From an archaeon (GTDB lineage: Archaea; Nanobdellota; Nanobdellia; SCGC-AAA011-G17; VGLX01): a DNA stretch of 50,842 bases. Below, piece after piece: positions 1-50,842 of this stretch. Position numbers and translations under genes: made by a program. The notes below the pieces were generated by a model. It was not told where the DNA came from. It made no database searches and saw only the letters and a program-made list of their open reading frames with translations. The stretch spans positions 1 to 50,842 of the forward strand of contig JBDRNX010000037.1 of the NCBI GenBank assembly GCA_043810595.1. The letters are read 5' to 3'. Each line of letters opens with the position of its first letter. Positions within the stretch are counted from its first letter, which is position 1.

Positions 1-1
1 G

Positions 2-835
2 CTTTTACCTATCATCCTGATTCTTTTCTTGGTTGTTGGCTGTGCCACAACTCAGACGCGGTGGGGTGAGTGGCAGAATTACGGTCACTGGTATCCCGCT
101 GGTAACGCTTGCACTAAAGTGTCTGTCAAATCATATCCTGATGGTGCGACAGTTTACGTAAACGGTGTTTTCAAGGGAAGAACCCCTCTCGACATCAACC
201 TTTCTTATCCCATCCTTAAGAGTGAGGATACAAAAATCCAATATGAGATTTCCCCTCGGGGCTTGTTTTCCGGGCCCTCTCAGAGAAAGATTGGGGAGCA
301 AAAGCAGGAAAAAACAAAAATCGAGAGCAAGTCTTACAGGGTTGAGTTTAGGGAAGAGGGTTTTATCTCTGCAGTCAGAACTGTCACAGTTCCCGAAACA
401 AAGGAGGTTGAAGTAATCCTTAAGACGAAGCCGATTCTGCAGGTCAACAACTTTTCCATCAGGAACAGTTCTACCAGGTCTGCAGCCCAGCAAGCTTTTG
501 ATGCAGTATTATTCAAGGCTTTTAAGGTTGAGACCGCCCAAGATGTAATCCATAGGAATCATCTGAATGCAAAGATGATTTCAGAGGTTTTTGTAATTAC
601 CTCTGATTGTAAAAATGCTGATTATGTCCTCAATGGGGAAGTCGTTGTTCAGAACAGGGACACCACCCTGTGGATGTATCTGGTTACGAGAAAAGGTGTT
701 CCAGTTGTGTCAAAAAACATAGTAATCAGCAGCAGCGATGTTAATCGCCTTTACGAACATATGAACTCCCTGACTAAAGTTGTGTTGGAAAACTTCCTTA
801 GCTCAGAGGAGACCCTGCTCAAAGAAAGGAGGTGA
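2..835 (+). CDS. PEGA-domain lipoprotein, 5' end outside window
   Basis: The frame is open from the window edge. LLPIILILFLVVGC reads as a signal peptide plus lipobox Cys, upstream of the track start at 29. VKSYPDGATVYVNGVFKGRTPLDINL fits the PEGA signature. Confidence 0.6.
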   Translation, partial: LLPIILILFLVVGCATTQTRWGEWQNYGHWYPAGNACTKVSVKSYPDGATVYVNGVFKGRTPLDINLSYPILKSEDTKIQYEISPRGLFSGPSQRKIGEQKQEKTKIESKSYRVEFREEGFISAVRTVTVPETKEVEVILKTKPILQVNNFSIRNSSTRSAAQQAFDAVLFKAFKVETAQDVIHRNHLNAKMISEVFVITSDCKNADYVLNGEVVVQNRDTTLWMYLVTRKGVPVVSKNIVISSSDVNRLYEHMNSLTKVVLENFLSSEETLLKERR

Positions 836-859
836 AGCAGACTAACTTTTAACTAAATT

Positions 860-1300
860 TTGAAGGAGGGAGGTATTAAATTGAGAAGGAGGAATGTCAT
901 CAAGGAGTCTGGATATGTCACGACCAGGCAGGCGGCAGGGTTGTTGGGGGTTTCCCTATCAACAGCCATGAGGATGTTCGATAAGGGGATTCTCTCGGGC
1001 GATAAGAACAAAATCACCTACCGGAGGAAGGTCGACCTTGATAGTGTGGAGAAATTGGCAAGTAGCTTCGGAATAAATCCTCACGGAAGGGGCAAGGCTC
1101 GGGGCAAACATTTCAGCACTGGTGAGGCAGCTGTCATGTTGGAGATCTCTCGTTCTACGGTTTCGAGGATGTTTGATAAGGGTGTCCTCTACGGTGTGAA
1201 AAACCCCCTAACCCATGAAAGGATGGTAAGTTTCAACAGCATTAAGAAGCTTGCCGATTCCGTGGGTCTTGAAATTCAAAAGGAAGGAGGTGAATCTTGA
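860..1300 (+). CDS. DNA-binding protein with two tandem excisionase/MerR-like HTH (HTH_17-type) repeats
   Basis: Internal duplication TTRQAAGLLGVSLSTAMRMFDKGILSG / STGEAAVMLEISRSTVSRMFDKGVLYG, each followed by a ...KLA segment. The start is uncertain: TTG 860, or TTG 881 which sits 7 nt after GGAGGGAGG. Confidence 0.55.
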   Translation: MKEGGIKLRRRNVIKESGYVTTRQAAGLLGVSLSTAMRMFDKGILSGDKNKITYRRKVDLDSVEKLASSFGINPHGRGKARGKHFSTGEAAVMLEISRSTVSRMFDKGVLYGVKNPLTHERMVSFNSIKKLADSVGLEIQKEGGES

Positions 1301-1584
1301 TGTTAAAATTTCTTCCTCTGATTGCTTTGATCGTGATCGTTTTGACCCTTGCCGGAATGAGCTTTGCCGATAACATCGTCGCTCATAACATCAGTCCACA
1401 AAGCAGAAGCGACGTGAAGATGGGCAGTCATCGCCTCGAGGCAAAGCCTGCTGGCTCAGAAGTGGTTGTGTATCTTGATGGAGAAGAGATCTGGCGTGGA
1501 ACTGGGGAACACTATCTCGAAGCCCGCTCCACCGAAACTGAAACTGTGATCAAGATCGACGGCAAGAAGATCTGGCCGAAGTAG
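1297..1584 (+). CDS. small secreted protein
   Basis: TGATG stop-start overlap with the upstream gene. N-terminal hydrophobic signal peptide LKFLPLIALIVIVLTLAGMSFA. Confidence 0.5.
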   Translation: MMLKFLPLIALIVIVLTLAGMSFADNIVAHNISPQSRSDVKMGSHRLEAKPAGSEVVVYLDGEEIWRGTGEHYLEARSTETETVIKIDGKKIWPK

Positions 1585-1703
1585 TCCGGGATTGAGAGGT
1601 CTCCGTCTTGGCTTCAGGATTCAAGGTGGTTTACACCCACCACCCTCCTCACCTGCAGCTTCGGAGACCTCTCTTCTCATTCTTTGATAGAAAGGAGATG
1701 TTT

Positions 1704-1886
1704 ATGTTAAGGACTGTTGGCATGAAGGTTTCTTTTGCAGGTATTAAGGTGGAGGTTGATGACGAATGCGACCTCTGCACAGTCGATGAGTGCCCAAGTT
1801 TTAACGGCGGGTCTTGTCCGAACAAAGTGAAGGTGAAGGGCAAGAAGGGGCCGAGTTTGAAATTCAGAGAGCACTTTGAATCGTAG
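1704..1886 (+). CDS. small Cys-rich hypothetical protein
   Basis: The in-frame ATG at 1704 lies 6 nt after AAAGGAG, so the longer track ORF from 1608 probably over-extends. Contains CDLCTVDECPSFNGGSC. Confidence 0.4.
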   Translation: MLRTVGMKVSFAGIKVEVDDECDLCTVDECPSFNGGSCPNKVKVKGKKGPSLKFREHFES

Positions 1887-1908
1887 CTCATAGTGAAAGG
1901 AGGCCTCG

Positions 1909-2127
1909 ATGGTTCTGAGATCTTTGACCAATAGCATCGCATTTCTCGGTTATTGTGTTGGCTCCACGTTTGAGTTCTTTTCGATCATGGGGCTGCCTGG
2001 GAGGTACTTGGCTGTCAGGAATCAAGGCGATTTTGTGGTAGTCAAGGAGGTGGATAAAAACGGCTTACCGAAAAAAGGTACTCCAGAATTTCGAATCAAC
2101 AGGGACACAAAGGTAAGGCTTGTTTGA
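1909..2127 (+). CDS. hypothetical protein
   Basis: ATG preceded by GAAAGGAGG. Same strand and spacing as its neighbours. Confidence 0.45.
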   Translation: MVLRSLTNSIAFLGYCVGSTFEFFSIMGLPGRYLAVRNQGDFVVVKEVDKNGLPKKGTPEFRINRDTKVRLV

Positions 2128-2224
2128 AACCCTTGGGGAGGGTTGGTGATACAATGACGTTCAGAAGTGATGAGTCGAGGAGGGTTTTCAAATTATATTT
2201 CAGGGTTCCCAGGAAGGAGGTGTT

Positions 2225-2548
2225 GTGATGTTTTTTGAGGCGTTGGGTTACGTAGAGAGCGATGATTTTAAGTCGCATGTCAGGTCGTTGGCCGGAGACC
2301 TTGTCGATCAGGAGAAGAGGGCTGCTGTTTACAGGAACTTCACCTTTTTGATGGAGAATCTTCTCCTTATGGCTTACAGGGAGAAGGATATCACGAATTT
2401 TCTTCTCACTTTCGTTGAGAAGGTTGAAGAGCTCTTGAGCAGTTCCATGCGTCTTGTTGATATCTTAGGTGAAGACGAGGAGCACGACCTGATCAAATAC
2501 CTGGTGCGTGTGAGGCAAGACTTGACCGAGAAGTTACAAGATTCTTAA
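2225..2548 (+). CDS. hypothetical acidic cytoplasmic protein
   Basis: GTG-ATG start preceded by GGAAGGAGG. 107 aa with no signal peptide. Confidence 0.5.
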   Translation: MMFFEALGYVESDDFKSHVRSLAGDLVDQEKRAAVYRNFTFLMENLLLMAYREKDITNFLLTFVEKVEELLSSSMRLVDILGEDEEHDLIKYLVRVRQDLTEKLQDS

Positions 2549-2658
2549 GGTTTTGCCATCAACTCTGTAGGTGTAAAAAGTAATATCTCAAAGGGGAGGG
2601 TTGTTTTCTTGGCTCTCCCCTAATCTTTTCTAACCGTTTAGGGTAAGGGGGTGGTCAA

Positions 2659-3030
2659 ATGCAAAAAATAATTATTCCAATTATCTTGTTGTTTTTGGTT
2701 GGTGGGGCTCATGGCGAAGAGGTTTTTCCAGGTGTGAGCTACAGCTTTCATTTTTCCTGGGTCAGCATATCCAAAAATGAAGTCAGGCTTGAGCATTCGC
2801 AGCGGAGGGACTTGCTCTCTTTAGAATTTCATGATCATTCTGTATTTGCGATAGACTTCGAATGTGACGGTGTGTTGGACATAGTTTATTTCGGTAGCAA
2901 ATCTCTTTCTCGGGAGGATCCCTGTTTTGCTGAGTTGGAGGAATTTCTTAACAGGTGGAAGGTTGAAGCTTTCTACTACTCCATCGTTAGGGGATGGGAT
3001 GACTGGAAAAAGAAGGGGGGTGCGAAGTAG
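2659..3030 (+). CDS. secreted hypothetical protein
   Basis: SD GGGTAAGGGGGTGG is present. Signal peptide MQKIIIPIILLFLVGGAHG. Confidence 0.55.
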   Translation: MQKIIIPIILLFLVGGAHGEEVFPGVSYSFHFSWVSISKNEVRLEHSQRRDLLSLEFHDHSVFAIDFECDGVLDIVYFGSKSLSREDPCFAELEEFLNRWKVEAFYYSIVRGWDDWKKKGGAK

Positions 3031-3183
3031 AGTAAAATTAAGAAACTCGGGGGGGGAATAAGAAGGTCACCAGCAGTGTTCTTTCAAGTGCACTTTGCAG
3101 GAAGGTAAAGTTACATTCGTAGTCGTTCCAGGGGATCGTCATCTGCTCGGTGGCGGCCCCTTCTCTCAAATTAAAGGGGGTTT

Positions 3184-3369
3184 GTGATGAAGGAGAAGCT
3201 GCGTAATTATTTCCTAGAATGTTGCTCCTCTATTAAGCAGTTCTTTGAATGCTTCTTTGAGCTGGTTCCGGACACTTACAAGCGTTACAAATGGAAAACG
3301 CCTTTCATTTTGTTGTTCTTGTTTTTTGCTTCCATCGGCTATTTGATCTACAAAAAATTCTCTGATTGA
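3184..3369 (+). CDS. small membrane protein
   Basis: SD AAAGGGGG is present. C-terminal TM helix PFILLFLFFASIGYLIY. Confidence 0.45.
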   Translation: MMKEKLRNYFLECCSSIKQFFECFFELVPDTYKRYKWKTPFILLFLFFASIGYLIYKKFSD

Positions 3370-3575
3370 AAGGAGGTTTTATGAAATACGTGTTGGCTTC
3401 GTTGACTTTTTTAGTGTCTTACCTTTCCAAACTTGTGGATGTGCCGAAGGACTTTTTCAACAACTATCACCTCAACTTGGTATTCCATAAGGTCATGGAC
3501 GGTTTCACGGGTTTTTATCTCACAGTATTAAACCCGTGCTTTGGCCTTGGTGATTGTCCTTTCTTCACTGGTTAG
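3366..3575 (+). CDS. small hydrophobic hypothetical protein
   Basis: The TTG start overlaps the upstream stop. An internal ATG lies after AAAGGAGG, so the start is uncertain. Confidence 0.4.
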   Translation: MKGGFMKYVLASLTFLVSYLSKLVDVPKDFFNNYHLNLVFHKVMDGFTGFYLTVLNPCFGLGDCPFFTG

Positions 3576-3608
3576 GTATCTGAAAATGAAGCTGTGAAAG
3601 GAGGTCTG

Positions 3609-3767
3609 TATGGTTTCTATCTTGCTGGCATTGGTTGGTGTTGTTGTATTGATCCTCCTTGCCTACACGGCTTTGGTGTTTTTGTATGGCTATGCTAGGG
3701 GCGTTCAGAGAAGTGTTTACGAATCAAGCAAAAAATTGAACATTCTTACGAAAGGAGGGTCGCATGA
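3609..3767 (+). CDS. small single-TM protein (52 aa, below the ORF-track cutoff)
   Basis: Hand-translated as MVSILLALVGVVVLILLAYTALVFLYGYARGVQRSVYGIKQKIEHSYERRVA. AAAGGAGG lies 6 nt upstream. ATGA overlap with the next gene at 3764. Confidence 0.4.
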
Positions 3768-4036
3768 GCTCGATTAAGAAGCTTGTTTTTGCCATTTCAA
3801 TGATAGGTATTGGTTTGTTTGTTTACCACTCCCAGTTCCTTGCTGATTTAGAGAGTTACAAGCCTGCCAATCCCTGGTGGGACATGGGCTGCTGGTATTA
3901 CTATGCCATATTGTGGGGCCACAAGTACGGTTCCATCGTCTCGATGGTTTTTGGCACTGTGATGTTTATCGTGCTTGCTGTGAAGCAGTGTGTCAATTTC
4001 TTTCGAGACTTTTTCAAAAATCACCTGTATACATGA
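3764..4036 (+). CDS. membrane protein (2-3 TM)
   Basis: SD AAAGGAGGG is present. Hydrophobic segments LVFAISMIGIGLFVY and SIVSMVFGTVMFIVLAV. Confidence 0.5.
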   Translation: MSSIKKLVFAISMIGIGLFVYHSQFLADLESYKPANPWWDMGCWYYYAILWGHKYGSIVSMVFGTVMFIVLAVKQCVNFFRDFFKNHLYT

Positions 4037-4050
4037 AAGGAGAGGCGAGT

Positions 4051-4458
4051 ATGGGAAGGATAATTTTTACAGTTTTGATGATTTTTACTTTTACCTCAAT
4101 TGCATTAGCACAACCAAGTGATTTATCCCAGAAGGAGCTCCTCGATGTATTGTTGAATCACTTTGATCAGTACCGCTCACTGATTTACAAAGGGGAGTTC
4201 CTTAAGGGAGGGGAAGAATTGAGTGAGGCCTACACTATCCTCAAGAACCTTAAGAACATGAAAAGTCCATTACGCGTAGAAGGCTATCCCCGGTATTCAG
4301 ACAAGGACTTAATAGAAGGCCTCATGAAACCCCTTGAGGGTTATCGAAAGCACATATGTGAAGGGGATTTTACTCTAGCAAGCCTCGAGTTAGCCCTCTT
4401 TCATTCGCTCCTCAAAGAACTTATCAAGAGGGAAGCTGAATTGAAGAGGAAGCCTTAG
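4051..4458 (+). CDS. secreted helical protein
   Basis: In-frame ATG at 4051 after AAAGGAGAGG. Signal peptide MGRIIFTVLMIFTFTSIALA. The track ORF from 3877 overlaps the previous gene and is likely over-extended. Confidence 0.55.
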   Translation: MGRIIFTVLMIFTFTSIALAQPSDLSQKELLDVLLNHFDQYRSLIYKGEFLKGGEELSEAYTILKNLKNMKSPLRVEGYPRYSDKDLIEGLMKPLEGYRKHICEGDFTLASLELALFHSLLKELIKREAELKRKP

Positions 4459-4480
4459 TCACAATTTTAATGTCCCTTCA

Positions 4481-4524
4481 GGGTTGAGTATTTTTCACTT
4501 TTACTCAACCCTTCTTTTTTTTAT
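4481..4524 (+). terminator. intrinsic-terminator-like hairpin plus T-run
   Basis: GGGTTGAGTA (4481-4490) pairs with TACTCAACCC (4502-4511). CTTCTTTTTTTTATTTT follows. Confidence 0.6.
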
Positions 4525-4526
4525 TT

Positions 4527-4549
4527 TAATCTATTGGACATACAATATT
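4527..4549 (+). repeat. copy 1 of a 23-nt motif TAATyTATTGGnnATACAATATT
   Basis: 20 of 23 positions are identical to 16961-16983. Both copies sit immediately after a hairpin plus T-run. Confidence 0.6.
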
Positions 4550-4732
4550 AAAGGAAACCTTAAGCCTTTCCAGAACCTTTGTCCAGTGACAAAGGGGTGT
4601 TGCTCTTCCAAAATATTTAAATAATAGTGGGTATTCCTAATACACAGTAATTAAAGCTGTGTCTACTTGCAGTTAGTCTCAGTAATTCTGGAAAAAAAGA
4701 GGAAAAATTAACTATGGGGAGGTAGGATACAT

Positions 4733-4751
4733 AACCAAAAAGTATATAAAT
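4733..4751 (+). promoter_or_regulatory. archaeal BRE/TATA-like element
   Basis: AACCAAAAAGTATATAAAT is identical over 19 nt to 49323-49341. The second copy lies about 55 nt upstream of the SLT/LysM gene start. Confidence 0.45.
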
Positions 4752-5130
4752 GGGTTAATTCGCATAATTGAGTCACATTCACCAATTCAAAAATTAAAAA
4801 CCTCGGAGTTTAACTCCAAACACCCGCAAGGGTTTACCGGATCCACAAGCATACAAACAAAATTCACGCAATAATAAGTTTTGTTTGTTAGTTGCTTTGG
4901 ATAATGAGGTTGGATTCAAGAGACTGGCGATTTGCTTTGAATCGTTACTCCTGGAAAAACCTCGGAAGATGTGTGGAAAGCTTTGCTTTCGCAAATTGAG
5001 CCTTTGGCTTGTTTTCTTATATAGTGTGTTCCATTTCCTTAACTTTTCCTGAAAGTGAAAAACCCCGTTTTCATGGGTATTTCCTTGGGAATACCAAAAA
5101 ATAGAGCATAGAAAGGAGGTGGTGATTTAA

Positions 5131-5172
5131 AGGTTTTTCAGCAACTTAGGAAGGTTTTTCAGCAACTTAGGA
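5131..5172 (+). repeat. perfect tandem direct repeat, 2 x 21 bp
   Basis: AGGTTTTTCAGCAACTTAGGA occurs at 5131-5151 and again at 5152-5172. Confidence 0.85.
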
Positions 5173-5184
5173 AAGGAGTGTAAC

Positions 5185-5290
5185 ATGCGTTTGCGTTTCT
5201 TGAGAATGTTTTGTCGGCCTCCGTGATTAACTTCTCCTTCCTTGAACTATTTGGGGGTGTAGTTCAATTACATAACTTCTAGGGAAGGAG
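5185..5290 (+). promoter_or_regulatory. candidate leader peptide plus anti-SD attenuator for the 5298 gene
   Basis: A 13-codon ORF (MRLRFLRMFCRPP, 5185-5226) follows AAAGGAG. CTCCTTCC (5234-5241) is the exact complement of GGAAGGAG (5283-5290), which is the SD of the next gene. Confidence 0.25.
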
Positions 5291-5297
5291 GTTCATT

Positions 5298-5600
5298 ATG
5301 AAATCGTTGGAATGTTTAAAGCCTGGGCAGTGTCCGGAAGGCGGGATTAGTGCAGATAAGTTAAATGTTGAGTTAAAAAAAGCACCTTTAAATAAAGACT
5401 TGGTGTGGGTGTGGGCAAAGAGTACTATCATTCAAAAGGTATCAGGCAAGATTGAGGCTGGCCTCGTCAAGGTTCGTCTTGTTAAAGGTGAAAGTCCCAA
5501 CGGTCAGAAGGAGTTTCGCTTGAAAGGCACCGAGAGTGTGAGTCTGATTTTCGCCCAGTTCGCCCAGAGAACTAATAATAAGAAGAACAAAAAACGATGA
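5298..5600 (+). CDS. hypothetical basic protein
   Basis: ATG lies 7 nt after GGGAAGGAGG. 100 aa with a Lys-rich tail. Confidence 0.5.
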   Translation: MKSLECLKPGQCPEGGISADKLNVELKKAPLNKDLVWVWAKSTIIQKVSGKIEAGLVKVRLVKGESPNGQKEFRLKGTESVSLIFAQFAQRTNNKKNKKR

Positions 5601-5696
5601 TGTACATACGGGCTGCTCACTCTATTAGGGGATATACTAACCTAATTAGGTATCGGGTCTGCAGCCCTTTTTTATCTTCTCAAAAAGGAGGTTCGC

Positions 5697-6188
5697 ATGA
5701 AGATTTTCGGATTATTAGTGGTATTTCTTCTTTTGTTCCCATCTATCTCTCCTACGCAGCAGCTCGAGCGTGATATCAAGTTGGATGTTTTCTTCACAGA
5801 CCTTGTTCCAGAGTTGAAAAAGCCTGAGCATAGAGAGTTGTTGCAGAGCCTTCAGATGGATAGGGATTTTTTCAACCGTGAGATTGGTGAGAAGGTGATG
5901 GCTGAGATAAAAAACTCAAATTTCTTAGTCAAGGTCCCTGACCGCATCATGCTTTGCTTAACAGGAAGAATAGAGTCTGTAAGCAAGGGCTTGCTTTCTG
6001 ATGAGATTACCTACATTGTTTATTTTCTTACAGCAGTTCGCAACAGCGAGCCAAAGCCGAATAAGCCCCTTCACATTATTCCTATCAAGGTTAACTGGCC
6101 TGAAGGAACTCCTCTCAATGAGTTGCTCAAGCCAAAGATTAGGGAGGCAGTGGACACCATAGTAAGGGAGGTGATTCAGAAAAAATGA
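5697..6188 (+). CDS. secreted hypothetical protein
   Basis: SD AAAGGAGG is present. Signal peptide MKIFGLLVVFLLLFPSISP. Confidence 0.55.
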   Translation: MKIFGLLVVFLLLFPSISPTQQLERDIKLDVFFTDLVPELKKPEHRELLQSLQMDRDFFNREIGEKVMAEIKNSNFLVKVPDRIMLCLTGRIESVSKGLLSDEITYIVYFLTAVRNSEPKPNKPLHIIPIKVNWPEGTPLNELLKPKIREAVDTIVREVIQKK

Positions 6189-6231
6189 GTTTGGAAGGAG
6201 GTGGTTAACTTAGACAGAAAGGAGGTGTCAC

Positions 6232-6753
6232 ATGTTGAGGTACACTAAGGTGTTTGTTTTCTTGTTGTTCTCCCTTCTCATACCTGTCTTTGTTTTTTCT
6301 CAGCAGCCAACGGACAAGATGAAGGTCTGTATTAGTATTGAAGACCGCACTCCCGAGAAGAAGTTTCAGGCGAATCTCAAGGACTGGTTTACAAAAGGCC
6401 TGGTTGATACGGGCAGGTACGTAATCACCAAAGAGAGGAAAGAAGCACAGTATCAAATGACTTTAACCTTAGACAAAGCCAGTTTTTATGTGCTTCGGAA
6501 TCTTCCTTACACCGGCGTATCCCTGAACGTTGTGGTAAGTGAGATAGACCCGAAGACCGGCAAGGCTTTGCCAACTGGTCCTCCCTACGTCGTTGTCCAA
6601 CACCAGAAGCATGATATCACTTTGGAGGAAGCTGTCAAGGAAGCTGTGAAACAAGCAGCGGATGCGTTGAGGCTGTTCCATTTTAAATTCCATTTCAAAA
6701 GGGTCAACCCTACTTCTCCTGCTAACCCATTAAGCAAATCCAAGGCGGCATAA
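6232..6753 (+). CDS. secreted hypothetical protein
   Basis: SD GAAAGGAGG is present. Signal peptide FVFLLFSLLIPVFVFS. Confidence 0.55.
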   Translation: MLRYTKVFVFLLFSLLIPVFVFSQQPTDKMKVCISIEDRTPEKKFQANLKDWFTKGLVDTGRYVITKERKEAQYQMTLTLDKASFYVLRNLPYTGVSLNVVVSEIDPKTGKALPTGPPYVVVQHQKHDITLEEAVKEAVKQAADALRLFHFKFHFKRVNPTSPANPLSKSKAA

Positions 6754-6864
6754 CCTTCCTTCTGTTTGGGAGGTTCAAAACTTTGAAGAAAGGGGGTGAA
6801 TTAGTTTTACCATAGGGTAAAAGGGTTTAACTCAAAAAATCCAAAGAGACGGAGGTGTAAAGAG

Positions 6865-7263
6865 ATGAAGAAATTGTTTTTAGTTACAGTTGCGTTACTC
6901 GCTTTTGTTTCTGTGTTGGCATTTGTCCCCACGAATGCAAGAGCTGACTTCGGCCCCTGGGGTTTTGGGAATCCAACCTTTATCAACGGGAATTCGTTTA
7001 ATGGCCAGTACTACCTCGATAAGGCCAAGTCCACCAACGAGTATCAGGATGATCCCGTTAAGAGAATCGAGCGGATGATGAACAAGATGATGGACGACCT
7101 GAAGGCTATGATGGATGATCTAACCGACAGCATTGACAATTTAACCCTCAATTTTGATTACAACTTCAATTATATCATCCAATCGGGTAGCTACAACAGT
7201 GCAATCCTGCTCCCCGGTTCAGGCATGCTGGGTGGTTTCAACCCGAGCTGGGGTTTTGAGTAA
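6865..7263 (+). CDS. csgF: CsgF-like curli accessory protein (candidate)
   Basis: Signal peptide ends ...VPTNARA. The mature N-terminus WGFGNPTFINGNSFNG...NEYQDDP resembles, from memory, the E. coli CsgF plug region FQFRNPNFGGNPNNG...NSYKDP. The gene lies directly upstream of csgG. The C-terminus carries QSGSYNSA, a curlin-like half repeat. Confidence 0.5.
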   Translation: MKKLFLVTVALLAFVSVLAFVPTNARADFGPWGFGNPTFINGNSFNGQYYLDKAKSTNEYQDDPVKRIERMMNKMMDDLKAMMDDLTDSIDNLTLNFDYNFNYIIQSGSYNSAILLPGSGMLGGFNPSWGFE

Positions 7264-7287
7264 GCCCGTGATTGAGTAAGCCCGTGA
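7256..7287 (+). repeat. perfect tandem duplication, 2 x 16 bp, spanning the stop codon
   Basis: TTGAGTAAGCCCGTGA occurs at 7256-7271 and again at 7272-7287. Confidence 0.85.
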
Positions 7288-7335
7288 GAGGCACTCAGTC
7301 AGAAAAAATTTGATATTAAAGGAGGTAGGAAAGAG

Positions 7336-8259
7336 ATGAAGAAAACCTTGTTCAATCTAAGTCTGTTCGTTGTTGTCGTGCCTCTCATTCTTGGGTGTGC
7401 AGCCACATCCAAGAATTTAGACGGGAGGTACAAGTATGAGGGGGCAGTTCCAAACTGGACAGGCGCTTCTGAGAATCTGAAAAAGTTGCCTGCACCTAGC
7501 GAGAAGATTGTCGTAGCAGTTTGGAAGCTGCCTGATGAGACGGGTCAACATCGTCGTAGCGTAAACGCCACGGATTTGAGTAAGGCCGTGACGCAGGGCG
7601 GTGTCCATATGTTGATCAATGCCCTGCTGAAATCTAAGTGGTTTGAAGTAGTTGAGAGGGAGTCTTGGAGTAACCTTTATCAGGAGCTGAAGATCAGGGA
7701 AGAGATGCAGCGCCAAGGTGCAAAGGTCAACGGGGGTGTTGTCGGCCTGAAAGTGCCCAGGTTCATGATTACAGGTGCCATAACGGAATATGAGCATCAA
7801 CCATTCTCCGCTGGTGCTGGTGCAGGCTACCGTGGCTTCGGGCTAAGTGCTCGTGCGAAAATCAGCTCTGTCACAACGGATTTGCGCCTGACAGATCTTA
7901 ACACTGGTGTTGTCCTTGATGCAGTTAGCGTCTACAAACGCATCGCCTCTGAGGAAGTGGACTTCTCAATCTTCCGGTTTTTGAAGATTGACAAGTTGTT
8001 GGAAGTTGAGACTGGTTTCACTACCAACGAACCCACTCAGGCTTGCGTGAGGGAAACCATCGAGAAGAGCGTCATTAATCTCATCACAAAATGCGTTAAT
8101 AGTGGGCTGTGGTCTCCCAAGAATCCGGATGACAAGAAGTTCTTCTCTGAACTGAAGCTTGAGTTTGATGAAATGGCCGCTGCTGAGAAGAAGGCCGAGG
8201 TTCAGGAAGAGAAGGTTCCGGTGCAGAAGATCGTTTTCGGCAAGGAAGTTTCTGATTAG
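7336..8259 (+). CDS. csgG: CsgG-family curli secretion channel lipoprotein
   Basis: Lipobox LILGC. LPAPSEKIVVAVWKLPDETGQ, FTTNEPTQACVRETIEKSVINLI and GLWSPKN parallel, from memory, E. coli CsgG LPAPTGKIFVSVYNIQDETGQ, YTSNEPVMLCLMSAIETGVIFLI and GLWDLQN. Confidence 0.88.
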   Translation: MKKTLFNLSLFVVVVPLILGCAATSKNLDGRYKYEGAVPNWTGASENLKKLPAPSEKIVVAVWKLPDETGQHRRSVNATDLSKAVTQGGVHMLINALLKSKWFEVVERESWSNLYQELKIREEMQRQGAKVNGGVVGLKVPRFMITGAITEYEHQPFSAGAGAGYRGFGLSARAKISSVTTDLRLTDLNTGVVLDAVSVYKRIASEEVDFSIFRFLKIDKLLEVETGFTTNEPTQACVRETIEKSVINLITKCVNSGLWSPKNPDDKKFFSELKLEFDEMAAAEKKAEVQEEKVPVQKIVFGKEVSD

Positions 8260-8341
8260 TCAACCCTTAACCCTCTTTTGTAACTTAAGTTGTGGAACAC
8301 GCGCGCTGGCTTGGGCTTGAGTTATAGAAAGGAGACTTCTC

Positions 8342-8989
8342 ATGAAGAAGTTAGTGTTACTCAAAACGGTACTTATCCTTACCCTCGTGATGGCAACGTC
8401 GGCTTTTGCCATCGGTGGGCTGAACGTCAGTGGTATTGAGCAGGCAGGTCTCTACAACGAGGCCATCGTTAAACAGTTCAGCATTCACGGACTGAATGCG
8501 TCTAGGGTGGGTCAGTATGGGAAGTCCAACCTGGCCTACATCGATCAGATGGACAATTTCCTGGGCGCAAACCTTTCCGGTGTCCTCCAGGCTGGTCGCT
8601 ATAACGCCGCCTTCGTGGACCAGAATGCTTTCTTGGGGGTCAACCTTAACTGCATCCGGCAGTTTGGCAAGGCCAACCTCGCGAAAGTGTTCCAACTTGC
8701 CATCTTCGGACTGAATGCATCCAAGGTTGGGCAGTACGGATGGTACAATCTGGCGTTGGTGAAGCAGATTGCACTCTGCGGAATCAACCTCTCCAGCATC
8801 GATCAGGTGGGCGCGGGTAACTTCGCGAAAACGTTCCAACTTGCCATTAAGGGCCTGAACATTTCCGACGTCGAGCAAGTGGGATGCGGAAACGTTGCCC
8901 TTACGAAGCAGATAGCCCTCCACGGCGTGAACATCAGTTGCATCGGGCAGTACGGGGTTGGGAACTTCGCCCTTGTTTTCCAACACTAA
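8342..8989 (+). CDS. csgA: curlin-repeat (CsgA-like) secreted amyloid subunit, 8 repeats
   Basis: Sec signal ends ...ATSAFA. Then eight units of about 24 aa of form G-h-N-x-S-x-h-x-Q-x-G-x-x-N-x-A-x3-Q, for example QYGKSNLAYIDQ, QAGRYNAAFVDQ, QFGKANLAKVFQ, QVGAGNFAKTFQ. Confidence 0.8.
   Translation: MKKLVLLKTVLILTLVMATSAFAIGGLNVSGIEQAGLYNEAIVKQFSIHGLNASRVGQYGKSNLAYIDQMDNFLGANLSGVLQAGRYNAAFVDQNAFLGVNLNCIRQFGKANLAKVFQLAIFGLNASKVGQYGWYNLALVKQIALCGINLSSIDQVGAGNFAKTFQLAIKGLNISDVEQVGCGNVALTKQIALHGVNISCIGQYGVGNFALVFQH
8411..8986 (+). repeat. 72-bp-period coding repeat array (8 imperfect units)
   Basis: This is the DNA of the eight curlin-type repeats. It also produces the long antisense shadow ORF at 8357-8986. 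Confidence 0.75.
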
Positions 8990-9160
8990 GAGCTGCCTCT
9001 GACCATCATCTTGTTGGATCTATCGCGTTTCATTTCCAGCAAGATGGAACACATCCTCGTCGGGAAAATTCAAACCCTCATAAGGGTCTCTCGTCGGGGG
9101 ATCTCTGAGTTGTAAAATTCAAGCAATGTCCAGCGCGCGTTCCTATATTTTTCGTTAAGA

Positions 9161-9216
9161 GAGGATGGTTAGCTTATTCTTGCTTTCCATCCTCTTGCTT
9201 TCCATCCTTTTTTTTA
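9161..9216 (+). terminator. terminator-like hairpin with a duplicated 3' arm
   Basis: GAGGATGG (9161-9168) can pair with either copy of the tandem 15-mer CTTGCTTTCCATCCT (9179-9193 and 9194-9208). A T8 run follows. Confidence 0.55.
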
Positions 9217-9264
9217 TCTTCAAAACCTTGTAACTTCTAAAAAGTAACAACAAAAAGGAGGTTC

Positions 9265-10389
9265 ATGCTTATGAAGAAATCTTTTTGTTTTGTTGTAGGT
9301 TTTTTGCTCTTTCTCTTTTTTGCTTTTGCAAATGCGTTTGCTTTCACCGCCATCAATCCCAACGCTGACCGTATCTCTGTGGCTCCCGGTGAGACAAAAA
9401 CGGTGAAGGTGAATTTTACGGTGTTCTCTCAGACTCCTCAGACCGTCTCTTTCACCCCCATGCATGTTGCTGTGGACAGTAATGGCATGCTCTTGCATTC
9501 TGAGAATCTTGAGGAGGTTCTTCCTTCAAAGCCAAAAAGGTACTCGGGACTAAGCTTCGTTCAGAAGATTAACCCCGTAAAAACAGACGCACAGGGGAAG
9601 TGGGAAGAGGTTCCTGTAACAATCTCTGTACCAAAGGACGCTGTCCCAGGTGATTACCCTGTTGCTGTAATTACAAAACCTCTCAACCTCGCATCTTTAT
9701 TGATTATTGACGTAACTGGTAAGAACACTCCACCGCAAGGACAAATAAAGAATCCCAAGGTTGAGGTTGTCCAGAATAGAGTGACTGTTACAGCCGAGTA
9801 TGTAAACACATCTTCTCGGACTTCCCTCCCGGTTGTTGGTTGCTCAATAAAGAAAGATGGGCAGAGCTTGGGTGCGATGGAGCTTGAAATTTCCAACGCC
9901 ATGTATGATTTCATCTTGCCTTTGAACAGCAGGAATTTTAGTGGGAGTTTCCAGAGAAAGATGAACGTTGGCAATTACGAGTTTGAGTTCTTCTCCCTCA
10001 TCGATGATAAGATGGTAAAACACAACACCATGAAATTTAACCTAACCAGGGATGTATTCCTGCAGCAGGAAACCCTCTTTTCCATCGATGTGGTCAACCT
10101 GTCTTCCATCCACCTCTCTCTACCTTCTAGCACTTTCTTCGTTGGGGATTTAAATATTAGGAATTTGACCAAACAGAAAATCATCGTGAAATTTATGCCA
10201 ACGGACAGCTGGTTGAGGGTTGAGCATCCAGCGGTGGAGATCGAGCCTGAAAAAACAATCAAGACAAGGTTCAGTATCGAGACCCCTTCATTGTACAAGG
10301 ACACGATGAGATCCAAACTCCTTCTGATTCCTGATGCGGGGTCAGTTTTTGAGGTGAGCGTCAAAGTGAGTCCGTCCAAATTGAAGTAG
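9265..10389 (+). CDS. secreted multi-domain beta-sandwich-like protein
   Basis: SD AAAGGAGG is present. Signal peptide ends ...FANAFA. Segments such as ISVAPGETKTVKVNFTV and VPGDYPVAVI are typical of Ig/PapD-like surface domains. The family is not identified. Confidence 0.55.
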   Translation: MLMKKSFCFVVGFLLFLFFAFANAFAFTAINPNADRISVAPGETKTVKVNFTVFSQTPQTVSFTPMHVAVDSNGMLLHSENLEEVLPSKPKRYSGLSFVQKINPVKTDAQGKWEEVPVTISVPKDAVPGDYPVAVITKPLNLASLLIIDVTGKNTPPQGQIKNPKVEVVQNRVTVTAEYVNTSSRTSLPVVGCSIKKDGQSLGAMELEISNAMYDFILPLNSRNFSGSFQRKMNVGNYEFEFFSLIDDKMVKHNTMKFNLTRDVFLQQETLFSIDVVNLSSIHLSLPSSTFFVGDLNIRNLTKQKIIVKFMPTDSWLRVEHPAVEIEPEKTIKTRFSIETPSLYKDTMRSKLLLIPDAGSVFEVSVKVSPSKLK

Positions 10390-10494
10390 TTTCTTCCCGA
10401 TTGGGGGGGGCTGCACATGGTGAAAACGTTTCACCCCCAGAGCATATCACCCCTTGTTTCACCGGCAGCCCTCCTCCTTTTTCTGGAGGTTTTT

Positions 10495-11493
10495 ATGAAA
10501 AAGTATAACTTGTTTATGATGTTTTTTTTAGTTTTTTTCATACTTTTTTTCCCTGGTTCTGCAGGCTGGAAGATAGCTATCATCGCTTTCATTTTCCTGC
10601 TGCCTTACCTAGTAAAACAGCTTTTGAAGAAAGGAGGTGGAAAAAATACGTTGGTTGAAATGTTTTTTTCTTTGTTTATTTTTTTGTTTGTTGTTTCTTG
10701 TGCGACAACGCAGCAACAGGTGGTTATGCCAACACCTACAGAAGGTACAACTAAGGTGAGATTTACTAAGATCGGTGTTGACGAAAAGCAGGCTCCTCCC
10801 CTTTCTTTTTTTCTCGTTCCCGAAACTTTAAATGTTGAGGTTCCTTACGAGAAGGATACACCTCTTTTTGTCAACTTTGTGAATTGCAAGGAAGAAGTTC
10901 TTATGGTTTCCGTAAATCCGCAAACAATTCCTGAATGGATTCGTATACACCCTGCTTTTCTGGTTAGGGCTTTGGAGATCAAGAGGGTTGATTTTACTCT
11001 TATGCCTTACAAGTCAAAAGATGTTCCCCAGGAGTTCTCGATAACCTTCAAGGCCAAAGAGTCAGTTAGGAATCTTAAGTTGACTGTCAAGGTTTCTAAA
11101 TCCGAAAAAGTAGATTCTTTGGGAAAGCAGGAAGTTCAGCCAGTTCCTCCGAAAGAGGTTGAGAAAAAACCCATCGAAGTTCCTAAGGTTAAGGATGTGG
11201 TCAGGCGCGTGTTATTTTCTGTTCACGTGGCCTCTTTCAAGAATAGGGAAGAGGCTTTGGATTTTGTGGACAGCATGCCTAACCTGGAGCCGAAGACTAG
11301 TGTGATCCTTTATGACCTCGGTAGTAAGGGTTTGTGGTATCGGGTCTTTGTGGGGCTTTACAACACCCATGAGACTGCATTGGGGGTTGCGAGACATTTT
11401 AAGGAATTCTTCGGCTGGGGCTATGCGCTACCCATACAGGTTTATGAGGATTCCTTCCTTAGGGGGAAGGTTAAGAAGCGGAAGCGTGAATGA
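10495..11493 (+). CDS. membrane/lipobox protein with a C-terminal SPOR domain
   Basis: ATG at 10495 after CTGGAGG. TM helices, then FVVSC-ATTQQQ. The C-terminus FSVHVASFKNREEALDFV...GLWYRVFVGLYNTHETALGVARHF fits the SPOR peptidoglycan-binding repeat. Confidence 0.65.
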   Translation: MKKYNLFMMFFLVFFILFFPGSAGWKIAIIAFIFLLPYLVKQLLKKGGGKNTLVEMFFSLFIFLFVVSCATTQQQVVMPTPTEGTTKVRFTKIGVDEKQAPPLSFFLVPETLNVEVPYEKDTPLFVNFVNCKEEVLMVSVNPQTIPEWIRIHPAFLVRALEIKRVDFTLMPYKSKDVPQEFSITFKAKESVRNLKLTVKVSKSEKVDSLGKQEVQPVPPKEVEKKPIEVPKVKDVVRRVLFSVHVASFKNREEALDFVDSMPNLEPKTSVILYDLGSKGLWYRVFVGLYNTHETALGVARHFKEFFGWGYALPIQVYEDSFLRGKVKKRKRE

Positions 11494-11610
11494 GGAGGCT
11501 GTTATGGCTGTTGTTTTTCTCTTTACAGTAGCTGTGGGTAAGTATTTCAAATGGAATCAGAGGTATTACCCTTCATTTAAGAAGAATGATGAGGAGGCTG
11601 ATAAGAATTA

Positions 11611-11781
11611 GAGGGGCCTTCGGTCAGATAACGCGTCGCGCACCCACGCGTATCCTCGTTACTTTCACCTCCACCGGGGGCCCCTCTTTTTGCTTCAGGG
11701 GGATGCTGCAGAGCGAACCTCCTTTCTGGGGATTTACGGGAACCCTCAGTTTGAGAAGTGGCATCCCACCCCTGTTTTTTT
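11611..11781 (+). other. two consecutive large GC-rich hairpin modules, each ending in a T-run (sRNA or compound terminator)
   Basis: GAGGGGCC (11611-18) pairs with GGCCCCTC (11679-86), followed by T5, with an inner ACGCGT...ACGCGT stem. GGGGGATGC (about 11698) pairs imperfectly with GCATCCCACCCC (11761-72), followed by T7. Confidence 0.35.
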
Positions 11782-11886
11782 CTCAAAATTTTTTTTACAG
11801 TATTAGCCACTGCAAAATATACTTTGTAGGAAATATATTTCAGAATTATTATTTTGAATTTATAACTGAAAGGGAAGGTGATAGCG

Positions 11887-12009
11887 ATGGTTGTTTTCAT
11901 ATGCCTGAATTGTGCTTTAGTTCATCGTATAGGCTCACTGAGTGATGTGGTCACTTGTGGTTGTGGCATGATTCTTTCTATCGATACTGCTAACTTGGAC
12001 TATGATTAG
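11887..12009 (+). CDS. possible 40-aa zinc-ribbon-like peptide
   Basis: Hand-translated as MVVFICLNCALVHRIGSLSDVVTCGCGMILSIDTANLDYD, with CxxC...CxC. Weak SD GGGAAGGTGA. Confidence 0.3.
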   Translation: MVVFICLNCALVHRIGSLSDVVTCGCGMILSIDTANLDYD

Positions 12010-12031
12010 GCAGAGAAAGGAGGTGTAAAAG

Positions 12032-12673
12032 ATGAATAAGATGTTTTTTATTTTCCTAATTCTTTTTTCAACCCTCTCTGTTTACTCTGTTTGGGGTCAA
12101 GAAAGGTTCGAAGCGCCTATATGGAATGTAGGTGATGAATGGCAATATACCTTTAGTGAGTTTGGGAGGAGGGTTTTTGTAACGCATAAAGTTGTTAAGA
12201 TTACCGAAAACTTCTATTTTGTTGCGATGGGGGGGTTCAAAGGCTTACACGTCTATGATAAAAAGACTTTGAACATACGTTTTTATATAGATGAGGGTAA
12301 CAGAAAGCATGAGTTCAAGGATTCTTTGAGAAAACTTTTTGATTTTCCTATGTTTGTGGGAAAGAGTTGGAATGATGAATTCATTAAAAGGAATGAGTAT
12401 GCTGAGTTGAACATCACAATCTCTAACCACTTTAATGTCGAGGAGTTTGAAAAGAGAAACCAGTCTTTAGGCCTGTTCGACGTTTTGAGGGTTTATTGTA
12501 AGGAAACAGCCACAATAGATGATGATAAAGATAAAACCGTTACAAGGTGGCTGCGTTACTGGTATTCCCCTAAGGTAAAGAACCTCGTTAGGCAAGAAAT
12601 TGGAGAAAAATCCAATTTCGTATCTTCAAGTTCAAGGGAGATTGTTCTTCATCAGCATACCTTGAAAGAGTAA
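12032..12673 (+). CDS. secreted hypothetical protein
   Basis: SD AAAGGAGG is present. Signal peptide MFFIFLILFSTLSVYSVWG. Confidence 0.55.
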   Translation: MNKMFFIFLILFSTLSVYSVWGQERFEAPIWNVGDEWQYTFSEFGRRVFVTHKVVKITENFYFVAMGGFKGLHVYDKKTLNIRFYIDEGNRKHEFKDSLRKLFDFPMFVGKSWNDEFIKRNEYAELNITISNHFNVEEFEKRNQSLGLFDVLRVYCKETATIDDDKDKTVTRWLRYWYSPKVKNLVRQEIGEKSNFVSSSSREIVLHQHTLKE

Positions 12674-12744
12674 TGTGTGTTATGCTGCGCTAAAATATCT
12701 TTAAATAAGAAGCTTAAGTTTTGAAAAAAGGATAAGGAGGTGGT

Positions 12745-13044
12745 TTGATGAATAACGGAGAATTTATGATGAGATGGTTTATCAGCGTTTTTGGCATCAT
12801 AGCAAGTTTGTTTATGATGCTAGTAAATTCTGCTTTGATAGTGTATGTTGTCTGGCAAGCTGTTCATCTTAAGAGTTCAGACATCAGTCCGCTCGTGAGT
12901 TGGGTTACCTCCTCAGCGATTTCCATCCTCATAGCATATATGGTCTACAGTGCAAGTGTCAAGTTTTACACTTTTCTGAAGCGTCTTCCTCTTATTCGTC
13001 AGCATCTGAATAACGGCGGGACATTGGCTGATTTGAGTGAGTAG
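12745..13044 (+). CDS. membrane protein (3 TM)
   Basis: SD AAGGAGGTGG is present. The start is TTG 12745 or ATG 12748. Three hydrophobic helices. Confidence 0.5.
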   Translation: MMNNGEFMMRWFISVFGIIASLFMMLVNSALIVYVVWQAVHLKSSDISPLVSWVTSSAISILIAYMVYSASVKFYTFLKRLPLIRQHLNNGGTLADLSE

Positions 13045-13052
13045 CCAAGTAA

Positions 13053-13601
13053 ATGAGGGTGTTCGATAATGAGAGGCTCCTGACCCTTGAGATTCAAAGG
13101 CGAGCCATACGCCTTTCCTCCTTGAACGGTTGGGGGCCTCTCTCAGTTTCAAATCTTTGTAGAAGGGTGGTGATATCCTTGTTGGTAGACAACGCTTTTT
13201 CTAAGCATAAAACCAGCGTCAAATGTGTTGAGGACAAACTCGAGGACCTTGCAGGTTTTGTTAGGAAAGTAAGAAGGCAAACTCTAAACAACGGCGGTGT
13301 AGGTCTACCTGAATTGAAGAACCTCGAGGAGAAGGTGCATAGTATCAAAAAATCCGTCCAGTTCCTTAAGGATACAGATATTTTTAGGGTTGCGATAACA
13401 ACCAAACTTACATCCGATGAAATTCTTAAAGAGGCGAAGGATCATAACGTATTGATAGTCTCACTTTTGAAGATCGGTTTTGTTAACAGGAAAGTGCAGT
13501 TTGTTGCTGACGGGTCATTTCAGAACCTAAAGGATTTTCTTGCTCGTATGAAAGATGTTGAGCGGGCTGAGGAGTTGAACCATATTGATGCTTCGAGATA
13601 A
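13053..13601 (+). CDS. hypothetical cytoplasmic protein
   Basis: 182-aa ORF on the same strand. It shares an R-Q-x-LNNGG-x-L motif with the tail of the preceding protein. Confidence 0.45.
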   Translation: MRVFDNERLLTLEIQRRAIRLSSLNGWGPLSVSNLCRRVVISLLVDNAFSKHKTSVKCVEDKLEDLAGFVRKVRRQTLNNGGVGLPELKNLEEKVHSIKKSVQFLKDTDIFRVAITTKLTSDEILKEAKDHNVLIVSLLKIGFVNRKVQFVADGSFQNLKDFLARMKDVERAEELNHIDASR

Positions 13602-13651
13602 TACTAAGATTTTTTTAACAAAAAGTTCTATAATCAAGGAGGTAAAAACGT

Positions 13652-13813
13652 ATGTCTATGCCGTTAATAATCGCTGGTGTGGTCGGCTTTCTCCTTATCT
13701 GCCTCTCTGTTTTTCTGAGCGGAAACTATACGATGGGAATACTGTTAGGGCTTTTCGTACTGATAATAATCCTGGTATTCCGGGGGAAATCTGGGTCCAA
13801 ATTGTGGAAGTAG
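13652..13813 (+). CDS. small 2-TM membrane protein (53 aa, not in the track)
   Basis: ATG lies 8 nt after CAAGGAGG. Reads MSMPLIIAGVVGFLLICLSVFLSGNYTMGILLGLFVLIIILVFRGKSGSKLWK. It displaces the overlapping track ORF at 13585-13848. Confidence 0.45.
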   Translation: MSMPLIIAGVVGFLLICLSVFLSGNYTMGILLGLFVLIIILVFRGKSGSKLWK

Positions 13814-13862
13814 GCAACTCTCCTTATTTTGATAACATTATGCCTTAGGTGATAAGTTTAGC

Positions 13863-14249
13863 GCGCTGGAGTTTTTGAAGGAGGTGGTTTGCATGGTGAA
13901 ATTGTTAGTGCCATTTCTCATTTTTAGCTTGTCATTTGCTCCATTGGGGTTCGTCCAGGACAAAGCTAAAGGTGAGGTCAAGGTTCCAGAATCGAAAAAA
14001 AGTAGTTCGCTTGAATCTCTGAACGTAAAGCCTCAAGAGGTTGAAAAGGGGTGGGGGGATTATTCCAGCCGGCCGGAGATTTGGTCTGTGGGTTTGGATC
14101 TTTTGGAACAAATCTACATCCTCAATGTAACGCTGACCCCTTCGCCGCCACCCTACCGCCCTTCTGGCGGTATCAGTTGTGTCCAGCAAGTTGGTGGGCG
14201 GAACGTCGCTACCATCAACCAAAACTAAAACTATTGAAAACTCCAGCGC
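13863..14249. repeat. 13-nt perfect inverted-repeat pair bracketing ORF 13893-14228
   Basis: GCGCTGGAGTTTT (13863-13875) and AAAACTCCAGCGC (14237-14249). The left arm, with its 2 upstream nt (13861-13869), shares GCGCGCTGG with the arm at 8301-8309. Confidence 0.75.
13893..14228 (+). CDS. small secreted protein ending in a single curlin-type repeat
   Basis: ATG after GAAGGAGG. Signal peptide LLVPFLIFSLSFAPLGFV. The C-terminus QQVGGRNVATINQ matches Q-x-G-x-x-N-x-A-x3-Q exactly. Confidence 0.5.
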   Translation: MVKLLVPFLIFSLSFAPLGFVQDKAKGEVKVPESKKSSSLESLNVKPQEVEKGWGDYSSRPEIWSVGLDLLEQIYILNVTLTPSPPPYRPSGGISCVQQVGGRNVATINQN

Positions 14250-14305
14250 CAACTTTTTTAAATTTAATTCAAAGGCTCACAAAAGAGGAGAAAGGAGAAG
14301 GAAAA

Positions 14306-14539
14306 ATGAAGAAGATTATTTGTGCAGGTTTAATAATGGCAATGTCTATATTCGTGTTTTTAGGGGGTGTCTACCGACTGAAGCAAATGATGTTAGAGGT
14401 CAAGGCATTACCTACTGGGGAACAGGGCGTGGGGGCTATTGTGCTTATATTTATAGGAACTCTAATATGTGGAGTGTGTCTTACAACCTTTTTTTTGGGT
14501 CTGTGTAAATTAAGGGGGGATAATCAATTAATTAGGTAA
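14306..14539 (+). CDS. small 2-TM membrane protein
   Basis: In-frame ATG after GAAAGGAGAAGG. Reads MKKIICAGLIMAMSIFVFLGG... The longer track ORF from 14051 overlaps the previous gene. Confidence 0.5.
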   Translation: MKKIICAGLIMAMSIFVFLGGVYRLKQMMLEVKALPTGEQGVGAIVLIFIGTLICGVCLTTFFLGLCKLRGDNQLIR

Positions 14540-14610
14540 AAAGGCCCACACTCTTTAACTTGATTCTGAAATAACAACTAAACTTTTATTGCAGAAAGGA
14601 GAATAAAAAA

Positions 14611-15150
14611 ATGTACAAGAATACTTTTTTGCTGTTTCTGATTGTCGTTTCTGTGTTGGGTTGTGCCACCCAAATGAGTTCAACCTATCCCACTCCCCCC
14701 TCTGCAACTCCGAAGGAGATTGTTTGTCAGTATGCTAAGTCAGCAAGTGCAACTTCAGAGAACGCTGCCGGTTCTTTAGCAATTTATGCTACCGGCGCAC
14801 CAGATGCTCCAAAAGGAGGGGATTGTGATGCTTGGAGTGGTTACGGTTACAGCTGGACTTCTTCAGGATGGGATTTCAAAGCAAAACTAACCCTGACTTA
14901 CGAGAAGCCTGTTTATGTTGGCAGCGTTACTGTAGCCGGCGATTATGATATGTGCTGGGGTGGTGCGTGGCTTAGGAACAGTAAGACTGGCGAGGAAAAA
15001 AGTATTCTCAGCCCGGTGAATAAAGATTGTACATTGAATATAAAGCTGGAGGGAGACTTCCTCGCAGACCAGGTTATTCTTGAGAGTTGCGGTTGGTCTT
15101 GGTCAGCCACCGATGCCGTTGAGATGTGTGGTGCTCCTGCCGGTAAGTAA
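14611..15150 (+). CDS. lipoprotein, possibly with a discoidin (F5/8 type C)-like domain
   Basis: SD AAAGGAG is present. Lipobox VLGC-ATQ. The layout AKSASATSEN...A..ATGAP and the C-terminal ATDAVEMCG resemble galactose-binding-like domains. Weak call. Confidence 0.5.
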   Translation: MYKNTFLLFLIVVSVLGCATQMSSTYPTPPSATPKEIVCQYAKSASATSENAAGSLAIYATGAPDAPKGGDCDAWSGYGYSWTSSGWDFKAKLTLTYEKPVYVGSVTVAGDYDMCWGGAWLRNSKTGEEKSILSPVNKDCTLNIKLEGDFLADQVILESCGWSWSATDAVEMCGAPAGK

Positions 15151-15166
15151 AGAAAGGGGGTGTTGG

Positions 15167-15538
15167 ATGAAGGTAAGGAATATTTTTTATTTGACCATTT
15201 ATGGTGTCTTGTGTATGTTCTTGGGTGCTTTTATTATAGGGGTTCTTGATTTTTATTTCAAGAGAAATATGGTTCAAGTCCGTCTAAACACAAAGCATTA
15301 CGAAGCGGATATTCTCTTCAAGAACCCCCTCATCCTGGTTATCAACAGGATCGATGAAGTGGAGAGAAGGGTTCAGGGCGGCATGGAAGACATGCTCATA
15401 GACCTGATGGCCCCCTCACCTTTCCAGAAGGTTTTTAGCAAGATAAACAAGGAAAAGCTCGACGAGAAGAAGAAACTTGTTGAGGCTTTCAAGGATTTTT
15501 TGCAAGAGAAAAAGGTTGAAGGAGAAACTGAACTTTGA
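15167..15538 (+). CDS. N-terminally anchored membrane protein
   Basis: ATG after AAAGGGGG. TM helix IFYLTIYGVLCMFLGAFIIGVL. Confidence 0.5.
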   Translation: MKVRNIFYLTIYGVLCMFLGAFIIGVLDFYFKRNMVQVRLNTKHYEADILFKNPLILVINRIDEVERRVQGGMEDMLIDLMAPSPFQKVFSKINKEKLDEKKKLVEAFKDFLQEKKVEGETEL

Positions 15539-15570
15539 AGTTGCATAATCCATCTAGGGAGGTTGTCGTG

Positions 15571-16062
15571 ATGAGACCTAAATCCTTTTTGCTTTTTATT
15601 TTCTTATCTTTTTGTGCGTGTGCTACCATACCTGAAGACTATTCTATTCAGTGCATAAAAGGGAACGTGGTTGTTATGGCACCGCATACGGTTGAGGCCA
15701 GAAACAGCTATCTTGGAAAAGAGGGTCCTGTATGGGCATGGGAAACCACCTTTGTAGAAAACTCTGAGGTTATAGGGGTAACAATAACCCATCGTGAGCT
15801 GAAAATACAAGTCCCAGACGGTAGCGTTTGGGAGAACATAGATCCTGTTACAAAAAAGCCGTTGGGCAAAGTTCCTCTTAGCATTAGGGTTAATCCTGGA
15901 GGTGTGAAGAACTATAAATTTTGGTGTTATGATACCTCCCACAGGATGTGTAACAGTATATGTTCCCTCACTTTCTACGGCGTGGATGACACGGGTAAAC
16001 AGCTCGTTTTGCCCACTATGATATTCTTCTCCCATAAAGGCTGTCAGAAAAGGATTAGGTAA
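15571..16062 (+). CDS. lipoprotein
   Basis: ATG after TAGGGAGG. Reads MRPKSFLLFIFLSFCAC-ATIPE, a signal peptide plus lipobox-like Cys. Confidence 0.55.
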   Translation: MRPKSFLLFIFLSFCACATIPEDYSIQCIKGNVVVMAPHTVEARNSYLGKEGPVWAWETTFVENSEVIGVTITHRELKIQVPDGSVWENIDPVTKKPLGKVPLSIRVNPGGVKNYKFWCYDTSHRMCNSICSLTFYGVDDTGKQLVLPTMIFFSHKGCQKRIR

Positions 16063-16292
16063 TTACAAATCTATGTCAGAGGAAGGTGATATGCGTAAGA
16101 ATCTGTCAAAGGAAATAGCGGGGGGGTGTTGGTTTTCTGGGTCTTTCCATGATTGCTTTCAAAATGGTGAAATGCTTTGAGACGTCAAAGGGAAGGTACA
16201 ATAACTACGTTACCGGCTTGTCAAACGGGGAGGTTTTGAAGTTGAAATATTATGAAAGGAAGGTGAGGTAACCCTGAGAGGAGGTGATTAAG

Positions 16293-16883
16293 ATGAGAAA
16301 GAAAGGTTTTACTGTCATCGAGCTTCTTATCATTATTGCGATTGTCGGTATTATTGCTGCCATCGCCATCCCTATGTACAAGATGCATGTGATGAAGCCA
16401 AGGATTATCACTTCTGCTCTGGAGACTATGCCTCTCTGCAGAGATGTGGAACCTTCTTCAATCAAGATAAAGGGTAGGTGCATTATCATTGATGCAGATA
16501 AGCGGGATTTTGTTTCAGAATACGAGTCCCTACTTAAACCAAATATCAGAGGCGCTATCAGTAACCCTGAATTAACAATCTTCGCTGTGTCTAAAGGTAA
16601 GGAAGTTCAGATTGGTCATTATTCTGTCACTAAAGAGCCTGCTTTTCAGAGTTACGTTGATATTTATGTCATCTACTATCCTGAAAGCGTTCCTGTTGGG
16701 AAAGTTTCCCTCCCCCTATGGAAACCACCGGAAAAGAAGCCAGTTTCGCTGAAGTTGCCTAAAGATTCTAAAGATTATGTGGTGCCAACAGGGTTTGTCG
16801 AGTTGTGGATCAATAACCTTACGGAGCCTAAGGTTCCTAAGGAGCAGCCTGCGGGGGAGTACGAAGTTCTTATCAAGGATTAA
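16293..16883 (+). CDS. bacterial-type type IV pilin/pseudopilin (N-methylation motif)
   Basis: ATG after GAGAGGAGG. MRKKG|FTVIELLIIIAIVGIIAAIAIP is the canonical G-F-T-x-I-E prepilin cleavage/methylation signature. Confidence 0.75.
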   Translation: MRKKGFTVIELLIIIAIVGIIAAIAIPMYKMHVMKPRIITSALETMPLCRDVEPSSIKIKGRCIIIDADKRDFVSEYESLLKPNIRGAISNPELTIFAVSKGKEVQIGHYSVTKEPAFQSYVDIYVIYYPESVPVGKVSLPLWKPPEKKPVSLKLPKDSKDYVVPTGFVELWINNLTEPKVPKEQPAGEYEVLIKD

Positions 16884-16893
16884 AACATTAATG

Positions 16894-16939
16894 GGGTGGG
16901 GCTTCATTTTGTTTCCAATATGGAGCCCCAACCTTTTTT
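16894..16939 (+). terminator. intrinsic-terminator-like hairpin plus T6
   Basis: TGGGGCT (16897-16903) pairs with AGCCCCA (16924-16930). ACCTTTTTT follows. This marks the end of the co-directional cluster. Confidence 0.55.
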
Positions 16940-16960
16940 AAAAATTCTATTTTTTTGCCA

Positions 16961-16983
16961 TAATTTATTGGTTATACAATATT
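16961..16983 (+). repeat. copy 2 of the 23-nt motif TAATyTATTGGnnATACAATATT
   Basis: 20 of 23 positions are identical to 4527-4549. It also follows a hairpin plus T-run. Confidence 0.6.
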
Positions 16984-16997
16984 TAAAAAATAAAAAA

Positions 16998-17480
16998 TTA
17001 CGTTTTCATTTTTCTTAACCATCTAAATCCAAGCGCTGAATAAACAATCGCTAGTGCGGAGTAATTTGCTATCATAAACCATGGCGTACCCCAACTTATT
17101 ACACTGAGATGGAAATCTGATACGGGGTATAAGAATGGAGTCGGAAAAAATTCTTCTGTATGAGTGAATATGTCTATCACTATGTGCATCATCCAAGCTC
17201 CTACCAAGATGAGATACTTTCTAAATTTTAAATAGACAAATATGGCGAAAATACCTGCTATGAAAAGGCTGTGTGTTAGGCTGTACATGAAGGTCACATA
17301 ATTTGGTATGCTCCCCCCATGGGGTCCTCCGAAAATGAAATTTCCAGTTATAAAAAGGATAAAGAGGTATATCCCAAAAGAAAGCAAGTCAGGCATCACG
17401 CTCATTGCTACAGTCCATTTCGTTAGTGTTCTTTTTCTGAAGACAGCGTAACCCCATAGCGCATGAGCAAATACATCCAT
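16998..17480 (-). CDS. polytopic membrane protein, possibly a DUF457/YdjM-like metal-dependent hydrolase
   Basis: 160 aa with 4-5 TM helices. Conserved-looking His/Asp residues (MDVFAHALWG, PDLLSF, MHIVIDIFTH). The family call is tentative. Confidence 0.4.
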   Translation of the reverse strand: MDVFAHALWGYAVFRKRTLTKWTVAMSVMPDLLSFGIYLFILFITGNFIFGGPHGGSIPNYVTFMYSLTHSLFIAGIFAIFVYLKFRKYLILVGAWMMHIVIDIFTHTEEFFPTPFLYPVSDFHLSVISWGTPWFMIANYSALAIVYSALGFRWLRKMKT

Positions 17481-17614
17481 ACTTTATTATCAAAAATTTG
17501 CCGTTTTAAATTTTTTGTTTAATTATTATACTACAACATATATTTTACACCAGTAGTCATCTCGTCATGGGTGCTGTTATTCTTTATAAATTCTAAAAAC
17601 AAATGGTTTGACCT

Positions 17615-18673
17615 ATGATAAAGACCGGCATTACTAACCTACCATTGCATTATGGTTCCTGTCCAAGGTGGCTTTTTTCTAGGATGACTAAGCTTGGCAG
17701 TGCTATCGCTGAGGTTATCGTTTATGAGTATGGCCAGGATGAGTTCATAAAACGCATTTCCGACCCTTTCTTCTTTCAGGCCTTGAGTTGTGTCATTGGT
17801 TTTGACTTCCATTCTAGCGGTACAACTACTACAACATTGGGGGCCCTGAAAGTAGCATTAACAGAAAATGAACTTGGTATAAAAGTCTGTGGGGGTAAGG
17901 GGAATGTCTCAAGGAAAACCCCCTTTGAGATTGAGTTCAACTCTGGTAAAATGGGCGTTTCATCAAAAGCAGATTCGCTCGTTTATGCCTCAAGGATGTC
18001 TGCCAAGGTTGATAATGCAATGATTCAGGACAACTACAATCTCTACGCTCATTTTTTTGTGTTCTCAGAAAAAGGTGCTTATGCTGTTATCCAGCAGGGC
18101 ATGAATTCTAAGGTTAAGTATGCCCGTCGTTATCACTGGCTTTCAGGTTTTGAGAGTTTTGTTGAAGAGCCTCATAATGCTATTTGTTGTGATAAGAAAG
18201 AAAGTGAGGTTCTTGATCTTACCTCCAAGCAGAGTAAAAATACTAGAGAGGTTTCCGTTGACCTAGTTAACGATAATCCTGAGCATCTTAAAAACGACTT
18301 TGATGCTGTTTTGACCATGACACCTAATCATTATAACTTGAATCTTTCTAGGAAGTCACTTGCTTATTTGAGGAAGGCTTACGAGTTTCAGCCAAAAAAC
18401 TATGAAGAGTTGTTGGCAGTACAAGGTGTTGGTCCTGCTGCCGTTCGTTCTCTTGCTTTGATTTCTGAAATAATTTATGGTAGTAAGTCCAGTTGGCAGG
18501 ATCCTGCCAGGTTTAGTTACACACTGGGGGGTAAAGATGGCGTACCTTACAAAATAAATAGAGCCCATTATGATGAAATAACAGAATTTGTAAAATCTTC
18601 AATTAATAATGCTAAAATTGGGGAAAAAGATAAATTAAATGCCATAAAAAGATTGAATGTGTACATAAAATGA
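17615..18673 (+). CDS. DUF763-family protein with an HhH motif
   Basis: The N-terminus TGITNLPLHYGSCPRWLFSRMTKLG matches my recollection of the archaeal DUF763 (COG1415) signature. Helix-hairpin-helix LLAVQGVGPAAVRSLALI. A TATA-like TTTATAAA lies upstream. Confidence 0.55.
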   Translation: MIKTGITNLPLHYGSCPRWLFSRMTKLGSAIAEVIVYEYGQDEFIKRISDPFFFQALSCVIGFDFHSSGTTTTTLGALKVALTENELGIKVCGGKGNVSRKTPFEIEFNSGKMGVSSKADSLVYASRMSAKVDNAMIQDNYNLYAHFFVFSEKGAYAVIQQGMNSKVKYARRYHWLSGFESFVEEPHNAICCDKKESEVLDLTSKQSKNTREVSVDLVNDNPEHLKNDFDAVLTMTPNHYNLNLSRKSLAYLRKAYEFQPKNYEELLAVQGVGPAAVRSLALISEIIYGSKSSWQDPARFSYTLGGKDGVPYKINRAHYDEITEFVKSSINNAKIGEKDKLNAIKRLNVYIK

Positions 18674-19660
18674 ATGCCAAAAGGGATTCAAGGTGTAAAT
18701 TAGACATAGATGAAGAGTTAAAGGTCATCAAGCTATATCAAGCAGGTTTTTGTATTTCAGAGACTTCAAGAATAATAAAGTATAGTCCTCGTGTTGTTTA
18801 TAATACTCTTAAATTTTATAACATAAAAAGAAGGTCTCATGGTGACGGCACAAGATTACTCCACAGGCATATAATCACAGAACCGCCTAATTCTTTTCCT
18901 TATAATTTAAAAGATAATTTTAGTCAATTACTTGCTGTGTTTATGTTAACAGATGGATACCTAAAAAAGGATACTGGGGGTATTATGTTAATAACTACAG
19001 ATGATACCTTAAGAAGGTATTTTTTTGACCTTAATTCAAGAAAAATACGGTCTGCACCCCACTATAAAATCTTATATGCAAAGTGGCAAAGAGACTTCTG
19101 TTTTTAGCAAAGAAGTTACAAAGAGCCTATTGGAGATTTCACCATCTTACAACACTTACCCAACTAAAGGTCTTAAAAACTATATAGCCGGACCGCAGCC
19201 ATCATTGAGGTTTTTAGAAAATGAAGATATGAGCCTGTTAGTAGAGTCTGTAAGGATAGCTATGTCATGTGAAGGTAGTATTTTCCCAGAATTTTCTAGA
19301 GATATAGTTTATCCAAACCTACAATTTGCTTGTTCACATCCAGAATTGTTAGAAGAGTGGCAGGATTTATTCCAAAAGGTGGGTATAAAATCATTTATTT
19401 TGAAATCAAAAATGACATGGTCAGGGGTTAAGGGGTTAGGGATTAAAGAATTAAAAAGCATAAAAAGGTTTATAGAAATTGGTGGGTTTATAGAGGGGGT
19501 TGAAATTACAGGTAAAAGTAAGTATTATAAAGGAATTTATAAAAATGACTTGTTGAAAACTTTATTTAATATGCGAATGAAGTCTTTCAGGTTCCAAAAA
19601 GACTATAGTAATAAAACAAAGAATGAGATTATAGGGGGTATTATAAAAGATGAAAATTAA
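18670..19660 (+). pseudogene. LAGLIDADG-type homing-endonuclease-like gene with an N-terminal HTH, interrupted by a frameshift in a T7 run
   Basis: Two track ORFs (18670-19107 and 19025-19660) join if one T of the run at 19020-19026 is removed, giving ...RRYFLTLIQEKYGL... Motif 1 is LLAVFMLTDGY and motif 2 is VRIAMSCEGS. Confidence 0.55.
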
Positions 19661-20426
19661 GGAAGTTCATTGCAAGTCTTTGTTGAACAAGACAGGTTTG
19701 TCTTGTGATTATTGTATTAATCCTTATACTGGCTGTTCCAACAACTGTGTTTATTGCTATGCTCGTTTTATGTTAAGGTACACTAACCATAAGGAGGAGT
19801 GGGGTAGTTTTGTTGATGTTAAGGTCAATGCTGTCGATGTTCTGCAGAGGGAATTGAGGAAGGCCAAGCCAGGCAGTATTTTCATAAGCTCTGTTACTGA
19901 TGCCTATCAGGCTGTCGAGTCCAAGTATAAGCTTACTAGAAGGATACTTGAGGTTCTTCCCAAGAATTTCACCCCTTATATCCTCACGAAGTCTGCCCTG
20001 GTTACTCGTGATATTGATATTTTGAGGGGTTTTAAGAGAGCGACTGTTGGTTTTACAATTACCAGCTTGAATGATTGGAAGAATTTTGAGCCTAACTCTT
20101 CCCCTGTTGAGGATAGGATTAAGGCTTTGAAGAAGGTGCATGATGCTGGCATTAAGACCAATGTTTTTTTGGGTCCTGTACTCCCTTACATAACTGATAA
20201 GGATCTTGAGATTCTTATGGAGAGAATTGGTTTTGTTGATTCGGTAATGGTTGACAGGCTTAACATTAAGTGTGGTAATTGGCCTCGCATAAAGGATGTT
20301 GTACTTAGGGATTATCCCGATTTGTATGACAAGTTTGCTTATGCCGTTTTCGAGGATGATTCTTATTTCTTCAATTTTAAGAAGACGGTTAAGAATTTGA
20401 GGCGTAATGTTAAGTTTATTTATTGA
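19650..20426 (+). CDS. radical SAM protein, SplB / DNA-photolyase-like (COG1533-type)
   Basis: [17 protein letters not shown] is a CxxxCxxC cluster in the context typical of SplB-like enzymes. The start overlaps the upstream gene. Confidence 0.65.
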
Positions 20427-20614
20427 TGTAGCTTTGTGAATCTCTTTATGCTTCTATCATAAGTTTTTTCTATTTCTTTAGGGAAGAAACATGCCGGTAG
20501 CTCATTATGTTTCCTATGGTATGCTATGCACTCACAGCAGTAACCCTTTCTCGGACACGGTTCGTATGTACAGTTGCATTCTTTCATGTTATTTTCTTTT
20601 GTGCACTCTCTCAT
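20420..20614 (-). CDS. small Cys-rich protein (DUF6485-like)
   Basis: [32 protein letters not shown]. The ATG at 20614 forms an ATGA overlap with the stop of the upstream radical SAM gene. Confidence 0.55.
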
Positions 20615-21636
20615 TTCCAAACTCCAGGTATTTTCTCTTTGCATTTGAAGCATTTGCCGTTTTTTATTTTATTGTATTCGATGCCGAAGTAGCTTCCTCT
20701 TTTTATGAGTCTTTCCCCGCATTTAGGGCAGAACGTATCGGAGTAACCGCTTTCATAGCCGGCATTGCCTAGGTAAACAAATTTTATTCCTGTATTCCTT
20801 GCTATTTCGTATGCCTTTTTCAAAGTTTCCATAGGGGTTATTGGTGTGTTGTACATCTCGTAGCAAGGGTAGAATCTTGAGAAGTGTAACGGTACATTAG
20901 CACCTAGGTTCTTTTTTATCCATTGGCACATTTTTTTTATCATTTTTTTATCATCGTTGAATCCAGGTATTACCAAGTTTGTTACTTCAAACCATACTTT
21001 CATCTTTCTAAGAGTTTTTAGTGAGTTCAGCACAGGTTCGAGTCTTACTTCGCATACCTTTTTGTAGAACTCTTCGCTGAATCCTTTCAAATCAACGTTC
21101 GTTCCGTCGATGTATTTGTATAGTTCTTTTAGCGGTTTTTCGTTTATGTAGCCGTTAGTTACAGTAACATTCTTCAGTTTTTTCTTTTTTGCTATTTTTG
21201 CTGTTTCAAAAACATATTCGTAGAATATGGTTGGCTCGTTGTAAGTGTAGGATATGCTTTGGCATTTTGATTTTGCTGCGTTTTTTACAACCTGTTCTGG
21301 TTCCATTTTCATGCTGGGCACTTCTTCTGGTTTTGCCCTTGATGTTGAGTAGTTCTGGCAGTGGTGGCAGAATAGGTTGCATCCAACAGTTCCTATCGAG
21401 TATGATTGGCTTCCTGGTAAGAAATGGTACAGGGGCTTTTTTTCTATGGGGTCTACGTTTACTGAGCACGGCCTTCCATATACCAAGCTGTATAGTTTCC
21501 CTTCCCTGTTTTCTCTCACCCCGCATTTTCCCCTCTCTCTGTTTTTGAGTGTGCAGTACCATGGGCATAGTTGGCATTGTACCGAGTCTTTTTTTATCTT
21601 CTTGTAGTGCATTGCCTCTTTTAGAATACTATCCAT
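20611..21636 (-). CDS. AmmeMemoRadiSam-system-type radical SAM enzyme (PFL-activase-like)
   Basis: [29 protein letters not shown]...[31 protein letters not shown] matches the family layout as I recall it. Confidence 0.7.
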
Positions 21637-21713
21637 TCACTTAACTTACTAATCTTTGTTTATATTTTTTTTGGAAAGAAACTTTTTTATAATACCTTTT
21701 ACTTTTATATGTT

Positions 21714-23426
21714 ATGAAGAATCTGGAGATTGCAAAAATCTTCCATGAGATTGCAAACATTCTGGAGATGCAAGGGGTGAATTGGAAGCCTGCTGCCTAC
21801 CGTAAGGCTGCTCGTTCCCTCGAGTCCCTTTCTGAAGAGTTGGAGGATATATACAAAAGGGGTAAATTAAAGGACATTCCTGGCGTTGGCGAGGCTCTTG
21901 CCAAGAAGATAGCAGAATACATAGAGACTGGTAAGATCCAGGAGTATGAGCGGTTGAAGAAGACCGTTCCTAAGGGTATTACAAAGCTTATGGATATCCA
22001 GGGTTTGGGTCCTAAGAAGGTTAAGGCCTTGTACAAGAAGCTGGGTATCAGGTCTGTCAAAGATTTGGAGAATGCTGCTAAGAAACATAAGATAAGCAAG
22101 CTTCCTTTGTTCAAGGAGAAGACAGAGGAGAACATCCTGAAGGGTTTGGAGTTATACAAGAGAGGTGAAGCAAGAACACTCCTTTTTTACATAAAGCCTA
22201 TTGCTGAGGGGATAGTTAACAGGCTGAAGTCGTTGAAAGAGGTTGATAAGGCTGTTGCTGCCGGCTCTTTAAGAAGGCAGAAGGAGGCCGTTCGTGACAT
22301 TGACATTCTTGTCATTTCTAAAAATCCCGGTAAGGTTATGGATTTCTTTACTAGTATGCCTGATGTTAAGCGTGTCCTTGCAAAGGGGCTGACTAAGTCT
22401 ACGGTTATAATCAAGGAGGGTATTCAGGTTGACGTTCGTGTTGTTAAGCCTGAGAGTTTCGGTTCTGCTTTGATGTATTTTACTGGCTCTAAGGACAATA
22501 ACATTGCTATGCGTGTTATCTCAATAAAGAAGGGTTACAAGTTGTCGGAGTATGGCTTGTTTTCTAAGAAGACGGGTAGGATGGTGGCAGGTAGGACAGA
22601 ATTGGATATATACAAGAAGCTCGGTATGGATTACATAGAGCCTGAGCTTAGGGAGAGTATGGGTGAGCTCGAAGCTTCGGCACAGCATAGGTTGCCTAAT
22701 TTGGTTAGGTTGGAAGATATTAAGGGGGATCTTCACGTTCACAGCAAGTATAGCGACGGTTCTGACTCGATAATTGACTTGGCCAATCATGCTAAAAAGT
22801 TTGGCTATTCTTACATTAACGTATCAGATCACTCAAAGTCCCAGCGTATCGCCCGCGGCATTAAGGATGATGATGTTATAAAAAAGATTGAGGATGTTAA
22901 GCGTGTTAACTCTAAAGTGAGGGGCATCAAGGTTTTTTGCGGTACAGAGGTGGACATACTTGCTGATGGCTCACTGGATTACGATGATGATGTCCTTAAA
23001 AAATTTGATATTGTTACAGCATCTGTTCACAGCAATTTCAAAATGCCTATGGAGAAGATGACTGAGAGGTTGGTTTCTGCTTTGCAGAACCCTTATGTTC
23101 ACATATTTGGCCACCCTACAGGTCGCTTGATAGGTCATCGTGAGCCTTATGAATTTGATTTTGATAAGGTCCTGCTTGCTGCGGTGAAGAATAAAAAGTT
23201 TTTTGAGATAAACTGCGTTCCTGACCGCATGGATTTGCCTCCTAACCTGATTAAGGCAGCTATTGAAGGAGGTGTTAAGTTTGCTATAGGTACAGATTCC
23301 CACAACCTTAATCACTTTGCTTTTATGAACGAGGGCATATCTCTTGCCCGTAGGGGTTGGTGTAGGAAGTCCGACGTTCTTAACACCTATGATTTAGCCC
23401 AGCTTTTAAAGGTTTTAAAGCCTTAA
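21714..23426 (+). CDS. polX: family X DNA polymerase with a C-terminal PHP domain
   Basis: 570 aa. N-terminal HhH region (IAKIFHEIANILEMQG, GVGEALAKKI, GLGPKKV), the palm motif RDIDILV, and a PHP domain (GDLHVHSKYSDG ... GTDSH). Confidence 0.9.
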   Translation: MKNLEIAKIFHEIANILEMQGVNWKPAAYRKAARSLESLSEELEDIYKRGKLKDIPGVGEALAKKIAEYIETGKIQEYERLKKTVPKGITKLMDIQGLGPKKVKALYKKLGIRSVKDLENAAKKHKISKLPLFKEKTEENILKGLELYKRGEARTLLFYIKPIAEGIVNRLKSLKEVDKAVAAGSLRRQKEAVRDIDILVISKNPGKVMDFFTSMPDVKRVLAKGLTKSTVIIKEGIQVDVRVVKPESFGSALMYFTGSKDNNIAMRVISIKKGYKLSEYGLFSKKTGRMVAGRTELDIYKKLGMDYIEPELRESMGELEASAQHRLPNLVRLEDIKGDLHVHSKYSDGSDSIIDLANHAKKFGYSYINVSDHSKSQRIARGIKDDDVIKKIEDVKRVNSKVRGIKVFCGTEVDILADGSLDYDDDVLKKFDIVTASVHSNFKMPMEKMTERLVSALQNPYVHIFGHPTGRLIGHREPYEFDFDKVLLAAVKNKKFFEINCVPDRMDLPPNLIKAAIEGGVKFAIGTDSHNLNHFAFMNEGISLARRGWCRKSDVLNTYDLAQLLKVLKP

Positions 23427-23466
23427 TGATAAGTTTTAAATATTTATTTGCTCTATATAGTTTAAG

Positions 23467-23613
23467 ATGAAAGCCGCTGCTTGTATGGTTTGTAAGCAGA
23501 GGATCGCAAAATACACCTGCATTAAGTGTGGTTCTTTGGTTTGTGACATTTGCTATGACAGGGATAGCGGGATGTGCATTGCTTGTAAACGCGGCAAGGT
23601 TTTTAAGAAGTAG
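23467..23613 (+). CDS. 48-aa zinc-finger protein (not in the track)
   Basis: Hand-translated as MKAAACMVCKQRIAKYTCIKCGSLVCDICYDRDSGMCIACKRGKVFKK, which contains four CxxC pairs. Confidence 0.5.
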   Translation: MKAAACMVCKQRIAKYTCIKCGSLVCDICYDRDSGMCIACKRGKVFKK

Positions 23614-23625
23614 GAGGTGGTTTTT

Positions 23626-23901
23626 ATGGAATACAACAGTTTTGTTTTAAAGAGGATACCTCAAGATGTTAAGAACAAGAACAAGTTGGCTTTTGGTATG
23701 CTCCTGTCGATAATAAGGGAGAATGCCATAAGGACCACTGAGCAGCTTAATAATTTCATATATGGTGAGATAGATGCTGCAAGGCGTTGGCTCGCTCAGA
23801 ATAAAACTGCTCCAACTATGAACAGGCTTAGGCGTGAGATGGTTCAGAAGTTGGAGTATTTGAATAGGGTTAAGGGCTTGTCAGATGCTTATCTAAAATG
23901 A
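23626..23901 (+). CDS. hypothetical protein
   Basis: ATG lies 8 nt after TAGGAGGTGG. ATGA overlap with the downstream nfi gene. Confidence 0.5.
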   Translation: MEYNSFVLKRIPQDVKNKNKLAFGMLLSIIRENAIRTTEQLNNFIYGEIDAARRWLAQNKTAPTMNRLRREMVQKLEYLNRVKGLSDAYLK

Positions 23902-24521
23902 GGGTTAAGGAAAATCGTGAGTTGCAGGAGAAGGTTGCTGAGAAGGTCTTGGTTAAGGACGACTTCGGTGAGATTAATCTAATAGCGGGTTTTGACATAG
24001 CTGCTACTGGGAAGGATTTGGTTTGTGGTGGGGTTATCATAGATAAGGATTTCAAGGTTGTTGAGCAGAAGTATTCTGTTTCGAAGGAGAGGTTCCCTTA
24101 CATTCCCACTTTGTTGATGTTCCGTGAGGGTCCTCCTATTTTTGACACTTTTGCTAAGTTTGACGTGAGGCCTGACCTGGTGATGGTTGATGGTAATGGC
24201 ATTTTGCACCCTTTGAAGTCTGGCTTGGCTTCTTATGTTGGTGTTTCTCTTAACATTCCGACTGTGGGTGTTGCTAAGAAGTTGCTTTGTGGTGAAGTCC
24301 ATCAGGGTAAGGTTTACGTTGACGATGAGGTTATGGGTATTGTGCTTTATACTAAGGAGGGCAGCAATCCTATTTTTGTCAGCCCTGGGCATCGTGTTTC
24401 TGTTGAGTCTGCCGGTGAGCTTGTTAAGTCTCTTTTGAAGCCTGCTTTTAAGCTTCCAGAGCCTTTGAGGCTTGCTCACAAGTATTCTGTTAGGTTTAAG
24501 AAGAAGGGTTTTCAAGAGTGA
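23898..24521 (+). CDS. nfi: endonuclease V
   Basis: IAGFDIA, FPYIPTLLMFREGPP, VMVDGNGILHPLKSGLASYVGVSLNIPTVGVAKKLL are the conserved Nfi blocks. Confidence 0.88.
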   Translation: MRVKENRELQEKVAEKVLVKDDFGEINLIAGFDIAATGKDLVCGGVIIDKDFKVVEQKYSVSKERFPYIPTLLMFREGPPIFDTFAKFDVRPDLVMVDGNGILHPLKSGLASYVGVSLNIPTVGVAKKLLCGEVHQGKVYVDDEVMGIVLYTKEGSNPIFVSPGHRVSVESAGELVKSLLKPAFKLPEPLRLAHKYSVRFKKKGFQE

Positions 24522-24561
24522 TGGAAAGTTTTATTATTCTTCTAGTTTAGTTTTATTTTGT

Positions 24562-24634
24562 GCGGTAGTGATCTAATGGCTAGGATACCACCCTCCCAAG
24601 GTGGTTGTTGCGGGTTCGAGTCCCGCCTGCCGCA
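24562..24634 (+). tRNA. tRNA-Gly (anticodon CCC)
   Basis: Hand-folded. Acceptor GCGGTAG/CTGCCGC, D stem ATCT/GGAT, anticodon stem CCACC/GGTGG with loop CTCCCAA, T arm GCGGG-TTCGAGT-CCCGC, discriminator A. No encoded CCA. Confidence 0.9.
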
Positions 24635-24727
24635 GTTTCCTTCTTTTCTAATTCCCTGTATGCAAAAACATGATACAACACTTATAAACTTCGCATAACT
24701 AAAGGCAGGCAGGAGTAACTGAGAAAG

Positions 24728-25996
24728 ATGGCAGAAGAAGATATATACGGGAACAAGGCAAGATACGAGAGGTTCGCAGAAAACCTTGAAGAGATTTTGG
24801 AAGAACCCACAGAACAGGGAAGGGGCAAGAGGAAGTATTGGTGCAAGAACAAGGCTAACCTCAAACACTACCGAACACTCACAAGAAAATTTGAGGTTGA
24901 TGACACCAGCTACATCAGAAGGCTTAAACTCATGTCTATCCTGAAGATGCTAACCCATCACATAAGCTGTGATCTGAAAGATGTTAATGGCATGGACAAA
25001 GACAATATAATAATAGAGCTGAGGAAAGGCATCTCACCAAGCAACCTGAGAAAGACAGAGAGAGACGTTAGGACAATAGGCAAGATACTATTCGGTGAGA
25101 AACAGCCCAAATTCTTCAAAGAGTTTGAGATAAAAACAGATGTGAGCAGGCAGACAGCACGCAAGGACAAGCTGAACTTTGAAGAGCTTGACAGGATAAT
25201 GAAATTCTTTGGCGGTGATGAAATGATGCAAGCATACCTCAGCCTGAGTTTCGAAAGTCTGGCAAGACCTCAAGAACTTTCTTACTTGAAGTTGAAAGAT
25301 GTGGAACTGCAAGATGCCTATGCTGTGATACAGGTCAGCGAACACGGAAAGGAAGGTGTTAAAAAACTTCTAAGCATAGACTCCTTTCCTTACTTGGTGA
25401 GATGGCTTAAAGCCCATCCAAACAAGGACAAGAGTAGCTTCTTATTCCTGAACAAACACAATAAGCAACTAACCCCTTATGCCGTCAATAAAAGGCTGAA
25501 ACAAGCTTGCAGAAATCTAAAGATAGACAAGCCAATCACCTGTTATTCTTTAAAGAGGGGTGGTGTTACTTTCAGAAGGCTCATAGGTGACAGCGACGTT
25601 GAAATACAGAGGATAGCAGGCTGGAAGACCACCCAGCAACTAAAAACCTATGACTTGTCAGACCAGCAAGATGTGTTCAAAAGGCAGTTAATCAAGAGGG
25701 GATTGCTGAAAGATGACAAGATAAGGATAGAAGCACCGAAAAGCAAACCCTGTCAGTTCTGCGGTGAGCTGATAGGCTTCAGCGACGACATATGCCCAAA
25801 ATGTCTTCATATCCTCAAAAAAGACATGGTGAAAGAGAGGATAAAGAAAGACGAAGAGCTTATAGCATTCATAGACGGAATACAAGAACTAAAGCAGACA
25901 CACCCAGAAGTCTTTGAAGCTCTTGTAGGGCTTGGTGAGAAGAAGGTTGAAGCCATGAAAGAAATCGAAAAGAAGAAGGGATTAAGCCCTTCTTAA
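24728..25996 (+). CDS. tyrosine recombinase / integrase with a C-terminal zinc ribbon
   Basis: Catalytic-domain blocks SLARPQELSYLKLKDV, YSLKRGGVT and GWKTTQQLKTYD. CQFCG...CPKC lies near the C-terminus. Confidence 0.75.
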   Translation: MAEEDIYGNKARYERFAENLEEILEEPTEQGRGKRKYWCKNKANLKHYRTLTRKFEVDDTSYIRRLKLMSILKMLTHHISCDLKDVNGMDKDNIIIELRKGISPSNLRKTERDVRTIGKILFGEKQPKFFKEFEIKTDVSRQTARKDKLNFEELDRIMKFFGGDEMMQAYLSLSFESLARPQELSYLKLKDVELQDAYAVIQVSEHGKEGVKKLLSIDSFPYLVRWLKAHPNKDKSSFLFLNKHNKQLTPYAVNKRLKQACRNLKIDKPITCYSLKRGGVTFRRLIGDSDVEIQRIAGWKTTQQLKTYDLSDQQDVFKRQLIKRGLLKDDKIRIEAPKSKPCQFCGELIGFSDDICPKCLHILKKDMVKERIKKDEELIAFIDGIQELKQTHPEVFEALVGLGEKKVEAMKEIEKKKGLSPS

Positions 25997-26167
25997 TTTT
26001 CTTATTTTCTTGCTGATTTTTACCAGATTAAAAGGTGGTTTTTCAAATTATGCTATTATAAAGCCCCCAAAATTTCGTGGTTACAAGGCTTATAACAACA
26101 AAATTCCGCAAATCTTGTAAATCTTAAACCTATATAAACCCTTCGAGGTCTTTGGATTTCTTGTGAA

Positions 26168-26350
26168 ATGGAGGTTAAAATGGTGAAAAAATATGATTAC
26201 CAAATAACTGAATTGCGGTTTGATAAAAACAGCCCTGAGTTATTGAAAGTAGAAAAAGCAGCAGAGAGTTTGGGATTAAAACTTTCAGCTTTTTGTAAAA
26301 TGTCGTCGCTGAAAGAGGCTCAGGAAGTTTTAAGAAAGAATCAAGAATGA
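26168..26350 (+). CDS. small hypothetical protein, possibly RHH-like
   Basis: 60 aa. The first ORF after the integrase. LSAFCKMSSLKEA resembles an RHH helix. Weak call. Confidence 0.35.
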   Translation: MEVKMVKKYDYQITELRFDKNSPELLKVEKAAESLGLKLSAFCKMSSLKEAQEVLRKNQE

Positions 26351-26475
26351 AACCTACCAAATCAAAAAAGAAAGAGGAGGATAAGGAAGATAAAATTGAG
26401 GCTTCAAAAAAGATATACGAACACCCTCTTGATCGGCTTATTAAAATTTTGAAGGGTGATGAAGTAAAAGAATAA
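26347..26475 (+). CDS. 42-aa charged peptide (not in the track)
   Basis: ATGA overlap with the upstream stop. Begins MKPTKSKKKEEDKEDKIEASKKIYEHPLDRLIKILKG... Confidence 0.25.
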   Translation: MKPTKSKKKEEDKEDKIEASKKIYEHPLDRLIKILKGDEVKE

Positions 26476-26490
26476 AAGAAAGAGGTTGAA

Positions 26491-26712
26491 ATGGAATCAA
26501 AAAAATCGAATCAAAAATTATTCTGCAAGAAGCTTGTGTTCTCTCATGCCAACGGCGAGATGGTTCTTTATGGGATTATTGAGTTTGATGATGGCGAGTT
26601 CTTGAAATTCAGAACTGCGAAGAGAGTTTGGACTTTGTGTAAAAGTCAGATTGTTCTCCTTACTGATACGGACAGGGTTTTTCAAGAAAATAACGAGGGT
26701 GATGGAAGATGA
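26491..26712 (+). CDS. hypothetical protein
   Basis: SD AGAGG is present. ATGA overlap with the downstream 601-aa gene. Confidence 0.45.
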   Translation: MESKKSNQKLFCKKLVFSHANGEMVLYGIIEFDDGEFLKFRTAKRVWTLCKSQIVLLTDTDRVFQENNEGDGR

Positions 26713-28514
26713 CAATAGATGATAATTTTGAAGAATTCAGAACCTTTGTCTGGAGAGAAATACTTCCATCATTTGCAAAACTACCTAATGGTGAGCCTAT
26801 GAAAGGGGCTGATAGACATGAATGCCAAAAAGGGATTTTTTTCACAAAAAAATATGGGGAACTAACCCAGCGAATTATTTATATTAATGAAACTTATGGA
26901 TACTCCTTTGACATAGATCAAATACGAGAAAAGTTTGAGCAACTTGAAGCTAAAAAAGATAAATTTTTAACGTCTGAAGAACAACAACCCAAAAATCCTT
27001 TCAGAAACCTACATTACGCAACCACACATTTACCTTATTACAAACATATAGACCAACTTCTAGGACTTTATGGAAAACATTACAATCCAATTAAAAAAGC
27101 TAGATATTACCAACTTGCAGGAGGGATAATACAGAGACCTATAAAGCTAGGGATGAAATACACAGATACAAGATTCCCTTGTGGTTATTCCTTACCAACA
27201 GAAGGTGGAAAAAACGACATAATTTACCTATTTAAAGATATAGTAACAAAAACAAAAAAAACTGAACAACATTTTTATACCATAGAAGAACCTGTGAGCT
27301 ATCACCCTGAACAACTTGTTGGGAAAGTAATAACTACTGAAATAAACAATCCAAAAGTCTTGTCAGGAGAAGCAACAAAACCTAAAAAGATAAGAGTTAA
27401 AGTTGAAAACAGAGGTCATTTTGATGCTGATTATGTGGATCTAGATGAAGCAAACACATTAATATTTCAGAATGATGAACAGACAAAACAAGCAAGGGAA
27501 TATATAAGTAAAGCTCTCAACCCGATAGGCAGGAACGAAATAACAAAACGGCTTGTTGATGACTTACCAGCAGAAAAGATAAGCTATGATCCTGTCTGCA
27601 CATTCAGTTTTTACTTCCAACCAGCAAAAATACCAGAAAACTTAGTGCTACAAGGATTCCTCAGAAGAAACCTTATGCCTGTTGGCAAAATAGAACCATT
27701 CCTTAACTATGGCAACGAAGAAGATTTCAAAAATAAAATTACAGATCCTAACTTCTCAAGACAAGAAACAAGAGACCAAATAATCAAACATTTAGAAAAA
27801 GTCAGAGAATCCACAAAAGGTAAAGACTTTGCTTTTACAGACGGAGCAAAAGAAAAAATTAACTATTACTTACCCTATTTAATTGCTGAAGGACAGGTTC
27901 ACAGCGAAAAAGTAGCTAATTACACAAAGCTCGTCAAGTGGACAATTCAAGATTACCTGATTAAGATGTCTTGCATACTTGCAGGAAGCTATTACACAAC
28001 CTTAGTCACCGAAGATTTTGTTACCTTAGCATTTATGGATTTAGTTGAGCTTCTCCAAGCGACATTTGATTTCATAAAGGAGTGGGTTATAGGTGATTTC
28101 AGTTATGGTGTAGGTTGGCAAGGGGCAAATTACAAAGAAAGAAACTGCCTAGAATACTTATATGAGAAAAAATGCTTCTCTCTTGAGACTTCAACAATCA
28201 GCATTTCTGATTTTCAAAGATACATTACAAACATCTATGCTGTTAAAGAAGATATGGCTAGAAAAATATGCAACCGATTCAAAAAGAATAGGTGGATTGA
28301 TAGCAAACAAATAGATCGCTATGAGACAAGGGTATGGCTTACATTCATACCTCAAGTTGAAAATCTAACATTTCAGGGTGATAAGGGTAATAAGGGTAGT
28401 AACCTATACGAGAGTGTATTTTCTTCAATAAATGACATCCTAAAGAGAGTATCACCCTTACCATCCTTCCCACCCTCAATAAAAGAAGAAGAGGTGGATG
28501 ATGGTAACTCTTAA
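26709..28514 (+). CDS. large orphan protein of the element (candidate replication protein)
   Basis: 601 aa, the largest ORF of the element. It has only a degenerate P-loop-like PTEGGKND and a Walker-B-like YVDLDEA. No family recognised. Confidence 0.5.
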   Translation: MTIDDNFEEFRTFVWREILPSFAKLPNGEPMKGADRHECQKGIFFTKKYGELTQRIIYINETYGYSFDIDQIREKFEQLEAKKDKFLTSEEQQPKNPFRNLHYATTHLPYYKHIDQLLGLYGKHYNPIKKARYYQLAGGIIQRPIKLGMKYTDTRFPCGYSLPTEGGKNDIIYLFKDIVTKTKKTEQHFYTIEEPVSYHPEQLVGKVITTEINNPKVLSGEATKPKKIRVKVENRGHFDADYVDLDEANTLIFQNDEQTKQAREYISKALNPIGRNEITKRLVDDLPAEKISYDPVCTFSFYFQPAKIPENLVLQGFLRRNLMPVGKIEPFLNYGNEEDFKNKITDPNFSRQETRDQIIKHLEKVRESTKGKDFAFTDGAKEKINYYLPYLIAEGQVHSEKVANYTKLVKWTIQDYLIKMSCILAGSYYTTLVTEDFVTLAFMDLVELLQATFDFIKEWVIGDFSYGVGWQGANYKERNCLEYLYEKKCFSLETSTISISDFQRYITNIYAVKEDMARKICNRFKKNRWIDSKQIDRYETRVWLTFIPQVENLTFQGDKGNKGSNLYESVFSSINDILKRVSPLPSFPPSIKEEEVDDGNS

Positions 28515-28800
28515 AATGCCCCTCAAAAGCACGTTGCCCCCACCCAGACAGCTAAAATTGGGCAGGGAATACCCAACCGCCAATAAAAAAATAATCGATT
28601 TTGGGGTAGCTAAGGTTTGTCAGAAGCACCACTTGTTTTATTTAGGGCAAGAATGTCCAGTTTGTCAGAAGGAACGGCTTAGGAATAAAAGCCTGATGGA
28701 GTTAGCCCTTTCAACTCATCGTTGTCCAAGATGTGGTTTTGAGTTAAAAGGCTGGATAATCACAAGCACCCCAGAGGGAGAGGGCGAACATGACAAGTGA
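28498..28800 (+). CDS. double zinc-ribbon protein
   Basis: CQKHH...CPVCQ and CPRCG. Overlaps the upstream gene end. Confidence 0.45.
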   Translation: MMVTLKMPLKSTLPPPRQLKLGREYPTANKKIIDFGVAKVCQKHHLFYLGQECPVCQKERLRNKSLMELALSTHRCPRCGFELKGWIITSTPEGEGEHDK

Positions 28801-28880
28801 GGTTTTTGTTGGTTTGATATGTTTCCTTTTGGGATTTGCGGGTGGGATTTCCTTTGCAGAAAGAATAGAAAAAAGGGGTA

Positions 28881-29099
28881 ATGATGGAAGAGAAACTTAA
28901 CCACCAGCTCATAGTTCGGCTTCCAAAATGGACGATGGACGAACTAAGAAACCTCGCACAAAGGACAGGCTTGCCCCGAAGCATAATTGTGAGGGCTTTC
29001 CTCAATTCTGCCCTGTTACAACTGAAGAACGTGCCAACACAGAACATCATTTTCAAGTTTGAGAGCATAAAAATAGGAAGGAATGATAATGAGCCTTGA
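28881..29099 (+). CDS. ribbon-helix-helix (CopG-like) DNA-binding protein
   Basis: QLIVRLPKWTMDELRNLAQRTGLPRSIIVRAFL has the beta-strand-helix-helix pattern of RHH regulators. Confidence 0.55.
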   Translation: MMEEKLNHQLIVRLPKWTMDELRNLAQRTGLPRSIIVRAFLNSALLQLKNVPTQNIIFKFESIKIGRNDNEP

Positions 29100-29310
29100 T
29101 AAAAAGAAGCAACCGATCATGCTAATCAGAGAAGAAGAGCAGGAATTATTTAGGGGAAACTTTATCTCTGTCGGTTCTGATGGTTGCGAAGTTCACTCTA
29201 CAACCGAGCCATTAGAAAAGGTTGAGGCTTGCATCAACAGGCTGATAAAAAAACACAGAAAATTCATGCTGGAAAAGAAAAAGAACAAGATAATTCTGGG
29301 AACGGGATAA
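29083..29310 (+). CDS. hypothetical protein
   Basis: 75-aa ORF overlapping the upstream stop region. Same strand. Confidence 0.4.
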   Translation: MIMSLDKKKQPIMLIREEEQELFRGNFISVGSDGCEVHSTTEPLEKVEACINRLIKKHRKFMLEKKKNKIILGTG

Positions 29311-29313
29311 AAA

Positions 29314-29706
29314 ATGTCACTAACCTTCATAAAACAGATGCTCAAAGATGGGATGGAAGAAAGGGAGTTAAGAACTCTGCTTGTAACAGATTTCACACAA
29401 GAAGAGCTTGACATTCTGATACAGGAAGCATCCGAACAGCTAAAGCAGGAAGCAGAAGAACAACAAGCAAGACAAAAAATAGAGGCAGAACCCTCAGACC
29501 TCACAGGTTTTTGTATGTTTTGTCAAACGAAAAGACGGATTATAAACCCGCAGGTCGAAACTATAAGCACAACGAAGAAACTAAAGGTTAAATGCGTGTT
29601 TAAAGACACTTGTTCCCGTTGGAAGATACCTAAAGAGGTTAAAAAGACAGAAAGAATAAAGGGAAAGTGTGAAGTGTGCAATAAAACAATAACAACTTTC
29701 ATATAA
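29314..29706 (+). CDS. hypothetical protein with a C-terminal zinc ribbon
   Basis: CMFCQ ... CEVCN. Acidic coiled-coil N-terminal half. Confidence 0.45.
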   Translation: MSLTFIKQMLKDGMEERELRTLLVTDFTQEELDILIQEASEQLKQEAEEQQARQKIEAEPSDLTGFCMFCQTKRRIINPQVETISTTKKLKVKCVFKDTCSRWKIPKEVKKTERIKGKCEVCNKTITTFI

Positions 29707-29899
29707 CACCCCACCTTAAAAGAGATTTAAGCGTGATTTTCTGCATATCGGTATGAAACCGTGAGAAAACGCCCCGCTAAAGGGCTGTTTCTCGGCAAAC
29801 CGCTTGTCCTGTCCTATCATACATATAATATATTCTACGGAGTAAAAATCGTTTCTTTGATTTTTTTTTCATAAAAGGGTAAGAGAAAAAGAGAGCTTG

Positions 29900-30103
29900 T
29901 CAGGGTAGCCTGTGGGTGGCTTCAGCCCTGCTTGGGAAGGGTGGCTTCTGTGATATTACCTCACCATGCTTCCGCATCCTTCTGATGTTTGTTCTTATGC
30001 ATCCAACACCCTTATGTAGCCTGTCAGATAACTCTCTTGCTGTCAAGCTATCATGCTTCTCTAATAACTTTATTATCTCTTGCTGTGTCACGTTTGCCAC
30101 CAC
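29900..30103 (-). CDS. winged-helix transcriptional regulator
   Basis: QQEIIKLLEKHDSLTARELSDRLHKGVGCIRTNIRRMRKHGEV is a typical wHTH. Confidence 0.55.
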   Translation of the reverse strand: MVANVTQQEIIKLLEKHDSLTARELSDRLHKGVGCIRTNIRRMRKHGEVISQKPPFPSRAEATHRLP

Positions 30104-30576
30104 CGAAGATTTGTGATAGGGGGCTTGAAGTTAAAATGGAAATGGATTTTTTAGGTCTTAGTCTCAAGCCCCCCATCAGCATAAAGGGAGGTGTGGGGGA
30201 AGAAGAAAAACCCCCACGAAAAGTTGGAAGAACATTTACTTAACACTCACCACCTCAATCCTCTGCCCCTGCCTCAAAAAGTTAGGAAAAGTTATTATGC
30301 CATTACGATACTTGGCTTTGAGTTCTATTATAAGAGTGATGTCAGACCAATCCTTCTTTCGTTTATCTGCTTTCATTTCTTCCTCTTGACCTTCTTCCTC
30401 TTGACAACCTCAGTATGTGAGCCTAACCAACCATTAACTATCTTGTATGTGATGACATATTGATCCTTCTTGTTTGCTTTCTTCTTCATAAACCGATAAA
30501 AAGAACCAAACCTTATAAGTGTTGTATTGATTTTCTTAATACAAACCTTATTAAGTCCAGAATATTTAATTGATTT

Positions 30577-30960
30577 ATGGGTTTGAAAGAAATTGCTGTC
30601 AAGGTTAAGAAGGTGTTGGGCGGTAACACCATAGGCAAAGGAATGGCTCCTGAAGAGGTAGAATTAGCTTCTTACAAGAAGAGGGAGTATCTTGACGGGG
30701 TTAAGAGGCAGGTTCACAGATACAGGATAGAAGATTCTAAGAGGATGTTCACAGGCAACACATTTGAGAGAAGCAAACGCACAGTCCTTAATCCGTCTGG
30801 GAAGAAGAGAAAGAAAAGACCGAGGAAGAGCTTAGTAAAACGACTTAGGAGGCTTTACCCAACAGCGAAAGTAGAACGGGGAAAACCTGAGTGGATTCAT
30901 CACAGACCGCCCATCGATGTTATAGGAAAGAAGTCAAGTGGCAATTTCGGTTTTAAATGA
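30577..30960 (+). CDS. highly basic hypothetical protein
   Basis: 127 aa with the Lys/Arg-rich stretch GKKRKKRPRKSLVKRLRRL. Confidence 0.45.
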   Translation: MGLKEIAVKVKKVLGGNTIGKGMAPEEVELASYKKREYLDGVKRQVHRYRIEDSKRMFTGNTFERSKRTVLNPSGKKRKKRPRKSLVKRLRRLYPTAKVERGKPEWIHHRPPIDVIGKKSSGNFGFK

Positions 30961-31140
30961 GATATAAGGATTGTATGCGAGAAACAGATACAAAAACAAA
31001 AACTTTATTAAGGTAATTCTATTATTGCTTTTAAGGTCAAAGAATTATGCGGTATGGTAAGGTAAGGCAGAAGGTTTGAACTTTGCCTTTGATCTCGTTC
31101 TAAACCTTCTAATCTTTAAACGATTAGGAGGAGTTATAAA

Positions 31141-31353
31141 ATGAAAGAAAAATATTATGACGAAGATGGGAACTTAATTGACAACAACAGAATATGGACT
31201 TTTACGATAACAGGAGAGAAATACTATTATAAGAATGGTGAGAGGATAATCTTGAAAAAAGGTGAACTCCCAGAGATGAAAGTCTATGTAGGTAAAAACT
31301 TTACAAACACATTAACGGGTGAGAAGATACCTTTGAGACAAGATAAAAAGTGA
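31141..31353 (+). CDS. hypothetical protein
   Basis: SD TAGGAGGAG lies upstream. 70 aa. Confidence 0.45.
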   Translation: MKEKYYDEDGNLIDNNRIWTFTITGEKYYYKNGERIILKKGELPEMKVYVGKNFTNTLTGEKIPLRQDKK

Positions 31354-31406
31354 AGAGAAAAAGATATAAGAAAGTTATAATACCTAACAATAACACTAAG
31401 GGGGTT

Positions 31407-31772
31407 ATGAAAATTAAAAGAATCATTATTTTGTCATTATTACTTTTAGGATTATCTTTGGGTTGTGAACAAAACGGGTTTTCTTATGTTTCTATAAAGG
31501 ATTTAAGTCAAGATGCTCCTGCTTACGTAGGGCAGAACATCAGTATTTCTGGAAAGCTGAATGACCGCTTAGGTGGGTATAGTTTGGAGGATAGTGAAGG
31601 ATTTTGGGTTTGGATTGAAGAGAATTGTATAGAAACACAAAGAAGATATAATTTTAATTCTGAAATCTATAGTGGCAAAGGTGTTTGGCTTTCTGGAAAA
31701 GAAGCAATTTATGGATTTAGTTTTGGATTAGAATACAAGTATCGATTGAGTTGTGTGTCTCCATTAAGTTAA
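31407..31772 (+). CDS. lipoprotein
   Basis: ATG after AAGGGGG. Reads MKIKRIIILSLLLLGLSLGC-EQNG, a signal peptide plus lipobox. The track start at 31350 is probably too early. Confidence 0.5.
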   Translation: MKIKRIIILSLLLLGLSLGCEQNGFSYVSIKDLSQDAPAYVGQNISISGKLNDRLGGYSLEDSEGFWVWIEENCIETQRRYNFNSEIYSGKGVWLSGKEAIYGFSFGLEYKYRLSCVSPLS

Positions 31773-31791
31773 AAATTTAGAAGGAATAAGA

Positions 31792-32079
31792 ATGGTAAAT
31801 AGAAATGTTTCTGAAGAATGGCTAGAACAAATTAAGAGTGCAATAAATGAGCTTAAAAACTCTTCAAGAAAGCAAACAGACTTTAATGAACTTCTAGCCT
31901 GTGCCACAGGTATTTTGGCTGTTGGTGTACTTTATGATTTATTTCTAAAAGATAGAATTGCAGCTAACCCTTATGCTTTAATAATTAGTAGTGTTATATT
32001 GGGATTTGCTCTTATTATCTTAATGGTTAGGTTTATCCTTATCATATGGATACTAGCATTTAAAAGAAAGAGGTATTAG
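31792..32079 (+). CDS. membrane protein (2 TM)
   Basis: Hydrophobic helices ACATGILAVGVLYDLF and LIISSVILGFALIILMVRFILIIWILAF. Confidence 0.45.
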   Translation: MVNRNVSEEWLEQIKSAINELKNSSRKQTDFNELLACATGILAVGVLYDLFLKDRIAANPYALIISSVILGFALIILMVRFILIIWILAFKRKRY

Positions 32080-32082
32080 TGT

Positions 32083-32289
32083 TTATTCCTGTGCTTTCTT
32101 CTTTAGGGTTAGGTTGCCTTGCTTGTCTATCTCAACCTCTAAGGTGTCTTTCTTCTTCCAGCCCTTAGCCCTGACTATCTGAGAAGGTAGGGAAACAACA
32201 TAAGTTCCGTTCTTTAGTTGTTGAAGCCTCATAGAATATAAGTTTGTATAGAAACCTTTATATACTTTATCTTCTATTATTATATACAA
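32083..32289 (-). CDS. AbrB/SpoVT-family DNA-binding protein
   Basis: YVVSLPSQIVRAKGWKKKDTLEVEIDKQGNLTL is the looped-hinge-helix signature. The true start may be the internal Met at 32232. Confidence 0.55.
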   Translation of the reverse strand: MYIIIEDKVYKGFYTNLYSMRLQQLKNGTYVVSLPSQIVRAKGWKKKDTLEVEIDKQGNLTLKKKAQE

Positions 32290-32391
32290 GCGTATGGGCT
32301 TTGAAAATAAGGAATTCTGCTCGCCTGCCGCATTGAAAATTGGTTGGAAGCATAATCCTTAAAAACTGTGCTTCGGTTTCTAATATTATGC

Positions 32392-32477
32392 GGGCTTGTA
32401 GTCTAGTGGCTATGAGGAAACTAGCAAACACCACCTTCACACGGTGGAGGTCCCCGGTTCGAATCCGGGCAGGCCCA
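32392..32477 (+). tRNA. tRNA-Val (anticodon CAC) with a 13-nt insertion in the D arm (putative non-canonical intron 32416-32428)
   Basis: Acceptor GGGCTTG/CAGGCCC, T arm CCCGG-TTCGAAT-CCGGG, anticodon stem CCACC/GGTGG with loop TTCACAC. Removing GGAAACTAGCAAA restores the D stem GTC/GAC and a 73-nt cloverleaf. Confidence 0.7.
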
Positions 32478-32544
32478 TTATTGTAACTTCTTATAAGTAG
32501 TGACAATAGAAAGGTTTATAAATGGCTTTTACTAGTTATGTAGT

Positions 32545-32967
32545 ATGACATTTGACGAAGCAAAGTTTAGAGAAGTATCTGATTTGGTTAGGAGCCTCCC
32601 TATTGACTGGGAGGATTTTGATTTGTTTAATACCAGTTATGCTGTAAGGGCTGTTCCTTCAAAGAACGAGGATGGTTCTCCTAATGGCTCTCCAGCTGAG
32701 TATGATCTTCATGAAAACGGACAGTGTGGTATTTACCTGTGGGAGGATATTGGTGAGAAAAAACAGAGACCCTTGTTGTTTCATGAGATGGTTGAGATTT
32801 ACCACAAGGTTGCTTTGGATATGTCTAAAATAGAGGCCCATAATACCACGATGCCTTGGGAGAAGAGGTTTTGTTTGGAGTACCTTACTCCCTCTGAACT
32901 TGCTAAGTATTTGAAGTTCAAGAAAGAGCACGGATGCAACGGCTTCGACTTGTCTAACAATAAGTAA
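32545..32967 (+). CDS. hypothetical protein
   Basis: TATA-like GTTTATAAAT lies about 28 nt upstream of the ATG, so the transcript may be leaderless. 140 aa. Confidence 0.5.
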   Translation: MTFDEAKFREVSDLVRSLPIDWEDFDLFNTSYAVRAVPSKNEDGSPNGSPAEYDLHENGQCGIYLWEDIGEKKQRPLLFHEMVEIYHKVALDMSKIEAHNTTMPWEKRFCLEYLTPSELAKYLKFKKEHGCNGFDLSNNK

Positions 32968-32969
32968 AA

Positions 32970-33203
32970 TTAATGCTTTCTTTCCCAGATAAGCTTCCCT
33001 TTCTTATAAACCTTTTTTATCCTGTGTAAGGGTATACTGCTGCCCTCTAATTCAAAGAATTCGTTATCATACTCTTTTATCCTGTCATAGCCCACCCTTA
33101 TCTCTTCTCCTGTAATCCTGTCTAAGTAGCTTATCTCATAATCCTGCTTTTGTTCTTTAGAATCCCACTTGATTTTGTCCAGAAGCTTTCTTATTGGTAT
33201 CAT
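32970..33203 (-). CDS. DUF504 / UPF0248-family small protein
   Basis: IRKLLDKIKWD...YEISYLDR...IPLHRIKKVYKKGKLIWERK matches my recollection of the archaeal DUF504 pattern. Confidence 0.55.
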   Translation of the reverse strand: MIPIRKLLDKIKWDSKEQKQDYEISYLDRITGEEIRVGYDRIKEYDNEFFELEGSSIPLHRIKKVYKKGKLIWERKH

Positions 33204-33276
33204 GAGACAAAACCCCCTATTAGAAAACGGGTAACCCTTTATTTTTTTATTGTTATCAAGCTAATGTTATCACCAC

Positions 33277-33402
33277 TCATTCGGCTACCTTTTCGACCAG
33301 GCTTTCTTCTTCCATCACAAGGCCGCATTTGATGCAGTATACCTCTTCATCGTTTGAAGCGAGCTGGCCTCCACACTCGGAGCACCGAGAGGCTATTTTC
33401 AT
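33277..33402 (-). CDS. 41-aa TFIIB-type zinc-ribbon protein (not in the track)
   Basis: Hand-translated as MKIASRCSECGGQLASNDEEVYCIKCGLVMEEESLVEKVAE, with CxxCG...CxxCG. Confidence 0.45.
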   Translation of the reverse strand: MKIASRCSECGGQLASNDEEVYCIKCGLVMEEESLVEKVAE

Positions 33403-33466
33403 GCTCCTTAATTTGATTGTTTCTCCTTTTAAGCATTATTATTCTTTACTATATTATTTTTTAGAA

Positions 33467-35275
33467 TTAGGTTTTTAGTGTTATGTCTTTTCTCTGTTTT
33501 ATTGCTTCTGCAAGGCTCCTTCCGAGCTTGCTTTTCTTGTGTACTTTTACCTCTCCTTTCTTGCTTGACGTGGCGCTGAATAAAAATTGGTCGTTTATGT
33601 AGAAGTCTATGTTTCTGTTGGATTCATTAACATAAAAGCTTATGTAGCCGCTGTTTTCGCTTAGGTGGTATTCTACTTGCTTGCCTTCTGCGGGTTTTTC
33701 TTGTTTTTCTCTGACTTCTATGTTTATTCCAAGTTTTTGTTCTATCTCTTCTATTGTTTTTCCTTGCTTGCCTATTATTCTCCCTATGTCCCTTTCTGGC
33801 ACGTATATTATTGCTTTGTTGTCTGACAGGACTTCTGCCTCGACTTCGTCGCTTAGGTTTCTTAAGACCTTTTCTATCTGTTTTGCTGCTAGGTTGTGTA
33901 CCGAGCTTTTTTTGCCACCTGCCTTTACTGGAATAACTACTGTTTCCTCCCCGTAGCTGTATATCTCGAATTCGAGGTTGTTTGTTTCGAAGTCTCTTAC
34001 CTCTACTACTGGTCTTGCCAGGTCTGCCTCTGTCATGCCTGCAGGTACTTTCACAGTCATCATTATGCTTAGCACCTTGTCTATTGCCCCATTTTTTATG
34101 AATATCACAGTGTCTATAACATGGGGGATAACCCCCAGCTCTATTCTCCCTACGAATCGTTGTATAGCATCCACTGGATTGGTAGCATGTATCACACCCA
34201 CGAGTCCTATTCCGCTCAGCCTTAGGTCTGCAAATAATCTGAAGTCGTTCGTATTCCTCATCTCGTCGAAGATCGTATAATCTGGTCTTGACAGCAATAG
34301 TATGTCATGTATTTCCTGAGCATCGCCGTGGCTTATTGCATATTGTGTTATCTCATCTGGCAGTACCAAGTCTCTTGGGGCTTCTATTGTTTTAACTACT
34401 TTTTCTTGTGCAGCGTAGAATTCTGCTAAGGCGCTTGCACACGTGCTTTTTCCCTGTCCTGGTGCACCTGCTATTAGTATTCCTTCTGCTTGTTCTGCGA
34501 CTCTTTTTTTGAGTTTTTCACTCAGTTTGTAATCCTCTAATGTTAGTTTTTTGATGGGCTTTACTGCTGTGATTTCCCATCCGTCAGAAAACGGCGGTCT
34601 TGTTATGACTATTCTGTAGTGTCCTAGTTGTACTATAGTGCTTCCTTCCCTCTGTATCTCTATAAAGCTGTCTTTTCTCATCTTTGCACTTTCTATGATT
34701 TCTTTTGATATCTCTTTTATTTCTTCATGGTCCATAAGTTCTTTCCTTAGCGTTTCGAAAACCCATTTGCCTGGCATTCCCTTCTTTGCTTTTGGCTTTA
34801 CATTCTCTCTTAAGTGTACTGACATTGTTATTTTGTCGAAGAATTTGTCGAGTTTTAATTTTTTGATTTCTTTTTCTTTGGGTTCTATGTATATTACTTT
34901 CATTCCCTTTGCTTTTGCTATTCTCGCTTGTATTTTATCCGAGCTCAATAGTGTTGCGTCCATCTCCCAGGCCAGTTCCCTGATCATAGAGTCTATCTCC
35001 CCCATGGAAGCGTACTTTATTTCCACCATTTTTGGTCTTCTTCCAGCATACTTCACCTGAAATTTGCCGTTAGCAAGCGCCCATATCTTTTCCAGCTCGT
35101 CAAGGCCAAGGTATCCTATAGCTCTTCCCATGTTTGCCTGGTGTTCCAACTCCGCGAGAACTGCCTCATGTATTATTATCTCGTCGAACAGAAGTTCGTT
35201 TTTCTGCACCTTTTCAGAAATCAGTCCTTCGATTATGACAGAAGTATCAGGCACCAATTTTTCTATTTTTTCCAT
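33467..35275 (-). CDS. PIN-domain / PilT-like ATPase with a C-terminal KH domain
   Basis: N-terminal PIN-like VPDTSVIIEG, Walker A GAPGQGKST, and the KH motif IIGKQGKTIEEIEQKLGINIEV. This is the archaeal COG1855 architecture. Confidence 0.75.
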   Translation of the reverse strand: MEKIEKLVPDTSVIIEGLISEKVQKNELLFDEIIIHEAVLAELEHQANMGRAIGYLGLDELEKIWALANGKFQVKYAGRRPKMVEIKYASMGEIDSMIRELAWEMDATLLSSDKIQARIAKAKGMKVIYIEPKEKEIKKLKLDKFFDKITMSVHLRENVKPKAKKGMPGKWVFETLRKELMDHEEIKEISKEIIESAKMRKDSFIEIQREGSTIVQLGHYRIVITRPPFSDGWEITAVKPIKKLTLEDYKLSEKLKKRVAEQAEGILIAGAPGQGKSTCASALAEFYAAQEKVVKTIEAPRDLVLPDEITQYAISHGDAQEIHDILLLSRPDYTIFDEMRNTNDFRLFADLRLSGIGLVGVIHATNPVDAIQRFVGRIELGVIPHVIDTVIFIKNGAIDKVLSIMMTVKVPAGMTEADLARPVVEVRDFETNNLEFEIYSYGEETVVIPVKAGGKKSSVHNLAAKQIEKVLRNLSDEVEAEVLSDNKAIIYVPERDIGRIIGKQGKTIEEIEQKLGINIEVREKQEKPAEGKQVEYHLSENSGYISFYVNESNRNIDFYINDQFLFSATSSKKGEVKVHKKSKLGRSLAEAIKQRKDITLKT

Positions 35276-35376
35276 ACTTTACTACTTATTTTTTTTATCA
35301 GTATTTAAATTTTTCTTTAATGCTTTAATGTTGTAAATCAAAACTTTTATAAATGATTGTGTTTCAAGAGCATCGC

Positions 35377-36420
35377 ATGGCGCTCACCGTTACTCAGGTT
35401 ATTATTTCCATTCTTGTTATAGTGTTGTCTGTTATAGTTGCGAAGATAGTTGTATTCATCATGGGCAAGTTTAAGCATTTTACCTCAAAAACGAGGTTTT
35501 CTCTTGGTGATCGCATAATTGAGTTTTTGATGAGGCCTATCAGGATATTTATCATACTTGCGGGCATTTTCATTGCGGTTTATTTGATAGATCCTGATTT
35601 GCAGATATATGGCATCCCTTTTAACACCATATTCAAGGTGCTTGGTATTTTGATAGGTGCTTATTTTGCTGCGAGGGTTTTTGCGGGGATGTTAAGATGG
35701 TATGGTGACCAGGTTGCTCATAGAACTAAAAGCAAACTGAATGATCACCTGCTTCCGTTCTTAAGGAACTTCATTTACGTTATCGTATTCATTATAGCGG
35801 GGGTTATCACACTTCGTATATTGGGCGTTCAGATTACTCCTTTGCTTGCTGGTCTTGGTATTGCAAGCTTGGCTATTGCTTTGGCTTTGCAAGATACTTT
35901 GTCTAATGTTTTTTCTGCAATTTGGGTGGGTCTTGAGAGGCCTATAAAACCGGGTGATTACATTGAAATAGATGGCGGGAAGAGTGGTTACGTTCAGGAT
36001 ATGAGTTGGCGTACTACAAAGATAAGGACCTTGCCTAATAACCTTGTTATAATCCCCAATTCCAAGATTGCCCAGAGCATAATCACTAACTATCAGGCTC
36101 CTAACGCTGAGATGGCTGTTCTCGTAAACGTTTCAGTAAGTTATGATTCCGATTTGGAGAAGGTTGAGAAGGTAACGATTGAAGTCGGTAAACACATTCA
36201 AAAAACAGTTAAGGGTGCTGTGAGGACTTTTGAGCCTTTCATAAGGTATAACGAGTTTGGTGATTCAGGCATTGGCTTCACGGTTATTTTGAGGGCTGAG
36301 ACTTATGTTGATCAGTATTTGATAAAGCATGAGTTTATTAAGCAGCTTCATAAGCGTTTCAACAAGGAGAAGATAGAAATTCCTTTCCCACAACGTGTTG
36401 TGCATTTGAAGAAGAGGTAA
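35377..36420 (+). CDS. MscS-family mechanosensitive channel
   Basis: LAGLGIASLAIALALQDTLSNVFS...PIKPGDYIEIDG..GYVQDMSWRTTKIRT..N..VIIPNS. ATG 35377 lies about 28 nt after TTTTATAAAT. The track start is 35353. Confidence 0.85.
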   Translation: MALTVTQVIISILVIVLSVIVAKIVVFIMGKFKHFTSKTRFSLGDRIIEFLMRPIRIFIILAGIFIAVYLIDPDLQIYGIPFNTIFKVLGILIGAYFAARVFAGMLRWYGDQVAHRTKSKLNDHLLPFLRNFIYVIVFIIAGVITLRILGVQITPLLAGLGIASLAIALALQDTLSNVFSAIWVGLERPIKPGDYIEIDGGKSGYVQDMSWRTTKIRTLPNNLVIIPNSKIAQSIITNYQAPNAEMAVLVNVSVSYDSDLEKVEKVTIEVGKHIQKTVKGAVRTFEPFIRYNEFGDSGIGFTVILRAETYVDQYLIKHEFIKQLHKRFNKEKIEIPFPQRVVHLKKR

Positions 36421-37140
36421 TTATATCTTTCTTAGGAATACCAAGAATCCTGTGTGACCTATCATCTTACTCTTTGGCCTTACTTTTTTTCCTTCCACAT
36501 GCCATTCCCTCTCAATTAGCTCAACTACTTTTTCCTGTATGAAGTCTTTTCCCTCTATTCCTTTTATCAGTTCTTCTACCTGTGTTGTTGTTGGCAGGTA
36601 AGCTACTAGGAATCTTCCTGATTTCAGCACTTTTTCTGCATGTTGTAACACTTTCCACGGTTCTGGCAAGTCTAGCAGGATTAGGTCTACTTCTTTTTCT
36701 TCTATTCCCTGGTTAACATCTTTGTTTTTGAGCTCTATGTTTTTTATTTCAAGGTCTTCTATGTTTTTTTGTGCTATCCTGTAGAACTCCTCCTCATTTT
36801 CGTAACTAATCACTTTTTTGACCAGCCTTGCTATGTGCATAGCAGAGACTCCGCAGCCTGCTCCTGCATCTATCACAGTTGATTCTTTGTCTATCCCTGT
36901 GTTTGCAATGACATAGCCTATGTCTTTTTTTGTCATTATCGCTGGTCCTCTCTTTATTTTTTTTATTTCGTCAACAAAATTTGCATCATGTATTAAAAAT
37001 TCCTTGTTTTGGTGTGATTTTACTTTCTTATCTGCTTTTTTTATGTCTTCCTCTTTTACAACACCCGCTAAAGTATGTAGGTCTCCTTCTTTCCAATAGT
37101 ATTTCTTGTTATTCCTTATCAGAACTTTTTTGACTTTCAC
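36421..37140 (-). CDS. trmI: tRNA (adenine-N1)-methyltransferase, TrmI/GCD14 family
   Basis: SAM-binding VIDAGAGCGVSAMHIA, and LLDLPEPWKVLQHAEKVLKSGRFLVAYLPTTTQV typical of TrmI. Confidence 0.7.
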   Translation of the reverse strand: MKVKKVLIRNNKKYYWKEGDLHTLAGVVKEEDIKKADKKVKSHQNKEFLIHDANFVDEIKKIKRGPAIMTKKDIGYVIANTGIDKESTVIDAGAGCGVSAMHIARLVKKVISYENEEEFYRIAQKNIEDLEIKNIELKNKDVNQGIEEKEVDLILLDLPEPWKVLQHAEKVLKSGRFLVAYLPTTTQVEELIKGIEGKDFIQEKVVELIEREWHVEGKKVRPKSKMIGHTGFLVFLRKI

Positions 37141-37148
37141 CCCTATTT

Positions 37149-37562
37149 CTAATCAGGGCTTGTATATAAAATTTGGTATTTTCTTAGTTTTATTCCCTTA
37201 TTATCTTGGTCGTAAATAGCGAAAGGCCTCTCTTTAAATTTAAGATATGAAACTATTTTATCTGCCAATTCACTGCTTTTTTCATTCTTTACAACTACCC
37301 TCACTAATTTTGAGCCTACACTTGGTGCCACTACTACATCAAAATCATAGCCTCCTGGTTTAAACAAAACAGTATTTATTAGGAAGTTATGAACCTTCCA
37401 AGGTAACATATGACCTTCTTTAGATCTTATAGCACAGGCTTCAAAGCAAAATGGAAGGCCAGAGCAAGTAGTTTCATCTTCAAAAAATCTTATTTGATTC
37501 CCACTTTCTTTATTAATCAATTCTACTATTTCCTTTCCAATCTCTTCATCCAATTTTATCAT
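37149..37562 (-). CDS. hypothetical protein
   Basis: 137-aa ORF. No recognised motif. Confidence 0.45.
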   Translation of the reverse strand: MIKLDEEIGKEIVELINKESGNQIRFFEDETTCSGLPFCFEACAIRSKEGHMLPWKVHNFLINTVLFKPGGYDFDVVVAPSVGSKLVRVVVKNEKSSELADKIVSYLKFKERPFAIYDQDNKGIKLRKYQILYTSPD

Positions 37563-37656
37563 TTTAATCCCCCACGACTGTTGTAATGACGCTATTTATA
37601 AATATTTTGGTTAAGTTACTGCACGATTAATATTTTTCTTGAACAAAAATTGAACC

Positions 37657-37780
37657 TGCGGGAGACAGGACTCGAACCTGCGTAGGCACTAAGCCAATAG
37701 CTTTCTTATATCCTCGCCATTTCGGCTCATCTTTCAATTTATCTTGAGGCTATCCCGTTTGGCCACTCCGGCACTCCCGC
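37657..37780 (-). tRNA. tRNA-Leu (anticodon CAA) with a 40-nt intron at the canonical 37/38 position (37703-37742)
   Basis: Reverse complement: acceptor GCGGGAG/CTCCCGC, D stem CCG/CGG, anticodon stem ATAGC/GCTAT with loop CTCAAG^A, a 15-nt variable arm, T arm GCAGG-TTCGAGT-CCTGT. Mature length 84 nt. Confidence 0.85.
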
Positions 37781-37834
37781 ATAAGAAATTTTTGTATAAA
37801 AAGCTTTAAATACTTTACTTATCAGTTTTTCTTT

Positions 37835-38560
37835 ATGGAAGTAAAATTGTATGATTTTATCGAGATGGATTACATAGGAAGGTTTAAGGATAATAATCAG
37901 ATATTCGACCTTACCGACGAGAAGATTGCAAAGGAGAATAACTTCAATCCGAAGCTTACTTTCAAGCCTGTTATAATTTGTGTTGGTAACGGCGATGTCG
38001 TTAAGGGACTTGACGATGCTTTGGTGGGGAAAGAGGTTGGGAAAAAATACACTGTTGAGGTTCCTGCCGAGCTTGGGTTTGGTAAGAAGAATCCTAAGTT
38101 GATTAGGCTTATACCTACTAAGGTTTTCATAGACCAGAAGATTAATCCTGTTCCTGGTTTGCAGGTTACCGTGAATAACGCTTTTGGCATAATTCGGAGT
38201 GTTGGCGGTGGTCGTACTCTTGTTGACTTTAATCATCCTTATTCAGGCCACGATCTTATTTATGAAATTACAATCGTGAGGAAGCTTGATGGTGATGTTG
38301 AGAAGTTGAAGTCTTTCTTTGAGCTTCATTTCAACGCTAAGGATATAGATGTTAAGATTGAGGAGGGTGTTGCCAAGGTCCCTATAGGTATTCCTGATGT
38401 TCTTTCAAAGCCGCTTTTTGAGCACTTGCAGAAGATTTTCCCTAACATAAAGTCCTTTGAGTTTCTCAGCCCGGAGGCAAAGAAGGGTGAGGAAAAAAAG
38501 GTTTCTAAAAAGCTTGAGAAGAAACAGCCTGAAAAGCCGTCTGATACTGCTAAAAAATAA
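37835..38560 (+). CDS. FKBP-type peptidyl-prolyl cis-trans isomerase (SlyD-like with an insert domain)
   Basis: VIICVGNGDVVKGLDDALVGKEVGKKYTVEVPAELGFG ... VDFNHPYSGHDLIYEITIV are the FKBP blocks. Confidence 0.8.
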   Translation: MEVKLYDFIEMDYIGRFKDNNQIFDLTDEKIAKENNFNPKLTFKPVIICVGNGDVVKGLDDALVGKEVGKKYTVEVPAELGFGKKNPKLIRLIPTKVFIDQKINPVPGLQVTVNNAFGIIRSVGGGRTLVDFNHPYSGHDLIYEITIVRKLDGDVEKLKSFFELHFNAKDIDVKIEEGVAKVPIGIPDVLSKPLFEHLQKIFPNIKSFEFLSPEAKKGEEKKVSKKLEKKQPEKPSDTAKK

Positions 38561-38645
38561 TAACTTTTGGATTATAGATAAGCTTTTATAGGACTTCCTT
38601 ATTAAATGTTTTTCAGATGAAAAAGGTGAAGATAAAGGGCGTGAA

Positions 38646-39782
38646 ATGATGGATTCCTTCTCAGATAACGCTGATTTTAACATCGATTCGCCGGATGCTA
38701 AAGCTGTTAGCAAGATGAATCTTCCTCGCAAGTTTAGTTCTATAGACGAAGAGCTGGAAGAGTTGTTGAATAAGCAGAAGGCTAAGATTAAGGTTATCGG
38801 CACTGGCGGTGCTGGTAACAACACAATTAATAGGATGTCTGAGGTGGGGATTGGCGGTGCGGAGATGATTGCTATGAACACTGACGCTCAGGACTTGCTT
38901 TACACGAACGCTGATGTTAAGGTTCTTCTCGGAAGGGATGTTACTCACGGCCTTGGTGCTGGTTCTATCCCTCAGGTTGGTGAGGAGGCTGCTAAAGAGT
39001 CTGAGCATGAGATAAAGCAGAAGTTGTTGGGTGCTGACATGGTTTTCATCACTTGTGGTTTGGGGGGTGGTACGGGTACAGGTTCTGCTCCCATAATTGC
39101 TGACATATCTAAGAAGACCGGTGCTCTTACTGTTGCTGTCGTTACCTTGCCTTTCCAGGTTGAGGGTCAGAGAAGGTACGAAAATGCTATTCTCGGTCTG
39201 GAAAAGTTGGAAAATATTGTTGATACTCTTATTGTGATTCCCAATGATAAGTTGTTGGAGTTGGCTCCGGACCTTCCCTTACAGACCGCTTTCAAGGTTG
39301 CTGATGAGATTCTGACCAATGCCGTGAAGGGTATTGCTGACCTAGTGACGAGGACTGGTTTGGTTAACTTGGACTTCGCTGACATCAAGGCTGTTATGGG
39401 TAAGGGCGGCGTTGCTATGATTGGTATTGGTGAGAGTGATACAGAGAGCAGGGCTATGGAGTCTGTTGAGAAAGCCTTGAACAACCCCCTGCTTGACGTT
39501 GACATTACCGGTGCTAACGGTGCTCTTATTAACGTTTCCGGCGGTCCTGACATGACTCTTGACGAGGCCAAGAAGGTAGTTGAGAGTGTTTCTGAGAAGC
39601 TTGATGAGGATGCCAACATTATTTGGGGTGCTATGATCTCTGAAGACCTGGGCAAAACCCTGAAAACCATGTTGATAGTGACGGGTGTTAACTCACCTCA
39701 GATATTCGGTCCTAGGAAGCATATAGTCGAAAGGTCTAAGACTGAGATCGAGGATCAGCTCGGCATTGAGTTTGTTGAATAG
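38646..39782 (+). CDS. ftsZ: cell division GTPase FtsZ
   Basis: [17 protein letters not shown], and [15 protein letters not shown] (tubulin signature GGGTGTG). Confidence 0.95.
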
Positions 39783-39829
39783 AAACCTTTAAAAACCCTA
39801 ATCCGTAATTTTTCTTATCTGGTTTTAAG

Positions 39830-40015
39830 ATGATAAAGAATTATTTGATGAAGTTTAAGGATTTCATATCCGAATGCAAGAGGGTTCTTCTCGTTACCAA
39901 AAAACCCGGTAAAGAGGAGTTTAAGGTAATCGTGAAGGTATCCGGCATAGGGATTTTGATAATTGGCTTCATAGGTTTTGTAATTTTCATACTTGGTGAT
40001 TTGTTGAGAAAATGA
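39830..40015 (+). CDS. secE: protein translocase subunit SecE / Sec61-gamma
   Basis: 61 aa with a single C-terminal TM helix (GIGILIIGFIGFVIFILG). Lies directly upstream of spt5 and overlaps it, the conserved archaeal arrangement. Confidence 0.8.
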   Translation: MIKNYLMKFKDFISECKRVLLVTKKPGKEEFKVIVKVSGIGILIIGFIGFVIFILGDLLRK

Positions 40016-40479
40016 ATCCGATTTTTGCTTTGAGGACGACTGCAAACAGGGAAGATCAGGTTCTCGATTTCGTTTTTGAGAACGCTAAGAAGAAGGGCTT
40101 GGATGTTTATTGCTTAGTTAGGCCTCACGGCCTTCGCGGCTATATTTTCATAGAAGCCAAGGATAGGCAGACTGCTGAGGAGGCCTTCCAGGGAATTCCC
40201 TATGCTCGTGGTTTACTTCCTAAGGAAGTGCAGTATTCTGAGATTGAGCACATGCTTGAGCAGGTTAAGCGTGAAGTTAACATCCAGAAGAATGATATTG
40301 TTGAGATAATCTCAGGTCCTTTTAAGAGGGAGAAGGCCAAGGTTTCAAGGATTGATACTCAGAAGGATGAGGTTGTTGTTGAGTTGCTAGAATCTGCCAT
40401 TCCCATTCCTATTACTGTTAAGCTTGATTCTGTTAAGGTTATTAGAAGGGAAGGCGAAGAAGAAAAAATTGAAGAATAA
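40012..40479 (+). CDS. spt5: transcription elongation factor Spt5 (NusG homologue)
   Basis: NGN domain (IFALRTTANREDQV, GYIFIEA) and KOW motif (KNDIVEIISGPFKREKAKVSRID). Confidence 0.9.
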   Translation: MNPIFALRTTANREDQVLDFVFENAKKKGLDVYCLVRPHGLRGYIFIEAKDRQTAEEAFQGIPYARGLLPKEVQYSEIEHMLEQVKREVNIQKNDIVEIISGPFKREKAKVSRIDTQKDEVVVELLESAIPIPITVKLDSVKVIRREGEEEKIEE

Positions 40480-40487
40480 AAAAGGGT

Positions 40488-41057
40488 TTAACCGAATAGT
40501 CCCCCTCCTTTCATCACGTTTATCGTGAACGCTGAAGTCTCGTACATCGGGCTTGATGCTCCTGCGTTAGCTGCAGCGCACCTTACTGTTACGGAGTATG
40601 CTGGGTCTGTTGGGCTTCCGATGGATAGCGGCGCGTTCTTGACGGCTGCTATCTGTATTACAAATCTTGCTTCGTCCCCAGGTCCCAATGTTACGGGGTT
40701 TTCGGATATTACATGTGCTTTGATTTGTGTTTCTTGGAAATTGGATCCCGCTGCTTTTTTAAGATCCATGTAGAAGGATTTGCAGTTTGTGGTATCCCTT
40801 CCATCGTTACCAACATACGAGAATATTGTCGATCTTGATCCCTGTTTCACATCAACGTTGGAGTCTACTGTCAGTGTGGATCCTGTGTGGAGTTTTCCTA
40901 TTTCTGTCTCTGCGGTTCCGAATATCTCGTCAGATATGTCGCCTATTCCCCCAAAAAGGTTTTTTACGAATATCAATCCTAGGGATAGCAGTGCTACTCC
41001 TATGACTATAACAACTATTGTGTTTACAGAAAGTTCAAGTGCCCCTCTTTTTTTCAT
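40488..41057 (-). CDS. archaeal-type pilin-like protein (class III signal peptide)
   Basis: The ATG at 41057 lies after GAGGTGA. MKKRG|ALELSVNTIVVIVIGVALLSLGLIF is a short basic leader plus hydrophobic helix, as in archaeal type IV pilins. Confidence 0.55.
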   Translation of the reverse strand: MKKRGALELSVNTIVVIVIGVALLSLGLIFVKNLFGGIGDISDEIFGTAETEIGKLHTGSTLTVDSNVDVKQGSRSTIFSYVGNDGRDTTNCKSFYMDLKKAAGSNFQETQIKAHVISENPVTLGPGDEARFVIQIAAVKNAPLSIGSPTDPAYSVTVRCAAANAGASSPMYETSAFTINVMKGGGLFG

Positions 41058-41289
41058 TTTATGGTTCACCTCATCTCTTTTTTTCAAGTGCTTTTGTTAT
41101 TTTCTTTTCTAGGTCTATGATTCTTCTTTCCATCATTATTACCCTTCTCAAACCGTATACCAGCCCTACTAGGCCCCCAAGGATTATGTAAAGAACTATT
41201 TCGATTTTCAGTGCTAAAGTGTCAGATATAACCAATTTTACCACCTCTCTTTGCTATTTTTTTGTTTTTTCTTATATAAAAATCTTTCC

Positions 41290-43035
41290 TTAGTCTTTTT
41301 CGAGCAGCCTTTCCATGAGGGATGCGAACGCTGGTCTTGTTATGAAGACTCCTACTGAAAGGCCTATTATGGTTGTTACAGCGAATCCTCTTATCAGGCC
41401 TGCTCCTGCGTTCCATAGGGGTATCATTGCCGCTACGGTTACAGCATAAGCTGAGAACACTATGAAGAACGCTCTTTTTGTTTTTTCTTTCCAGCTCAGG
41501 AATCTTTCTTTTCCTCCCTTTATCAGTTCGTCAGTTATTATGATTTGGTCATCCACGCCAGTTGCTACGGCTGCGATTATTCCTGCTATAGATGCTAGGT
41601 CGAGGTTCCATTGTATCATTGCTGCTACCCCTAGGGTTATGAATATCTCGCTGGTTGCTATTATGAGTATGGGTATGACTAGTTTTATGTTCCTGTACCT
41701 TAGCACTATGACTATCGCTACCGCTGTTATTCCTAGCAGTCCCACGAGTAATGAGTTGGTTAGGAATTCTTTCCCCAAAAGAGGGGATATGTTGTCAAGT
41801 TTTGCTATTCCTATCTCGAATGGTAGTGATCCTGTTATTATTATTGTCTGCAGCCTGTTCATGTTTTTGACTGCTTGTTCTATTGCTGCTGCCTGTGTTT
41901 GTCCGAAGCCTGGTCCTGATATGGCTATTGCTGTTGTTTCTTTTCCTCTAAGGTCAGATCCGATTTGCAGGCTGTCTACTTTTTTTTCATCAAGGTAAAA
42001 ATCTATTGTTGTGTTAAGAATCTCCCTTCCGTCAGGGCTTGTAACAACTTCAAGGTCTTTTGTTATTTCTGCATGTCTTTTTGCAGCTTCGGGGCTTAGG
42101 TGTACTGCAAACTCGAATTCGCATACCCACTGGTTATCTTCTGTGGGGTTGCACTCCCTTACTCCGCTGCAGCTTCCATCATCTTTGCATACGAATGGTA
42201 TGTCTTGTTTCCCACCTGTGAACACTATCTTGTCGTTTATTTTCGCTTCAAATTTTCCTTGTTGTCCTATAAGTTGTCTGACTTCCTCTTCTGTTGCTCC
42301 GCCTATTTCCACCAGGACGTATTTCTTTCCTGAGAGGTCGTTTGCTGCTCTTATTTTAAGATCTTGTAGTCCGTAAACATTTAATCTGTTGTCTAGTACG
42401 CTTATTAAATCAGTAACGTCTTTGTCTGTTATTTCCCTGTCTGCTCTCAGTTCAAGAAGTACTCTTGTTCCACCTGAAAGTTCCAGTCCTTTTTTTAGGT
42501 TGCTTTTTCTAGCTTCTCCTACTGTTATTTCAGGTGCTCCTCTGGTTAGGTACACGTATTCTCCTTTGTTTGTGGTTATGCTTATCTTTTCTTGCGGGAG
42601 TATTTTGTTTATTTCTTCGCTCACTTCTGTTGAGTTTGTTACTGTTTTTCCGTTTATCGATATTATTTCCATTCCCTCTTCTAGTGGTGTGAAGTCTTCT
42701 GTTCTTGTTATCGTGAGGTTTTCGTATTCAAATCCTATAGAATTAGTTATGTTGTAGTCAAAATTTCCTTTATTTGTGTCTATCTCTATTTCTTTGGGCT
42801 GGTTTACGTAGCTGGATACCGCGTTTTGATAGTCTTGTGTTGTTTTTATTTCTTGTCCGTTTACTGAGATGATTTTTTGTCCTGCTTGTATTCCTTGTTG
42901 TGCTGCTAGGCTGTTTGGCGATACTGTTTTTATTTCTATCCCTTCAGCCCATGGGTTGTAGTTTATTGCAAGGACTGTTATTATTAGTGTTATAAGCAGT
43001 ATCCATACTCTCAGTGTCATTATTTTTTTAGGCAT
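41290..43035 (-). CDS. secD: SecD with N-terminal tandem PDZ-like segments
   Basis: GLELSGGTRVLLE and a C-terminal 6-TM SecD core. Residues about 30-170 contain two PDZ-like stretches (SPNSLAAQQGIQAGQKIISVNGQEI and EEGMEIISINGKTV). Confidence 0.85.
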   Translation of the reverse strand: MPKKIMTLRVWILLITLIITVLAINYNPWAEGIEIKTVSPNSLAAQQGIQAGQKIISVNGQEIKTTQDYQNAVSSYVNQPKEIEIDTNKGNFDYNITNSIGFEYENLTITRTEDFTPLEEGMEIISINGKTVTNSTEVSEEINKILPQEKISITTNKGEYVYLTRGAPEITVGEARKSNLKKGLELSGGTRVLLELRADREITDKDVTDLISVLDNRLNVYGLQDLKIRAANDLSGKKYVLVEIGGATEEEVRQLIGQQGKFEAKINDKIVFTGGKQDIPFVCKDDGSCSGVRECNPTEDNQWVCEFEFAVHLSPEAAKRHAEITKDLEVVTSPDGREILNTTIDFYLDEKKVDSLQIGSDLRGKETTAIAISGPGFGQTQAAAIEQAVKNMNRLQTIIITGSLPFEIGIAKLDNISPLLGKEFLTNSLLVGLLGITAVAIVIVLRYRNIKLVIPILIIATSEIFITLGVAAMIQWNLDLASIAGIIAAVATGVDDQIIITDELIKGGKERFLSWKEKTKRAFFIVFSAYAVTVAAMIPLWNAGAGLIRGFAVTTIIGLSVGVFITRPAFASLMERLLEKD

Positions 43036-43915
43036 TTGTCTTACCTTCTTTCTTTTGCATATACCACAGTATTACTCTCGCGTTTAGTAGGTATGTCATG
43101 AACACGTCAATTATTAGCCCTATTATCAGTACCAGGAACATCTCTTTTAGGATTAGTGATGAAGTTACTAGGTATCCTACCGATAAAGCTGCCAGTCCTG
43201 CTGCTGTCATCGTTAGTCCTGTTGCTGCTGAGCTGAATATTCTTTCCATTATTGTCCCTTCTCTTCTTTTGAACATTTTTGTTGTTAGGAGTATGTCTGT
43301 ATCCACCGAATAGCCTATTAGTAATAGTATTGCTGATATACCCGCGGTTGACATCCTCAGTCCTATGAGATTTATTACTGCTACCGTGCAGAGCATGTCT
43401 GCTGCCGCGGAGAGTATTACTGCTGCTGAGGGTATTACGCTTCTGAATATCACTATTACGACTATTGACATCAGTATGAAAGCAAATAGTAGTGCTATTA
43501 GCATCTGCTTGTAGAATGACTGCCCCAGGCTTGATTGTGTTTGTTGGAATGAGTAGTTTTCGCTTGTTAACTCTATGTTAAGTTTGTTTTTGAGTATGTC
43601 TTCAAGTTCTTGTCTTGTGAGTTCTTGTGATTCTATGACCACTCCTTGCTGTTGGTCTGTCCCGAAGAATGTTAGTTTTCTTATTATGATATCTTTGTTT
43701 GTGTTTTCCTTGATTGTCGTTTCTATCGTGTTTATGTCTATTTGTGTGTACAGAGTTGCTGTCAGACCACCGCTTAAAGTAACATCTTTTTGGAATATGT
43801 TCCCTGTTTTAGAATACTCCGTGCCTACTATTATTATGGCTGCTACTATCATCAGTATAGGTATTATTATGAGTTTCTTTTCTTGTTTTTCGTAAAATTT
43901 CTTTAGCCAGTTCAT
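43028..43915 (-). CDS. secF: SecF
   Basis: 295 aa with a 6-TM SecF layout. Overlaps the secD start and the ndk stop. Confidence 0.8.
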   Translation of the reverse strand: MNWLKKFYEKQEKKLIIIPILMIVAAIIIVGTEYSKTGNIFQKDVTLSGGLTATLYTQIDINTIETTIKENTNKDIIIRKLTFFGTDQQQGVVIESQELTRQELEDILKNKLNIELTSENYSFQQTQSSLGQSFYKQMLIALLFAFILMSIVVIVIFRSVIPSAAVILSAAADMLCTVAVINLIGLRMSTAGISAILLLIGYSVDTDILLTTKMFKRREGTIMERIFSSAATGLTMTAAGLAALSVGYLVTSSLILKEMFLVLIIGLIIDVFMTYLLNARVILWYMQKKEGKTNA

Positions 43916-44403
43916 CTTACATGTTTTTCGTGGACGTTTTGGTAGCTGTGTAGTTCATTTTCCTTGAACCAAAGCTTTATTTCTTTCTCAGCATCATCTG
44001 GGTTTGCTGACGCATGTATTGTGTTCTTTATTGCCATGTTTTTTGAGTCGCAGTATGCGTAGCTTACTGGTGAGAAATCGCCTCTTATTGTTCCTGGTTG
44101 TGCTGACCTCGGTTCTGTTACGCCGCATATCATTCTCGTGTTTTCTATTGCTTCCACGCCTTCGAGGACCATTGCTATTACAGGTCCTGAGGTTACGTAA
44201 TCTACCAGGTAGTCCCTTACTTTTTCTCCTCTTCTTTTTACCAGGTCTTCTCCGTAGTGTTCGGCGGCCATTTTTTTGTCAATCCAGACCATCTTCATCC
44301 CTATCGATTTCAACCCTTTTCTCTCGAGTCTGTGTATTATCTCTCCAGTTAGTCCTCTTTCTACGCCGTCTGGTTTTATCAGCACTAATGTTCTTTGTAT
44401 CAT
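43912..44403 (-). CDS. ndk: nucleoside diphosphate kinase
   Basis: RTLVLIKPDGVERGL.GEII.R.E.KG, plus GTIRGDF and IHASANPDDAEKEIKLWF. Confidence 0.88.
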   Translation of the reverse strand: MIQRTLVLIKPDGVERGLTGEIIHRLERKGLKSIGMKMVWIDKKMAAEHYGEDLVKRRGEKVRDYLVDYVTSGPVIAMVLEGVEAIENTRMICGVTEPRSAQPGTIRGDFSPVSYAYCDSKNMAIKNTIHASANPDDAEKEIKLWFKENELHSYQNVHEKHVR

Positions 44404-44443
44404 AAAAGAAAAAAAGAAATAGAAGGTTATTTAAATTTATCTG

Positions 44444-45178
44444 TTAAGTTTTTGCTATCATGTGTCTTAGGGCTTCTTCTTCATGTGCCATTGCTTTTGC
44501 AACCTCTATTGTCTCAACTTGTTTTAAGGATTCGTAAGGCATTTTTTTGTATCTAGAGAGTTCCTCCTCTATTTTTCTTCTTATGTTGCTTCCCTTCATA
44601 CTTTCAATGGCTTTCCCTATTTCCCTTACTCTTTCTGTGAATTTTTCGTCTTCGTATCTCATGGAGAATTTTTTTGTTAACGCATTATAGATCCTTCTTT
44701 TTGAATCTAATTTTTGTCTTTCTTTATCACTTAGTGTATCATCGTTCTTGAGGAGGTTTATTACAACGTTGTAAAGAATTTTGCTTATTCCTGTTGGCGT
44801 TTTCCTTTTGCTTTCTAAGGTTCTGTTTATTCCTTTTAAAATATTTGAGAGGTACCTTACTTCTATGAAGTAATCTGCTGATCTGTTTCCTTGTAGGTAT
44901 CTTTTGCCTTGTATTTTTTTTAATTTGTATGCTGTAAGGGTTACTGCAAGGCCCTCAATCTGAAATCTCAGATTGTTGTTAGTTGTAAGTCCTGACTTGT
45001 TTTCCATAAGTTTTTCTAACCTGTATAGATTCTCACCTATAAGGTCACCTACTTTGAGTGGGGTCTGTGTGAGTCTTTCTAGTAAGCTCGAACGTTCTGG
45101 CATAACCTTAAATTCTACTAACTCATCATCTTCTTCAAATTCTTCCTCGTTTGGAGAATTTTCTTGACATAATTCCAT
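44444..45178 (-). CDS. hypothetical helical protein
   Basis: 244-aa ORF lying between rpl24e and ndk. No recognised motif. Confidence 0.5.
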   Translation of the reverse strand: MELCQENSPNEEEFEEDDELVEFKVMPERSSLLERLTQTPLKVGDLIGENLYRLEKLMENKSGLTTNNNLRFQIEGLAVTLTAYKLKKIQGKRYLQGNRSADYFIEVRYLSNILKGINRTLESKRKTPTGISKILYNVVINLLKNDDTLSDKERQKLDSKRRIYNALTKKFSMRYEDEKFTERVREIGKAIESMKGSNIRRKIEEELSRYKKMPYESLKQVETIEVAKAMAHEEEALRHMIAKT

Positions 45179-45266
45179 CTTTTCCTCCCATTTTCCCGAT
45201 CTCTTTTTTTAGAAACATCCCTAGTGGCTAATTTTAGTTTGTAGAACTTGTATTTAAGTTTTTTCT

Positions 45267-45446
45267 TTATTTGCCGCCTTTCACGTAGTGTTTTGTCCAC
45301 TTGAGCTGTCTTGCTTTCCGTCTTAGTTTTAGCATGTTTTTTTCGCATTTGTTTGAGCAGAAGTATGCTATCTTGCCTGTCTTAAATACAAACATCTTGC
45401 CAGTTCCTTTTTCTATTCTCTCTCCGCAGAATGTGCAGTTTGGCAT
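45267..45446 (-). CDS. rpl24e: 50S ribosomal protein L24e (59 aa, below the track cutoff)
   Basis: Hand-translated as [59 protein letters not shown], the classic L24e zinc-ribbon layout. Confidence 0.9.
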
Positions 45447-45447
45447 A

Positions 45448-45756
45448 TTACTTTCTTCCCGGCATCATTTTTCTCGCTTCTATTTCAGTTTCTCTAAGCA
45501 TGAGTATGTCTTTCTCCTTTACCGGTCCTTTGACGTTTCTTGTTATTATCTTTCCGCTGTCCCTTCCTGCCATGATTTTGCATCTCACTTGTGTTATTTC
45601 TCCTCTCATTCCTGTTCTTCCTACTATTTCTTCCACTACAGCTGGCATGGCTTCTGAGAATACTGCCTTTTCCGATTTAGCTGCTTCTTGTTTCGGTCTG
45701 TCTCTTTTCTGCAGCTTCTGTTTCTGTTCTTCTGACTGTTGTTTGTCTTCACTCAT
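45448..45756 (-). CDS. rps28e: 30S ribosomal protein S28e (the N-terminal extension may be an artefact; alternative start 45648)
   Basis: The core [58 protein letters not shown] is S28e. The first 36 residues are a Lys/Glu/Gln-rich tract. Confidence 0.88.
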
Positions 45757-46090
45757 CTTTTGCTTTTTCCATTATATCTCTTAGTATCTTTTTTCCTTCG
45801 CCCTCTTCCACTACTGCCACAGCTACTGTCGGCACGGGTAGTCCAGCTGCTGTTCCGAGCTCTTCTCTCTTCGGTACAGAAATCAGTTTTATGCCCTTTT
45901 CCCTGCACAGAGGTCCTAGGTGCATTACTATCTCAGGCGGATTAACGTCTTTTGCGACTAAAACTATCTTGGCTGTTCCTCTTTCTACAGCCTTTGTAAC
46001 CTCGTTAACGCCCTTTTTCAGCTTTCCGCTTGTCTTTGCCATCTCGACAAGCTCGAGGGCTTTTTCAACAATCTCCTTTGAAACTTCCAT
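45749..46090 (-). CDS. rpl7ae: 50S ribosomal protein L7Ae
   Basis: [48 protein letters not shown] is the L7Ae kink-turn-binding core. Confidence 0.93.
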
Positions 46091-46168
46091 TTTAAAACCT
46101 CCTTGGTAATCATTGGTTTTGTATGGGATATTGAGAAAAGTGGGCTTTTTAAAGCTTTTGTTTACCCT

Positions 46169-47803
46169 TTATTTATGTGTGTACCAGAACTTCAGCTTGT
46201 TTTTTTCTTTTTTGTCAAGTCTGCAGAAGGCAAATCTTTCGAACTGTACTACTTCTCCTACTTTTAATTTTTTCAGTTCTTTTTCTCCGAGTCCCTTTTT
46301 TGTTTCCTTGTTCGGCATTAGTATTTCCAAGTTTACAAGTCCTTTTTCTGCTGGTAACCAGTGTATTATTGTTGCATGCAGTTCGGGATCGTGTTCTCTT
46401 GATAGGAATTTCCCATCCTTGAAGTTGAATAGGTGCATAAGTCTGTACACCTTCCCACTTTCTATCTTGTCTTGTACATAGAATTTTTTTCCTGTTTTGA
46501 ACTTCCTGAATCCTCTTTTTTTGTCATCTGGGTGTAATTCTATTTTTGTGTCCATTTTAGGTACATCTTTGATTTCTATCTGTTTTGGGTTTTCTATGAA
46601 GAAGTATCTGTTTGCTTTTTTGTCAAGGTCTCTCCTGTTGAAAACTTCGAGGTCTTCCCAGGTGTGTGTGGCTTCTGTTTTTGTTATTCCTGTTGATAGA
46701 ACAAATTCCCTTATTGCTTCTGGTAGGAACCCTCTTCTTTTTAGCGCTGCTATCGTTGTAAGGCTGGGATCGTCCCATCCTGTGAGTTCTTTTTTTTCTA
46801 TCATCTCCCTTATTATCCTTCCTGAGCTCGGCACTCCTTCCATGTTGAATCTTGCATACTCGTAGATTTCTGTTTCTTTAAAGCCGAGGCTTTTCTGTAT
46901 CCATCTTTGCAGTTCGTTCCTCATCTCGAATTCTTTGCTTCTAAGCCTATAAGTTATTCCTTCTATGCCGTCCATTATGGATGTTTGGAAGTCGTATGTT
47001 GGCCATACCACGTATTTTTTTCCGTGCATGGCGTGTTTTTCTTTTATTATCCTCATTATCGTTGGGTCTCTCATGGTTGTGTTTTTGTGTTGCATGCCTA
47101 TTTTTAGTCTTAGGTTTGTTTCTCCTTCTTTTTTCTTCGGCATCTCTTTCCATTCTTTCATGTTTTGTTCTGTAGTTTTGTTTCTGCATTCGCAGCTTAT
47201 TCCTTTGAAGCGCATTTTTCTTATCTTTTCGCTTTCGCAGTTGCACATGTATGCCTTGCCTTCTTTGATCAGTTTTTCTGAGTTTTTGTGGAAGTCTTGC
47301 ATATGTTTTGAAGAGTAATCGATTAAGTCTGATTTCACACCTAACCACTTGTATGCCTCCCGGTGTGCTTGGTAGAGTTCTTTCTTGACTAGTTTGGGGT
47401 TGGTGTCCTCAAATCTTAGGATGAATTTTCCCTTGTGTTTCTTTGCCAGTTCGTAATTCAAGAATAATGATTTTGCATGCCCTATGTGGGGGTATTTGCT
47501 CGGTTCTGGGGGGAATGCTGTAACCACCTTTCCCTTTACTTCTAAAAATTCGAATATGTCTTTTTCCTTTTTCTCTTTTTTCTCTTCTAAAAGCTCTGGG
47601 GCTATTTCCTCCAGTTTTTTCTTCTGTTCTTCGAGGTTCATAGAATTTACTTTTTTTACTATCTCGGCTACTTTTTTTGCTATCTCTGGCCCCTTGCTGT
47701 CTGGCTTTTCTGCAAATACCTTGCCCACTACCGCTCCTGTATTTGCTTTGCCCTCAAATTTTATCGCGTTCTGTAACGCATATTTCAGTATCAGCTCATC
47801 CAT
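46169..47803 (-). CDS. gltX: glutamyl-tRNA synthetase, archaeal/eukaryotic type
   Basis: FPPEPSKYPHIGHAKSLFLNYELAKKHKGKFILRFEDTNP carries the HIGH motif in the GluRS/GlnRS context. 544 aa. Confidence 0.88.
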   Translation of the reverse strand: MDELILKYALQNAIKFEGKANTGAVVGKVFAEKPDSKGPEIAKKVAEIVKKVNSMNLEEQKKKLEEIAPELLEEKKEKKEKDIFEFLEVKGKVVTAFPPEPSKYPHIGHAKSLFLNYELAKKHKGKFILRFEDTNPKLVKKELYQAHREAYKWLGVKSDLIDYSSKHMQDFHKNSEKLIKEGKAYMCNCESEKIRKMRFKGISCECRNKTTEQNMKEWKEMPKKKEGETNLRLKIGMQHKNTTMRDPTIMRIIKEKHAMHGKKYVVWPTYDFQTSIMDGIEGITYRLRSKEFEMRNELQRWIQKSLGFKETEIYEYARFNMEGVPSSGRIIREMIEKKELTGWDDPSLTTIAALKRRGFLPEAIREFVLSTGITKTEATHTWEDLEVFNRRDLDKKANRYFFIENPKQIEIKDVPKMDTKIELHPDDKKRGFRKFKTGKKFYVQDKIESGKVYRLMHLFNFKDGKFLSREHDPELHATIIHWLPAEKGLVNLEILMPNKETKKGLGEKELKKLKVGEVVQFERFAFCRLDKKEKNKLKFWYTHK

Positions 47804-47902
47804 GTTATGATTAGTTCTCGTTTTGTTTATTTAAACTTTTCTTGCTATGAAAAGGTTTATAAACGGCTTTTTAATGGTTTTTTGCATTGTCAAGGGGGTT
47901 TT

Positions 47903-48865
47903 ATGGGTGTTTTATCTAAGCTTGGTAGATTGTATAAGAAGTATTGGATTGTTCCTACTACTGTGTTGGGTCTCGAGGCTGCAGTTGCTTCATATTCGCT
48001 TCACAAGGCTGTTAGGCAAGAAAGGCCTTTTGTTGACATTTTTCTTGGTTATAACAAGTATTATTTTGATAATATAGAGTCTTTTATGTCTGTGCCTTTG
48101 GCTCTTTACTGTGAGAAATCTCATTTGAGGAGTTTCCGTGAAAATAAAAATAGTCTGAGTTTTGAGGAGTTGGTTGCTACTGTTAATCACCCTCAAACCC
48201 TGAAAGCTTTGGAAGATTTGATCGTCAAGGACAGGGCCGATGTTTTTACTGAGATTCCTTTCCAGATATGGTTGGAGCGGGATAAAGATAAAAAGCCTTT
48301 TCTGATTTTTTATGATAGGTCCGATACTTTGAATAGCAGGAATGCCAAGTTGCTTGTTAAGTACAGGGATAATCCTAGTTTTGTTCTGGATTTTGTTAAG
48401 AGCAACGAAAAGTATTATAAGATGGTTACTAAAATTCCTGATGAGTTGTTCAATAAGAACATTAAGTTGTTAGAAGACATCAGCAAGCTTGAAAGGGATG
48501 AAGTTGATAACAAAGAGCTTGAAAGTCTTAGGAAAAGGATGGTCGGGAGGGACTCGAAGATTATAAAGAGGAACATAGCAAGTATAATGGCCTATTTATA
48601 TCTCTGGAACACAGATGATGTCTCTATAGATGACACTAAAGCACTTAAGGACTTTTACTGGAATAACTTTTTAAAGTTCAGGGGTGTTTATATTGGTGAG
48701 GGTCATATACATCAGATCGGTTTGGACGGTCCTGAACCTTCGCCTAATGACTTGGAGGCAAGTAAGCATCTGAGGCAGATAATCTTTGCAGAGACGCCGA
48801 GCGGTATGAGGGTTTATGACGTTTCAAAAGGTCAGATTAGGTCAGCAGATTTTGAAATAAAATGA
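47903..48865 (+). CDS. hypothetical protein with a C-terminal JAMM-like HxH...SxxD motif
   Basis: ATG at 47903 after AAGGGGG, with TATA-like GGTTTATAAA at about 47850. GHIHQIGLDGPEPSPND lies at 48701-48751. The track start at 47807 abuts the gltX start and is unlikely. Confidence 0.5.
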   Translation: MGVLSKLGRLYKKYWIVPTTVLGLEAAVASYSLHKAVRQERPFVDIFLGYNKYYFDNIESFMSVPLALYCEKSHLRSFRENKNSLSFEELVATVNHPQTLKALEDLIVKDRADVFTEIPFQIWLERDKDKKPFLIFYDRSDTLNSRNAKLLVKYRDNPSFVLDFVKSNEKYYKMVTKIPDELFNKNIKLLEDISKLERDEVDNKELESLRKRMVGRDSKIIKRNIASIMAYLYLWNTDDVSIDDTKALKDFYWNNFLKFRGVYIGEGHIHQIGLDGPEPSPNDLEASKHLRQIIFAETPSGMRVYDVSKGQIRSADFEIK

Positions 48866-49314
48866 AAGCAAAGGTTTTGAATAAGAAAGAGGTTAAGCGT
48901 ATAATTAATTCTTTGGATGAGCAGTATTCAATTAGTAGTCTCAAGTTGGATTACATTTTTATTTTAGGTTCTGATGATAAGCTTTATCTGATCGATAAGA
49001 AGTTTGCTGAACTTAACTTAATTGATTTAAGGGTTAATTCCCTTGGATTGTATTTTGGTAAGCTTGAAGACGGTAAGGTTAGGCTCAGCATAGAGGGCTC
49101 TCAGATTGTGGGTCCTCTAGCTAGAAAGAATATTATTACTTTGTCAAAAAACCAGATTTCTGATTGGGTTAGGGGTAGCAACGTTGATGTTAACACAGAT
49201 TGTAAGGGTTTTGTTTTGGTTAAGCACGGTGATGATTTCTTTGGTTCTGGTAAGTGCAGCAAAGGAGTCCTGTTTAACTATGTGCCCAAAAACAGGCGTA
49301 TTAGGGCTTCCTAA
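48862..49314 (+). CDS. NIP7-like pre-PUA/PUA domain protein
   Basis: GLYFGKLEDGKVRLSIEGSQIVG ... GFVLVKHGDDFFGSGKCSKG...NYVPKNRR resembles archaeal NIP7 homologues (COG1374). Confidence 0.55.
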   Translation: MKAKVLNKKEVKRIINSLDEQYSISSLKLDYIFILGSDDKLYLIDKKFAELNLIDLRVNSLGLYFGKLEDGKVRLSIEGSQIVGPLARKNIITLSKNQISDWVRGSNVDVNTDCKGFVLVKHGDDFFGSGKCSKGVLFNYVPKNRRIRAS

Positions 49315-49322
49315 CCCTTTAA

Positions 49323-49341
49323 AACCAAAAAGTATATAAAT
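49323..49341 (+). promoter_or_regulatory. archaeal BRE/TATA-like promoter of the SLT/LysM gene
   Basis: AACCAAAAAGTATATAAAT lies about 55 nt upstream of ATG 49397. It is identical over 19 nt to 4733-4751. Confidence 0.5.
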
Positions 49342-49396
49342 AATTATTACCTCTAAAATCCACTTTTAAACCTGTTGTTGTCATTTTCAGGGGGCG

Positions 49397-50428
49397 ATGA
49401 AACGAAGTGGTTCTAATGGGTGTTCGTCATATTGGCGTAACGAATCTGTAAGTGATTTAGATAAACCGCAAACCCTCAGTCTTTGGAAGAGGTATACTAT
49501 CCTCATCCCCATTTTTTTAAACACCGCCTTATTTCCTTCTACCACACATCTATCTGATGCAAAAGTCTCTGAAGTATCTAATAGTTATAATAATGTTGAA
49601 ACTTCCCGTAATTACCCTAGGGATATGCCTCCCATTAAGAAAGCTGAGAGAAAACCTACTTTGGAAGATAAGATTAAAACTGTTATAAGCGTAAAAAATC
49701 CGATGAATGTTATGCCTTACGTAAATAATAAGGTTGAAGAGTTTGTAAACTCCGAAATGTGGAGGAAGGACTTGGAGTTGGCCCTTTCTAATTTGTCTGC
49801 TTTTGAAGATTACATACTGGAAGCCAGTAAGGAGACTGAGTTGGGAGTTAATTTTATTAAGGCATATCTGGCTCTGGAATCGCTGGGCAATCATGACGCT
49901 GTTTCTAAGAAGGGGGCTACAGGTCTTGGTGGCCTGATGGAATCTGCAGCGAAAGAGGTTGGGCTTAAAAAAACAAGGCATATCGATGAGCGTTTTGATC
50001 CAAAGTCTATAATCGGTTCTGCTAGGTATATGAGGAAGTATATAGACTATTTCGATGATGTTATACTTGGTTTAGTTGCTTATAATTGGGGTCCGACTCG
50101 TGTTTATGATAACCTGGATAGTATTAAGAAGTGTGATGATTTGATAAAGAATAGGAACATATCCTTGGAATCAAGGTATTATGTTGTTCATGTTCTTGCT
50201 CGGTTGAAGATTTTTTCGGATCATGATAGCTACAATTTGAATTTCGAACGAAAACCTCTCTTTTCCAGTATGACTAATCATGAGCATATAACTGATAAAG
50301 ATATTTCGATTAAACATCTTGCTAAGATTCACAAAGTCGGTGAGGAGGCCTTGAAGAGGATTAACCCTTCTTTAATAGCTGAAATTATTCCAAAGGGGAC
50401 TGTTGTTAAGATTCCTCATAAGACTTGA
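49397..50428 (+). CDS. lytic transglycosylase (SLT domain) with a C-terminal LysM domain
   Basis: LALESLGNHDAVSKKGATGLGGLMESAAKEVGL ... AYNWGP are the SLT catalytic Glu and signature blocks. The C-terminus ISIKHLAKIHKVGEEALKRINPS...GTVVKIP is LysM-like. Confidence 0.7.
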   Translation: MKRSGSNGCSSYWRNESVSDLDKPQTLSLWKRYTILIPIFLNTALFPSTTHLSDAKVSEVSNSYNNVETSRNYPRDMPPIKKAERKPTLEDKIKTVISVKNPMNVMPYVNNKVEEFVNSEMWRKDLELALSNLSAFEDYILEASKETELGVNFIKAYLALESLGNHDAVSKKGATGLGGLMESAAKEVGLKKTRHIDERFDPKSIIGSARYMRKYIDYFDDVILGLVAYNWGPTRVYDNLDSIKKCDDLIKNRNISLESRYYVVHVLARLKIFSDHDSYNLNFERKPLFSSMTNHEHITDKDISIKHLAKIHKVGEEALKRINPSLIAEIIPKGTVVKIPHKT

Positions 50429-50842
50429 TAGGTGCATATTTTTCTTATGACGCATTTGTTGCATTCTGGTTTGTTTTTGCAGTAATTCTTTCCTAGCTCT
50501 ACAAGCAGCGCATGGTATTCTTTGTATATTTTAGTGTCTTTTGGGAGGTTTTTTGTGAATAGTTTTTGCAACTCTTGGTATGTTTTTTCTTTGTATCCTA
50601 ATCTTTGGAATATTCTTTTTGTGTAAGCATCTATAACAAAGTACGGTTTGTTGTAGGCGTAGAGAAGTATGGAGTCTGCTGTTTCTTCTCCTACCCCCCA
50701 TATTTTGAGTAGGTTTTCTCTTGTTGTTTCTCCTTTGTATTTTGCAAATTCCTTTAGCTTTCTTGTTTTTTGGTTGTAATAACCTGAACTTTTTATGTAT
50801 TGTGATAGTTTATTGTTATCTATTTTTATTATCGCCTCTCTT
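50416..50842 (-). CDS. endonuclease III-related HhH-GPD protein, 5' end outside window
   Basis: Hand-translated reverse strand: ...IWGVGEETADSILLYAYNKPYFVIDAYTKRIFQRLG...EYHALLVELGKNYCKNKPECNKCVIRKICTYQVL*. This gives an HhH plus a Cys cluster. It overlaps the converging gene by 13 nt. Confidence 0.65.
   Translation of the reverse strand, partial: REAIIKIDNNKLSQYIKSSGYYNQKTRKLKEFAKYKGETTRENLLKIWGVGEETADSILLYAYNKPYFVIDAYTKRIFQRLGYKEKTYQELQKLFTKNLPKDTKIYKEYHALLVELGKNYCKNKPECNKCVIRKICTYQVL

What the first reader, a model, noticed from the sequence alone, without database searches (positions are those of the whole stretch)
1..16950. A 17-kb co-directional cluster of about 35 small exported proteins with bacterial-envelope domains, attached to an archaeal chromosome
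From the window edge to about 16.9 kb, every credible gene is on the + strand and is short (50-370 aa). Each is preceded by a GGAGG-type SD, and many are coupled by ATGA/TGATG overlaps. Nearly all products carry a signal peptide, TM helix or lipobox. Five lipoboxes share almost the same context: VVGC-ATTQ, ILGC-AATS, VVSC-ATTQ, VLGC-ATQM, FCAC-ATIP. The only domains I can name are bacterial cell-envelope types: PEGA, CsgF/CsgG/curlin, SPOR, a GFTxIE pilin and a possible discoidin. Everything to the right of 16.95 kb is clearly archaeal (L7Ae, S28e, L24e, Spt5, tRNA introns). Single-line spot counts show modestly higher G+C on the left: 28/60 at 1-60, against 19/60 at 18661-18720 and 26/60 at 39001-39060. 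Three readings are possible. It could be a horizontally acquired surface-structure island in an archaeon. It could be an envelope toolkit of a double-membraned or episymbiotic archaeon. Or it could be a chimeric assembly.
Basis: partly seen in the sequence, partly recalled or inferred. Interest (0 to 1): 0.75.

Follow-up and report, generated by a model that had tools for sequence, protein, structure and literature searches.

The report
Bacterial curli-fibre genes in DPANN archaea
A small symbiotic-type (DPANN) archaeon carries, at a fixed place in its chromosome, an island of about 30 small surface-protein genes. The island includes a complete bacterial "curli" amyloid-fibre secretion set, a machine that normally needs a bacterial outer membrane and, as far as I could find, has not been described in Archaea.

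Summary
Window 1-16.9 kb carries 31 + strand genes. 25 have a GGAG-type Shine-Dalgarno site, 24 have an N-terminal hydrophobic segment and 5 have a lipobox. Pfam confirms PEGA, HTH_17, CsgF, CsgG, curlin repeats, SPOR and a bacterial GFxxxE pilin motif. The suggested discoidin domain is not confirmed. The right side is archaeal (L7Ae, S28e, Spt5, FtsZ, intron-bearing tRNAs) and closest to Nanoarchaeia/Woesearchaeota.

A chimeric assembly is excluded. Three other independent, divergent assemblies link homologous island genes to the same archaeal neighbours. L015 has DUF87 ATPase, CsgF, CsgG, curlin, YdjM(-), DUF763 and PolX on one contig. JAZDEN010000017 has S10 and aEF1A followed by an island with CsgF/CsgG. 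L011 and L010 have small-gene islands at the same place.

So this is a variable surface island between EF-1alpha and DUF763 in one Nanoarchaeia clade. Its curli (type VIII secretion) module has bacterial relatives as its closest outgroup. CsgG is under purifying selection (dN/dS 0.08), and its lipobox and membrane hairpins are kept.

The most likely function is export of curlin-repeat amyloid fibres or adhesins. Which membrane the CsgG barrel sits in is unknown. The island's GC3 has not converged on that of the host in any lineage, which is unexplained. I found no literature report of curli in Archaea.

The parts
2..835 (+). PEGA-domain lipoprotein, 5' end cut by the window edge (signal peptide ...LLPIILILFLVVGC|ATTQ)
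   Evidence: Pfam PEGA E 3.1e-10. The reading frame is open to base 2.
860..1300 (+). Cytoplasmic regulator with two HTH_17 (excisionase/MerR-like) domains
   Evidence: Pfam HTH_17 2.5e-11, two stretches. PHROGs excisionase-like 5e-9. A single-domain homolog lies in L008 at 10108-10362.
1297..1584 (+). Secreted 95-aa protein restricted to this lineage
   Evidence: Only 3 proteins found in 5.8 billion. One is 84% identical and lies in the archaeal contig JAZDEN010000017. dN/dS 0.17.
1909..4458 (+). Block of eight small genes (55-135 aa), mostly membrane or secreted proteins. Families 3184, 3366, 3764 and 2659 are shared with islands of related archaea.
   Evidence: SD sites and hydrophobic N-termini. 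Homologs in JAZ, L008, L010 and L011. No Pfam family.
5298..5600 (+). 100-aa protein family present in four archaeal islands
   Evidence: Clustered with JAZ_16359, L011_6769 and L010_3920.
5697..6753 (+). Two secreted accessory proteins (163 and 173 aa) that travel with CsgF/CsgG in both the archaeal and the bacterial loci
   Evidence: Homologs lie immediately upstream of CsgF in JAZ, L008, L015 and in bacterial L002. No Pfam or NCBIfam match.
6865..7263 (+). CsgF homolog: secreted, with the N-terminal FGNPxFxxGNxxNG...L motif region that plugs the CsgG channel in E. coli
   Evidence: Pfam CsgF 8.4e-7, 29.6 bits against a cut-off of 25.8. Weak match to PDB 6lqh CsgF over residues 27-63. Adjacent to csgG in every locus.
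7336..8259 (+). CsgG homolog: lipoprotein (ILGC|A) and channel subunit of type VIII secretion
   Evidence: Pfam CsgG 4e-46. E. coli CsgG structures 2e-41 over residues 13-268. The AF2 model matches 6l7c/4uv3, TM-score 0.63-0.65 on the target. dN/dS 0.084 against the 86%-identical copy.
8342..8989 (+). Curlin-repeat subunit (CsgA/CsgB-like): signal peptide plus 8 repeats of 24 aa (GxNxSxIxQxGxxNxAxVxQ)
   Evidence: Pfam Curlin_rpt 4.8e-15. NCBIfam CsgB 4e-14 and CsgA 2e-12. Repeat spacing 24-25 aa.
9265..10389 (+). Secreted all-beta 374-aa accessory protein of the module; a rare family
   Evidence: Follows csgG or the curlin gene in JAZ, L008, L002 and L020. Only 17 representative clusters in 1.84 billion proteins. 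The AF2 single-sequence model failed, pLDDT 38.7.
10495..11493 (+). Membrane/lipobox protein (VVSC|ATTQ) with a C-terminal SPOR (peptidoglycan-glycan-binding) domain
   Evidence: Pfam SPOR 1.1e-6, above cut-off. Homologs in JAZ and L008 at the same position.
11504..12009 (+). Two conserved micro-ORFs (35-aa membrane peptide at 11504-11611; 40-aa zinc-ribbon-like peptide at 11887-12009) flanking two strong hairpin/U-run terminators (11612-11780)
   Evidence: Reading. Matching peptides are visible in L008 at 10692-10862 and 10887-11012. Fold z-score -2.7.
12032..13044 (+). Secreted 213-aa protein and a 2-TM 99-aa protein. These families recur next to DUF763 in related archaea.
   Evidence: Homologs in L011/L012 (34%), L010 and L008.
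13053..14539 (+). Four small genes. One is a secreted 117-aa protein (13875-14228) that ends in a single curlin repeat (VQQVGGRNVATINQ).
14611..16062 (+). Lipoprotein (VLGC|ATQM, 179 aa), a 123-aa membrane protein, and a lipoprotein (FCAC|ATIP, 175 aa)
   Evidence: Lipoboxes. Homologs at 57% and 51% in the Nanoarchaeia MAG contig L008; homologs of 15167 in JAZ and L011. No Pfam or PDB match.
16284..16883 (+). Bacterial-type prepilin (KKG|FTVIELLIIIAIVGIIAAIAIP) with a 170-aa unknown globular part; last gene of the island
   Evidence: Pfam N_methyl 1.3e-6. NCBIfam IV_pilin_GFxxxE above cut-off.
16886..16945 (+). Hairpin plus T-run after the last island gene, then an AT-rich spacer; right end of the island
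   Evidence: Sequence. No long repeat at the junction.
16998..18673 (.). Conserved archaeal right flank: YdjM-like membrane protein (-, 16998-17480) and DUF763 protein (+, 17615-18673)
   Evidence: Pfam YdjM (below the curated cut-off) and DUF763. The same two genes in the same order and orientation follow the CsgFG island in L015, at 70% and 58% identity.

Best explanation
What it is. The 17-kb cluster is a real part of an archaeal chromosome (DPANN, class Nanoarchaeia, near Woesearchaeota). It is the right-hand portion of a variable cell-surface gene island. In this clade the island always lies between the S10/EF-1alpha operon (plus a conserved DUF87 ATPase) on the left and the YdjM/DUF763/radical-SAM/PolX block on the right. 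The island is a mosaic of lineage-restricted small secreted, membrane and lipo-proteins. Into it a bacterial type VIII secretion (curli) module has been incorporated: two secreted accessory proteins, CsgF, CsgG, a curlin-repeat subunit, a 374-aa beta-rich protein and a SPOR-domain protein.

How it probably works. Steps marked (inferred) are not shown here.
1. The products are exported by the archaeal Sec system through their signal peptides (inferred from sequence).
2. The lipobox proteins, including CsgG, are lipid-anchored by the archaeal AliA-type pathway (inferred; that pathway is reported as present in DPANN).
3. CsgG oligomerises into a barrel and is capped by the CsgF N-terminal peptide (inferred from the conserved hairpins and the CsgF motif).
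4. The 8-repeat curlin subunit is passed outward and polymerises into amyloid fibres. It may be nucleated or capped by CsgF and by the single-repeat protein at 13875-14228 (inferred).
5. The fibres, together with the PEGA, SPOR and pilin-like proteins, mediate adhesion to a partner cell, a bacterial wall or a biofilm matrix (inferred).

Origin. The module came from bacteria that carry the same variant module. It has since been kept under purifying selection in the archaea.
For: Physical linkage in independent assemblies.
- L015 (Logan SRR22387928, 14.5 kb) carries DUF87 ATPase, small genes, CsgF, CsgG (64%), a 437-aa curlin, YdjM(-) (70%), DUF763 (58%), rSAM and PolX (83%) on one contig. This is the same junction as in the window.
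- JAZDEN010000017.1 (38 kb, NCBI 'MAG: archaeon') carries S10(-) and aEF1A(-), followed by the DUF87 ATPase and about 25 small genes. These include an 84% homolog of window 1297-1584, CsgF, CsgG (71%), curlin (60%), the 354-aa protein and the SPOR protein.
- CAYSAF010000001.1 (102 kb, L011) has aEF1A(-), DUF87, about 15 small genes with homologs of five window island genes, then DUF763 (74%), with the window's synteny beyond.
- JGI contig L010 has about 20 small + strand genes with three shared families, then DUF763 (76%) and onward to FtsZ (89%).
- A Nanoarchaeia MAG (GCA_038884815.1) holds both an island contig (L008, CsgG 69%) and a core contig (L009, DUF763 76%).

Module identity. See Pfam, NCBIfam, PDB and Foldseek results and the 8 x 24-aa curlin repeats.

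Bacterial relatives. The same module (163-aa, 173-aa, curlin, CsgF, CsgG, 372-aa) occurs in L002 and L020. There it sits among sigma-54 activators, HisKA kinases, FKBP_N and MtrC-like cytochromes. A Planctomycetota MAG is the outgroup. In the NJ tree the archaeal-linked copies, without L015, form a clade with 100% bootstrap. The bacterial-context clade has 95%, and the two together 100%.

Selection. CsgG dN/dS is 0.084 at dS about 1.0, and 0.08-0.16 in the other pairs. The reading frames are intact in four lineages. The lipobox G20-C21 and the hairpin residues are invariant in 10 sequences.

Compatibility with the host. The archaeon's own L7Ae operon uses AAGGAGGT. Lipoproteins and AliA are reported as prevalent in DPANN (PMC12462473).

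No misassembly signal. There is no repeat at the junction, and TETRA z-score correlations left-right (0.28-0.45) overlap left-left (0.41-0.43).
Against: - CsgG is known only as an outer-membrane channel of diderm bacteria. No outer membrane is known for Nanoarchaeia, so step 3 has no established cellular place.
- The E. coli constriction residues Y51/N55/F56 are not conserved (PYPASNFS against RSVNATDLS).
- No CsgE, CsgC or CsgD is present.
- Island GC3 (0.51-0.60) stays well above the archaeal core (0.37-0.50) in every lineage and resembles the bacterial relatives (0.58). Yet synonymous sites between archaeal copies are saturated. This fits poorly with one old transfer followed by simple vertical descent.
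- The placement of the L015 CsgG with the other archaeal copies has only 44% bootstrap support, so one or two transfers cannot be told apart.
- Curli genes are missing from the islands of the close relatives L010 and L011.
- No expression, protein or fibre data exist.
- The reads of this assembly could not be inspected.
Confidence: 0.72

Rival explanations
1. Chimeric assembly: a bacterial fragment was joined in silico to an archaeal contig at about 16.9 kb.
For: G+C, GC3 and codon usage differ across the junction. SD usage differs sharply. All named domains are of bacterial envelope type.
Against: The same join is present in L015 at only 58-83% protein identity: island, then YdjM(-), then DUF763. 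CsgFG is linked to aEF1A/S10 in JAZDEN010000017. L010 and L011 link homologous small genes to DUF763. These come from different samples and assemblers. There is no shared repeat at the junction. TETRA is not discordant.
Confidence: 0.02
2. The island is an integrated mobile element (ICE, plasmid or provirus) of bacterial ancestry. It circulates among these archaea with its own base composition, and its cargo serves the element (transfer, exclusion) rather than host cell-surface biology.
For: - GC3 has not converged on the host in any lineage.
- Content is patchy between close relatives.
- An excisionase-like HTH_17 regulator is present.
- A full-length TraT homolog lies in the L011 island.
- An ATPase with weak CedD/TraD/VirB4 similarity sits at the left end.
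- The 1297-1584 homolog in JAZ has dS of only 0.42, while csgG is saturated.
Against: - No integrase, att repeat, tRNA target, replication or capsid genes occur in the window island or in the complete islands of L011 and L015.
- The position is identical in all lineages.
- The DUF87 ATPase and its coiled-coil partner are 71-79% identical between lineages, like core genes.
- No relative of the CsgG was found in IMG/VR.
- PHROGs hits are limited to generic HTH and ATPase families.
Confidence: 0.13
3. Cross-domain host-interaction toolkit. The archaeon lives on diderm bacteria, or has an outer membrane of its own. Under this reading the lipid-anchored CsgG/CsgF barrel works in that second membrane. 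SPOR, OmpA-like, PEGA and SLT/LysM-type proteins would grip or cut peptidoglycan. The curlin fibres would tether the two cells. This refines the best explanation rather than excluding it.
For: - The membrane hairpins and lipobox of CsgG are conserved under strong purifying selection, so some bilayer must receive the barrel.
- A SPOR domain is in the island. Two OmpA_C-like domains are in the JAZ island and an outer-membrane-type TraT in L011.
- An SLT lytic transglycosylase is encoded in the archaeal core of the window at 49397-50428.
- Castelle et al. 2021 (PMC8204110) proposed bacterial hosts for Woese-/Pacearchaeota on the basis of murein transglycosylases.
Against: - No host is identified.
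- No Bam/Lol/Lpt-type or other outer-membrane biogenesis genes were seen in the about 150 kb of related sequence examined.
- Known cultivated DPANN have archaeal hosts.
- Insertion of CsgG into a foreign membrane from outside has no precedent.
- The domains could simply be carried-over baggage of the transferred genes.
Confidence: 0.25
4. Functionless relic of a past transfer, decaying in the archaeal genome.
For: Curli genes are absent from some close relatives (L010, L011). Codon usage is atypical.
Against: All module genes are intact in at least four diverged lineages. dN/dS is 0.08-0.25 for csgG, csgF and the 374-aa gene. SD sites and signal peptides are preserved.
Confidence: 0.03

Closest known systems
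Curli / type VIII secretion system of Enterobacteria (csgBAC-csgDEFG; CsgG-CsgF channel structures 4UV3, 6L7A, 6SI7)
   Same: - A lipoprotein CsgG with the same fold and both transmembrane hairpins (2e-41 to E. coli CsgG; Foldseek TM 0.63-0.65).
- An adjacent CsgF with the N-terminal channel-binding motif region.
- An adjacent secreted subunit made of curlin repeats (QxGxxNxAxxxQ).

   Different: - The host is an archaeon with no known outer membrane.
- There is no CsgE, CsgC or CsgD.
- The constriction residues Y51/N55/F56 are replaced.
- The repeats are 24 aa long and 8-18 in number.
- There are extra conserved partners: 163-aa, 173-aa and 374-aa secreted proteins and a SPOR protein.
- No separate CsgB is recognisable. 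The only candidate is a protein with a single terminal repeat.
Variant curli modules in uncultured bacteria (loci L002 in GCA_040960625.1, L020; a more distant Planctomycetota MAG, L007)
   Same: The same gene set and order around csgF-csgG, including the 163/173-aa proteins, the curlin and the about 375-aa protein. CsgG is 60% identical. They are the closest non-archaeal relatives in the tree.
   Different: - They are embedded among bacterial genes (sigma-54 activators, two-component systems, multihaem cytochromes).
- Their composition equals that of their neighbours (GC3 0.58 against 0.58).
- They lack the SPOR partner and the surrounding small-protein island.
Caulobacter holdfast anchor HfaA/HfaB/HfaD (HfaB is a CsgG-family lipoprotein)
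   Same: A CsgG-family lipoprotein that exports amyloid-like anchor proteins used for attachment. NCBIfam HfaB matches at 9e-15.
   Different: The match is much weaker than to CsgG itself (1e-44). CsgF and curlin repeats are present here, whereas HfaA/HfaD-type partners are not.
Bacterial-type cell-wall-directed genes already noted in Woese-/Pacearchaeota (large murein-like lytic transglycosylase proteins; Castelle et al. 2021, PMC8204110)
   Same: Genes of bacterial envelope biology kept in DPANN genomes and interpreted as tools for contact with bacteria. The window itself encodes an SLT-domain protein.
   Different: Those are single enzymes. Here a multi-gene secretion and assembly machine that normally spans an outer membrane has been taken up and conserved.
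Archaeal functional amyloids (for example the sheath protein MspA of Methanosaeta; from my own knowledge, not tested here)
   Same: Extracellular amyloid used as a structural surface material in Archaea.
   Different: Those proteins are unrelated in sequence and have no CsgG/CsgF-type export channel.

Membership tests
Curli / type VIII secretion system | CsgG-family lipoprotein with a lipobox cysteine and the CsgG fold | tested here: met
   Pfam CsgG 4e-46. PDB CsgG 2e-41 over residues 13-268. Foldseek top 25 hits are all CsgG. ILGC lipobox; G20-C21 invariant in 10 homologs.
Curli / type VIII secretion system | Two amphipathic beta-hairpins that form the 36-stranded transmembrane barrel | tested here: met
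   Both hairpin regions align without gaps to E. coli CsgG (SAGAGAGYRGFGLSARAK / EEVDFSIFRFLKIDKLLEVETGFT). The AF2 model has long strands at 143-160, 168-187 and 193-213, though at low pLDDT. Oligomer formation and membrane insertion were not tested.
Curli / type VIII secretion system | Channel constriction formed by Tyr51, Asn55 and Phe56 (E. coli numbering) | tested here: not met
   The aligned segment is RSVNATDLSKAV against E. coli PYPASNFSTAV. A78, T79, L81 and S82 are invariant within this subfamily. A constriction loop therefore exists but with different residues.
Curli / type VIII secretion system | CsgF encoded next to CsgG, with the N-terminal peptide that inserts into the barrel | tested here: met
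   Pfam CsgF 29.6 bits against a cut-off of 25.8, residues 14-88. Weak match of residues 27-63 to CsgF of 6lqh. Adjacent to csgG in all 7 loci.
Curli / type VIII secretion system | Secreted major subunit built of curlin repeats | tested here: met
   Pfam Curlin_rpt 4.8e-15. NCBIfam CsgA/CsgB. 8 repeats at 24-25-aa spacing; 18 repeats in L008.
Curli / type VIII secretion system | Separate nucleator CsgB, and accessory CsgE/CsgC/CsgD | tested here: not met
   No Pfam or NCBIfam hit to CsgE, CsgC or CsgD among the 31 products. The only candidate nucleator is the single-repeat protein at 13875-14228. Many bacterial curli systems also lack these genes (Dueholm 2012, PMC3521004).
Curli / type VIII secretion system | Producer has an outer membrane in which CsgG resides; fibres are amyloid | not testable with these tools
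   Needs microscopy and biochemistry. No outer-membrane biogenesis genes were seen in the loci available.
Bacterial type IV pilin / pseudopilin | N-terminal G|FxxxE cleavage/methylation motif followed by a hydrophobic helix | tested here: met
   KKG|FTVIELLIIIAIVGIIAAIAIP. Pfam N_methyl 1.3e-6; TIGR02532 above cut-off.
Bacterial type IV pilin / pseudopilin | Cognate assembly genes nearby (PilB/GspE ATPase, PilC/GspF platform, PilD peptidase) | tested here: not met
   None among the island products. The PIN-T2SSE-KH protein at 33467-35275 is a conserved archaeal core gene, not a pilus ATPase. An archaeal-type pilin lies separately at 40488-41087.
Horizontally acquired genomic island | Flanked by conserved core genes, variable content between relatives, deviant composition | tested here: met
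   Flanks are S10/aEF1A/DUF87 and YdjM/DUF763/PolX in JAZ, L011, L015 and the window. Content differs between loci. GC3 is 0.51 against 0.405; RSCU correlation is 0.59 against 0.75-0.86 within each set.
Integrative mobile element (ICE / provirus) | Integrase or relaxase, att repeats, insertion at a tRNA or a variable site | tested here: not met
   No integrase, relaxase or att repeat in the island or in the complete islands of L011 and L015. The integrase at 24728-25996 belongs to a different region next to tRNA-Gly. No IMG/VR relative.
Chimeric (misassembled) contig | The junction is unsupported by any independent sequence | tested here: not met
   The junction gene order is reproduced in L015, and the linkage in JAZ, L010 and L011. 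Read-level support for this particular assembly is not testable here.

The most novel reading that the evidence does not exclude
A clade of DPANN (Nanoarchaeia) archaea has domesticated a bacterial outer-membrane secretion pore (CsgG-CsgF) and its amyloid substrate. The barrel-forming hairpins are conserved under strong purifying selection, so the pore must work in a second bilayer. That bilayer would be either a so far unseen outer membrane of these archaea or the envelope of a bacterial host cell, bridged from the archaeal side by the lipid anchor. Either case would be the first bacterial-type beta-barrel secretion machine operating in Archaea. It would also be direct genomic evidence for an archaeon-on-bacterium episymbiosis or for a new archaeal diderm envelope.
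Probability: 0.25. Interest if true: 0.9.

Novelty: new variant of a known kind. Interest (0 to 1): 0.7.

Why it matters
Curli systems have been catalogued only in Bacteria and were judged to spread rarely by horizontal transfer (Dueholm 2012, PMC3521004). My literature searches found no report of CsgG/CsgF/curlin in Archaea.

A conserved, selected CsgG-CsgF-curlin set at a fixed chromosomal site in several DPANN genomes gives concrete molecular handles on three things:
- how these uncultured, probably host-dependent archaea attach;
- what their envelope looks like;
- whether some of them live on bacteria, a question left open by Castelle et al. 2021.

It is also a practical warning. Contigs such as L008, which carry only 'bacterial' envelope genes, would normally be removed from archaeal bins as contamination, although they belong there.

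The variant module itself is uncharacterised in any organism. It has new accessory proteins and an altered channel constriction, and CsgG pores are of technical interest.

Tried and rejected
- Exact-sequence look-ups of four window proteins found nothing, because the source contig is not in that index.
- Tetranucleotide z-score correlations on 5-8-kb segments did not separate left from right and were too noisy to decide anything.
- Sigma-70 promoter and intrinsic terminator scans gave counts equal to shuffled controls on both sides.
- Rfam found no regulatory RNA in the island at gathering threshold or at E<=1, and none in L001, L007 or L008.
- The JGI metagenome scan with the CsgG alignment returned only a 1.2-kb contig and three distant CsgG-like loci.
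- The IMG/VR scan found no relative.
- Single-sequence AlphaFold of the 374-aa accessory protein gave pLDDT 38.7, so I ran no fold search on it. Alignments built from locus-derived homologs are not accepted by that tool.
- PDB sequence searches of 14611-15150, 12032-12673 and 9265-10389 found nothing, so the 'discoidin' idea stays unsupported.
- Pfam, NCBIfam and PHROGs gave no family for 20 of the 31 island products.
- I considered the DUF87 ATPase at the left end of related islands as a conjugation ATPase marking an ICE. It is conserved at core-gene level (71-79%) and its CedD/TraD/VirB4 scores are far below cut-offs, so I treat it as a flank gene.
- No att repeat was found for the integrase region at 24.6-32.4 kb.
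- All archaeal CsgG copies forming one clade is not established: bootstrap is 44% when L015 is included.

Full report
OBSERVATION.

All credible ORFs in window 1-16,950 lie on the + strand. The - strand ORFs are shadows of + genes. With two conserved micro-ORFs I count 31 genes of 35-374 aa. The first gene is cut by the window edge, because its lipoprotein signal peptide continues to base 2.

25 of the 31 genes have a GGAG-type Shine-Dalgarno motif 4-18 nt upstream. The consensus GAAAGGAGGTG is even detected as a dispersed repeat.

Pfam confirms PEGA, a double HTH_17, CsgF, CsgG (4e-46), Curlin_rpt, SPOR and the N_methyl prepilin motif. The other 20 products match no family. The proposed discoidin domain is not supported.

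The right side is archaeal. It has L7Ae, S28e and Spt5; FtsZ, SecDF, PolX and an archaeal-type pilin; and tRNA-Val and tRNA-Leu with introns. G+C is 43.7% on the left and 38.8% on the right.

IS THE JOIN REAL?

The window's own proteins are not in the exact-match index, and reads are not available, so I tested the linkage by comparison with other assemblies.

The CsgG protein has only 18 relatives in 5.8 billion proteins. The closest copies with usable contigs gave the following.

- JAZDEN010000017.1, 38 kb, 'MAG: archaeon'. It carries ribosomal protein S10 and archaeal EF-1alpha on the - strand. These are followed on the + strand by a DUF87 ATPase and about 25 small genes: an 84% homolog of window 1297-1584, an N_methyl pilin, then 160-aa, 158-aa, CsgF, CsgG (71%), curlin (60%), 354-aa, SPOR, and further OmpA-like, VWA and TelA genes.
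- L015, a 14.5-kb Logan contig. It carries DUF87 ATPase, small genes, CsgF, CsgG (64%), a 437-aa curlin and a 66-aa gene, then a YdjM-like gene on the - strand (70% to window 16998-17480), then DUF763 (58%), two radical-SAM genes and PolX (83%). This is exactly the window's junction.
- L008, an 11.6-kb contig of a 'Candidatus Nanoarchaeia' MAG. It holds only island genes (CsgG 69%). Contig 19 of the same MAG (L009) holds DUF763 (76%), PolX and EndoV.

The DUF763 protein next to the junction has thousands of archaeal relatives. The best named ones are Nanoarchaeia, then Woesearchaeota. Two further relatives are informative. L011 (102-kb contig) has aEF1A(-), DUF87, about 15 small genes and then DUF763 (74%). 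L010 (JGI, 21 kb) has about 20 small + strand genes, then DUF763 (76%) and onward to FtsZ (89%). Both carry small co-directional genes at the same place, and some of them are homologous to window genes 3184, 3366, 3764, 5298, 12032, 12745 and 15167.

These are four independent assemblies, from different samples and only 58-89% identical in protein sequence. They cannot all share one misjoin. The window junction has no repeat, and tetranucleotide z-scores are not discordant. The chimera reading is rejected.

WHAT IT IS.

The cluster is the right-hand part of a variable island. In this Nanoarchaeia clade the island lies between S10/EF-1alpha/DUF87-ATPase on one side and YdjM/DUF763/radical-SAM/PolX on the other. 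The ATPase and its coiled-coil partner are 71-79% identical between lineages, like core genes.

Island content is a mosaic of small secreted, membrane and lipo-protein families. Most are confined to these genomes. For example, window 1297-1584 has 3 relatives in 5.8 billion proteins, and the 374-aa protein has 17 representative clusters in 1.84 billion.

Inside the island sits a coherent curli (type VIII secretion) module at 5697-11493. It consists of two secreted accessory proteins, CsgF, CsgG, an 8 x 24-aa curlin-repeat subunit, a 374-aa beta-rich protein and a SPOR-domain protein. The main supporting points are these.

- CsgG aligns to E. coli CsgG over residues 13-268 (2e-41), including both membrane hairpins.
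- An AlphaFold model built from 10 homologs matches only CsgG structures at the top of a PDB fold search.
- The lipobox is invariant.
- CsgF passes the Pfam cut-off over its N-terminal, channel-binding part.
- The E. coli constriction residues are replaced. The replacement loop is itself conserved in the subfamily.

ORIGIN.

The same variant module, with the same accessory genes, occurs in clearly bacterial contexts: L002 on a 179-kb contig, and L020. Both lie among sigma-54 activators, histidine kinases, FKBP_N chaperones and MtrC-like cytochromes. A Planctomycetota MAG is more distant.

In a neighbour-joining tree the archaeal-linked copies other than L015 form a clade with 100% bootstrap. 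The bacterial-context copies have 95%, and both together 100%. Placing L015 with the other archaeal copies gets only 44%. The wider family is bacterial, so transfer from bacteria into this archaeal clade is the parsimonious direction. Whether this happened once or twice is open.

The genes are not decaying. dN/dS is 0.084 for csgG against its 86% relative (dS about 1.0) and 0.08-0.27 for other pairs and genes.

HOW IT PROBABLY WORKS.

Shown here: gene content, motifs, conservation and selection.

Inferred:
1. Sec export through the signal peptides.
2. Lipid anchoring of CsgG and the other lipobox proteins by the archaeal AliA-type pathway. Lipoproteins and AliA are reported as common in DPANN (PMC12462473).
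3. Assembly of a CsgG barrel capped by CsgF.
4. Passage and extracellular polymerisation of the curlin subunit, perhaps with the single-repeat protein at 13875-14228 as nucleator or cap.
5. Use of the fibres, together with the PEGA, SPOR and pilin-like proteins, for attachment.

The host can translate these genes, since its own L7Ae operon uses AAGGAGGT.

The weak point is step 3. CsgG is known only from outer membranes, and none is known in Nanoarchaeia. There are three possibilities: an unknown outer layer, insertion into a partner's envelope, or a non-canonical lipid-tethered ring.

Peptidoglycan-directed domains recur in these archaea. SPOR is in the window island, OmpA-like domains are in the JAZ island, and an SLT lytic transglycosylase is in the window's archaeal core at 49397-50428. 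This agrees with the published suggestion that some Woese-/Pacearchaeota interact with bacteria (PMC8204110). I give the host-directed or second-membrane refinement about 0.25.

UNEXPLAINED.

In every lineage the curli module keeps a GC3 of 0.51-0.60, against 0.37-0.50 in the archaeal core. The bacterial relatives have 0.58. Yet synonymous sites between the archaeal copies are saturated. Curli genes are present in L015, JAZ, L008 and the window but absent from the closer relatives L010 and L011.

This pattern, an excisionase-like HTH regulator and a TraT homolog in L011 keep alive a mobile-island rival. No integrase, att site or viral or plasmid counterpart was found, however.

COMPARISON WITH WHAT IS KNOWN.

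The module passes the tests for the curli core (CsgG, CsgF, curlin subunit). It fails for CsgE/C/D and for the canonical constriction residues. It is best filed as a variant curli system shared with a few uncultured bacteria.

Curli surveys list only Bacteria and consider horizontal transfer minor (PMC3521004). Searches combining curli or CsgG with archaea or DPANN terms found no report. NCBI's automatic annotation does label the JAZ protein 'CsgG/HfaB family protein [archaeon]'.

VERDICT.

This is a real feature and not an artefact. It is a new variant and a new host domain for a known system, embedded in a lineage-specific surface island. Interest is 0.7. The surprise is an outer-membrane machine conserved in a DPANN archaeon, and it gives direct experimental handles on DPANN envelope structure and host contact.

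Noticed in passing
window 24561-32477: tRNA-Gly(CCC) is followed directly by a tyrosine integrase (24728-25996, Pfam 3e-14) and about 6 kb of ORFans with very low GC3 (0.36), ending near tRNA-Val (32392-32477). This is probably an integrated element separate from the island. No att direct repeat was found.
   Followed up: partly
window 49397-50428: A membrane-anchored protein with an SLT lytic transglycosylase domain (Pfam 2.9e-16) is encoded among archaeal core genes. It is a peptidoglycan-cleaving enzyme in an organism that should have no peptidoglycan.
   Followed up: partly
window 18670-19660: About 1 kb is inserted between DUF763 and the radical-SAM gene. The insertion is absent in L009, L011 and L015, where the two genes abut. 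It holds two overlapping ORFs with HTH_23 and a weak LAGLIDADG_3 match, probably a frameshifted homing endonuclease.
   Followed up: partly
window 1-16950 versus 16951-50842; also JAZ, L015, L008/L009: The island's GC3 stays 0.09-0.15 above that of the archaeal core in every lineage and equals that of the bacterial relatives, although synonymous divergence between archaeal copies is saturated. This is unexplained.
   Followed up: partly
window 4460-5297: An 840-bp stretch has no credible gene inside an otherwise tightly packed island. It contains a terminator-like hairpin at its start and an exact 21-nt tandem duplication at 5130-5171. No Rfam match.
   Followed up: partly
window 11612-11780: Two strong G+C-rich hairpins, each followed by a U-run, lie after the SPOR gene (MFE -66 kcal/mol, z -2.7). 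They are probably a double terminator separating two operons. The sequence is not conserved in L008 or JAZ.
   Followed up: partly
window 13875-14228: A secreted 117-aa protein has as its last 20 residues a single curlin repeat (VQQVGGRNVATINQN). It could be a fibre nucleator, cap or anchor.
   Followed up: no
window 32392-32477 and 37656-37781: tRNA-Val(CAC) has a 10-nt intron reported at a non-canonical position (35). tRNA-Leu(CAA) has a 40-nt intron at position 38. Default ARAGORN missed both; Rfam and ARAGORN -i found them.
   Followed up: yes
L011 5764-6543; L001 14557-18768: Islands of related archaea carry other typically diderm-bacterial envelope genes. L011 has a full-length TraT surface-exclusion lipoprotein homolog. 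The JAZDEN contig has two OmpA_C-like peptidoglycan-binding proteins, a VWA protein, TelA, and a 936-aa UPF0182 protein.
   Followed up: partly
L014 3219-5769; L011 664-3229; L015 547-3083: A conserved pair marks the left end of the island in all three relatives: a coiled-coil 150-aa protein plus a 694-aa DUF87 ATPase with weak similarity to CedD/TraD/VirB4-type DNA-translocating ATPases. Its role is unknown. The corresponding region lies beyond the window's left edge.
   Followed up: partly

What the first reader, a model, noticed from the sequence alone, without database searches (positions are those of the whole stretch)
6865..9216. csgF-csgG-csgA-like curli (type VIII secretion) amyloid module in an archaeal context
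Three adjacent genes reproduce the core of the bacterial curli machinery.

(i) A secreted 132-aa protein has a mature N-terminus WGFGNPTFINGNSFNG...NEYQDDP. This resembles the CsgF segment that plugs the CsgG pore (E. coli FQFRNPNFGGNPNNG...NSYKDP, quoted from memory).

(ii) A lipobox protein is collinear with E. coli CsgG in several blocks: LPAPSEKIVVAVWKLPDETGQ, FTTNEPTQACV, GLWSPKN.

(iii) A Sec-signal protein is made of eight 24-residue units with the curlin core Q-x-G-x-x-N-x-A-x3-Q.

No CsgE, CsgB, CsgC or CsgD homologue is recognisable. The repeat register (N-x-S-x-h-x-Q, with 24-aa units) differs from enterobacterial CsgA. CsgG is an outer-membrane nonameric channel, and curli are, to my knowledge, described only in diderm bacteria. 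A functional copy on an archaeal chromosome would imply either an outer compartment or a new way of using the pore.
Basis: partly seen in the sequence, partly recalled or inferred. Interest (0 to 1): 0.88.

Follow-up and report, generated by a model that had tools for sequence, protein, structure and literature searches.

The report
Curli secretion genes in Woesearchaeal genome
A tiny, probably symbiotic archaeon (Woesearchaeota, DPANN) carries a bacterial gene set for curli amyloid fibres and keeps it under selection, including an outer-membrane pore protein for which archaea of this kind are not known to have a membrane.

Summary
Window 6865-8989 encodes three adjacent proteins that pass Pfam's curated thresholds:
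- CsgF: 29.6 bits against a cut-off of 25.8.
- CsgG: 157 bits, and E 2e-41 to E. coli CsgG over its full length, lipobox Cys included.
- An 8-repeat curlin: 55.6 bits, and E 3e-15 to the cryo-EM curlin 8C50.

The archaeal context is real. From 17 kb onward the window is colinear with a 102-kb Woesearchaeota contig. It also carries an intron-bearing tRNA and an archaeal-type GluRS.

Mis-assembly is very unlikely. An independent, diverged Logan contig (L006) has csgF-csgG-curlin directly next to the same YdjM-DUF763-rSAM-PolX block. L006 and a related MAG share the same left flank, a DUF87 ATPase.

The genes lie in a variable "surface-protein island" with strong Shine-Dalgarno sites and foreign GC3. 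Their nearest relatives (about 60-67% identity) are in bacterial contigs, which points to transfer from bacteria. dN/dS is 0.08-0.21, and the barrel-forming segments are as conserved as the rest of CsgG.

The most likely function is surface amyloid and adhesion. Which membrane the pore occupies is unresolved. NCBI already names two of the homologues in one archaeal MAG, but I found no paper that discusses this.

The parts
1..16883 (+). Variable 'surface-protein island'. It consists of tightly packed + strand genes for small secreted, lipobox or membrane proteins (PEGA, 2xHTH_17, p95, csg module, SPOR, bacterial-type pilin). The window starts inside the island, so its left edge is not in the window.
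   Evidence: Nearly every gene has AAGGAGGT 5-10 nt upstream, and GC3 is 0.42-0.69 against 0.24-0.50 in core genes. Several genes are shared with JAZDEN010000017.1. The equivalent region in L009 holds different SD-led secreted-protein genes.
5298..5600 (+). p100, a small conserved protein that travels with the archaeal csg clusters.
   Evidence: tblastn: 40% identity to L001 just upstream of the cluster, and 42% to L006 just downstream of its curlin gene. No family match.
5697..6188 (+). p163, a secreted accessory protein conserved in both archaeal and bacterial versions of this csg variant.
   Evidence: 47% identity to L001 and 44% to bacterial-context L002 at the same position. Only 7 representatives among 1.84 billion proteins. 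No Pfam, NCBIfam or PDB match.
6232..6753 (+). p173, a secreted accessory protein conserved in both archaeal and bacterial versions.
   Evidence: 34-36% identity to L001, L002 and L006 at the same position. Weak hhalign resemblance to the first strand-helix unit of CsgG (probability 61%). The AF2 model is unusable (pLDDT 45).
6865..7263 (+). csgF-like gene: a signal peptide followed by the conserved N-terminal CsgG-binding motif. The C-terminal half is not CsgF-like.
   Evidence: Pfam CsgF 29.6 bits against GA 25.8, residues 14-88 matching profile positions 6-73 of 132. The N-terminal motif is conserved in window, L001, L006, L002 and L007. dN/dS is 0.21 against L001.
7336..8259 (+). csgG-like lipoprotein channel gene.
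   Evidence: Pfam CsgG 157 bits. E 2e-41 to E. coli CsgG (6LQH, 3X2R, 4UV3) from the lipobox Cys to the C-terminal helix. Lipobox G-C is invariant across the clade. dN/dS is 0.08-0.15.
8342..8989 (+). Curlin-repeat fibre subunit (CsgA/B-like): a signal peptide followed by eight units of about 24 aa. It has no Gly-rich N22-like leader.
   Evidence: Curlin_rpt 55.6 bits. E 2.9e-15 to the 8C50 curlin. Eight Q-x-G-x-x-N-x-A-x3-Q motifs. dN/dS is 0.16-0.18.
9158..9216 (+). Hairpin (AGAGGATGG...CCATCCTCT) followed by a T8 run after the curlin gene. It may be a transcript end.
   Evidence: Read directly from the sequence. The consensus terminator scan did not list it, and the scan total was not above chance.
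9265..10389 (+). p374, a secreted Ig-like or WxLIP-like protein found immediately downstream of csgG or the curlin gene in all versions of the module that have it.
   Evidence: 53% identity to L001 and 29% to bacterial L002 and L007 at the same position. Only sub-threshold Pfam hits: WxLIP_PGBD E 0.0015, fn3_5 and NPCBM_assoc.
10417..11493 (+). Membrane or lipobox protein with a C-terminal SPOR (peptidoglycan glycan-strand binding) domain. The SD-preceded ATG at 10495 is the likelier start.
   Evidence: Pfam SPOR 29.1 bits against GA 21. 39% identity to L001 at the same position. Upstream sequence.
16284..16883 (+). Bacterial-type type IV pilin or pseudopilin (MRKKGFTVIELLIIIAIVGIIAAIAIP); the last gene of the island.
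   Evidence: Pfam N_methyl 28.2 bits against GA 21.2. NCBIfam IV_pilin_GFxxxE is above its cut-off.
16998..23426 (.). Archaeal core block that bounds the island on the right: YdjM(-), DUF763, an HTH/LAGLIDADG insert, rSAM, rSAM(-), PolX.
   Evidence: The same order occurs in L006 directly after its csg genes and in Woesearchaeota contigs L009 and L010. These genes lack an SD and have TATA-like boxes upstream.

Best explanation
Shown:
- The window is a genuine piece of a Woesearchaeal (DPANN) chromosome.
- Between a DUF87 ATPase gene (outside the window) and the YdjM-DUF763 core block, this lineage has a variable island of secreted and lipid-anchored surface proteins.
- In the window, in contig L006 and in MAG GCA_043808805.1, that island carries a curli-type module. 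The window order is p100, p163, p173, CsgF, CsgG, an eight-repeat curlin, p374, and a SPOR protein. L006 has no detectable p163, p374 or SPOR homologue.
- The nearest relatives are in bacterial contigs.
- The genes are intact and under purifying selection in several diverged archaeal genomes.

Inferred, from the family distribution and the foreign GC3:
- The module came from bacteria by horizontal transfer.

Inferred mechanism:
1. All components are exported by Sec. Each has a signal peptide, and SecDF is encoded in the window.
2. CsgG is lipidated at its invariant lipobox Cys by the archaeal AliA-type pathway and assembles into the usual oligomeric beta-barrel.
3. CsgF docks into CsgG through its conserved N-terminal motif.
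4. The curlin subunit, which lacks an E. coli-like N22 leader, polymerises at this complex into cell-attached amyloid fibres.
5. Together with the co-encoded peptidoglycan-binding and pilin proteins, the fibres serve attachment to partner cells (plausibly bacteria) or to biofilm.

Unresolved: which membrane the CsgG barrel spans in an organism with no known outer membrane.
For: Identity of the parts:
- Pfam hits above GA for CsgF, CsgG and Curlin_rpt.
- Full-length match to E. coli CsgG, E 2e-41.
- Match to curlin 8C50, E 2.9e-15.
- Eight regular repeats.
- Conserved CsgF N-terminal motif.

Archaeal host:
- The GluRS has 80-90% relatives in 'archaeon' and unnamed contigs, and all named relatives at about 60% are Woesearchaeota or Nanoarchaeota.
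- The nearest PolX relatives are all Woesearchaeota, Nanoarchaeia or unclassified archaeon MAGs.
- A tRNA carries a 43-nt insert in the anticodon loop.
- A PIN-KH ATPase, GCD14 and archaeal/eukaryotic-type GluRS domains are present.

Linkage:
- L006 has csgF-csgG-curlin-YdjM-DUF763-rSAM-rSAM-PolX (PolX 83% identical to the window's).
- L009 is colinear with window 17.6-40.5 kb (FtsZ 94%).
- L006 and JAZDEN contig 17 share the left flank, a DUF87 ATPase 73% identical between them.

Selection:
- dN/dS is 0.08-0.15 for csgG, 0.16-0.18 for the curlin and 0.21 for csgF. PolX gives 0.08.
- The TM-hairpin segments are 75-83% identical among archaeal-context copies, against 74% for the rest of the protein.

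Transfer from bacteria:
- The closest outgroup members (60-67%) sit beside sigma-54 activators, HisKA kinases, FkpA and multihaem cytochromes.
- In an NJ tree the clade nests among other CsgG sequences.
- GC3 of the csg genes is 0.56-0.69 against 0.24-0.50 in core genes.

Plausibility from the literature:
- Lipobox lipoproteins and AliA are common in DPANN (PMC12462473).
- Woesearchaeota carry murein-binding or murein-degrading proteins and may have bacterial partners (PMC8204110 and PMC9723730).
Against: - No archaeon of this group is known to have an outer membrane. In a single-membrane cell Sec export already puts the curlin outside, so a transport role for CsgG is not needed. A barrel in the cytoplasmic membrane would be expected to leak.
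- No CsgB-like nucleator, CsgE or CsgC was recognised.
- The constriction residues differ from E. coli: Y51/N55/F56 become variable / D or E / L.
- The beta-solenoid fold of the subunit was not demonstrated.
- There are no expression data.
- The csg genes are absent from the same site in the closest long contig, L009. The module is therefore accessory, not a lineage-wide trait.
- Monophyly of the archaeal-context CsgG copies is only weakly supported (45% for all six, 82% for five).
Confidence: 0.6

Rival explanations
1. Assembly or binning artefact: the left 17 kb is bacterial DNA mis-joined to a Woesearchaeal contig, so there is no archaeal curli module.
For: - The left part has bacterial-flavoured domains (SPOR, GFxxxE pilin, PEGA, lipoboxes).
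- It has strong SD sites and higher GC3 than the right part.
- The closest CsgG outgroup is bacterial.
Against: - A separately assembled, diverged organism (L006; CsgG 65%, PolX 83%) has the csg genes joined to the same core block.
- The same DUF87 left flank occurs in L006 and in JAZDEN contig 17.
- L009, a Woesearchaeota contig without csg, has the same SD-rich kind of island at this site.
- No shared repeat or conserved gene lies at the junction that could mislead an assembler.
- Tetranucleotide correlation between the left and right parts is 0.86, against 0.74 for the left part versus bacterial L002.
Confidence: 0.03
2. Passenger DNA: the module was transferred from bacteria but does nothing useful in the archaeon and is on its way to loss.
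For: - The module is accessory and absent at the homologous site in L009.
- Its composition is not fully ameliorated.
- No outer membrane is known for the host.
Against: - All ORFs are intact in at least four diverged archaeal-clade copies: window, L001, L090 and L006.
- dN/dS is 0.08-0.21 at dS of 1 or more, as low for csgG as for PolX.
- The lipobox and TM hairpins are conserved.
Confidence: 0.07
3. Host-directed pore: the surface-anchored CsgG-CsgF complex inserts its barrel into the outer membrane of a bacterial partner cell. There it opens a roughly 1-nm conduit or docking site, while the curlin, SPOR or OmpA-like proteins and the pilin hold the two cells together.
For: - The barrel segments are under constraint although the archaeon has no known membrane for them.
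- Peptidoglycan-binding SPOR lies in the window island, and OmpA-family proteins lie in JAZDEN contig 17.
- Published genomic hints suggest that Woesearchaeota attack or attach to bacteria (PMC8204110 and PMC9723730).
- Phages carry CsgGF without CsgA, which shows the pore can be used outside classic curli secretion (PMC9004378).
Against: - This is inference only, and no host is known.
- The curlin gene is retained and constrained, which fits fibre production more simply.
- CsgG is not known to insert into a membrane in trans.
- The bacterial relatives have the same constriction and the same accessory genes, so there is no archaeon-specific adaptation.
Confidence: 0.12
4. These Woesearchaeota have a second, outer membrane-like envelope layer, and the module works there as a conventional type VIII secretion system.
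For: - The complete channel, plug and subunit logic is retained and constrained.
- Many lipobox proteins occur in the island.
- From my own knowledge, not checked here: double membranes have been described in a few archaea (Ignicoccus, the SM1 euryarchaeon, ARMAN).
Against: - No outer-membrane biogenesis genes (Bam, Lol or Lpt-like) appear in the roughly 70 kb of island and flanks inspected.
- The module is accessory within the lineage, whereas an envelope architecture would be lineage-wide.
- I found no ultrastructural data for Woesearchaeota.
Confidence: 0.1

Closest known systems
Enterobacterial curli system / type VIII secretion (E. coli csgBAC-csgDEFG; CsgG-CsgF structures 6LQH, 6L7A, 6SI7)
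   Same: - A lipoprotein CsgG that aligns from the lipobox through both barrel hairpins to the C-terminal helix.
- A CsgF with the N-terminal barrel-binding motif.
- A subunit built of Q-x-G-x-x-N-x-A-x3-Q repeats.
- The three genes are adjacent and co-oriented.
   Different: - The host is an archaeon.
- No CsgE, CsgC, CsgB or CsgD.
- Gene order is F-G-A.
- Eight 24-aa units instead of five units of about 22 aa, and no N22 leader.
- The CsgF C-terminal half is unrelated.
- The constriction is D/E-L rather than N-F.
- Scores fall far below the NCBIfam equivalog cut-offs.
- Extra conserved genes: p163, p173 and p374.
Uncharacterised bacterial csg variant next to multihaem cytochrome, multicopper oxidase and FkpA genes (L002 in GCA_040960625.1; L007; two JGI contigs)
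   Same: - The same CsgG clade, at 60-67% identity.
- The same CsgF type and the same p374 directly after csgG.
- The same D/E-L constriction.
- L002 also has p163 and p173 homologues; none was detected in L007.
   Different: - Bacterial context: sigma-54 activator, HisKA and FkpA.
- The curlin is a 169-aa protein upstream of csgF (L002) or part of a 729-aa protein (L007), instead of a 215-aa gene after csgG.
- GC is about 51%.
Non-enterobacterial curlins, e.g. the curlin-repeat protein in PDB entry 8C50 (cryo-EM fibre structure)
   Same: Best solved-structure match for the subunit (E 2.9e-15, four overlapping repeat alignments).
   Different: 8C50 is a longer bacterial protein with more repeats. 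The fold of the archaeal protein was not established here.
Phage-encoded CsgG/CsgF (pelagimyophages, methylophage Melnitz)
   Same: CsgG and CsgF occur outside a canonical curli operon and outside their usual cellular setting. This prompts the idea that the pore has another use (PMC9004378).
   Different: The phages lack csgA and csgB, whereas here a curlin gene is adjacent and constrained. No relative of these genes was found in IMG/VR.
CsgG/HfaB-family lipoproteins (Caulobacter holdfast anchor HfaB)
   Same: Same Pfam family, with a weak NCBIfam HfaB match (54.5 bits).
   Different: The match to CsgG proper is much better (152.9 bits). CsgF and curlin partners are present instead of HfaA and HfaD.

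Membership tests
CsgG (curli/T8SS outer-membrane channel, PF03783) | Family profile matched above the curated threshold over the whole domain | tested here: met
   157.4 bits against GA 20.8, profile positions 3-209 of 210. E 2e-41 to E. coli CsgG chains.
CsgG (curli/T8SS outer-membrane channel, PF03783) | N-terminal signal peptide ending in a lipobox Cys | tested here: met
   LILG-C aligns with E. coli LLSG-C. G20 and C21 are invariant in all 10 clade members.
CsgG (curli/T8SS outer-membrane channel, PF03783) | Two barrel-forming hairpin segments (TM1, TM2) | tested here: met
   Both segments align without gaps to E. coli. They are 75-83% identical among archaeal-context copies. This is a sequence-level test only; no structure was computed.
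CsgG (curli/T8SS outer-membrane channel, PF03783) | E. coli-type constriction residues Y51, N55, F56 | tested here: not met
   The aligned positions are variable, D or E, and L in the whole clade, bacterial-context members included.
CsgG (curli/T8SS outer-membrane channel, PF03783) | Orthologue-level (equivalog) score to enterobacterial CsgG | tested here: not met
   NCBIfam NF011731: 152.9 bits against a cut-off of 505. It is a distant family member, not an equivalog.
CsgG (curli/T8SS outer-membrane channel, PF03783) | Nonameric pore located in an outer membrane | not testable with these tools
   No multimer prediction or localisation method is available here, and the host's envelope is unknown.
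CsgF (PF10614) | Family profile above the curated threshold | tested here: met
   29.6 bits against GA 25.8, a marginal pass. phmmer against the PDB CsgF chain alone was not significant (E 0.57).
CsgF (PF10614) | N-terminal segment that inserts into the CsgG barrel | tested here: met
   The Pfam match covers profile positions 6-73. The motif W-x3-NP-x-F-x-G[GN]-x3-GQ-x-LL-[DN]-K-A-x-[SA]-TNE is conserved across the clade.
CsgF (PF10614) | C-terminal globular domain of CsgF | tested here: not met
   Profile positions 74-132 are unmatched. The C-terminal half is a helix-rich segment plus an IQSGS-N-S tail shared only within this clade.
Curlin subunit (CsgA/CsgB, PF07012) | Curlin repeat profile above threshold | tested here: met
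   55.6 bits against GA 20.7, three stretches. E 2.9e-15 to 8C50.
Curlin subunit (CsgA/CsgB, PF07012) | Tandem imperfect repeats with the core Q-x-G-x-x-N-x-A-x3-Q | tested here: met
   Eight exact motif matches spaced 24-25 residues apart.
Curlin subunit (CsgA/CsgB, PF07012) | Beta-solenoid fold | tested here: inconclusive
   The AF2 single-sequence model has pLDDT 71.3 and is all-beta, but only 1 of 5 models exceeds 50. The best Foldseek PDB hit has E 0.09, and the weak hits are beta-helix proteins.
Curlin subunit (CsgA/CsgB, PF07012) | N-terminal N22-like secretion-targeting segment before the repeats | tested here: not met
   The predicted mature N-terminus (after SAFA) is the first repeat itself. 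That N22 plays this role in E. coli is from my own knowledge.
Curlin subunit (CsgA/CsgB, PF07012) | Forms amyloid fibres | not testable with these tools
   Needs protein expression with ThT or Congo-red binding and electron microscopy.
Canonical curli operons (csgBAC-csgDEFG) | Accessory genes CsgE, CsgC, CsgB and CsgD present | tested here: not met
   No Pfam or NCBIfam hit in the neighbouring ORFs. hhalign of p163 and p173 against CsgE and CsgC gave probability of 4% or less.
Woesearchaeota / DPANN archaea (host assignment) | Housekeeping genes and gene order shared with Woesearchaeal genomes; archaeal RNA features | tested here: met
   GluRS and PolX relatives. Colinearity with CAYSAF010000001.1. 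An intron-bearing tRNA.

The most novel reading that the evidence does not exclude
The CsgG-CsgF barrel is kept intact because it works in a membrane that is not the archaeon's own cytoplasmic membrane. One possibility is that these Woesearchaeota have an unrecognised outer membrane. The other is that the surface-tethered complex inserts into the outer membrane of a bacterial partner as a contact-dependent pore or anchor, with curlin fibres, SPOR or OmpA-like peptidoglycan binders and a bacterial-type pilin completing an inter-domain attachment apparatus.
Probability: 0.2. Interest if true: 0.92.

Novelty: new variant of a known kind. Interest (0 to 1): 0.7.

Why it matters
Curli systems are described as machines of diderm bacteria, and CsgG is an outer-membrane beta-barrel. 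Here a complete channel, plug and subunit set has been maintained by selection in several DPANN archaeal genomes. That leads to one of three conclusions:
- These uncultured archaea have an envelope compartment nobody has seen.
- The pore is used on another cell's membrane.
- CsgG-CsgF has a membrane-independent role in templating and anchoring amyloid.

Each option can be tested by heterologous expression, cryo-ET of enrichments, or in-situ proteomics.

The finding also gives a concrete molecular lead on an open question: how Woesearchaeota attach to partners, and whether some of those partners are bacteria. Finally, it adds a small, diverged CsgG/CsgF pair with a D/E-L constriction to the pool of nanopore scaffolds.

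Tried and rejected
- **Chimera hypothesis.** Tested with tetranucleotide profiles, which were not decisive. Then tested with independent contigs, which were decisive.
- **SD contrast as a sign of chimerism.** The strong SD versus no-SD contrast between the left and right parts first looked like a chimera signature. I rejected this because the csg-free Woesearchaeota contig L009 shows the same contrast.
- **Virus or provirus origin.** No IMG/VR relatives of CsgG, the curlin or the DUF87 ATPase. The only PHROG hits were excisionase-like HTH and pilin.
- **att sites for the integrase element at 24.7-33 kb.** None found.
- **p163 and p173 as CsgE or CsgC analogues.** No PDB, Pfam or NCBIfam hits, and hhalign was negative. 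The word-indexed homologue search for p163 returned only itself, a wasted search. The AF2 model of p173 was too poor for a fold search.
- **Metagenome scan with the CsgG alignment.** It added only the 1.2-kb contig already known, plus distant homologues at 26-28%.
- **Naming the bacterial donor lineage.** Cluster look-ups of L002 proteins returned no organism names. The donor remains unidentified.
- **Exact look-up of the window's own CsgG.** Not on record.
- **Bacterial promoter and terminator scan of the module.** Nothing above chance.

Full report
**1. What is there**

The three ORFs named in the finding exist on the + strand: 6865-7263 (132 aa), 7336-8259 (307 aa) and 8342-8989 (215 aa).

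Pfam hmmscan places them in three families:
- CsgF: 29.6 bits against a gathering score of 25.8, N-terminal half of the profile only.
- CsgG: 157.4 bits against 20.8, essentially the whole profile.
- Curlin_rpt: 55.6 bits against 20.7.

Against solved structures:
- The CsgG-like protein aligns with E. coli CsgG (6LQH, 3X2R, 4UV3) at E 2e-41. The alignment runs from the lipobox cysteine (LILG-C against LLSG-C), through both barrel-forming hairpins, to the C-terminal helix.
- The repeat protein matches the curlin-repeat protein of entry 8C50 at E 2.9e-15.
- The CsgF-like protein matches the PDB CsgF chain only weakly on its own (E 0.57).

The CsgF N-terminal motif is conserved in all members of this clade.

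The subunit has eight exact Q-x-G-x-x-N-x-A-x3-Q motifs spaced 24-25 residues apart. They start directly after the predicted signal-peptide cleavage site.

**2. Is the context archaeal, and is the contig sound?**

From about 17 kb onward the window is archaeal:
- A GluRS with archaeal/eukaryotic-type domains. Its 80-90% relatives are in contigs labelled 'archaeon' or unnamed, and all named relatives at about 60% are Woesearchaeota or Nanoarchaeota.
- A tRNA with a 43-nt insert in the anticodon loop.
- A PIN-KH ATPase, GCD14, FtsZ and SecDF.
- A PolX whose closest relatives in 185,579 species genomes are Woesearchaeota, Nanoarchaeia or unclassified archaeon MAGs.

The left 17 kb looks different. 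It holds small secreted or lipobox proteins, PEGA, SPOR and a bacterial-type GFxxxE pilin. Nearly every gene there has a canonical AAGGAGGT Shine-Dalgarno site, and GC3 is higher. The core genes to the right instead have TATA-like boxes and no SD. I took that as a possible chimera signature and tested it.

Three results argue strongly against a chimera:

a. Logan contig L006 comes from a different organism (CsgG 65%, PolX 83% identical). It carries csgF, csgG and a 437-aa curlin-repeat protein, followed directly by YdjM(-), DUF763, rSAM, rSAM(-) and PolX. That is exactly the order of window 16998-23426.

b. The 102-kb Woesearchaeota contig CAYSAF010000001.1 (L009) is colinear with window 17.6-40.5 kb (PolX 86%, PIN-KH 87%, FtsZ 94%). 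It lacks only an integrase-bearing insert.

c. The left flank is shared too. L006 and contig 17 of MAG GCA_043808805.1 (L001, L091, L092) both have an 80-aa, 152/154-aa and DUF87-ATPase trio upstream of the csg island. The ATPase is 73% identical between them. L009 begins inside the homologous ATPase gene.

L009 has no csg genes at this site. Its genes there are also SD-led small secreted proteins, while its DUF763 is not SD-led. The SD contrast is therefore a property of this variable island in the lineage, not an assembly artefact.

The MAG that holds L001 also holds a PolX/PIN-KH contig 85-86% identical to the window (L008).

**3. Anatomy of the module**

Comparison of the window with L001, L006, L090 and the bacterial-context loci L002 and L007 shows that more than three genes travel together:
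- p163 and p173, both secreted and of unknown family, lie upstream in the window, L001 and bacterial L002. L006 has only p173, and neither was detected in L007.
- CsgF and CsgG follow.
- A curlin-repeat protein follows csgG in the archaeal versions. In the bacterial ones it lies upstream of csgF or is fused into a larger protein.
- p374, a secreted protein with only sub-threshold Ig-like or WxLIP-like hits, lies directly downstream in the window, L001, L002 and L007; L090 has an unchecked 315-aa ORF at that position. It was not detected in L006.
- The window and L001 add a SPOR-domain protein. The window, L001 and L006 also carry p100.

p163 belongs to a very small family: 7 representatives among 1.84 billion proteins. 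Neither p163 nor p173 resembles CsgE or CsgC. An AF2 model of p173 was unusable.

A hairpin plus T8 run follows the curlin gene.

**4. Origin**

The ten closest CsgG sequences form one clade:
- Five form a subclade with 82% NJ bootstrap support: the window, L086, L090, L001 and one short contig. Archaeal context is shown directly only for the window and L001.
- L006 joins them weakly (45%).
- The other four sit in contigs with FkpA, multicopper oxidase and multihaem cytochromes; L002 additionally carries a sigma-54 activator and a HisKA kinase. This is a bacterial context.

The csg genes have GC3 of 0.56-0.69 against 0.24-0.50 in the archaeal core. The CsgG family is overwhelmingly bacterial; a 2026 survey noted a few archaeal and viral CsgG-like proteins nested within bacteria (PMC13397529).

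Transfer from bacteria into Woesearchaeota is the simplest reading. I could not name the donor phylum. I found no sign of a viral vehicle.

**5. Is it in use?**

- All ORFs are intact in the diverged copies.
- Nei-Gojobori dN/dS against archaeal-clade relatives is 0.08-0.15 for csgG, 0.16-0.18 for the curlin and 0.21 for csgF. PolX gives 0.08 between the same genomes. dS is near or past saturation, so these ratios are rough, but they are clearly well below 1.
- The lipobox is invariant.
- The two barrel hairpins are at least as conserved among archaeal-context copies (75% and 83%) as the rest of the protein (74%).
- The constriction differs from E. coli: N55/F56 become D or E / L. The same holds in the bacterial members of the clade, so it is not an archaeal adaptation.

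**6. How it most likely works**

Shown:
- The identity of the parts.
- Their linkage to an archaeal chromosome.
- Their nearest relatives are bacterial; transfer from bacteria is inferred from that, from the family's distribution and from GC3 (section 4).
- Purifying selection.

Inferred:
- The proteins are exported by Sec. Signal peptides are visible, and SecDF is in the window.
- CsgG is lipid-anchored. Lipobox lipoproteins and the AliA lipidation enzyme are common in DPANN (PMC12462473).
- CsgF docks through its N-terminus.
- The curlin polymerises into cell-attached amyloid used for adhesion.

Some neighbours suggest the adhesion target may be bacteria. These are SPOR in the window, OmpA-family and VWA proteins in L001/L091, and a bacterial-type pilin. 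Published proposals fit this: Woesearchaeota bind or degrade murein and may have bacterial partners (PMC8204110 and PMC9723730).

The open problem is the barrel. With one membrane, Sec export already puts the subunit outside, and a pore in the cytoplasmic membrane should be harmful. Yet the barrel segments are constrained. I see three ways out:
- A templating and anchoring role that still needs the assembled oligomer.
- An unrecognised outer layer.
- Insertion into a partner cell's outer membrane.

I cannot separate these with sequence tools. I give the last two together about 0.2.

**7. Comparison with what is known**

This is a curli-type system by its parts. It is not an equivalog of the enterobacterial one:
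- NCBIfam scores are far below the equivalog cut-offs.
- CsgE, C, B and D are missing.
- The CsgF C-terminal half is different.
- The subunit lacks an N22-like leader and has eight 24-aa units.
- Three extra conserved genes are present.

Published surveys place curli in at least four bacterial phyla (PMC3521004). CsgGF without CsgA occurs in phages (PMC9004378).

Full-text searches for curli or CsgG together with archaea or DPANN found no paper that describes an archaeal curli module. NCBI's pipeline has, however, already named the L001 proteins 'curli assembly protein CsgF [archaeon]' and 'CsgG/HfaB family protein [archaeon]'. I therefore rate it a new variant of a known kind: not categorically new, but not yet recognised or explained.

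**8. Limits**

- The beta-solenoid fold was not demonstrated.
- No multimer model could be made.
- There are no expression data, and the host envelope is unknown.
- The window's own reads were not available.
- The E. coli CsgF, CsgE and CsgC sequences, and the TM and constriction numbering, came from memory. They served only as guides.

Noticed in passing
window 1-16883 versus 16998-50842; also L009 1-7100 versus 7076 onward: There is a sharp contrast in translation signals. Island genes almost all have AAGGAGGT 5-10 nt upstream. Core genes (YdjM, DUF763, rSAM2, PolX, PIN-KH, MscS, GCD14, GluRS) have no SD but have TTTATA/TTTAAA boxes about 25-35 nt upstream, which suggests short-leader or leaderless transcripts. 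The same contrast appears in a csg-free Woesearchaeota contig.
   Followed up: partly
window 16284-16883 (+): A textbook bacterial-type prepilin N-terminus (KKGFTVIELLIIIAIVGIIAAIAIP, with Glu5) lies on an archaeal chromosome. No prepilin peptidase or assembly ATPase is nearby. A weaker N_methyl protein sits in the related island of L001/L092.
   Followed up: partly
window 1297-1584 (+); L001 183-461: p95 is a small secreted protein of unknown family. It is 87% identical between the window and the JAZDEN MAG, which is far more conserved than the neighbouring island genes (CsgG 72%, p374 53%).
   Followed up: no
window 24561-33400: tRNA-Gly(CCC) at 24561-24635 is followed by a tyrosine-recombinase gene (24728-25996) and about 7 kb of low-GC ORFs that are absent from the colinear contig L009, so this is probably an integrated element. 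No direct repeat of the tRNA end (att site) was found.
   Followed up: partly
window 32392-32477 (+) and 37657-37780 (-): Rfam finds two tRNAs that ARAGORN misses. One has a 16-nt insert in the D-loop region, a non-canonical position. The other has a 43-nt insert in the anticodon loop. Both are likely archaeal introns.
   Followed up: partly
window 18670-19660 (+): Two overlapping ORFs (HTH_23-like and LAGLIDADG_3-like) are inserted between DUF763 and the radical-SAM gene. In L006, L009 and L010 those two genes abut or overlap. This is possibly a homing-endonuclease-type insertion.
   Followed up: no
L002 10967-13681; L007 7682-10755; JGI contigs of P0006 and P0010: In the bacterial relatives, the csgF-csgG-p374 unit is always followed by a large multihaem (MtrC/MtrF-like) cytochrome gene, and multicopper oxidase and FkpA genes lie nearby. 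This hints that the csg variant has a role tied to extracellular redox proteins in its bacterial hosts.
   Followed up: no
L091 6941-11152 (JAZDEN010000017.1): The related archaeal island also encodes two OmpA-family (peptidoglycan-binding type) proteins, one of them fused to a phosphate-binding-protein-like domain. It further encodes VWA, TelA, an ABC transporter and PP2C. This is more bacterial-envelope-style cargo in an archaeal MAG.
   Followed up: no
L006 6980-8293: The curlin gene of the more distant archaeal relative is twice as long as the window's (437 aa, many tandem units). Repeat number therefore varies widely within the lineage.
   Followed up: no

What the first reader, a model, noticed from the sequence alone, without database searches (positions are those of the whole stretch)
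8294..14249. Core-sharing inverted repeats bracket exactly the two curlin-motif genes
The 8-repeat curlin gene (8342-8989) is bracketed by GGAACACGCGCGCTGG (8294-8309) and CCAGCGCGCGTTCC (9130-9143). The small gene ending in a single curlin repeat (13893-14228) is bracketed by GCGCTGGAGTTTT (13863-13875) and AAAACTCCAGCGC (14237-14249). Both left arms contain the same 9-mer GCGCGCTGG (8301-8309 and 13861-13869). I saw the CGCGC-containing core nowhere else while reading the window. Such gene-bracketing inverted repeats could act in several ways. They could be recombination sites for whole-gene inversion, giving phase variation of fibre subunits. They could be long-range 5'/3' RNA stems that excise or stabilise monocistronic mRNAs out of the long operon. 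Or they could be paired operator half-sites. The tandem excisionase-like HTH protein at 860-1300 is a candidate partner, but no invertase is visible.
Basis: seen in the sequence. Interest (0 to 1): 0.62.

Follow-up and report, generated by a model that had tools for sequence, protein, structure and literature searches.

The report
RNA clamps around archaeal curlin genes
The inverted repeats around the two amyloid-fibre (curlin) genes of this tiny DPANN archaeon are real and conserved. They most likely pair the start and end of each gene's messenger RNA into a long helix that probably protects or tunes that message, and they are probably not a DNA flip-switch.

Summary
The 9-mer GCGCGCTGG occurs three times in the 815-kb genome, and all three copies are arms.

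Taken alone, each repeat is no longer than chance allows. What makes them real:
- The CsgA-like gene has the strongest 5'-flank/3'-flank complementarity of 864 genes.
- The arms recur in every related locus recovered with both flanks: six loci for the CsgA-like gene, three for the small gene.
- Their sequence changes while pairing is kept (U:A, A:U, G:C, G.U at one position). Eight of 16 pairs show double changes; 0 of 500 shuffles reach that.

Mismatches are mostly G.U on the sense strand. A second inner helix sits at variable spacing. The arms have no local partner. Whole-transcript folds give the long-range helix a probability near 1.

I found no invertase, and 10 of 10 assemblies (seven with the CsgA-like gene, three with the small gene) share one orientation. 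There is no RNase III, no bulge-helix-bulge motif and no Rfam match.

Best reading (about 0.55): sense-strand 5'/3' RNA clamps around the last cistron of two operons, protecting its ends from the exosome and beta-CASP nuclease.

The parts
6865..7263 (+). CsgF-like gene (context)
   Evidence: Pfam PF10614, E 8.4e-07, above cut-off
7336..8259 (+). CsgG-like lipoprotein gene (context). It is the cistron directly upstream of left arm 1.
   Evidence: Pfam PF03783, E 4e-46
8294..8309 (+). Left arm 1. It consists of outer GGA 8294-8296, a 2-nt bulge, and the core ACGCGCGCTGG 8299-8309.
   Evidence: Sequence. Pairs with 9130-9143 at p about 1 in whole-transcript folds.
8315..8320 (+). Inner helix, 5' strand (GCTTGA). 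The window fold extends it weakly as far as the Shine-Dalgarno sequence at 8331-8335.
   Evidence: GCTTG/CAAGC is conserved in relatives, with G.U variants and loops of variable size.
8342..8989 (+). CsgA-like gene with eight Q-x-G-x-x-N-x-A-x3-Q curlin repeats
   Evidence: Pfam PF07012, E 4.8e-15. Repeats read from the translation.
9119..9124 (+). Inner helix, 3' strand (TCAAGC)
9130..9143 (+). Right arm 1 (CCAGCGCGCGTTCC)
   Evidence: It has no local pairing partner.
9148..9152 (+). T5 run directly after right arm 1, a candidate archaeal oligo-T termination site
   Evidence: Sequence. A T-rich run follows the arm in G003, G001, L016 and L035 but not in L038.
9159..9215 (+). Conserved local hairpin (GAGGATGG...CCATCC) followed by T8; a terminator-like end of the unit
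   Evidence: Fold z-score -3.9. Conserved in the 3'UTR alignment.
13863..13875 (+). Left arm 2 (GCGCTGGAGTTTT). It is preceded by a conserved GC at 13861-13862, and the Shine-Dalgarno GGAGG follows at 13880-13884.
13893..14228 (+). Small secreted protein of 111 aa that ends in one curlin repeat (VQQVGGRNVATINQN)
   Evidence: Translation. Homologues found at 77% identity (L017) and 25% identity (G003).
14237..14249 (+). Right arm 2 (AAAACTCCAGCGC), 8 nt after the stop codon
   Evidence: It has no local hairpin.
14254..14259 (+). T6 run after right arm 2. It is a candidate terminator and also overlaps a TTTAAAT box 50 nt before the next gene.

Best explanation
Each pair of arms forms the two strands of a long-range RNA helix in the sense transcript. 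The helix pairs the stretch just upstream of the curlin gene's ribosome-binding site with its 3' untranslated region, so the whole cistron becomes the loop of an RNA clamp (panhandle).

Both curlin genes look like the last cistron of an operon:
- BRE/TATA-like boxes lie far upstream, at about 4743 and 12700.
- T-runs or a terminator hairpin follow directly after the right arms.

On that layout the helix puts the transcript's 3' end, and the 5' end of any processed monocistronic product, into duplex. I infer that this shields the amyloid-subunit message from the archaeal exosome (3'->5') and the beta-CASP nuclease (5'->3'). The fibre subunits could then be made in excess over the CsgG/CsgF secretion parts encoded on the same transcript. 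A secondary effect on translation initiation is possible.

Shown here: the complementarity, its uniqueness in the genome, its conservation and covariation, and the thermodynamic prediction.

Inferred: that both arms are transcribed on one RNA, and that the effect is stabilisation.
For: - Uniqueness. GCGCGCTGG occurs only at three arms in 815 kb. The 7-mer CGCGCGC occurs only at the flanks of the CsgA-like gene and in one other contig per genome (the 16S rRNA gene in G000; not examined in G001), and only at those flanks in G003.
- Rank. The CsgA-like gene is first of 864 genes for 5'-flank x 3'-flank duplex energy, at -62.9 kcal/mol. The genome-wide control minimum is -58. The within-cluster mismatched control has mean -35.6, sd 6.4, and 0 of 600 pairs reach -62.9.
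- Folding. Whole-mRNA folds give the long-range pairs p of 0.99-1.0 for both genes. The same holds in G003, G001, L016, L035 and L038, where L038 has a 27-bp closing helix.
- Covariation. At the position next to the core the pair is U:A (window), A:U (G003, G001, L038), G.U (L016) and G:C (L035). A formal count on five loci gives 16 pairs, 90% of cells paired, and 8 pairs with changes on both sides; 0 of 500 shuffles reach that, and slid registers give 21-63% paired.
- Gene 2. The arms are GAGUUUU/AAAACUC in the window and GAGUUC/GAACUC in G003, although the proteins are only 25% identical.
- Strand. By hand count within the predicted helices, mismatches are about 9 G.U against 1 A.C on the sense strand. 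The sense duplex is more stable than the antisense one in 5 of 6 loci.
- Inner helix. GCUUG/CAAGC is kept, but the internal loops differ (5x5, 2x0, 4x1, 8x6). That fits an RNA helix and does not fit fixed-spacing DNA sites.
- Local structure. The arms have no local partner (z -0.6 to +1.3), while the adjacent terminator hairpin does fold locally (z -3.9).
- Nucleases. The genome encodes a beta-CASP ribonuclease and an Rrp41/Rrp42-like pair, both of which need single-stranded ends.
- Precedents. 5'/3' UTR pairing is documented for hbs (14 bp, PMC5737220) and icaR (PMC3868564). Haloarchaeal 5' and 3' UTRs must functionally interact (PMC2636863).
Against: - There are no transcript data.
- In G003 a hairpin plus T7 lies between csgG and the left arm. 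A start site set by that T-rich box could fall at or after the arm (my reading).
- There are few independent lineages: six for gene 1 and three for gene 2. Much of the covariation comes from one distant locus, L038. The alignment used for counting was put in register from the arms themselves.
- The seven core base pairs are invariant within the genus. That says nothing about pairing and could equally reflect sequence-specific recognition.
- Pairing of the Shine-Dalgarno sequence with the 3'UTR is seen in the window but not in G003 or L035.
- The stabilising role is inferred by analogy only.
Confidence: 0.55

Rival explanations
1. The same sense-strand RNA helix forms, but its main role is regulatory, as in icaR. 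It would limit or time translation of the aggregation-prone subunits by occluding the ribosome-binding region, or it would act as a switch with an alternative pairing inside the 3'UTR.
For: - In the window the predicted helix runs on to pair GGAGA 8331-8335 with UCUCU 9102-9106.
- In gene 2 the arm ends 4 nt before the Shine-Dalgarno sequence and wobble pairs reach into it.
- RNAalifold on the 3'UTR alone proposes a weak competing partner for the right arm.
- icaR provides a precedent (PMC3868564).
Against: - Shine-Dalgarno pairing is not conserved in G003 or L035.
- The alternative 3'UTR pairing is weak (-13 kcal/mol) and its covariation term is unfavourable.
- RNase III, which the icaR mechanism uses, is absent from the genus.
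Confidence: 0.15
2. The arms are recombination sites for inversion of the whole gene, giving phase-variable expression of the fibre subunits.
For: - Inverted repeats of 11-19 bp perfect match bracket a gene together with its ribosome-binding site, with the presumed promoter outside.
- Recombination cores must be identical, so arm-to-arm covariation alone does not exclude this reading.
- A tyrosine integrase exists at 24728-25996.
Against: - No recombinase is encoded in the 17-kb cluster. No serine recombinase scores above cut-off in the genome.
- The integrase sits next to tRNA-Gly as part of a separate element.
- All seven assemblies with the CsgA-like gene and all three with the small gene have the same orientation.
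- Outside a CGCGC core the arm sequences differ between lineages, so they do not behave like recombinase-binding sites.
- The inner helix has variable spacing, and the mismatches are sense-strand G.U.
Confidence: 0.07
3. The arms are DNA sites for a regulator that binds upstream and downstream of each curlin gene (operator half-sites with looping), co-regulating the two subunits.
For: - The GCGCGC run is shared by both genes and is invariant within the genus.
- Left arm 2 is identical over GCGCGCTGGAGTT in three lineages although the protein has diverged.
- An HTH_17 protein is encoded at 860-1300.
Against: - The arms co-vary within a gene, not across the two genes. In G003 and G001 gene 1 has CAG/CTG while gene 2 keeps CTGG/CCAG.
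- L038 has 19-27 complementary positions with mostly different sequence.
- No BRE/TATA-like box lies beside either left arm.
- The spacing between the two complementary blocks varies.
Confidence: 0.1
4. The repeats are relics, either terminal repeats of a cassette that delivered the curlin genes or leftovers of a duplication, and have no present function.
For: - Bacterial relatives with 60% identical CsgG have no CsgA-like gene between csgG and the 372-aa gene.
- The small gene and its arms sit beside different neighbours in the window, G003 and L017.
Against: - There are no other copies of the arms in the genome. I saw no convincing target-site duplication and no transposase.
- Relics would decay, but here pairing is kept through double substitutions across loci whose CsgG is only 65-75% identical.
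Confidence: 0.06

Closest known systems
Bacillus subtilis hbs mRNA 5'/3'-UTR interaction (Braun, Durand, Condon 2017, PMC5737220)
   Same: A helix of about 14 bp pairs the 5' UTR with the 3' UTR of one mRNA and modulates access of ribonucleases. The length is similar to the 11-14 bp cores found here.
   Different: hbs is bacterial and monocistronic, and its mechanism rests on RNase Y and RNase J1. Here the host is a DPANN archaeon with a beta-CASP nuclease and an exosome. The helix is extended by a second block (17-27 bp in total). The gene is probably the last cistron of an operon. Nothing has been shown experimentally.
Staphylococcus aureus icaR mRNA 5'/3'-UTR pairing (Ruiz de los Mozos et al. 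2013, PMC3868564)
   Same: The 3'UTR pairs with the 5'UTR of the same mRNA for a biofilm-related gene. In the window the predicted helix reaches the Shine-Dalgarno sequence.
   Different: icaR pairing targets the Shine-Dalgarno sequence and recruits RNase III. RNase III is absent from this genus, and the Shine-Dalgarno pairing is not conserved.
Functional 5'/3'-UTR interplay in haloarchaeal translation (Brenneis and Soppa 2009, PMC2636863)
   Same: An archaeal precedent that both UTRs of an mRNA act together.
   Different: That work rests on functional evidence without a defined conserved base-paired helix. Here there is a defined, covarying helix but no functional data.
rRNA processing stems: RNase III stems in bacteria, bulge-helix-bulge stems cut by EndA in archaea (PMC7038931, PMC7714728)
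   Same: Inverted repeats flanking a whole gene form a long helix in the primary transcript.
   Different: No bulge-helix-bulge (3-4-3) motif is present or conserved. G001 and L038 have uninterrupted helices. No RNase III is encoded.
Site-specific inversion switches (fimS, hin, Bacteroides invertons); named from my own knowledge
   Same: Short inverted repeats flank a segment that controls a surface-fibre gene.
   Different: There is no adjacent recombinase, no alternative orientation in 10 assemblies, and the arms diverge in sequence while keeping complementarity.

Membership tests
Intramolecular 5'UTR-3'UTR base-paired mRNAs (hbs / icaR type) | Complementary segments lie upstream of the start codon and downstream of the stop codon of one gene and are predicted to pair in the full transcript | tested here: met
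   Pair probabilities are 0.99-1.0 in whole-transcript folds. The same result holds in five related loci.
Intramolecular 5'UTR-3'UTR base-paired mRNAs (hbs / icaR type) | Both segments are present on the same RNA molecule | not testable with these tools
Indirect support: no TATA-like box lies next to the left arms, and T-runs or a terminator follow the right arms.
Intramolecular 5'UTR-3'UTR base-paired mRNAs (hbs / icaR type) | Pairing is maintained in evolution by compensatory changes | tested here: met
   8 of 16 pairs have changes on both sides, and 0 of 500 shuffles reach that. See also the register table and the gene 2 change from U:A to C:G.
Intramolecular 5'UTR-3'UTR base-paired mRNAs (hbs / icaR type) | Pairing alters mRNA stability or translation | not testable with these tools
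   This needs reporter, half-life or structure-probing experiments.
icaR-type mechanism specifically | The 3'UTR pairs with the Shine-Dalgarno sequence and the duplex is cut by RNase III | tested here: not met
   Shine-Dalgarno pairing appears only in the window fold and not in G003 or L035. PF14622 is absent from four genomes of the genus, while the control genomes are positive.
Site-specific DNA inversion switch | A recombinase (serine invertase or tyrosine recombinase) is encoded at or near the switch | tested here: not met
   No recombinase domain is found in the cluster ORFs. PF00239 is below cut-off genome-wide. The only integrase in the window adjoins tRNA-Gly, 10 kb away.
Site-specific DNA inversion switch | Both orientations exist in populations or relatives | tested here: inconclusive
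   10 of 10 assembled loci show one orientation. Minority orientations in raw reads could not be examined.
Archaeal bulge-helix-bulge processing stem (EndA substrate) | Two 3-nt bulges on opposite strands separated by a 4-bp helix | tested here: not met
   The window has one 2-nt bulge and a 5x5 internal loop. G001 and L038 have uninterrupted helices. No such motif is conserved.
Intrinsic terminator | A short GC-rich hairpin with a loop of a few nucleotides, directly followed by a U-run | tested here: not met
   The arms are followed by T5 or T6 runs, but the 'loop' is 361-820 nt. The separate local hairpin at 9159-9215 does fit the definition.
MITE / IS-type cassette with terminal inverted repeats | Multiple copies, target-site duplication and a cognate transposase | tested here: not met
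   The arms occur nowhere else in the genome. No convincing direct repeat flanks them.
Curli / type VIII secretion locus (context) | CsgG, CsgF and a curlin-repeat subunit are encoded together | tested here: met
   PF03783, PF10614 and PF07012 all score above cut-off.

The most novel reading that the evidence does not exclude
The clamps are processing signals. In an archaeon that has neither RNase III nor a bulge-helix-bulge motif at these sites, the 17-27 bp helices would direct an unknown double-strand-specific activity. That activity would excise the curlin cistrons from their operon transcripts as end-paired, or even ligated circular, hyper-stable mRNAs.

Together with the similar gene-bracketing helices noted by this scan in CPR bacteria, this would point to a general 'clamped mRNA' design for surface-protein genes in ultra-small symbionts of both domains.
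Probability: 0.1. Interest if true: 0.8.

Novelty: new variant of a known kind. Interest (0 to 1): 0.55.

Why it matters
Base pairing between the two ends of a prokaryotic mRNA is documented for only a handful of bacterial genes. In archaea it is known only as a functional inference, without a defined helix.

Here a defined, covarying helix encloses exactly the two amyloid-subunit genes of a bacterial-type curli locus carried by a DPANN archaeon. If it is confirmed by transcript mapping, three things would follow:
- It would be a clear archaeal example of an mRNA clamp.
- It would offer a mechanism for setting subunit-to-machinery stoichiometry within an operon.
- It would give a sequence-level handle, through arm and compensatory mutants, for studying mRNA decay in archaea that cannot yet be cultured.

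It also corrects a tempting misreading of such repeats as phase-variation switches or transposon ends.

Tried and rejected
- Sequencing runs.
- Rfam 15 over 4000-17000 at E<=1. Only two sub-threshold chance hits, neither at the arms.
- RNase III processing. PF14622 is absent from the genus.
- Bulge-helix-bulge or EndA processing. No motif was found.
- Sigma-54 or sigma-70 promoter overlapping the arms. Reading by eye and the consensus scan gave nothing convincing.
- A genome-wide habit of gene-bracketing helices. Real and mismatched flank pairs have the same distribution (means -25.8 and -26.9), and within the cluster the means are -35.4 and -35.6. Only the CsgA-like gene stands out.
- Cross-pairing of left arm 1 with right arm 2. 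Seven base pairs in the window, but not conserved in G003.
- Restriction-site avoidance. GCGC has an observed/expected ratio of 0.92 and GCGCGC of 1.33.
- TTGTAAC as a shared promoter box. It occurs 141 times in the genome and is not specific.
- Full-length antisense ORFs as products of an inverted state. They are not conserved in G003 or G001.
- An automatic local alignment of the arms to classify mismatches ran off into noise. A fixed-register table replaced it.
- MAFFT misaligned the mini-constructs. L035 was left out of the formal count because its register is shifted by one.
- The homologue search with the CsgA-like protein returned nothing, and an exact look-up also returned nothing.
- Two CsgG relatives had no retrievable DNA.
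- Bacterial relatives show no arm-like sequence in the csgG-downstream spacer.

Full report
**1. Observation**

- Pair 1 is imperfect as written: 16 nt against 14 nt, with A8297 and C8298 bulged. Its perfect core is 11 bp, ACGCGCGCTGG 8299-8309 with CCAGCGCGCGT 9130-9140.
- Pair 2 is a perfect 13-bp repeat, 13863-13875 with 14237-14249.
- The 9-mer GCGCGCTGG has three hits in the window against 0.04 expected. It has three hits in the whole 815-kb assembly, all of them arms.
- The claim that CGCGC occurs nowhere else is not exact. It also occurs at 8811, 11205, 11637 and 40631 and is not enriched as a 5-mer.
- As bare inverted repeats the pairs are unremarkable. The genome holds 2297 perfect repeats of at least 10 bp within 100-3000 nt, and these two rank 10th and 20th by stacking energy.

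**2. Context**

The window is a whole contig of a small genome (815 kb, 92% complete).

- Its relatives are deposited as 'MAG: archaeon' and 'Candidatus Nanoarchaeia archaeon'.
- The contig carries archaeal-type genes: a PIN-KH ATPase, a GCD14-type tRNA methyltransferase, PolX and DUF763.
- The repeats lie in a co-directional cluster that contains CsgF (6865-7263), CsgG (7336-8259) and an eight-repeat curlin protein (8342-8989).
- The second bracketed gene (13893-14228) ends in one curlin repeat.
- Among 240 genomes of the order, only three, all in this genus, have the CsgG gene.

**3. More than chance**

- I computed the best duplex between the 70 nt before the start and the 200 nt after the stop for 864 ORFs. 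The CsgA-like gene ranks first at -62.9 kcal/mol. Mismatched controls have mean -27 and minimum -58.
- Within the cluster, mismatched flank pairs have mean -35.6 and sd 6.4, and none of 600 reaches -62.9.
- There is no general excess of flank complementarity in the genome or the cluster. The feature is specific to the curlin genes.
- The 7-mer CGCGCGC occurs in G000 and G001 only at the flanks of the CsgA-like gene and in one other contig each. In G000 that contig is the 16S rRNA gene. I did not examine the G001 contig. In G003 it occurs only at those flanks.

**4. Conservation and covariation**

I recovered both flanks of the CsgA-like gene from five further loci:

| Locus | CsgG identity to window |
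|---|---|
| G003 | 71-72% |
| G001 | 69-70% |
| L016 | 70% |
| L035 | 75% |
| L038 | 65% |

L015 supplied the left flank only.

- Every locus has complementary arms around a CGCGC(GC) run.
- The position next to the core reads U:A (window), A:U (G003, G001, L038), G.U (L016) and G:C (L035).
- L038 has a 19-bp perfect repeat, which becomes 27 bp when wobble pairs are allowed, with largely different outer sequence.
- In a register-fixed alignment of five loci, 16 pairs are 90% paired and 8 pairs carry changes on both sides. No shuffle out of 500 reaches that, and slid registers give 21-63% paired.
- Caveats: there are few sequences, much of the signal comes from L038, and the alignment was derived from the arms themselves.

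For the small gene the arms are as follows:

| Locus | Left arm | Right arm |
|---|---|---|
| Window | GCGCUGGAGUUUU | AAAACUCCAGCGC |
| G003 | GCGCUGGAGUUC | GAACUCCAGCGC |
| L017 | GCGCUGGAGUU(U)C | GAACUCCAGCGC |

The G003 protein is only 25% identical to the window's.

**5. RNA or DNA**

Several points favour a helix in the sense transcript.

- Within the predicted helices, mismatches are mostly G.U on the sense strand: about nine against one A.C by hand count. The sense duplex is more stable than the antisense one in five of six loci.
- A second block, GCUUG(A)/(U)CAAGC, lies inside the core helix. The internal loops between the two blocks differ in size between loci. RNA tolerates that; fixed protein-binding or crossover sites would not.
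- The arms of one gene co-vary with each other, not with the arms of the other gene. In G003 and G001 gene 1 has CAG/CTG while gene 2 keeps CTGG/CCAG.
- The arm regions have no local partner (z -0.6 to +1.3), while the neighbouring terminator hairpin at 9159-9215 does fold locally (z -3.9).
- Whole-transcript folds give the long-range pairs a probability of about 1.

Points against inversion:

- There is no recombinase in the cluster.
- No serine recombinase scores above cut-off in the genome.
- The integrase at 24728-25996 sits beside tRNA-Gly 24561-24635. An earlier first-reader note reads that region as a separate integrated element.
- All ten assemblies (seven with the CsgA-like gene, three with the small gene) share one orientation.

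**6. Likely mechanism**

- TATA-like boxes of the kind seen at 4743 and 49333 are absent next to either left arm. The nearest ones on the + strand are at 4743/5017/5126 and at 12700.
- The right arms are followed by T5 (9148-9152), then a hairpin and T8 (9159-9215), and by T6 (14254-14259).
- I therefore read each curlin gene as the last cistron of an operon, with the clamp tying the operon's 3' end to the spacer before that cistron.
- The genome encodes a beta-CASP nuclease and an Rrp41/Rrp42-like pair, both of which need single-stranded ends. RNase III is absent.
- My inference is end protection and segmental stabilisation of the subunit message. Fibre subunits would then exceed the secretion components encoded upstream.
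- A translational effect is a secondary possibility. In the window the helix extends to the Shine-Dalgarno sequence, but not in G003 or L035.

**7. Comparison with known systems**

- The nearest documented cases are the 14-bp 5'/3' UTR interaction of B. subtilis hbs (PMC5737220) and icaR of S. aureus (PMC3868564).
- In archaea, 5' and 3' UTRs are known to act together in haloarchaeal translation (PMC2636863), but no helix was defined there.
- rRNA processing stems share the geometry but not the bulge-helix-bulge motif.
- Rfam has no match.
- Earlier notes of this scan describe similar gene-bracketing helices around secreted-protein genes in Saccharibacteria and other CPR bacteria. I did not test those notes and do not count them as evidence. 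They do suggest the design may recur in reduced-genome symbionts.

**8. Limits**

- No transcript or read-level data could be used.
- Start sites are unknown. In G003 a hairpin plus T7 precedes the left arm, so its transcription depends on read-through or on an unrecognised promoter.
- The function is inferred by analogy.

**9. Verdict**

The feature is real and conserved. It is most likely an RNA clamp around each curlin cistron. I rate it a new variant of a known kind, the first such case I am aware of in an archaeon, of moderate interest.

Noticed in passing
window 6865-8989; L036, L037, L039: A bacterial-type curli module (CsgF, CsgG, eight-repeat curlin) sits on an archaeal (DPANN) contig and is found in only 3 of 240 genomes of the order. 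The closest non-archaeal CsgG proteins (60% identity) lie in bacterial contigs with multihaem cytochromes and sigma-54 regulators. There csgG is followed directly by the 372-aa WxLIP-like gene, with no curlin gene in between.
   Followed up: partly
window 13893-14228; L014 2496-2830 (minus strand); L017 256-585: The small single-repeat curlin gene travels with its arms but has different neighbours in the three genomes. In the window it lies before 14307. In L017 it lies before the homologue of 15167-15538. In G003 it lies after the homologue of 15535-16062.
   Followed up: partly
window 11611-11781: Two GC-rich modules of about 75 and 85 nt, each closed by a 9-10 bp stem and ending in T5 or T7, lie in an ORF-free spacer of the same cluster. 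They share the 'closing stem plus T-run' design at small scale. No Rfam match was found.
   Followed up: partly
window 8357-8986 (-) and 13932-14252 (-): Both curlin genes carry an almost full-length open frame on the opposite strand, because TTA, CTA and TCA codons are lacking. This is not conserved in G003 or G001, so it is probably a codon-usage effect of these G+C-richer genes.
   Followed up: partly
window 9023-9029: TCGCGTT is invariant in the 3'UTR of the CsgA-like gene in five loci, inside an otherwise variable 140-180 nt UTR. Its partner or role is unknown.
   Followed up: no
whole genome (G000): GATC is strongly under-represented (observed/expected 0.49 by a maximal-order Markov estimate). 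GCGC is not (0.92).
   Followed up: no
window 9182-9208: The terminator after the CsgA-like gene contains a tandem duplication of TTGCTTTCCATCCT. Either copy can close the hairpin with GAGGATGG at 9161-9168.
   Followed up: no
window 14257-14263: The T-run after right arm 2 overlaps a TTTAAAT box 50 nt before the next gene (14307). In this lineage the same bases may therefore serve as both a terminator and a promoter element. The arrangement is not conserved in G003.
   Followed up: no

Follow-up and report, generated by a model that had tools for sequence, protein, structure and literature searches.

The window analysed here is a 50,842-bp contig, in which a tRNA-Gly(CCC) gene on the plus strand (listed as 24562–24634, with ends at 24561/2 and 24634/5; ARAGORN; Rfam RF00005, 64.1 bits) is the integration target of a small element and is still intact. 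The last 11 nt of this tRNA gene, CGCCTGCCGCA, comprise the three terminal T-stem nucleotides, the entire 3' acceptor strand and the discriminator A, and they occur exactly twice in the contig, as the attL core (24624–24634) and, 7,698 bp further on, as an identical attR core (32322–32332). The original prediction had proposed this 11-bp att repeat, and it withstood our controls: two copies arose in none of 100 dinucleotide shuffles of the contig, and no longer or better repeat that would redefine the borders was found. On the right chromosomal flank, 59 nt separate the end of the attR copy from a tRNA-Val(CAC) gene outside the element (32392–32477, plus strand; Rfam, 54.6 bits; BLAST to relatives), which ARAGORN overlooked because of an insertion of approximately 13 nt and which Rfam caught. 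The enclosed segment is present once in the genome and is around 83% coding, with all of its ORFs open and tightly packed. A lower G+C content had also been claimed; the element is indeed the lowest 7.7-kb stretch of the contig, with 37.6% compared to 40.8% in the remainder, and the dip is therefore only modest.

The gene that starts 93 nt from attL (24728–25996, plus strand) encodes an intact tyrosine integrase of 422 aa, as had been predicted. The protein matched PF00589 over residues 149–310 (E 3.3e-14; 53.5 bits against a cut-off of 27.1) and the PHROGs integrase family phrog_1 (3.7e-16), and 414 homologues were found. In a family alignment, the protein has the conserved catalytic residues R180, K208, W299 and Y308, and all family-invariant residues are retained. 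Box II reads Y274-S-L-K277-R278, where the integrase of another locus (L022) has H-L-F-R-H, and the part of the second arginine may fall to K277 or R278. Furthermore, the protein ends in a CxxC...CxxC zinc ribbon (C342/345/356/359), a feature of the large DPANN family to which it belongs. Integration leaves the int ORF unsplit and both att cores lie outside it, which is the arrangement of class II (pNOB8-type or lambda-like) integrases.

The 601-aa product of the gene at 26709–28514 (plus strand) had been regarded as an orphan. This did not hold, since the protein is one of a family with an MCM-like fold that comprises at least 354 sequence clusters and for which neither Pfam, PHROG nor NCBIfam contains a covering model. 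In its AF2 model (pLDDT 84.8), a helical N-terminal region of approximately 100 aa precedes an AAA+ core (residues ~105–460) and a C-terminal winged helix (~480–570). All top Foldseek matches of this model were MCM proteins (probability 1.0), and VIA-align superimposed residues 105–570 on Mcm2 (492–867) and SsoMCM (290–603) across the AAA+ tier and the winged helix (Z 23–24, rmsd 3.4 Å, ~300 residues). The structural alignments all began at residues 104–109, and the N-terminal OB-fold/zinc tier of MCM is absent. At the sequence level, PF00493 did not match the protein and found only the host MCM, on contig C32, in the genome search; the profile of the helicase had no match among PDB sequences, and hhalign against the host MCM gave a probability of 6%, with the QLxGG and Walker A motifs falling opposite those of the host protein. 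BFVD fold matches included DUF3987 and primase-helicase proteins. The family alignment revealed a Walker A-like PTEGGKN motif, in which G167 and K168 are invariant and N169 occurs in at least 90% of the family, a Walker B-like motif with conserved D246 and E247, and the invariant pair R319 and R320; every residue invariant in the family is retained in this copy. Longer relatives carry N-terminal Prim-Pol, AEP-TOTE or PriCT_2 domains of the archaeo-eukaryotic primase type, and the closest of them (805–832 aa, 63–64% identical) keep the primase domain. Shorter, primase-less forms of about 520–650 aa are common in the family and are therefore probably functional. As modelled, the 601-aa protein is a divergent MCM-fold replication helicase without a primase domain. 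Its ATPase activity is only assumed, because the Walker A motif reads GKN and not GK[ST].

The remaining genes are small. Between int and the helicase gene, on the plus strand, lie a 60-aa ribbon-helix-helix-like (RHH-like) protein (26168–26350; weak TacA1 match, E 0.032; 35% identity to a NikA-like ORF in locus L025), a putatively coding 42-aa ORF without a family match, taken from the ORF list (26347–26475), and a 73-aa ORF that overlaps the helicase start (26491–26712); gene maps showed small ORFs at the same place in related elements, with weak alignments of 19–25% identity. Overlapping the end of the helicase gene is a 100-aa zinc-ribbon protein (28498–28800, plus strand; CxxC pairs, weak zinc-ribbon profile matches only), followed on the same strand by a 72-aa RHH protein (28881–29099; RelB-like, E 8e-4), a 75-aa ORF for which Pfam and PHROGs gave no relatives (29083–29310) and a 130-aa protein with an acidic coiled N-terminus, a Cys-rich zinc-ribbon-like C-terminal part and no significant family match (29314–29706). 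The regulators of the original prediction fared unevenly: the 67-aa winged-helix (wHTH) protein, whose gene opposes the main direction (29900–30103, minus strand; HTH_24, 6.1e-5, 22.9 bits against 21.9), and the 68-aa AbrB/MazE-fold DNA-binding protein adjoining attR (32083–32289, minus strand; PF04014, 6.1e-7, 29.7 bits against 24.7) exceeded the Pfam cut-offs, and the 72-aa RHH protein fell just below (RHH_1, E 0.0017, 18.7 bits against 20.5).

Between these two minus-strand genes, the plus strand encodes a 127-aa protein without a family match that is as basic as had been stated (30577–30960; pI 10.9, 36 K+R), a 70-aa ORF left without assignment by Pfam and PHROG searches (31141–31353) and a 140-aa ORF (31350–31772), the predicted exported lipoprotein. 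With M20 (31407) as its likely start, the latter would yield a protein of 121 aa; a signal peptide and a lipobox-like LSLGC were discerned by eye, and the protein had no homologue among 5.8 billion proteins. The last plus-strand gene (31792–32079) encodes a 95-aa membrane protein, for which a single-sequence AF2 model (pLDDT 73.5) showed a pair of long hydrophobic helices and gave no significant viral fold match. This ORF and attR are the neighbours of the AbrB-like gene; a role of the latter as a MazE/AbrB type II antitoxin found no support, as no PemK/MazF-type or other toxin ORF lies beside it.

With regard to gene content, searches of Pfam, PHROGs and NCBIfam agreed with the earlier statement that no capsid, terminase, relaxase or toxin is recognisable, and they also returned no portal, spike or packaging ATPase. 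More generally, virion, conjugation, toxin and defence genes are not recognisable in the element, nor does it carry obvious host-benefit or defence cargo. An integrative conjugative element was likewise discarded, since no relaxase, coupling protein or VirB4-type ATPase was matched and 7.7 kb is too small for a transfer apparatus.

Comparison with relatives, as had been suggested at the outset, showed that core synteny is broken precisely at the element. In two genomes of the same genus (G003 and G001), tRNA-Gly and tRNA-Val lie 3–5 nt apart, which represents the unoccupied site; both are other species, and 3 of the 11 positions of their att core are different. A third genome (G002) has an identical tRNA 3' end with one copy of the 11-mer and an unrelated 1.9-kb insert of one gene between the tRNAs, and its homology on the right flank restarts at 32348 in BLAST. 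The insertion limits and the 11-bp repeat agree within 15 nt. None of these three genomes contains the integrase or the helicase of the element, and relative to the congeners, the segment is inserted DNA that separates tRNA-Gly(CCC) from tRNA-Val(CAC). The observations that would have spoken against an element, namely relatives with the same genes, a longer att repeat or unbroken core synteny, were not made. Across the order, the integrase family was found in 29 of 240 genomes (~12%) and the helicase in 5 of 240; neither was found in six other genomes of the same family (72–95% complete).

The same geometry, with int just 3' of a tRNA gene and a repeat at the tRNA 3' end, recurred at 15 other distinct loci; at each, the end of the longest downstream repeat falls within −1 to +4 nt of the tRNA end. 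The repeat measures 11–18 bp in 14 of them; in the exception (L088), it extends more than 20 nt into a second tRNA-like copy. One further integrase locus, on a short contig, had a 9-mer only. Under a per-locus null of 3–13%, repeats of 11–16 bp are, in these AT-rich genomes, only modestly rarer than expected by chance, and the case for the repeat therefore rests on its fixed position at the tRNA end together with the empty sites. Eleven delimited elements among the other loci span 4.1–13.6 kb. Across 13 delimited elements, an MCM-like helicase was present in four and an AbrB-like gene in five, always next to attR, and all genes besides these two and the integrase are element-specific. The proposed family of small integrative plasmids or proviruses is sound as to kind, with an MCM-like helicase as its large protein, and is a mosaic set in which only the integrase is common, joined sometimes by AbrB and sometimes by the helicase.

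These comparative data contradict a reading of the segment as lineage-specific, non-mobile chromosomal genes flanked by a chance repeat. An 11-bp repeat is short and AT-rich genomes are rich in such repeats; however, the precise empty sites in two congeners, the tyrosine integrase at a tRNA, the 15 loci of like geometry, the patchy gene distribution and the shuffling result leave this reading with next to no credibility. The locus is a real, further case of a known type of archaeal element. We consider it a good bet that it represents a 7,698-bp cryptic integrative plasmid-like replicon in a DPANN (Woesearchaeota/Pacearchaeota-type) chromosome. Whether this replicon has since become immobilised, having lost excision and replication and being kept as a genomic island, was also weighed. 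The primase domain kept by the closest long relatives of the helicase is gone here, the element is single-copy, and neither a near-identical copy nor a free form was found anywhere searched; a pattern scan of metagenome contigs for the excised circle or attP junction gave only an unrelated match, and no empty site of the same strain was found in the sequence data scanned. Nevertheless, identical att copies, the full set of family-invariant residues in integrase and helicase, open and densely packed ORFs and the frequency of short primase-less helicases make such a remnant quite improbable.

A provirus, or a satellite, of an undescribed DPANN virus is unlikely. Here, the basic 127-aa protein, the 70-aa ORF, the exported 121/140-aa protein and the 95-aa membrane protein would be late genes for making, or taking over, a small particle of enveloped or spindle type, with lysogeny and replication as the tasks of integrase and helicase. 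Small archaeal viruses and satellites (pSSVx/pSSVi, and SRCEs of 2.7–9 kb) do encode, besides primase-helicases of plasmid type, one or two very small hydrophobic capsid proteins (bioRxiv 10.1101/2025.02.15.638363); the two long hydrophobic helices would suit such a role, the very basic protein could condense DNA, and one distant relative of the helicase lies on an IMG/VR contig. The candidate genes all lack recognisable relatives, as is typical of archaeal virion proteins, and because most of the cargo does so, virion proteins of a novel type are conceivable. Against this, no virion family was matched, the helicase had no match in 50,697 phage and archaeal-virus records, the putative late genes recur in none of the 12 other delimited elements, and the spindle-virus morphogenetic AAA+ ATPase is absent. 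A more elaborate version, in which a temperate DPANN virus or satellite of undescribed virion type (with the 127-aa, 121-aa and 95-aa proteins as structural set) uses the zinc-ribbon integrase/AbrB pair at attP as a previously unrecognised integration-excision switch common to many small DPANN elements, is decidedly unlikely.

Under the preferred reading of a plasmid-like replicon, the integrase would have joined the tRNA gene to an attP core identical to its final 11 nt, and recombination would have made the tRNA whole again, with the displaced copy remaining as attR, following the lambda/pNOB8-type pattern with an unbroken int gene. Once excised, the 7.7-kb circle may replicate as a plasmid, with the helicase loading at a putative origin and recruiting the host primase and replisome; a search for the origin within the element gave weak repeats only. 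The switch between integrated and free forms might be governed by the two RHH, the wHTH and the AbrB protein, the four small DNA-binding proteins of the element. In the circular form, the AbrB-like gene would diverge from int across attP, and since it faces int there, its product is the leading candidate for regulating int or acting as a directionality factor.

To our knowledge, very little has been written on the mobile elements of DPANN archaea from freshwater and sediment, and a limited full-text search of the literature found no description of small tRNA-integrated replicons in Woesearchaeota/Pacearchaeota. The present locus is a cleanly delimited DPANN example with three reusable handles: the integrase subfamily, the helicase family and the AbrB-like gene, which is recurrently opposite the integrase across attP. 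In particular, the integrase subfamily marks tRNA-3'-end islands of 4–14 kb with very short att cores that standard island finders would miss.

Among known systems, the cryptic integrated elements (CIE) of Thaumarchaeota are mostly below 20 kb, lie mainly at tRNA genes with repeats of median 17 bp and down to 8 bp, and carry MCM, Cch-like or primase-helicase genes and RHH/wHTH regulators but no virion genes (Krupovic et al. 2019, PMC6563490). Our element shares with them the small size, integrase, tRNA site, short repeat, replication gene, regulators and lack of virion genes, and differs in its DPANN host, zinc-ribbon integrase, a helicase missed by the Pfam MCM model and the AbrB-like gene at the attR end. 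With pNOB8-type (class II) and SNJ2-type integrases it has in common the intact int and the tRNA 3'-end target, and for SNJ2, an att site no longer than the acceptor end has been described (Badel et al. 2021, PMC8371274). As in the pNOB8 consensus R...YxxR...Y, a Y replaces the first H of box II, whereas K277 at the position of the box II arginine, followed by R278 (YSLKR), and the extra C-terminal zinc ribbon set this subfamily apart; the likeness is one of features and not a sequence-level family assignment. The satellites pSSVx/pSSVi and SRCE resemble the element in size range and plasmid-type replication module, and pSSVi is also integrative, whereas no spindle-virus ATPase or capsid homologue was detected here.

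The MCM-encoding plasmids and integrated elements of Euryarchaeota (TKV/pTN3-like, Methanococcales proviruses) are tRNA-integrated, with MCM as sole large replication protein and presumed recruiter of the host replisome, according to the passages of PMC6563490 and PMC5862659 that cite Krupovic et al. 2010. The element matches them in tRNA integration and in having an MCM-type helicase as its only large replication protein. As those passages describe them, however, euryarchaeal MCMs are host-captured, readily recognised and endowed with the N-terminal OB/Zn domain, whereas here this domain is missing, PF00493 gives no match and the protein is unrelated in sequence to the host MCM. Fusions of an AEP primase to an ATPase of the MCM-like, DUF3987 or DUF927 (Cch) type, such as BcMCM and SCCmec Cch, occur in mobile elements of bacteria and archaea (Kazlauskas et al. 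2018, PMC5862659). The longer relatives of the helicase share this order, with an N-terminal AEP, with or without PriCT, then the AAA+ helicase and a winged helix; in contrast, the present copy is without a primase domain, its family is without a Pfam model and its Walker A reads GKN. With this family, often fused to AEP primases, MCM-like helicases prove more widespread among mobile elements than was known.

The last 11 nt of tRNA-Gly(CCC) (24561/2–24634/5, detected by both ARAGORN and Rfam), CGCCTGCCGCA, were present in two copies only in the 50,842-bp contig, at 24624–24634 (attL) and at 32322–32332 (attR). Both copies are identical, are spaced 7,698 bp apart, and were matched by two copies in 0 of 100 dinucleotide-preserving shuffles, in line with the original prediction of an 11-bp att repeat that recurs once. 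The attR copy, which had been placed 60 nt before the next tRNA gene, was measured to end 59 nt ahead of tRNA-Val(CAC) (32392–32477), a gene seen by Rfam alone because of a short insertion in the tRNA. As read from the sequence, the 11-mer spans the T stem's last three bases, the 3′ acceptor strand in full and the discriminator A, so that the duplication and the mature tRNA body share exactly the same end point. A longer or better att repeat, which had been named as a possible reason to redraw the borders, was found neither within the 20–40 kb portion of the window nor anywhere downstream of the tRNA-Gly end. We also observed that an imperfect inverted repeat, AAGGAATT ... AATTCCCT (32309–32316 and 24650–24657), would bracket the predicted attP core (circle junction 32332>24635); its arms, lying 5 nt ahead of the core and 15 nt beyond it, could represent candidate integrase-binding sites.

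The genome harboring the element (0.81 Mb, 45 contigs, 92% complete), of which the window is one entire contig, was compared with those of relatives. The left flank, consisting of endonuclease V and tRNA-Gly, was present in three same-genus genomes at 73–82% DNA identity. In two of them, G003 and G001, tRNA-Val lies 3–5 nt after tRNA-Gly and synteny runs on at both sides; the inter-tRNA site is unoccupied there, and core synteny is interrupted in the window. The closest relative, G002, shares the tRNA-Gly 3′ end of the window and carries the 11-mer in single copy, and its homology with the window picks up again at 32348, 15 nt past attR. Taken together, the empty sites and the resumed homology place the left limit of the insertion exactly at the tRNA end and its right limit no more than 15 nt from attR. 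Between tRNA-Gly and tRNA-Val, G002 holds a different 1.9-kb segment, whose sole ORF (L014 14538–16292, from contig G002:C1, reverse strand) encodes a Cys-rich 584-aa protein with a signal peptide and no Pfam family; this insert has no integrase, and the tRNA end is not repeated at its flank. The gap between both tRNA genes appears to be a hot spot for repeated insertion. A stretch of about 45 nt preceding tRNA-Val is common to the window's genome and G002 only. Neither integrase nor helicase was found in the six other same-family genomes searched (72–95% complete).

With regard to gene content, 16 ORFs (one of them doubtful), all open, make up around 83% of the element. The integrase adjacent to the tRNA proved to be intact, with a complete 422-aa ORF (24728–25996) that matches the tyrosine recombinase family PF00589 at 53.5 bits. 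The predicted RHH, wHTH and AbrB regulators were recovered among the small DNA-binding proteins, namely an RHH-like 60-mer, an RHH 72-mer, a minus-strand wHTH 67-mer and an AbrB/MazE-fold 68-mer adjoining attR (32083–32289, minus strand), with the reservation that the RHH 72-mer falls slightly below the Pfam cut-off. No family match was obtained for two Cys-rich zinc-ribbon-like proteins, a 127-aa protein with a pI of 10.9, a predicted exported lipobox-like protein (with zero homologues in 5.8 billion proteins), a two-helix 95-aa membrane protein and a few tiny ORFs. Family searches of the element ORFs recognized no capsid, terminase, relaxase, toxin or defence genes, as anticipated for the first four, and a PADLOC search for defence cargo gave nothing meaningful. 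The lower G+C content was also corroborated (37.6% vs. 40.8% in the rest of the contig) and is the lowest of any 7.7-kb stretch of the contig, although the dip is modest. The search for a replication origin turned up nothing convincing, just tandem and inverted repeats that were weak or short, such as 2 × 14 nt at 30377–30405.

The integrase has 414 detectable relatives and is present in 29 of 240 genomes of the order. The family retains R180, K208, W299 and Y308 as well as a C-terminal CxxC...CxxC zinc ribbon, with box II being YSLKR (HLFRH in a more distant member). In six loci retrieved by helicase or integrase searches, the integrase gene starts 60–260 nt past a tRNA gene, and the same spacing was observed in 9 of 14 tRNA-bearing loci of a genome survey. 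Since two survey loci duplicate records of the first six, these represent 13 distinct loci, or 15 other loci with the tRNA-then-integrase layout when L023 and L093, seen in part only, are counted. At each of these loci, the longest part of the tRNA 3′ region that recurs downstream stops between −1 and +4 nt from the tRNA end. Repeat length was 11–18 bp in 14 of the 15, with L088 as the exception; for one further locus, L093, on a short contig, only a 9-mer was found. Eleven delimited elements of these loci span 4.1–13.6 kb. Taken singly, repeats of this length are only modestly improbable in genomes as AT-rich as these (null 3–13%); their credibility comes from the fixed register that they keep at the end of many different tRNAs. 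Thaumarchaeal elements are known to have short att sites (median 17 bp, minimum 8 bp; PMC6563490), and an att confined to the acceptor end has been described for SNJ2 (PMC8371274). Among 20 surveyed integrase loci, five had a tRNA with no repeat detected and six had no tRNA detectable by ARAGORN or Rfam, possibly owing to contig ends, larger elements or decay. In L088 (positions 289–411 and 11681–11803; from G150:C24), the repeat exceeds 20 nt into a second copy of an intron-bearing tRNA-like gene, called tRNA-Phe(aaa) twice by ARAGORN, and takes in much of it; this att would be far longer than those at other loci.

When ORFs were clustered across 13 delimited elements, the integrase was present in all of them by construction, the AbrB-like gene in five (each time on the minus strand at the attR end) and the MCM-like helicase in four, while all remaining genes were confined to one to three elements. 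This pattern indicates a mosaic assembled around an integration module, unlike the conserved genome of a virus family. In the circle, the AbrB-like gene would stand divergent from the integrase gene across attP. A small ORF over the helicase start is conserved in position, with just 19–25% identity. An 8-kb relative at tRNA-Glu, with an integrase 57% identical, encodes a 535-aa reverse transcriptase (RVT_1 and HTH_40; L045 16195–17802, JAIOTD010000025, the L082 element) rather than a helicase.

The 601-aa protein (26709–28514, plus strand), initially described as an orphan, has numerous homologues: a word-indexed search returned 46 relatives with 42–66% identity across residues 90–595, and an exhaustive HMMER search returned 354 clusters at E < 1e-3, 146 of them below 1e-30. 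These comprise short forms of ~520–650 aa and long forms of 780–950 aa, the latter beginning with an archaeo-eukaryotic primase domain (Prim-Pol, AEP-TOTE, PriCT_2 or a weak LigD Prim-Pol match). Both forms are among the nearest relatives (63–66% identity), which indicates that the primase domain was gained or lost recently. At the sequence level, the protein had no Pfam, PHROG, NCBIfam or PDB-sequence match, and a family profile found nothing among PDB sequences. PF00493 detected the host's own MCM (contig C32) but not the element protein, and hhalign between both gave a probability of only 6%, with QLxGG and Walker A (LPTEGGKN vs. GDPGAGKS) still aligned. The best Foldseek PDB matches of an AlphaFold model (32-sequence alignment, pLDDT 84.8), however, were all MCM subunits (probability 1.0, ~12% identity), and VIA-align placed model residues 105–570 on the AAA+ tier and winged-helix domain of Mcm2 and SsoMCM (Z 23–24, 3.4 Å, ~300 residues). 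By sequence, nothing connects the family to MCM. Viral fold matches were phage primase-helicases and DUF3987 proteins. G167, K168, E247, N276, R319 and R320 are invariant across the family, D246 nearly so, and at least 90% of members have N169 where Walker A usually carries Ser/Thr. We read the protein as a putative, deeply divergent MCM-type replicative helicase lacking the MCM N-terminal tier, whose activity we infer; it fits the catalogue of AEP-plus-AAA+ helicase replication proteins of mobile elements (PMC5862659). Relatives at 30–33% identity lie on bacteria-binned contigs (L031, L033 and L034; deltaproteobacterial/Syntrophaceae MAG) and also in Methanobacterium, ANME-1, Methanosarcinales and Altiarchaeota; either the family spans domains or the bins are mixed.

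Whether the element is a provirus or satellite was also considered, as small archaeal viruses and satellites may have structural genes beyond recognition (bioRxiv 10.1101/2025.02.15.638363). This we regard as improbable, given that no virion hallmark was detectable and that the mosaic, non-recurring cargo favours a plasmid-like cryptic integrated element. The virus and plasmid database check, performed by tblastn with the helicase, gave no match in 50,697 phage/virus records or in 72,556 plasmids, and an IMG/VR scan with the helicase alignment retrieved one distant relative (28%). A spindle-virus capsid was rejected for the 95-aa membrane protein (single-sequence model, pLDDT 73.5, no BFVD match better than E = 1), as was a CorA-like identity, the weak PADLOC match (E 0.004) reflecting a two-helix hairpin only. 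All family-invariant residues of integrase and helicase are kept. No second copy of the element or its integrase was present in the genome, and a degenerate 27-nt pattern covering attL, attR, attP and attB retrieved one unrelated high-GC contig from JGI metagenome contigs, a scan that says little; as neither search revealed an excised form, a junction or a near-identical copy, we can only infer current activity. The proposal of a small integrative element of plasmid or provirus type at tRNA-Gly was essentially right, given the exact att pair, the empty sites and the integrase. Located at a tRNA 3′ end and encoding a tyrosine integrase plus an MCM-type helicase, the segment belongs to the cryptic integrated elements of archaea, a kind already known. 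Its chief value lies in the poorly charted DPANN mobilome, in a helicase family without a model and in the consistently very short att of the integrase family.

Two further observations were made. The helicase gene (~27761–27785) shares 25 identical consecutive nt with contig C3 of the same genome (2094–2118). This match was rejected as a CRISPR spacer, there being no CRISPR repeats nearby and the chromosomal copy lying inside an 865-aa ORF; both genes encode ...QETRDQII..., and the match is probably due to chance in A-rich coding sequence. Lastly, the tRNA-Val(CAC) copies of the window (32392–32477) and of the relatives' loci L014 (~14340–14420, minus strand), L015 (3933–4008) and L016 (~70–145, minus strand) were compared. 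A ~13-nt insertion, GGAAACTAGCAAA, lies between the D arm and the anticodon stem in this genome and G002, and is missing from the otherwise alignable tRNA-Val of G003 and G001, which indicates gain or loss within the genus, as would be expected of a short non-canonical intron.
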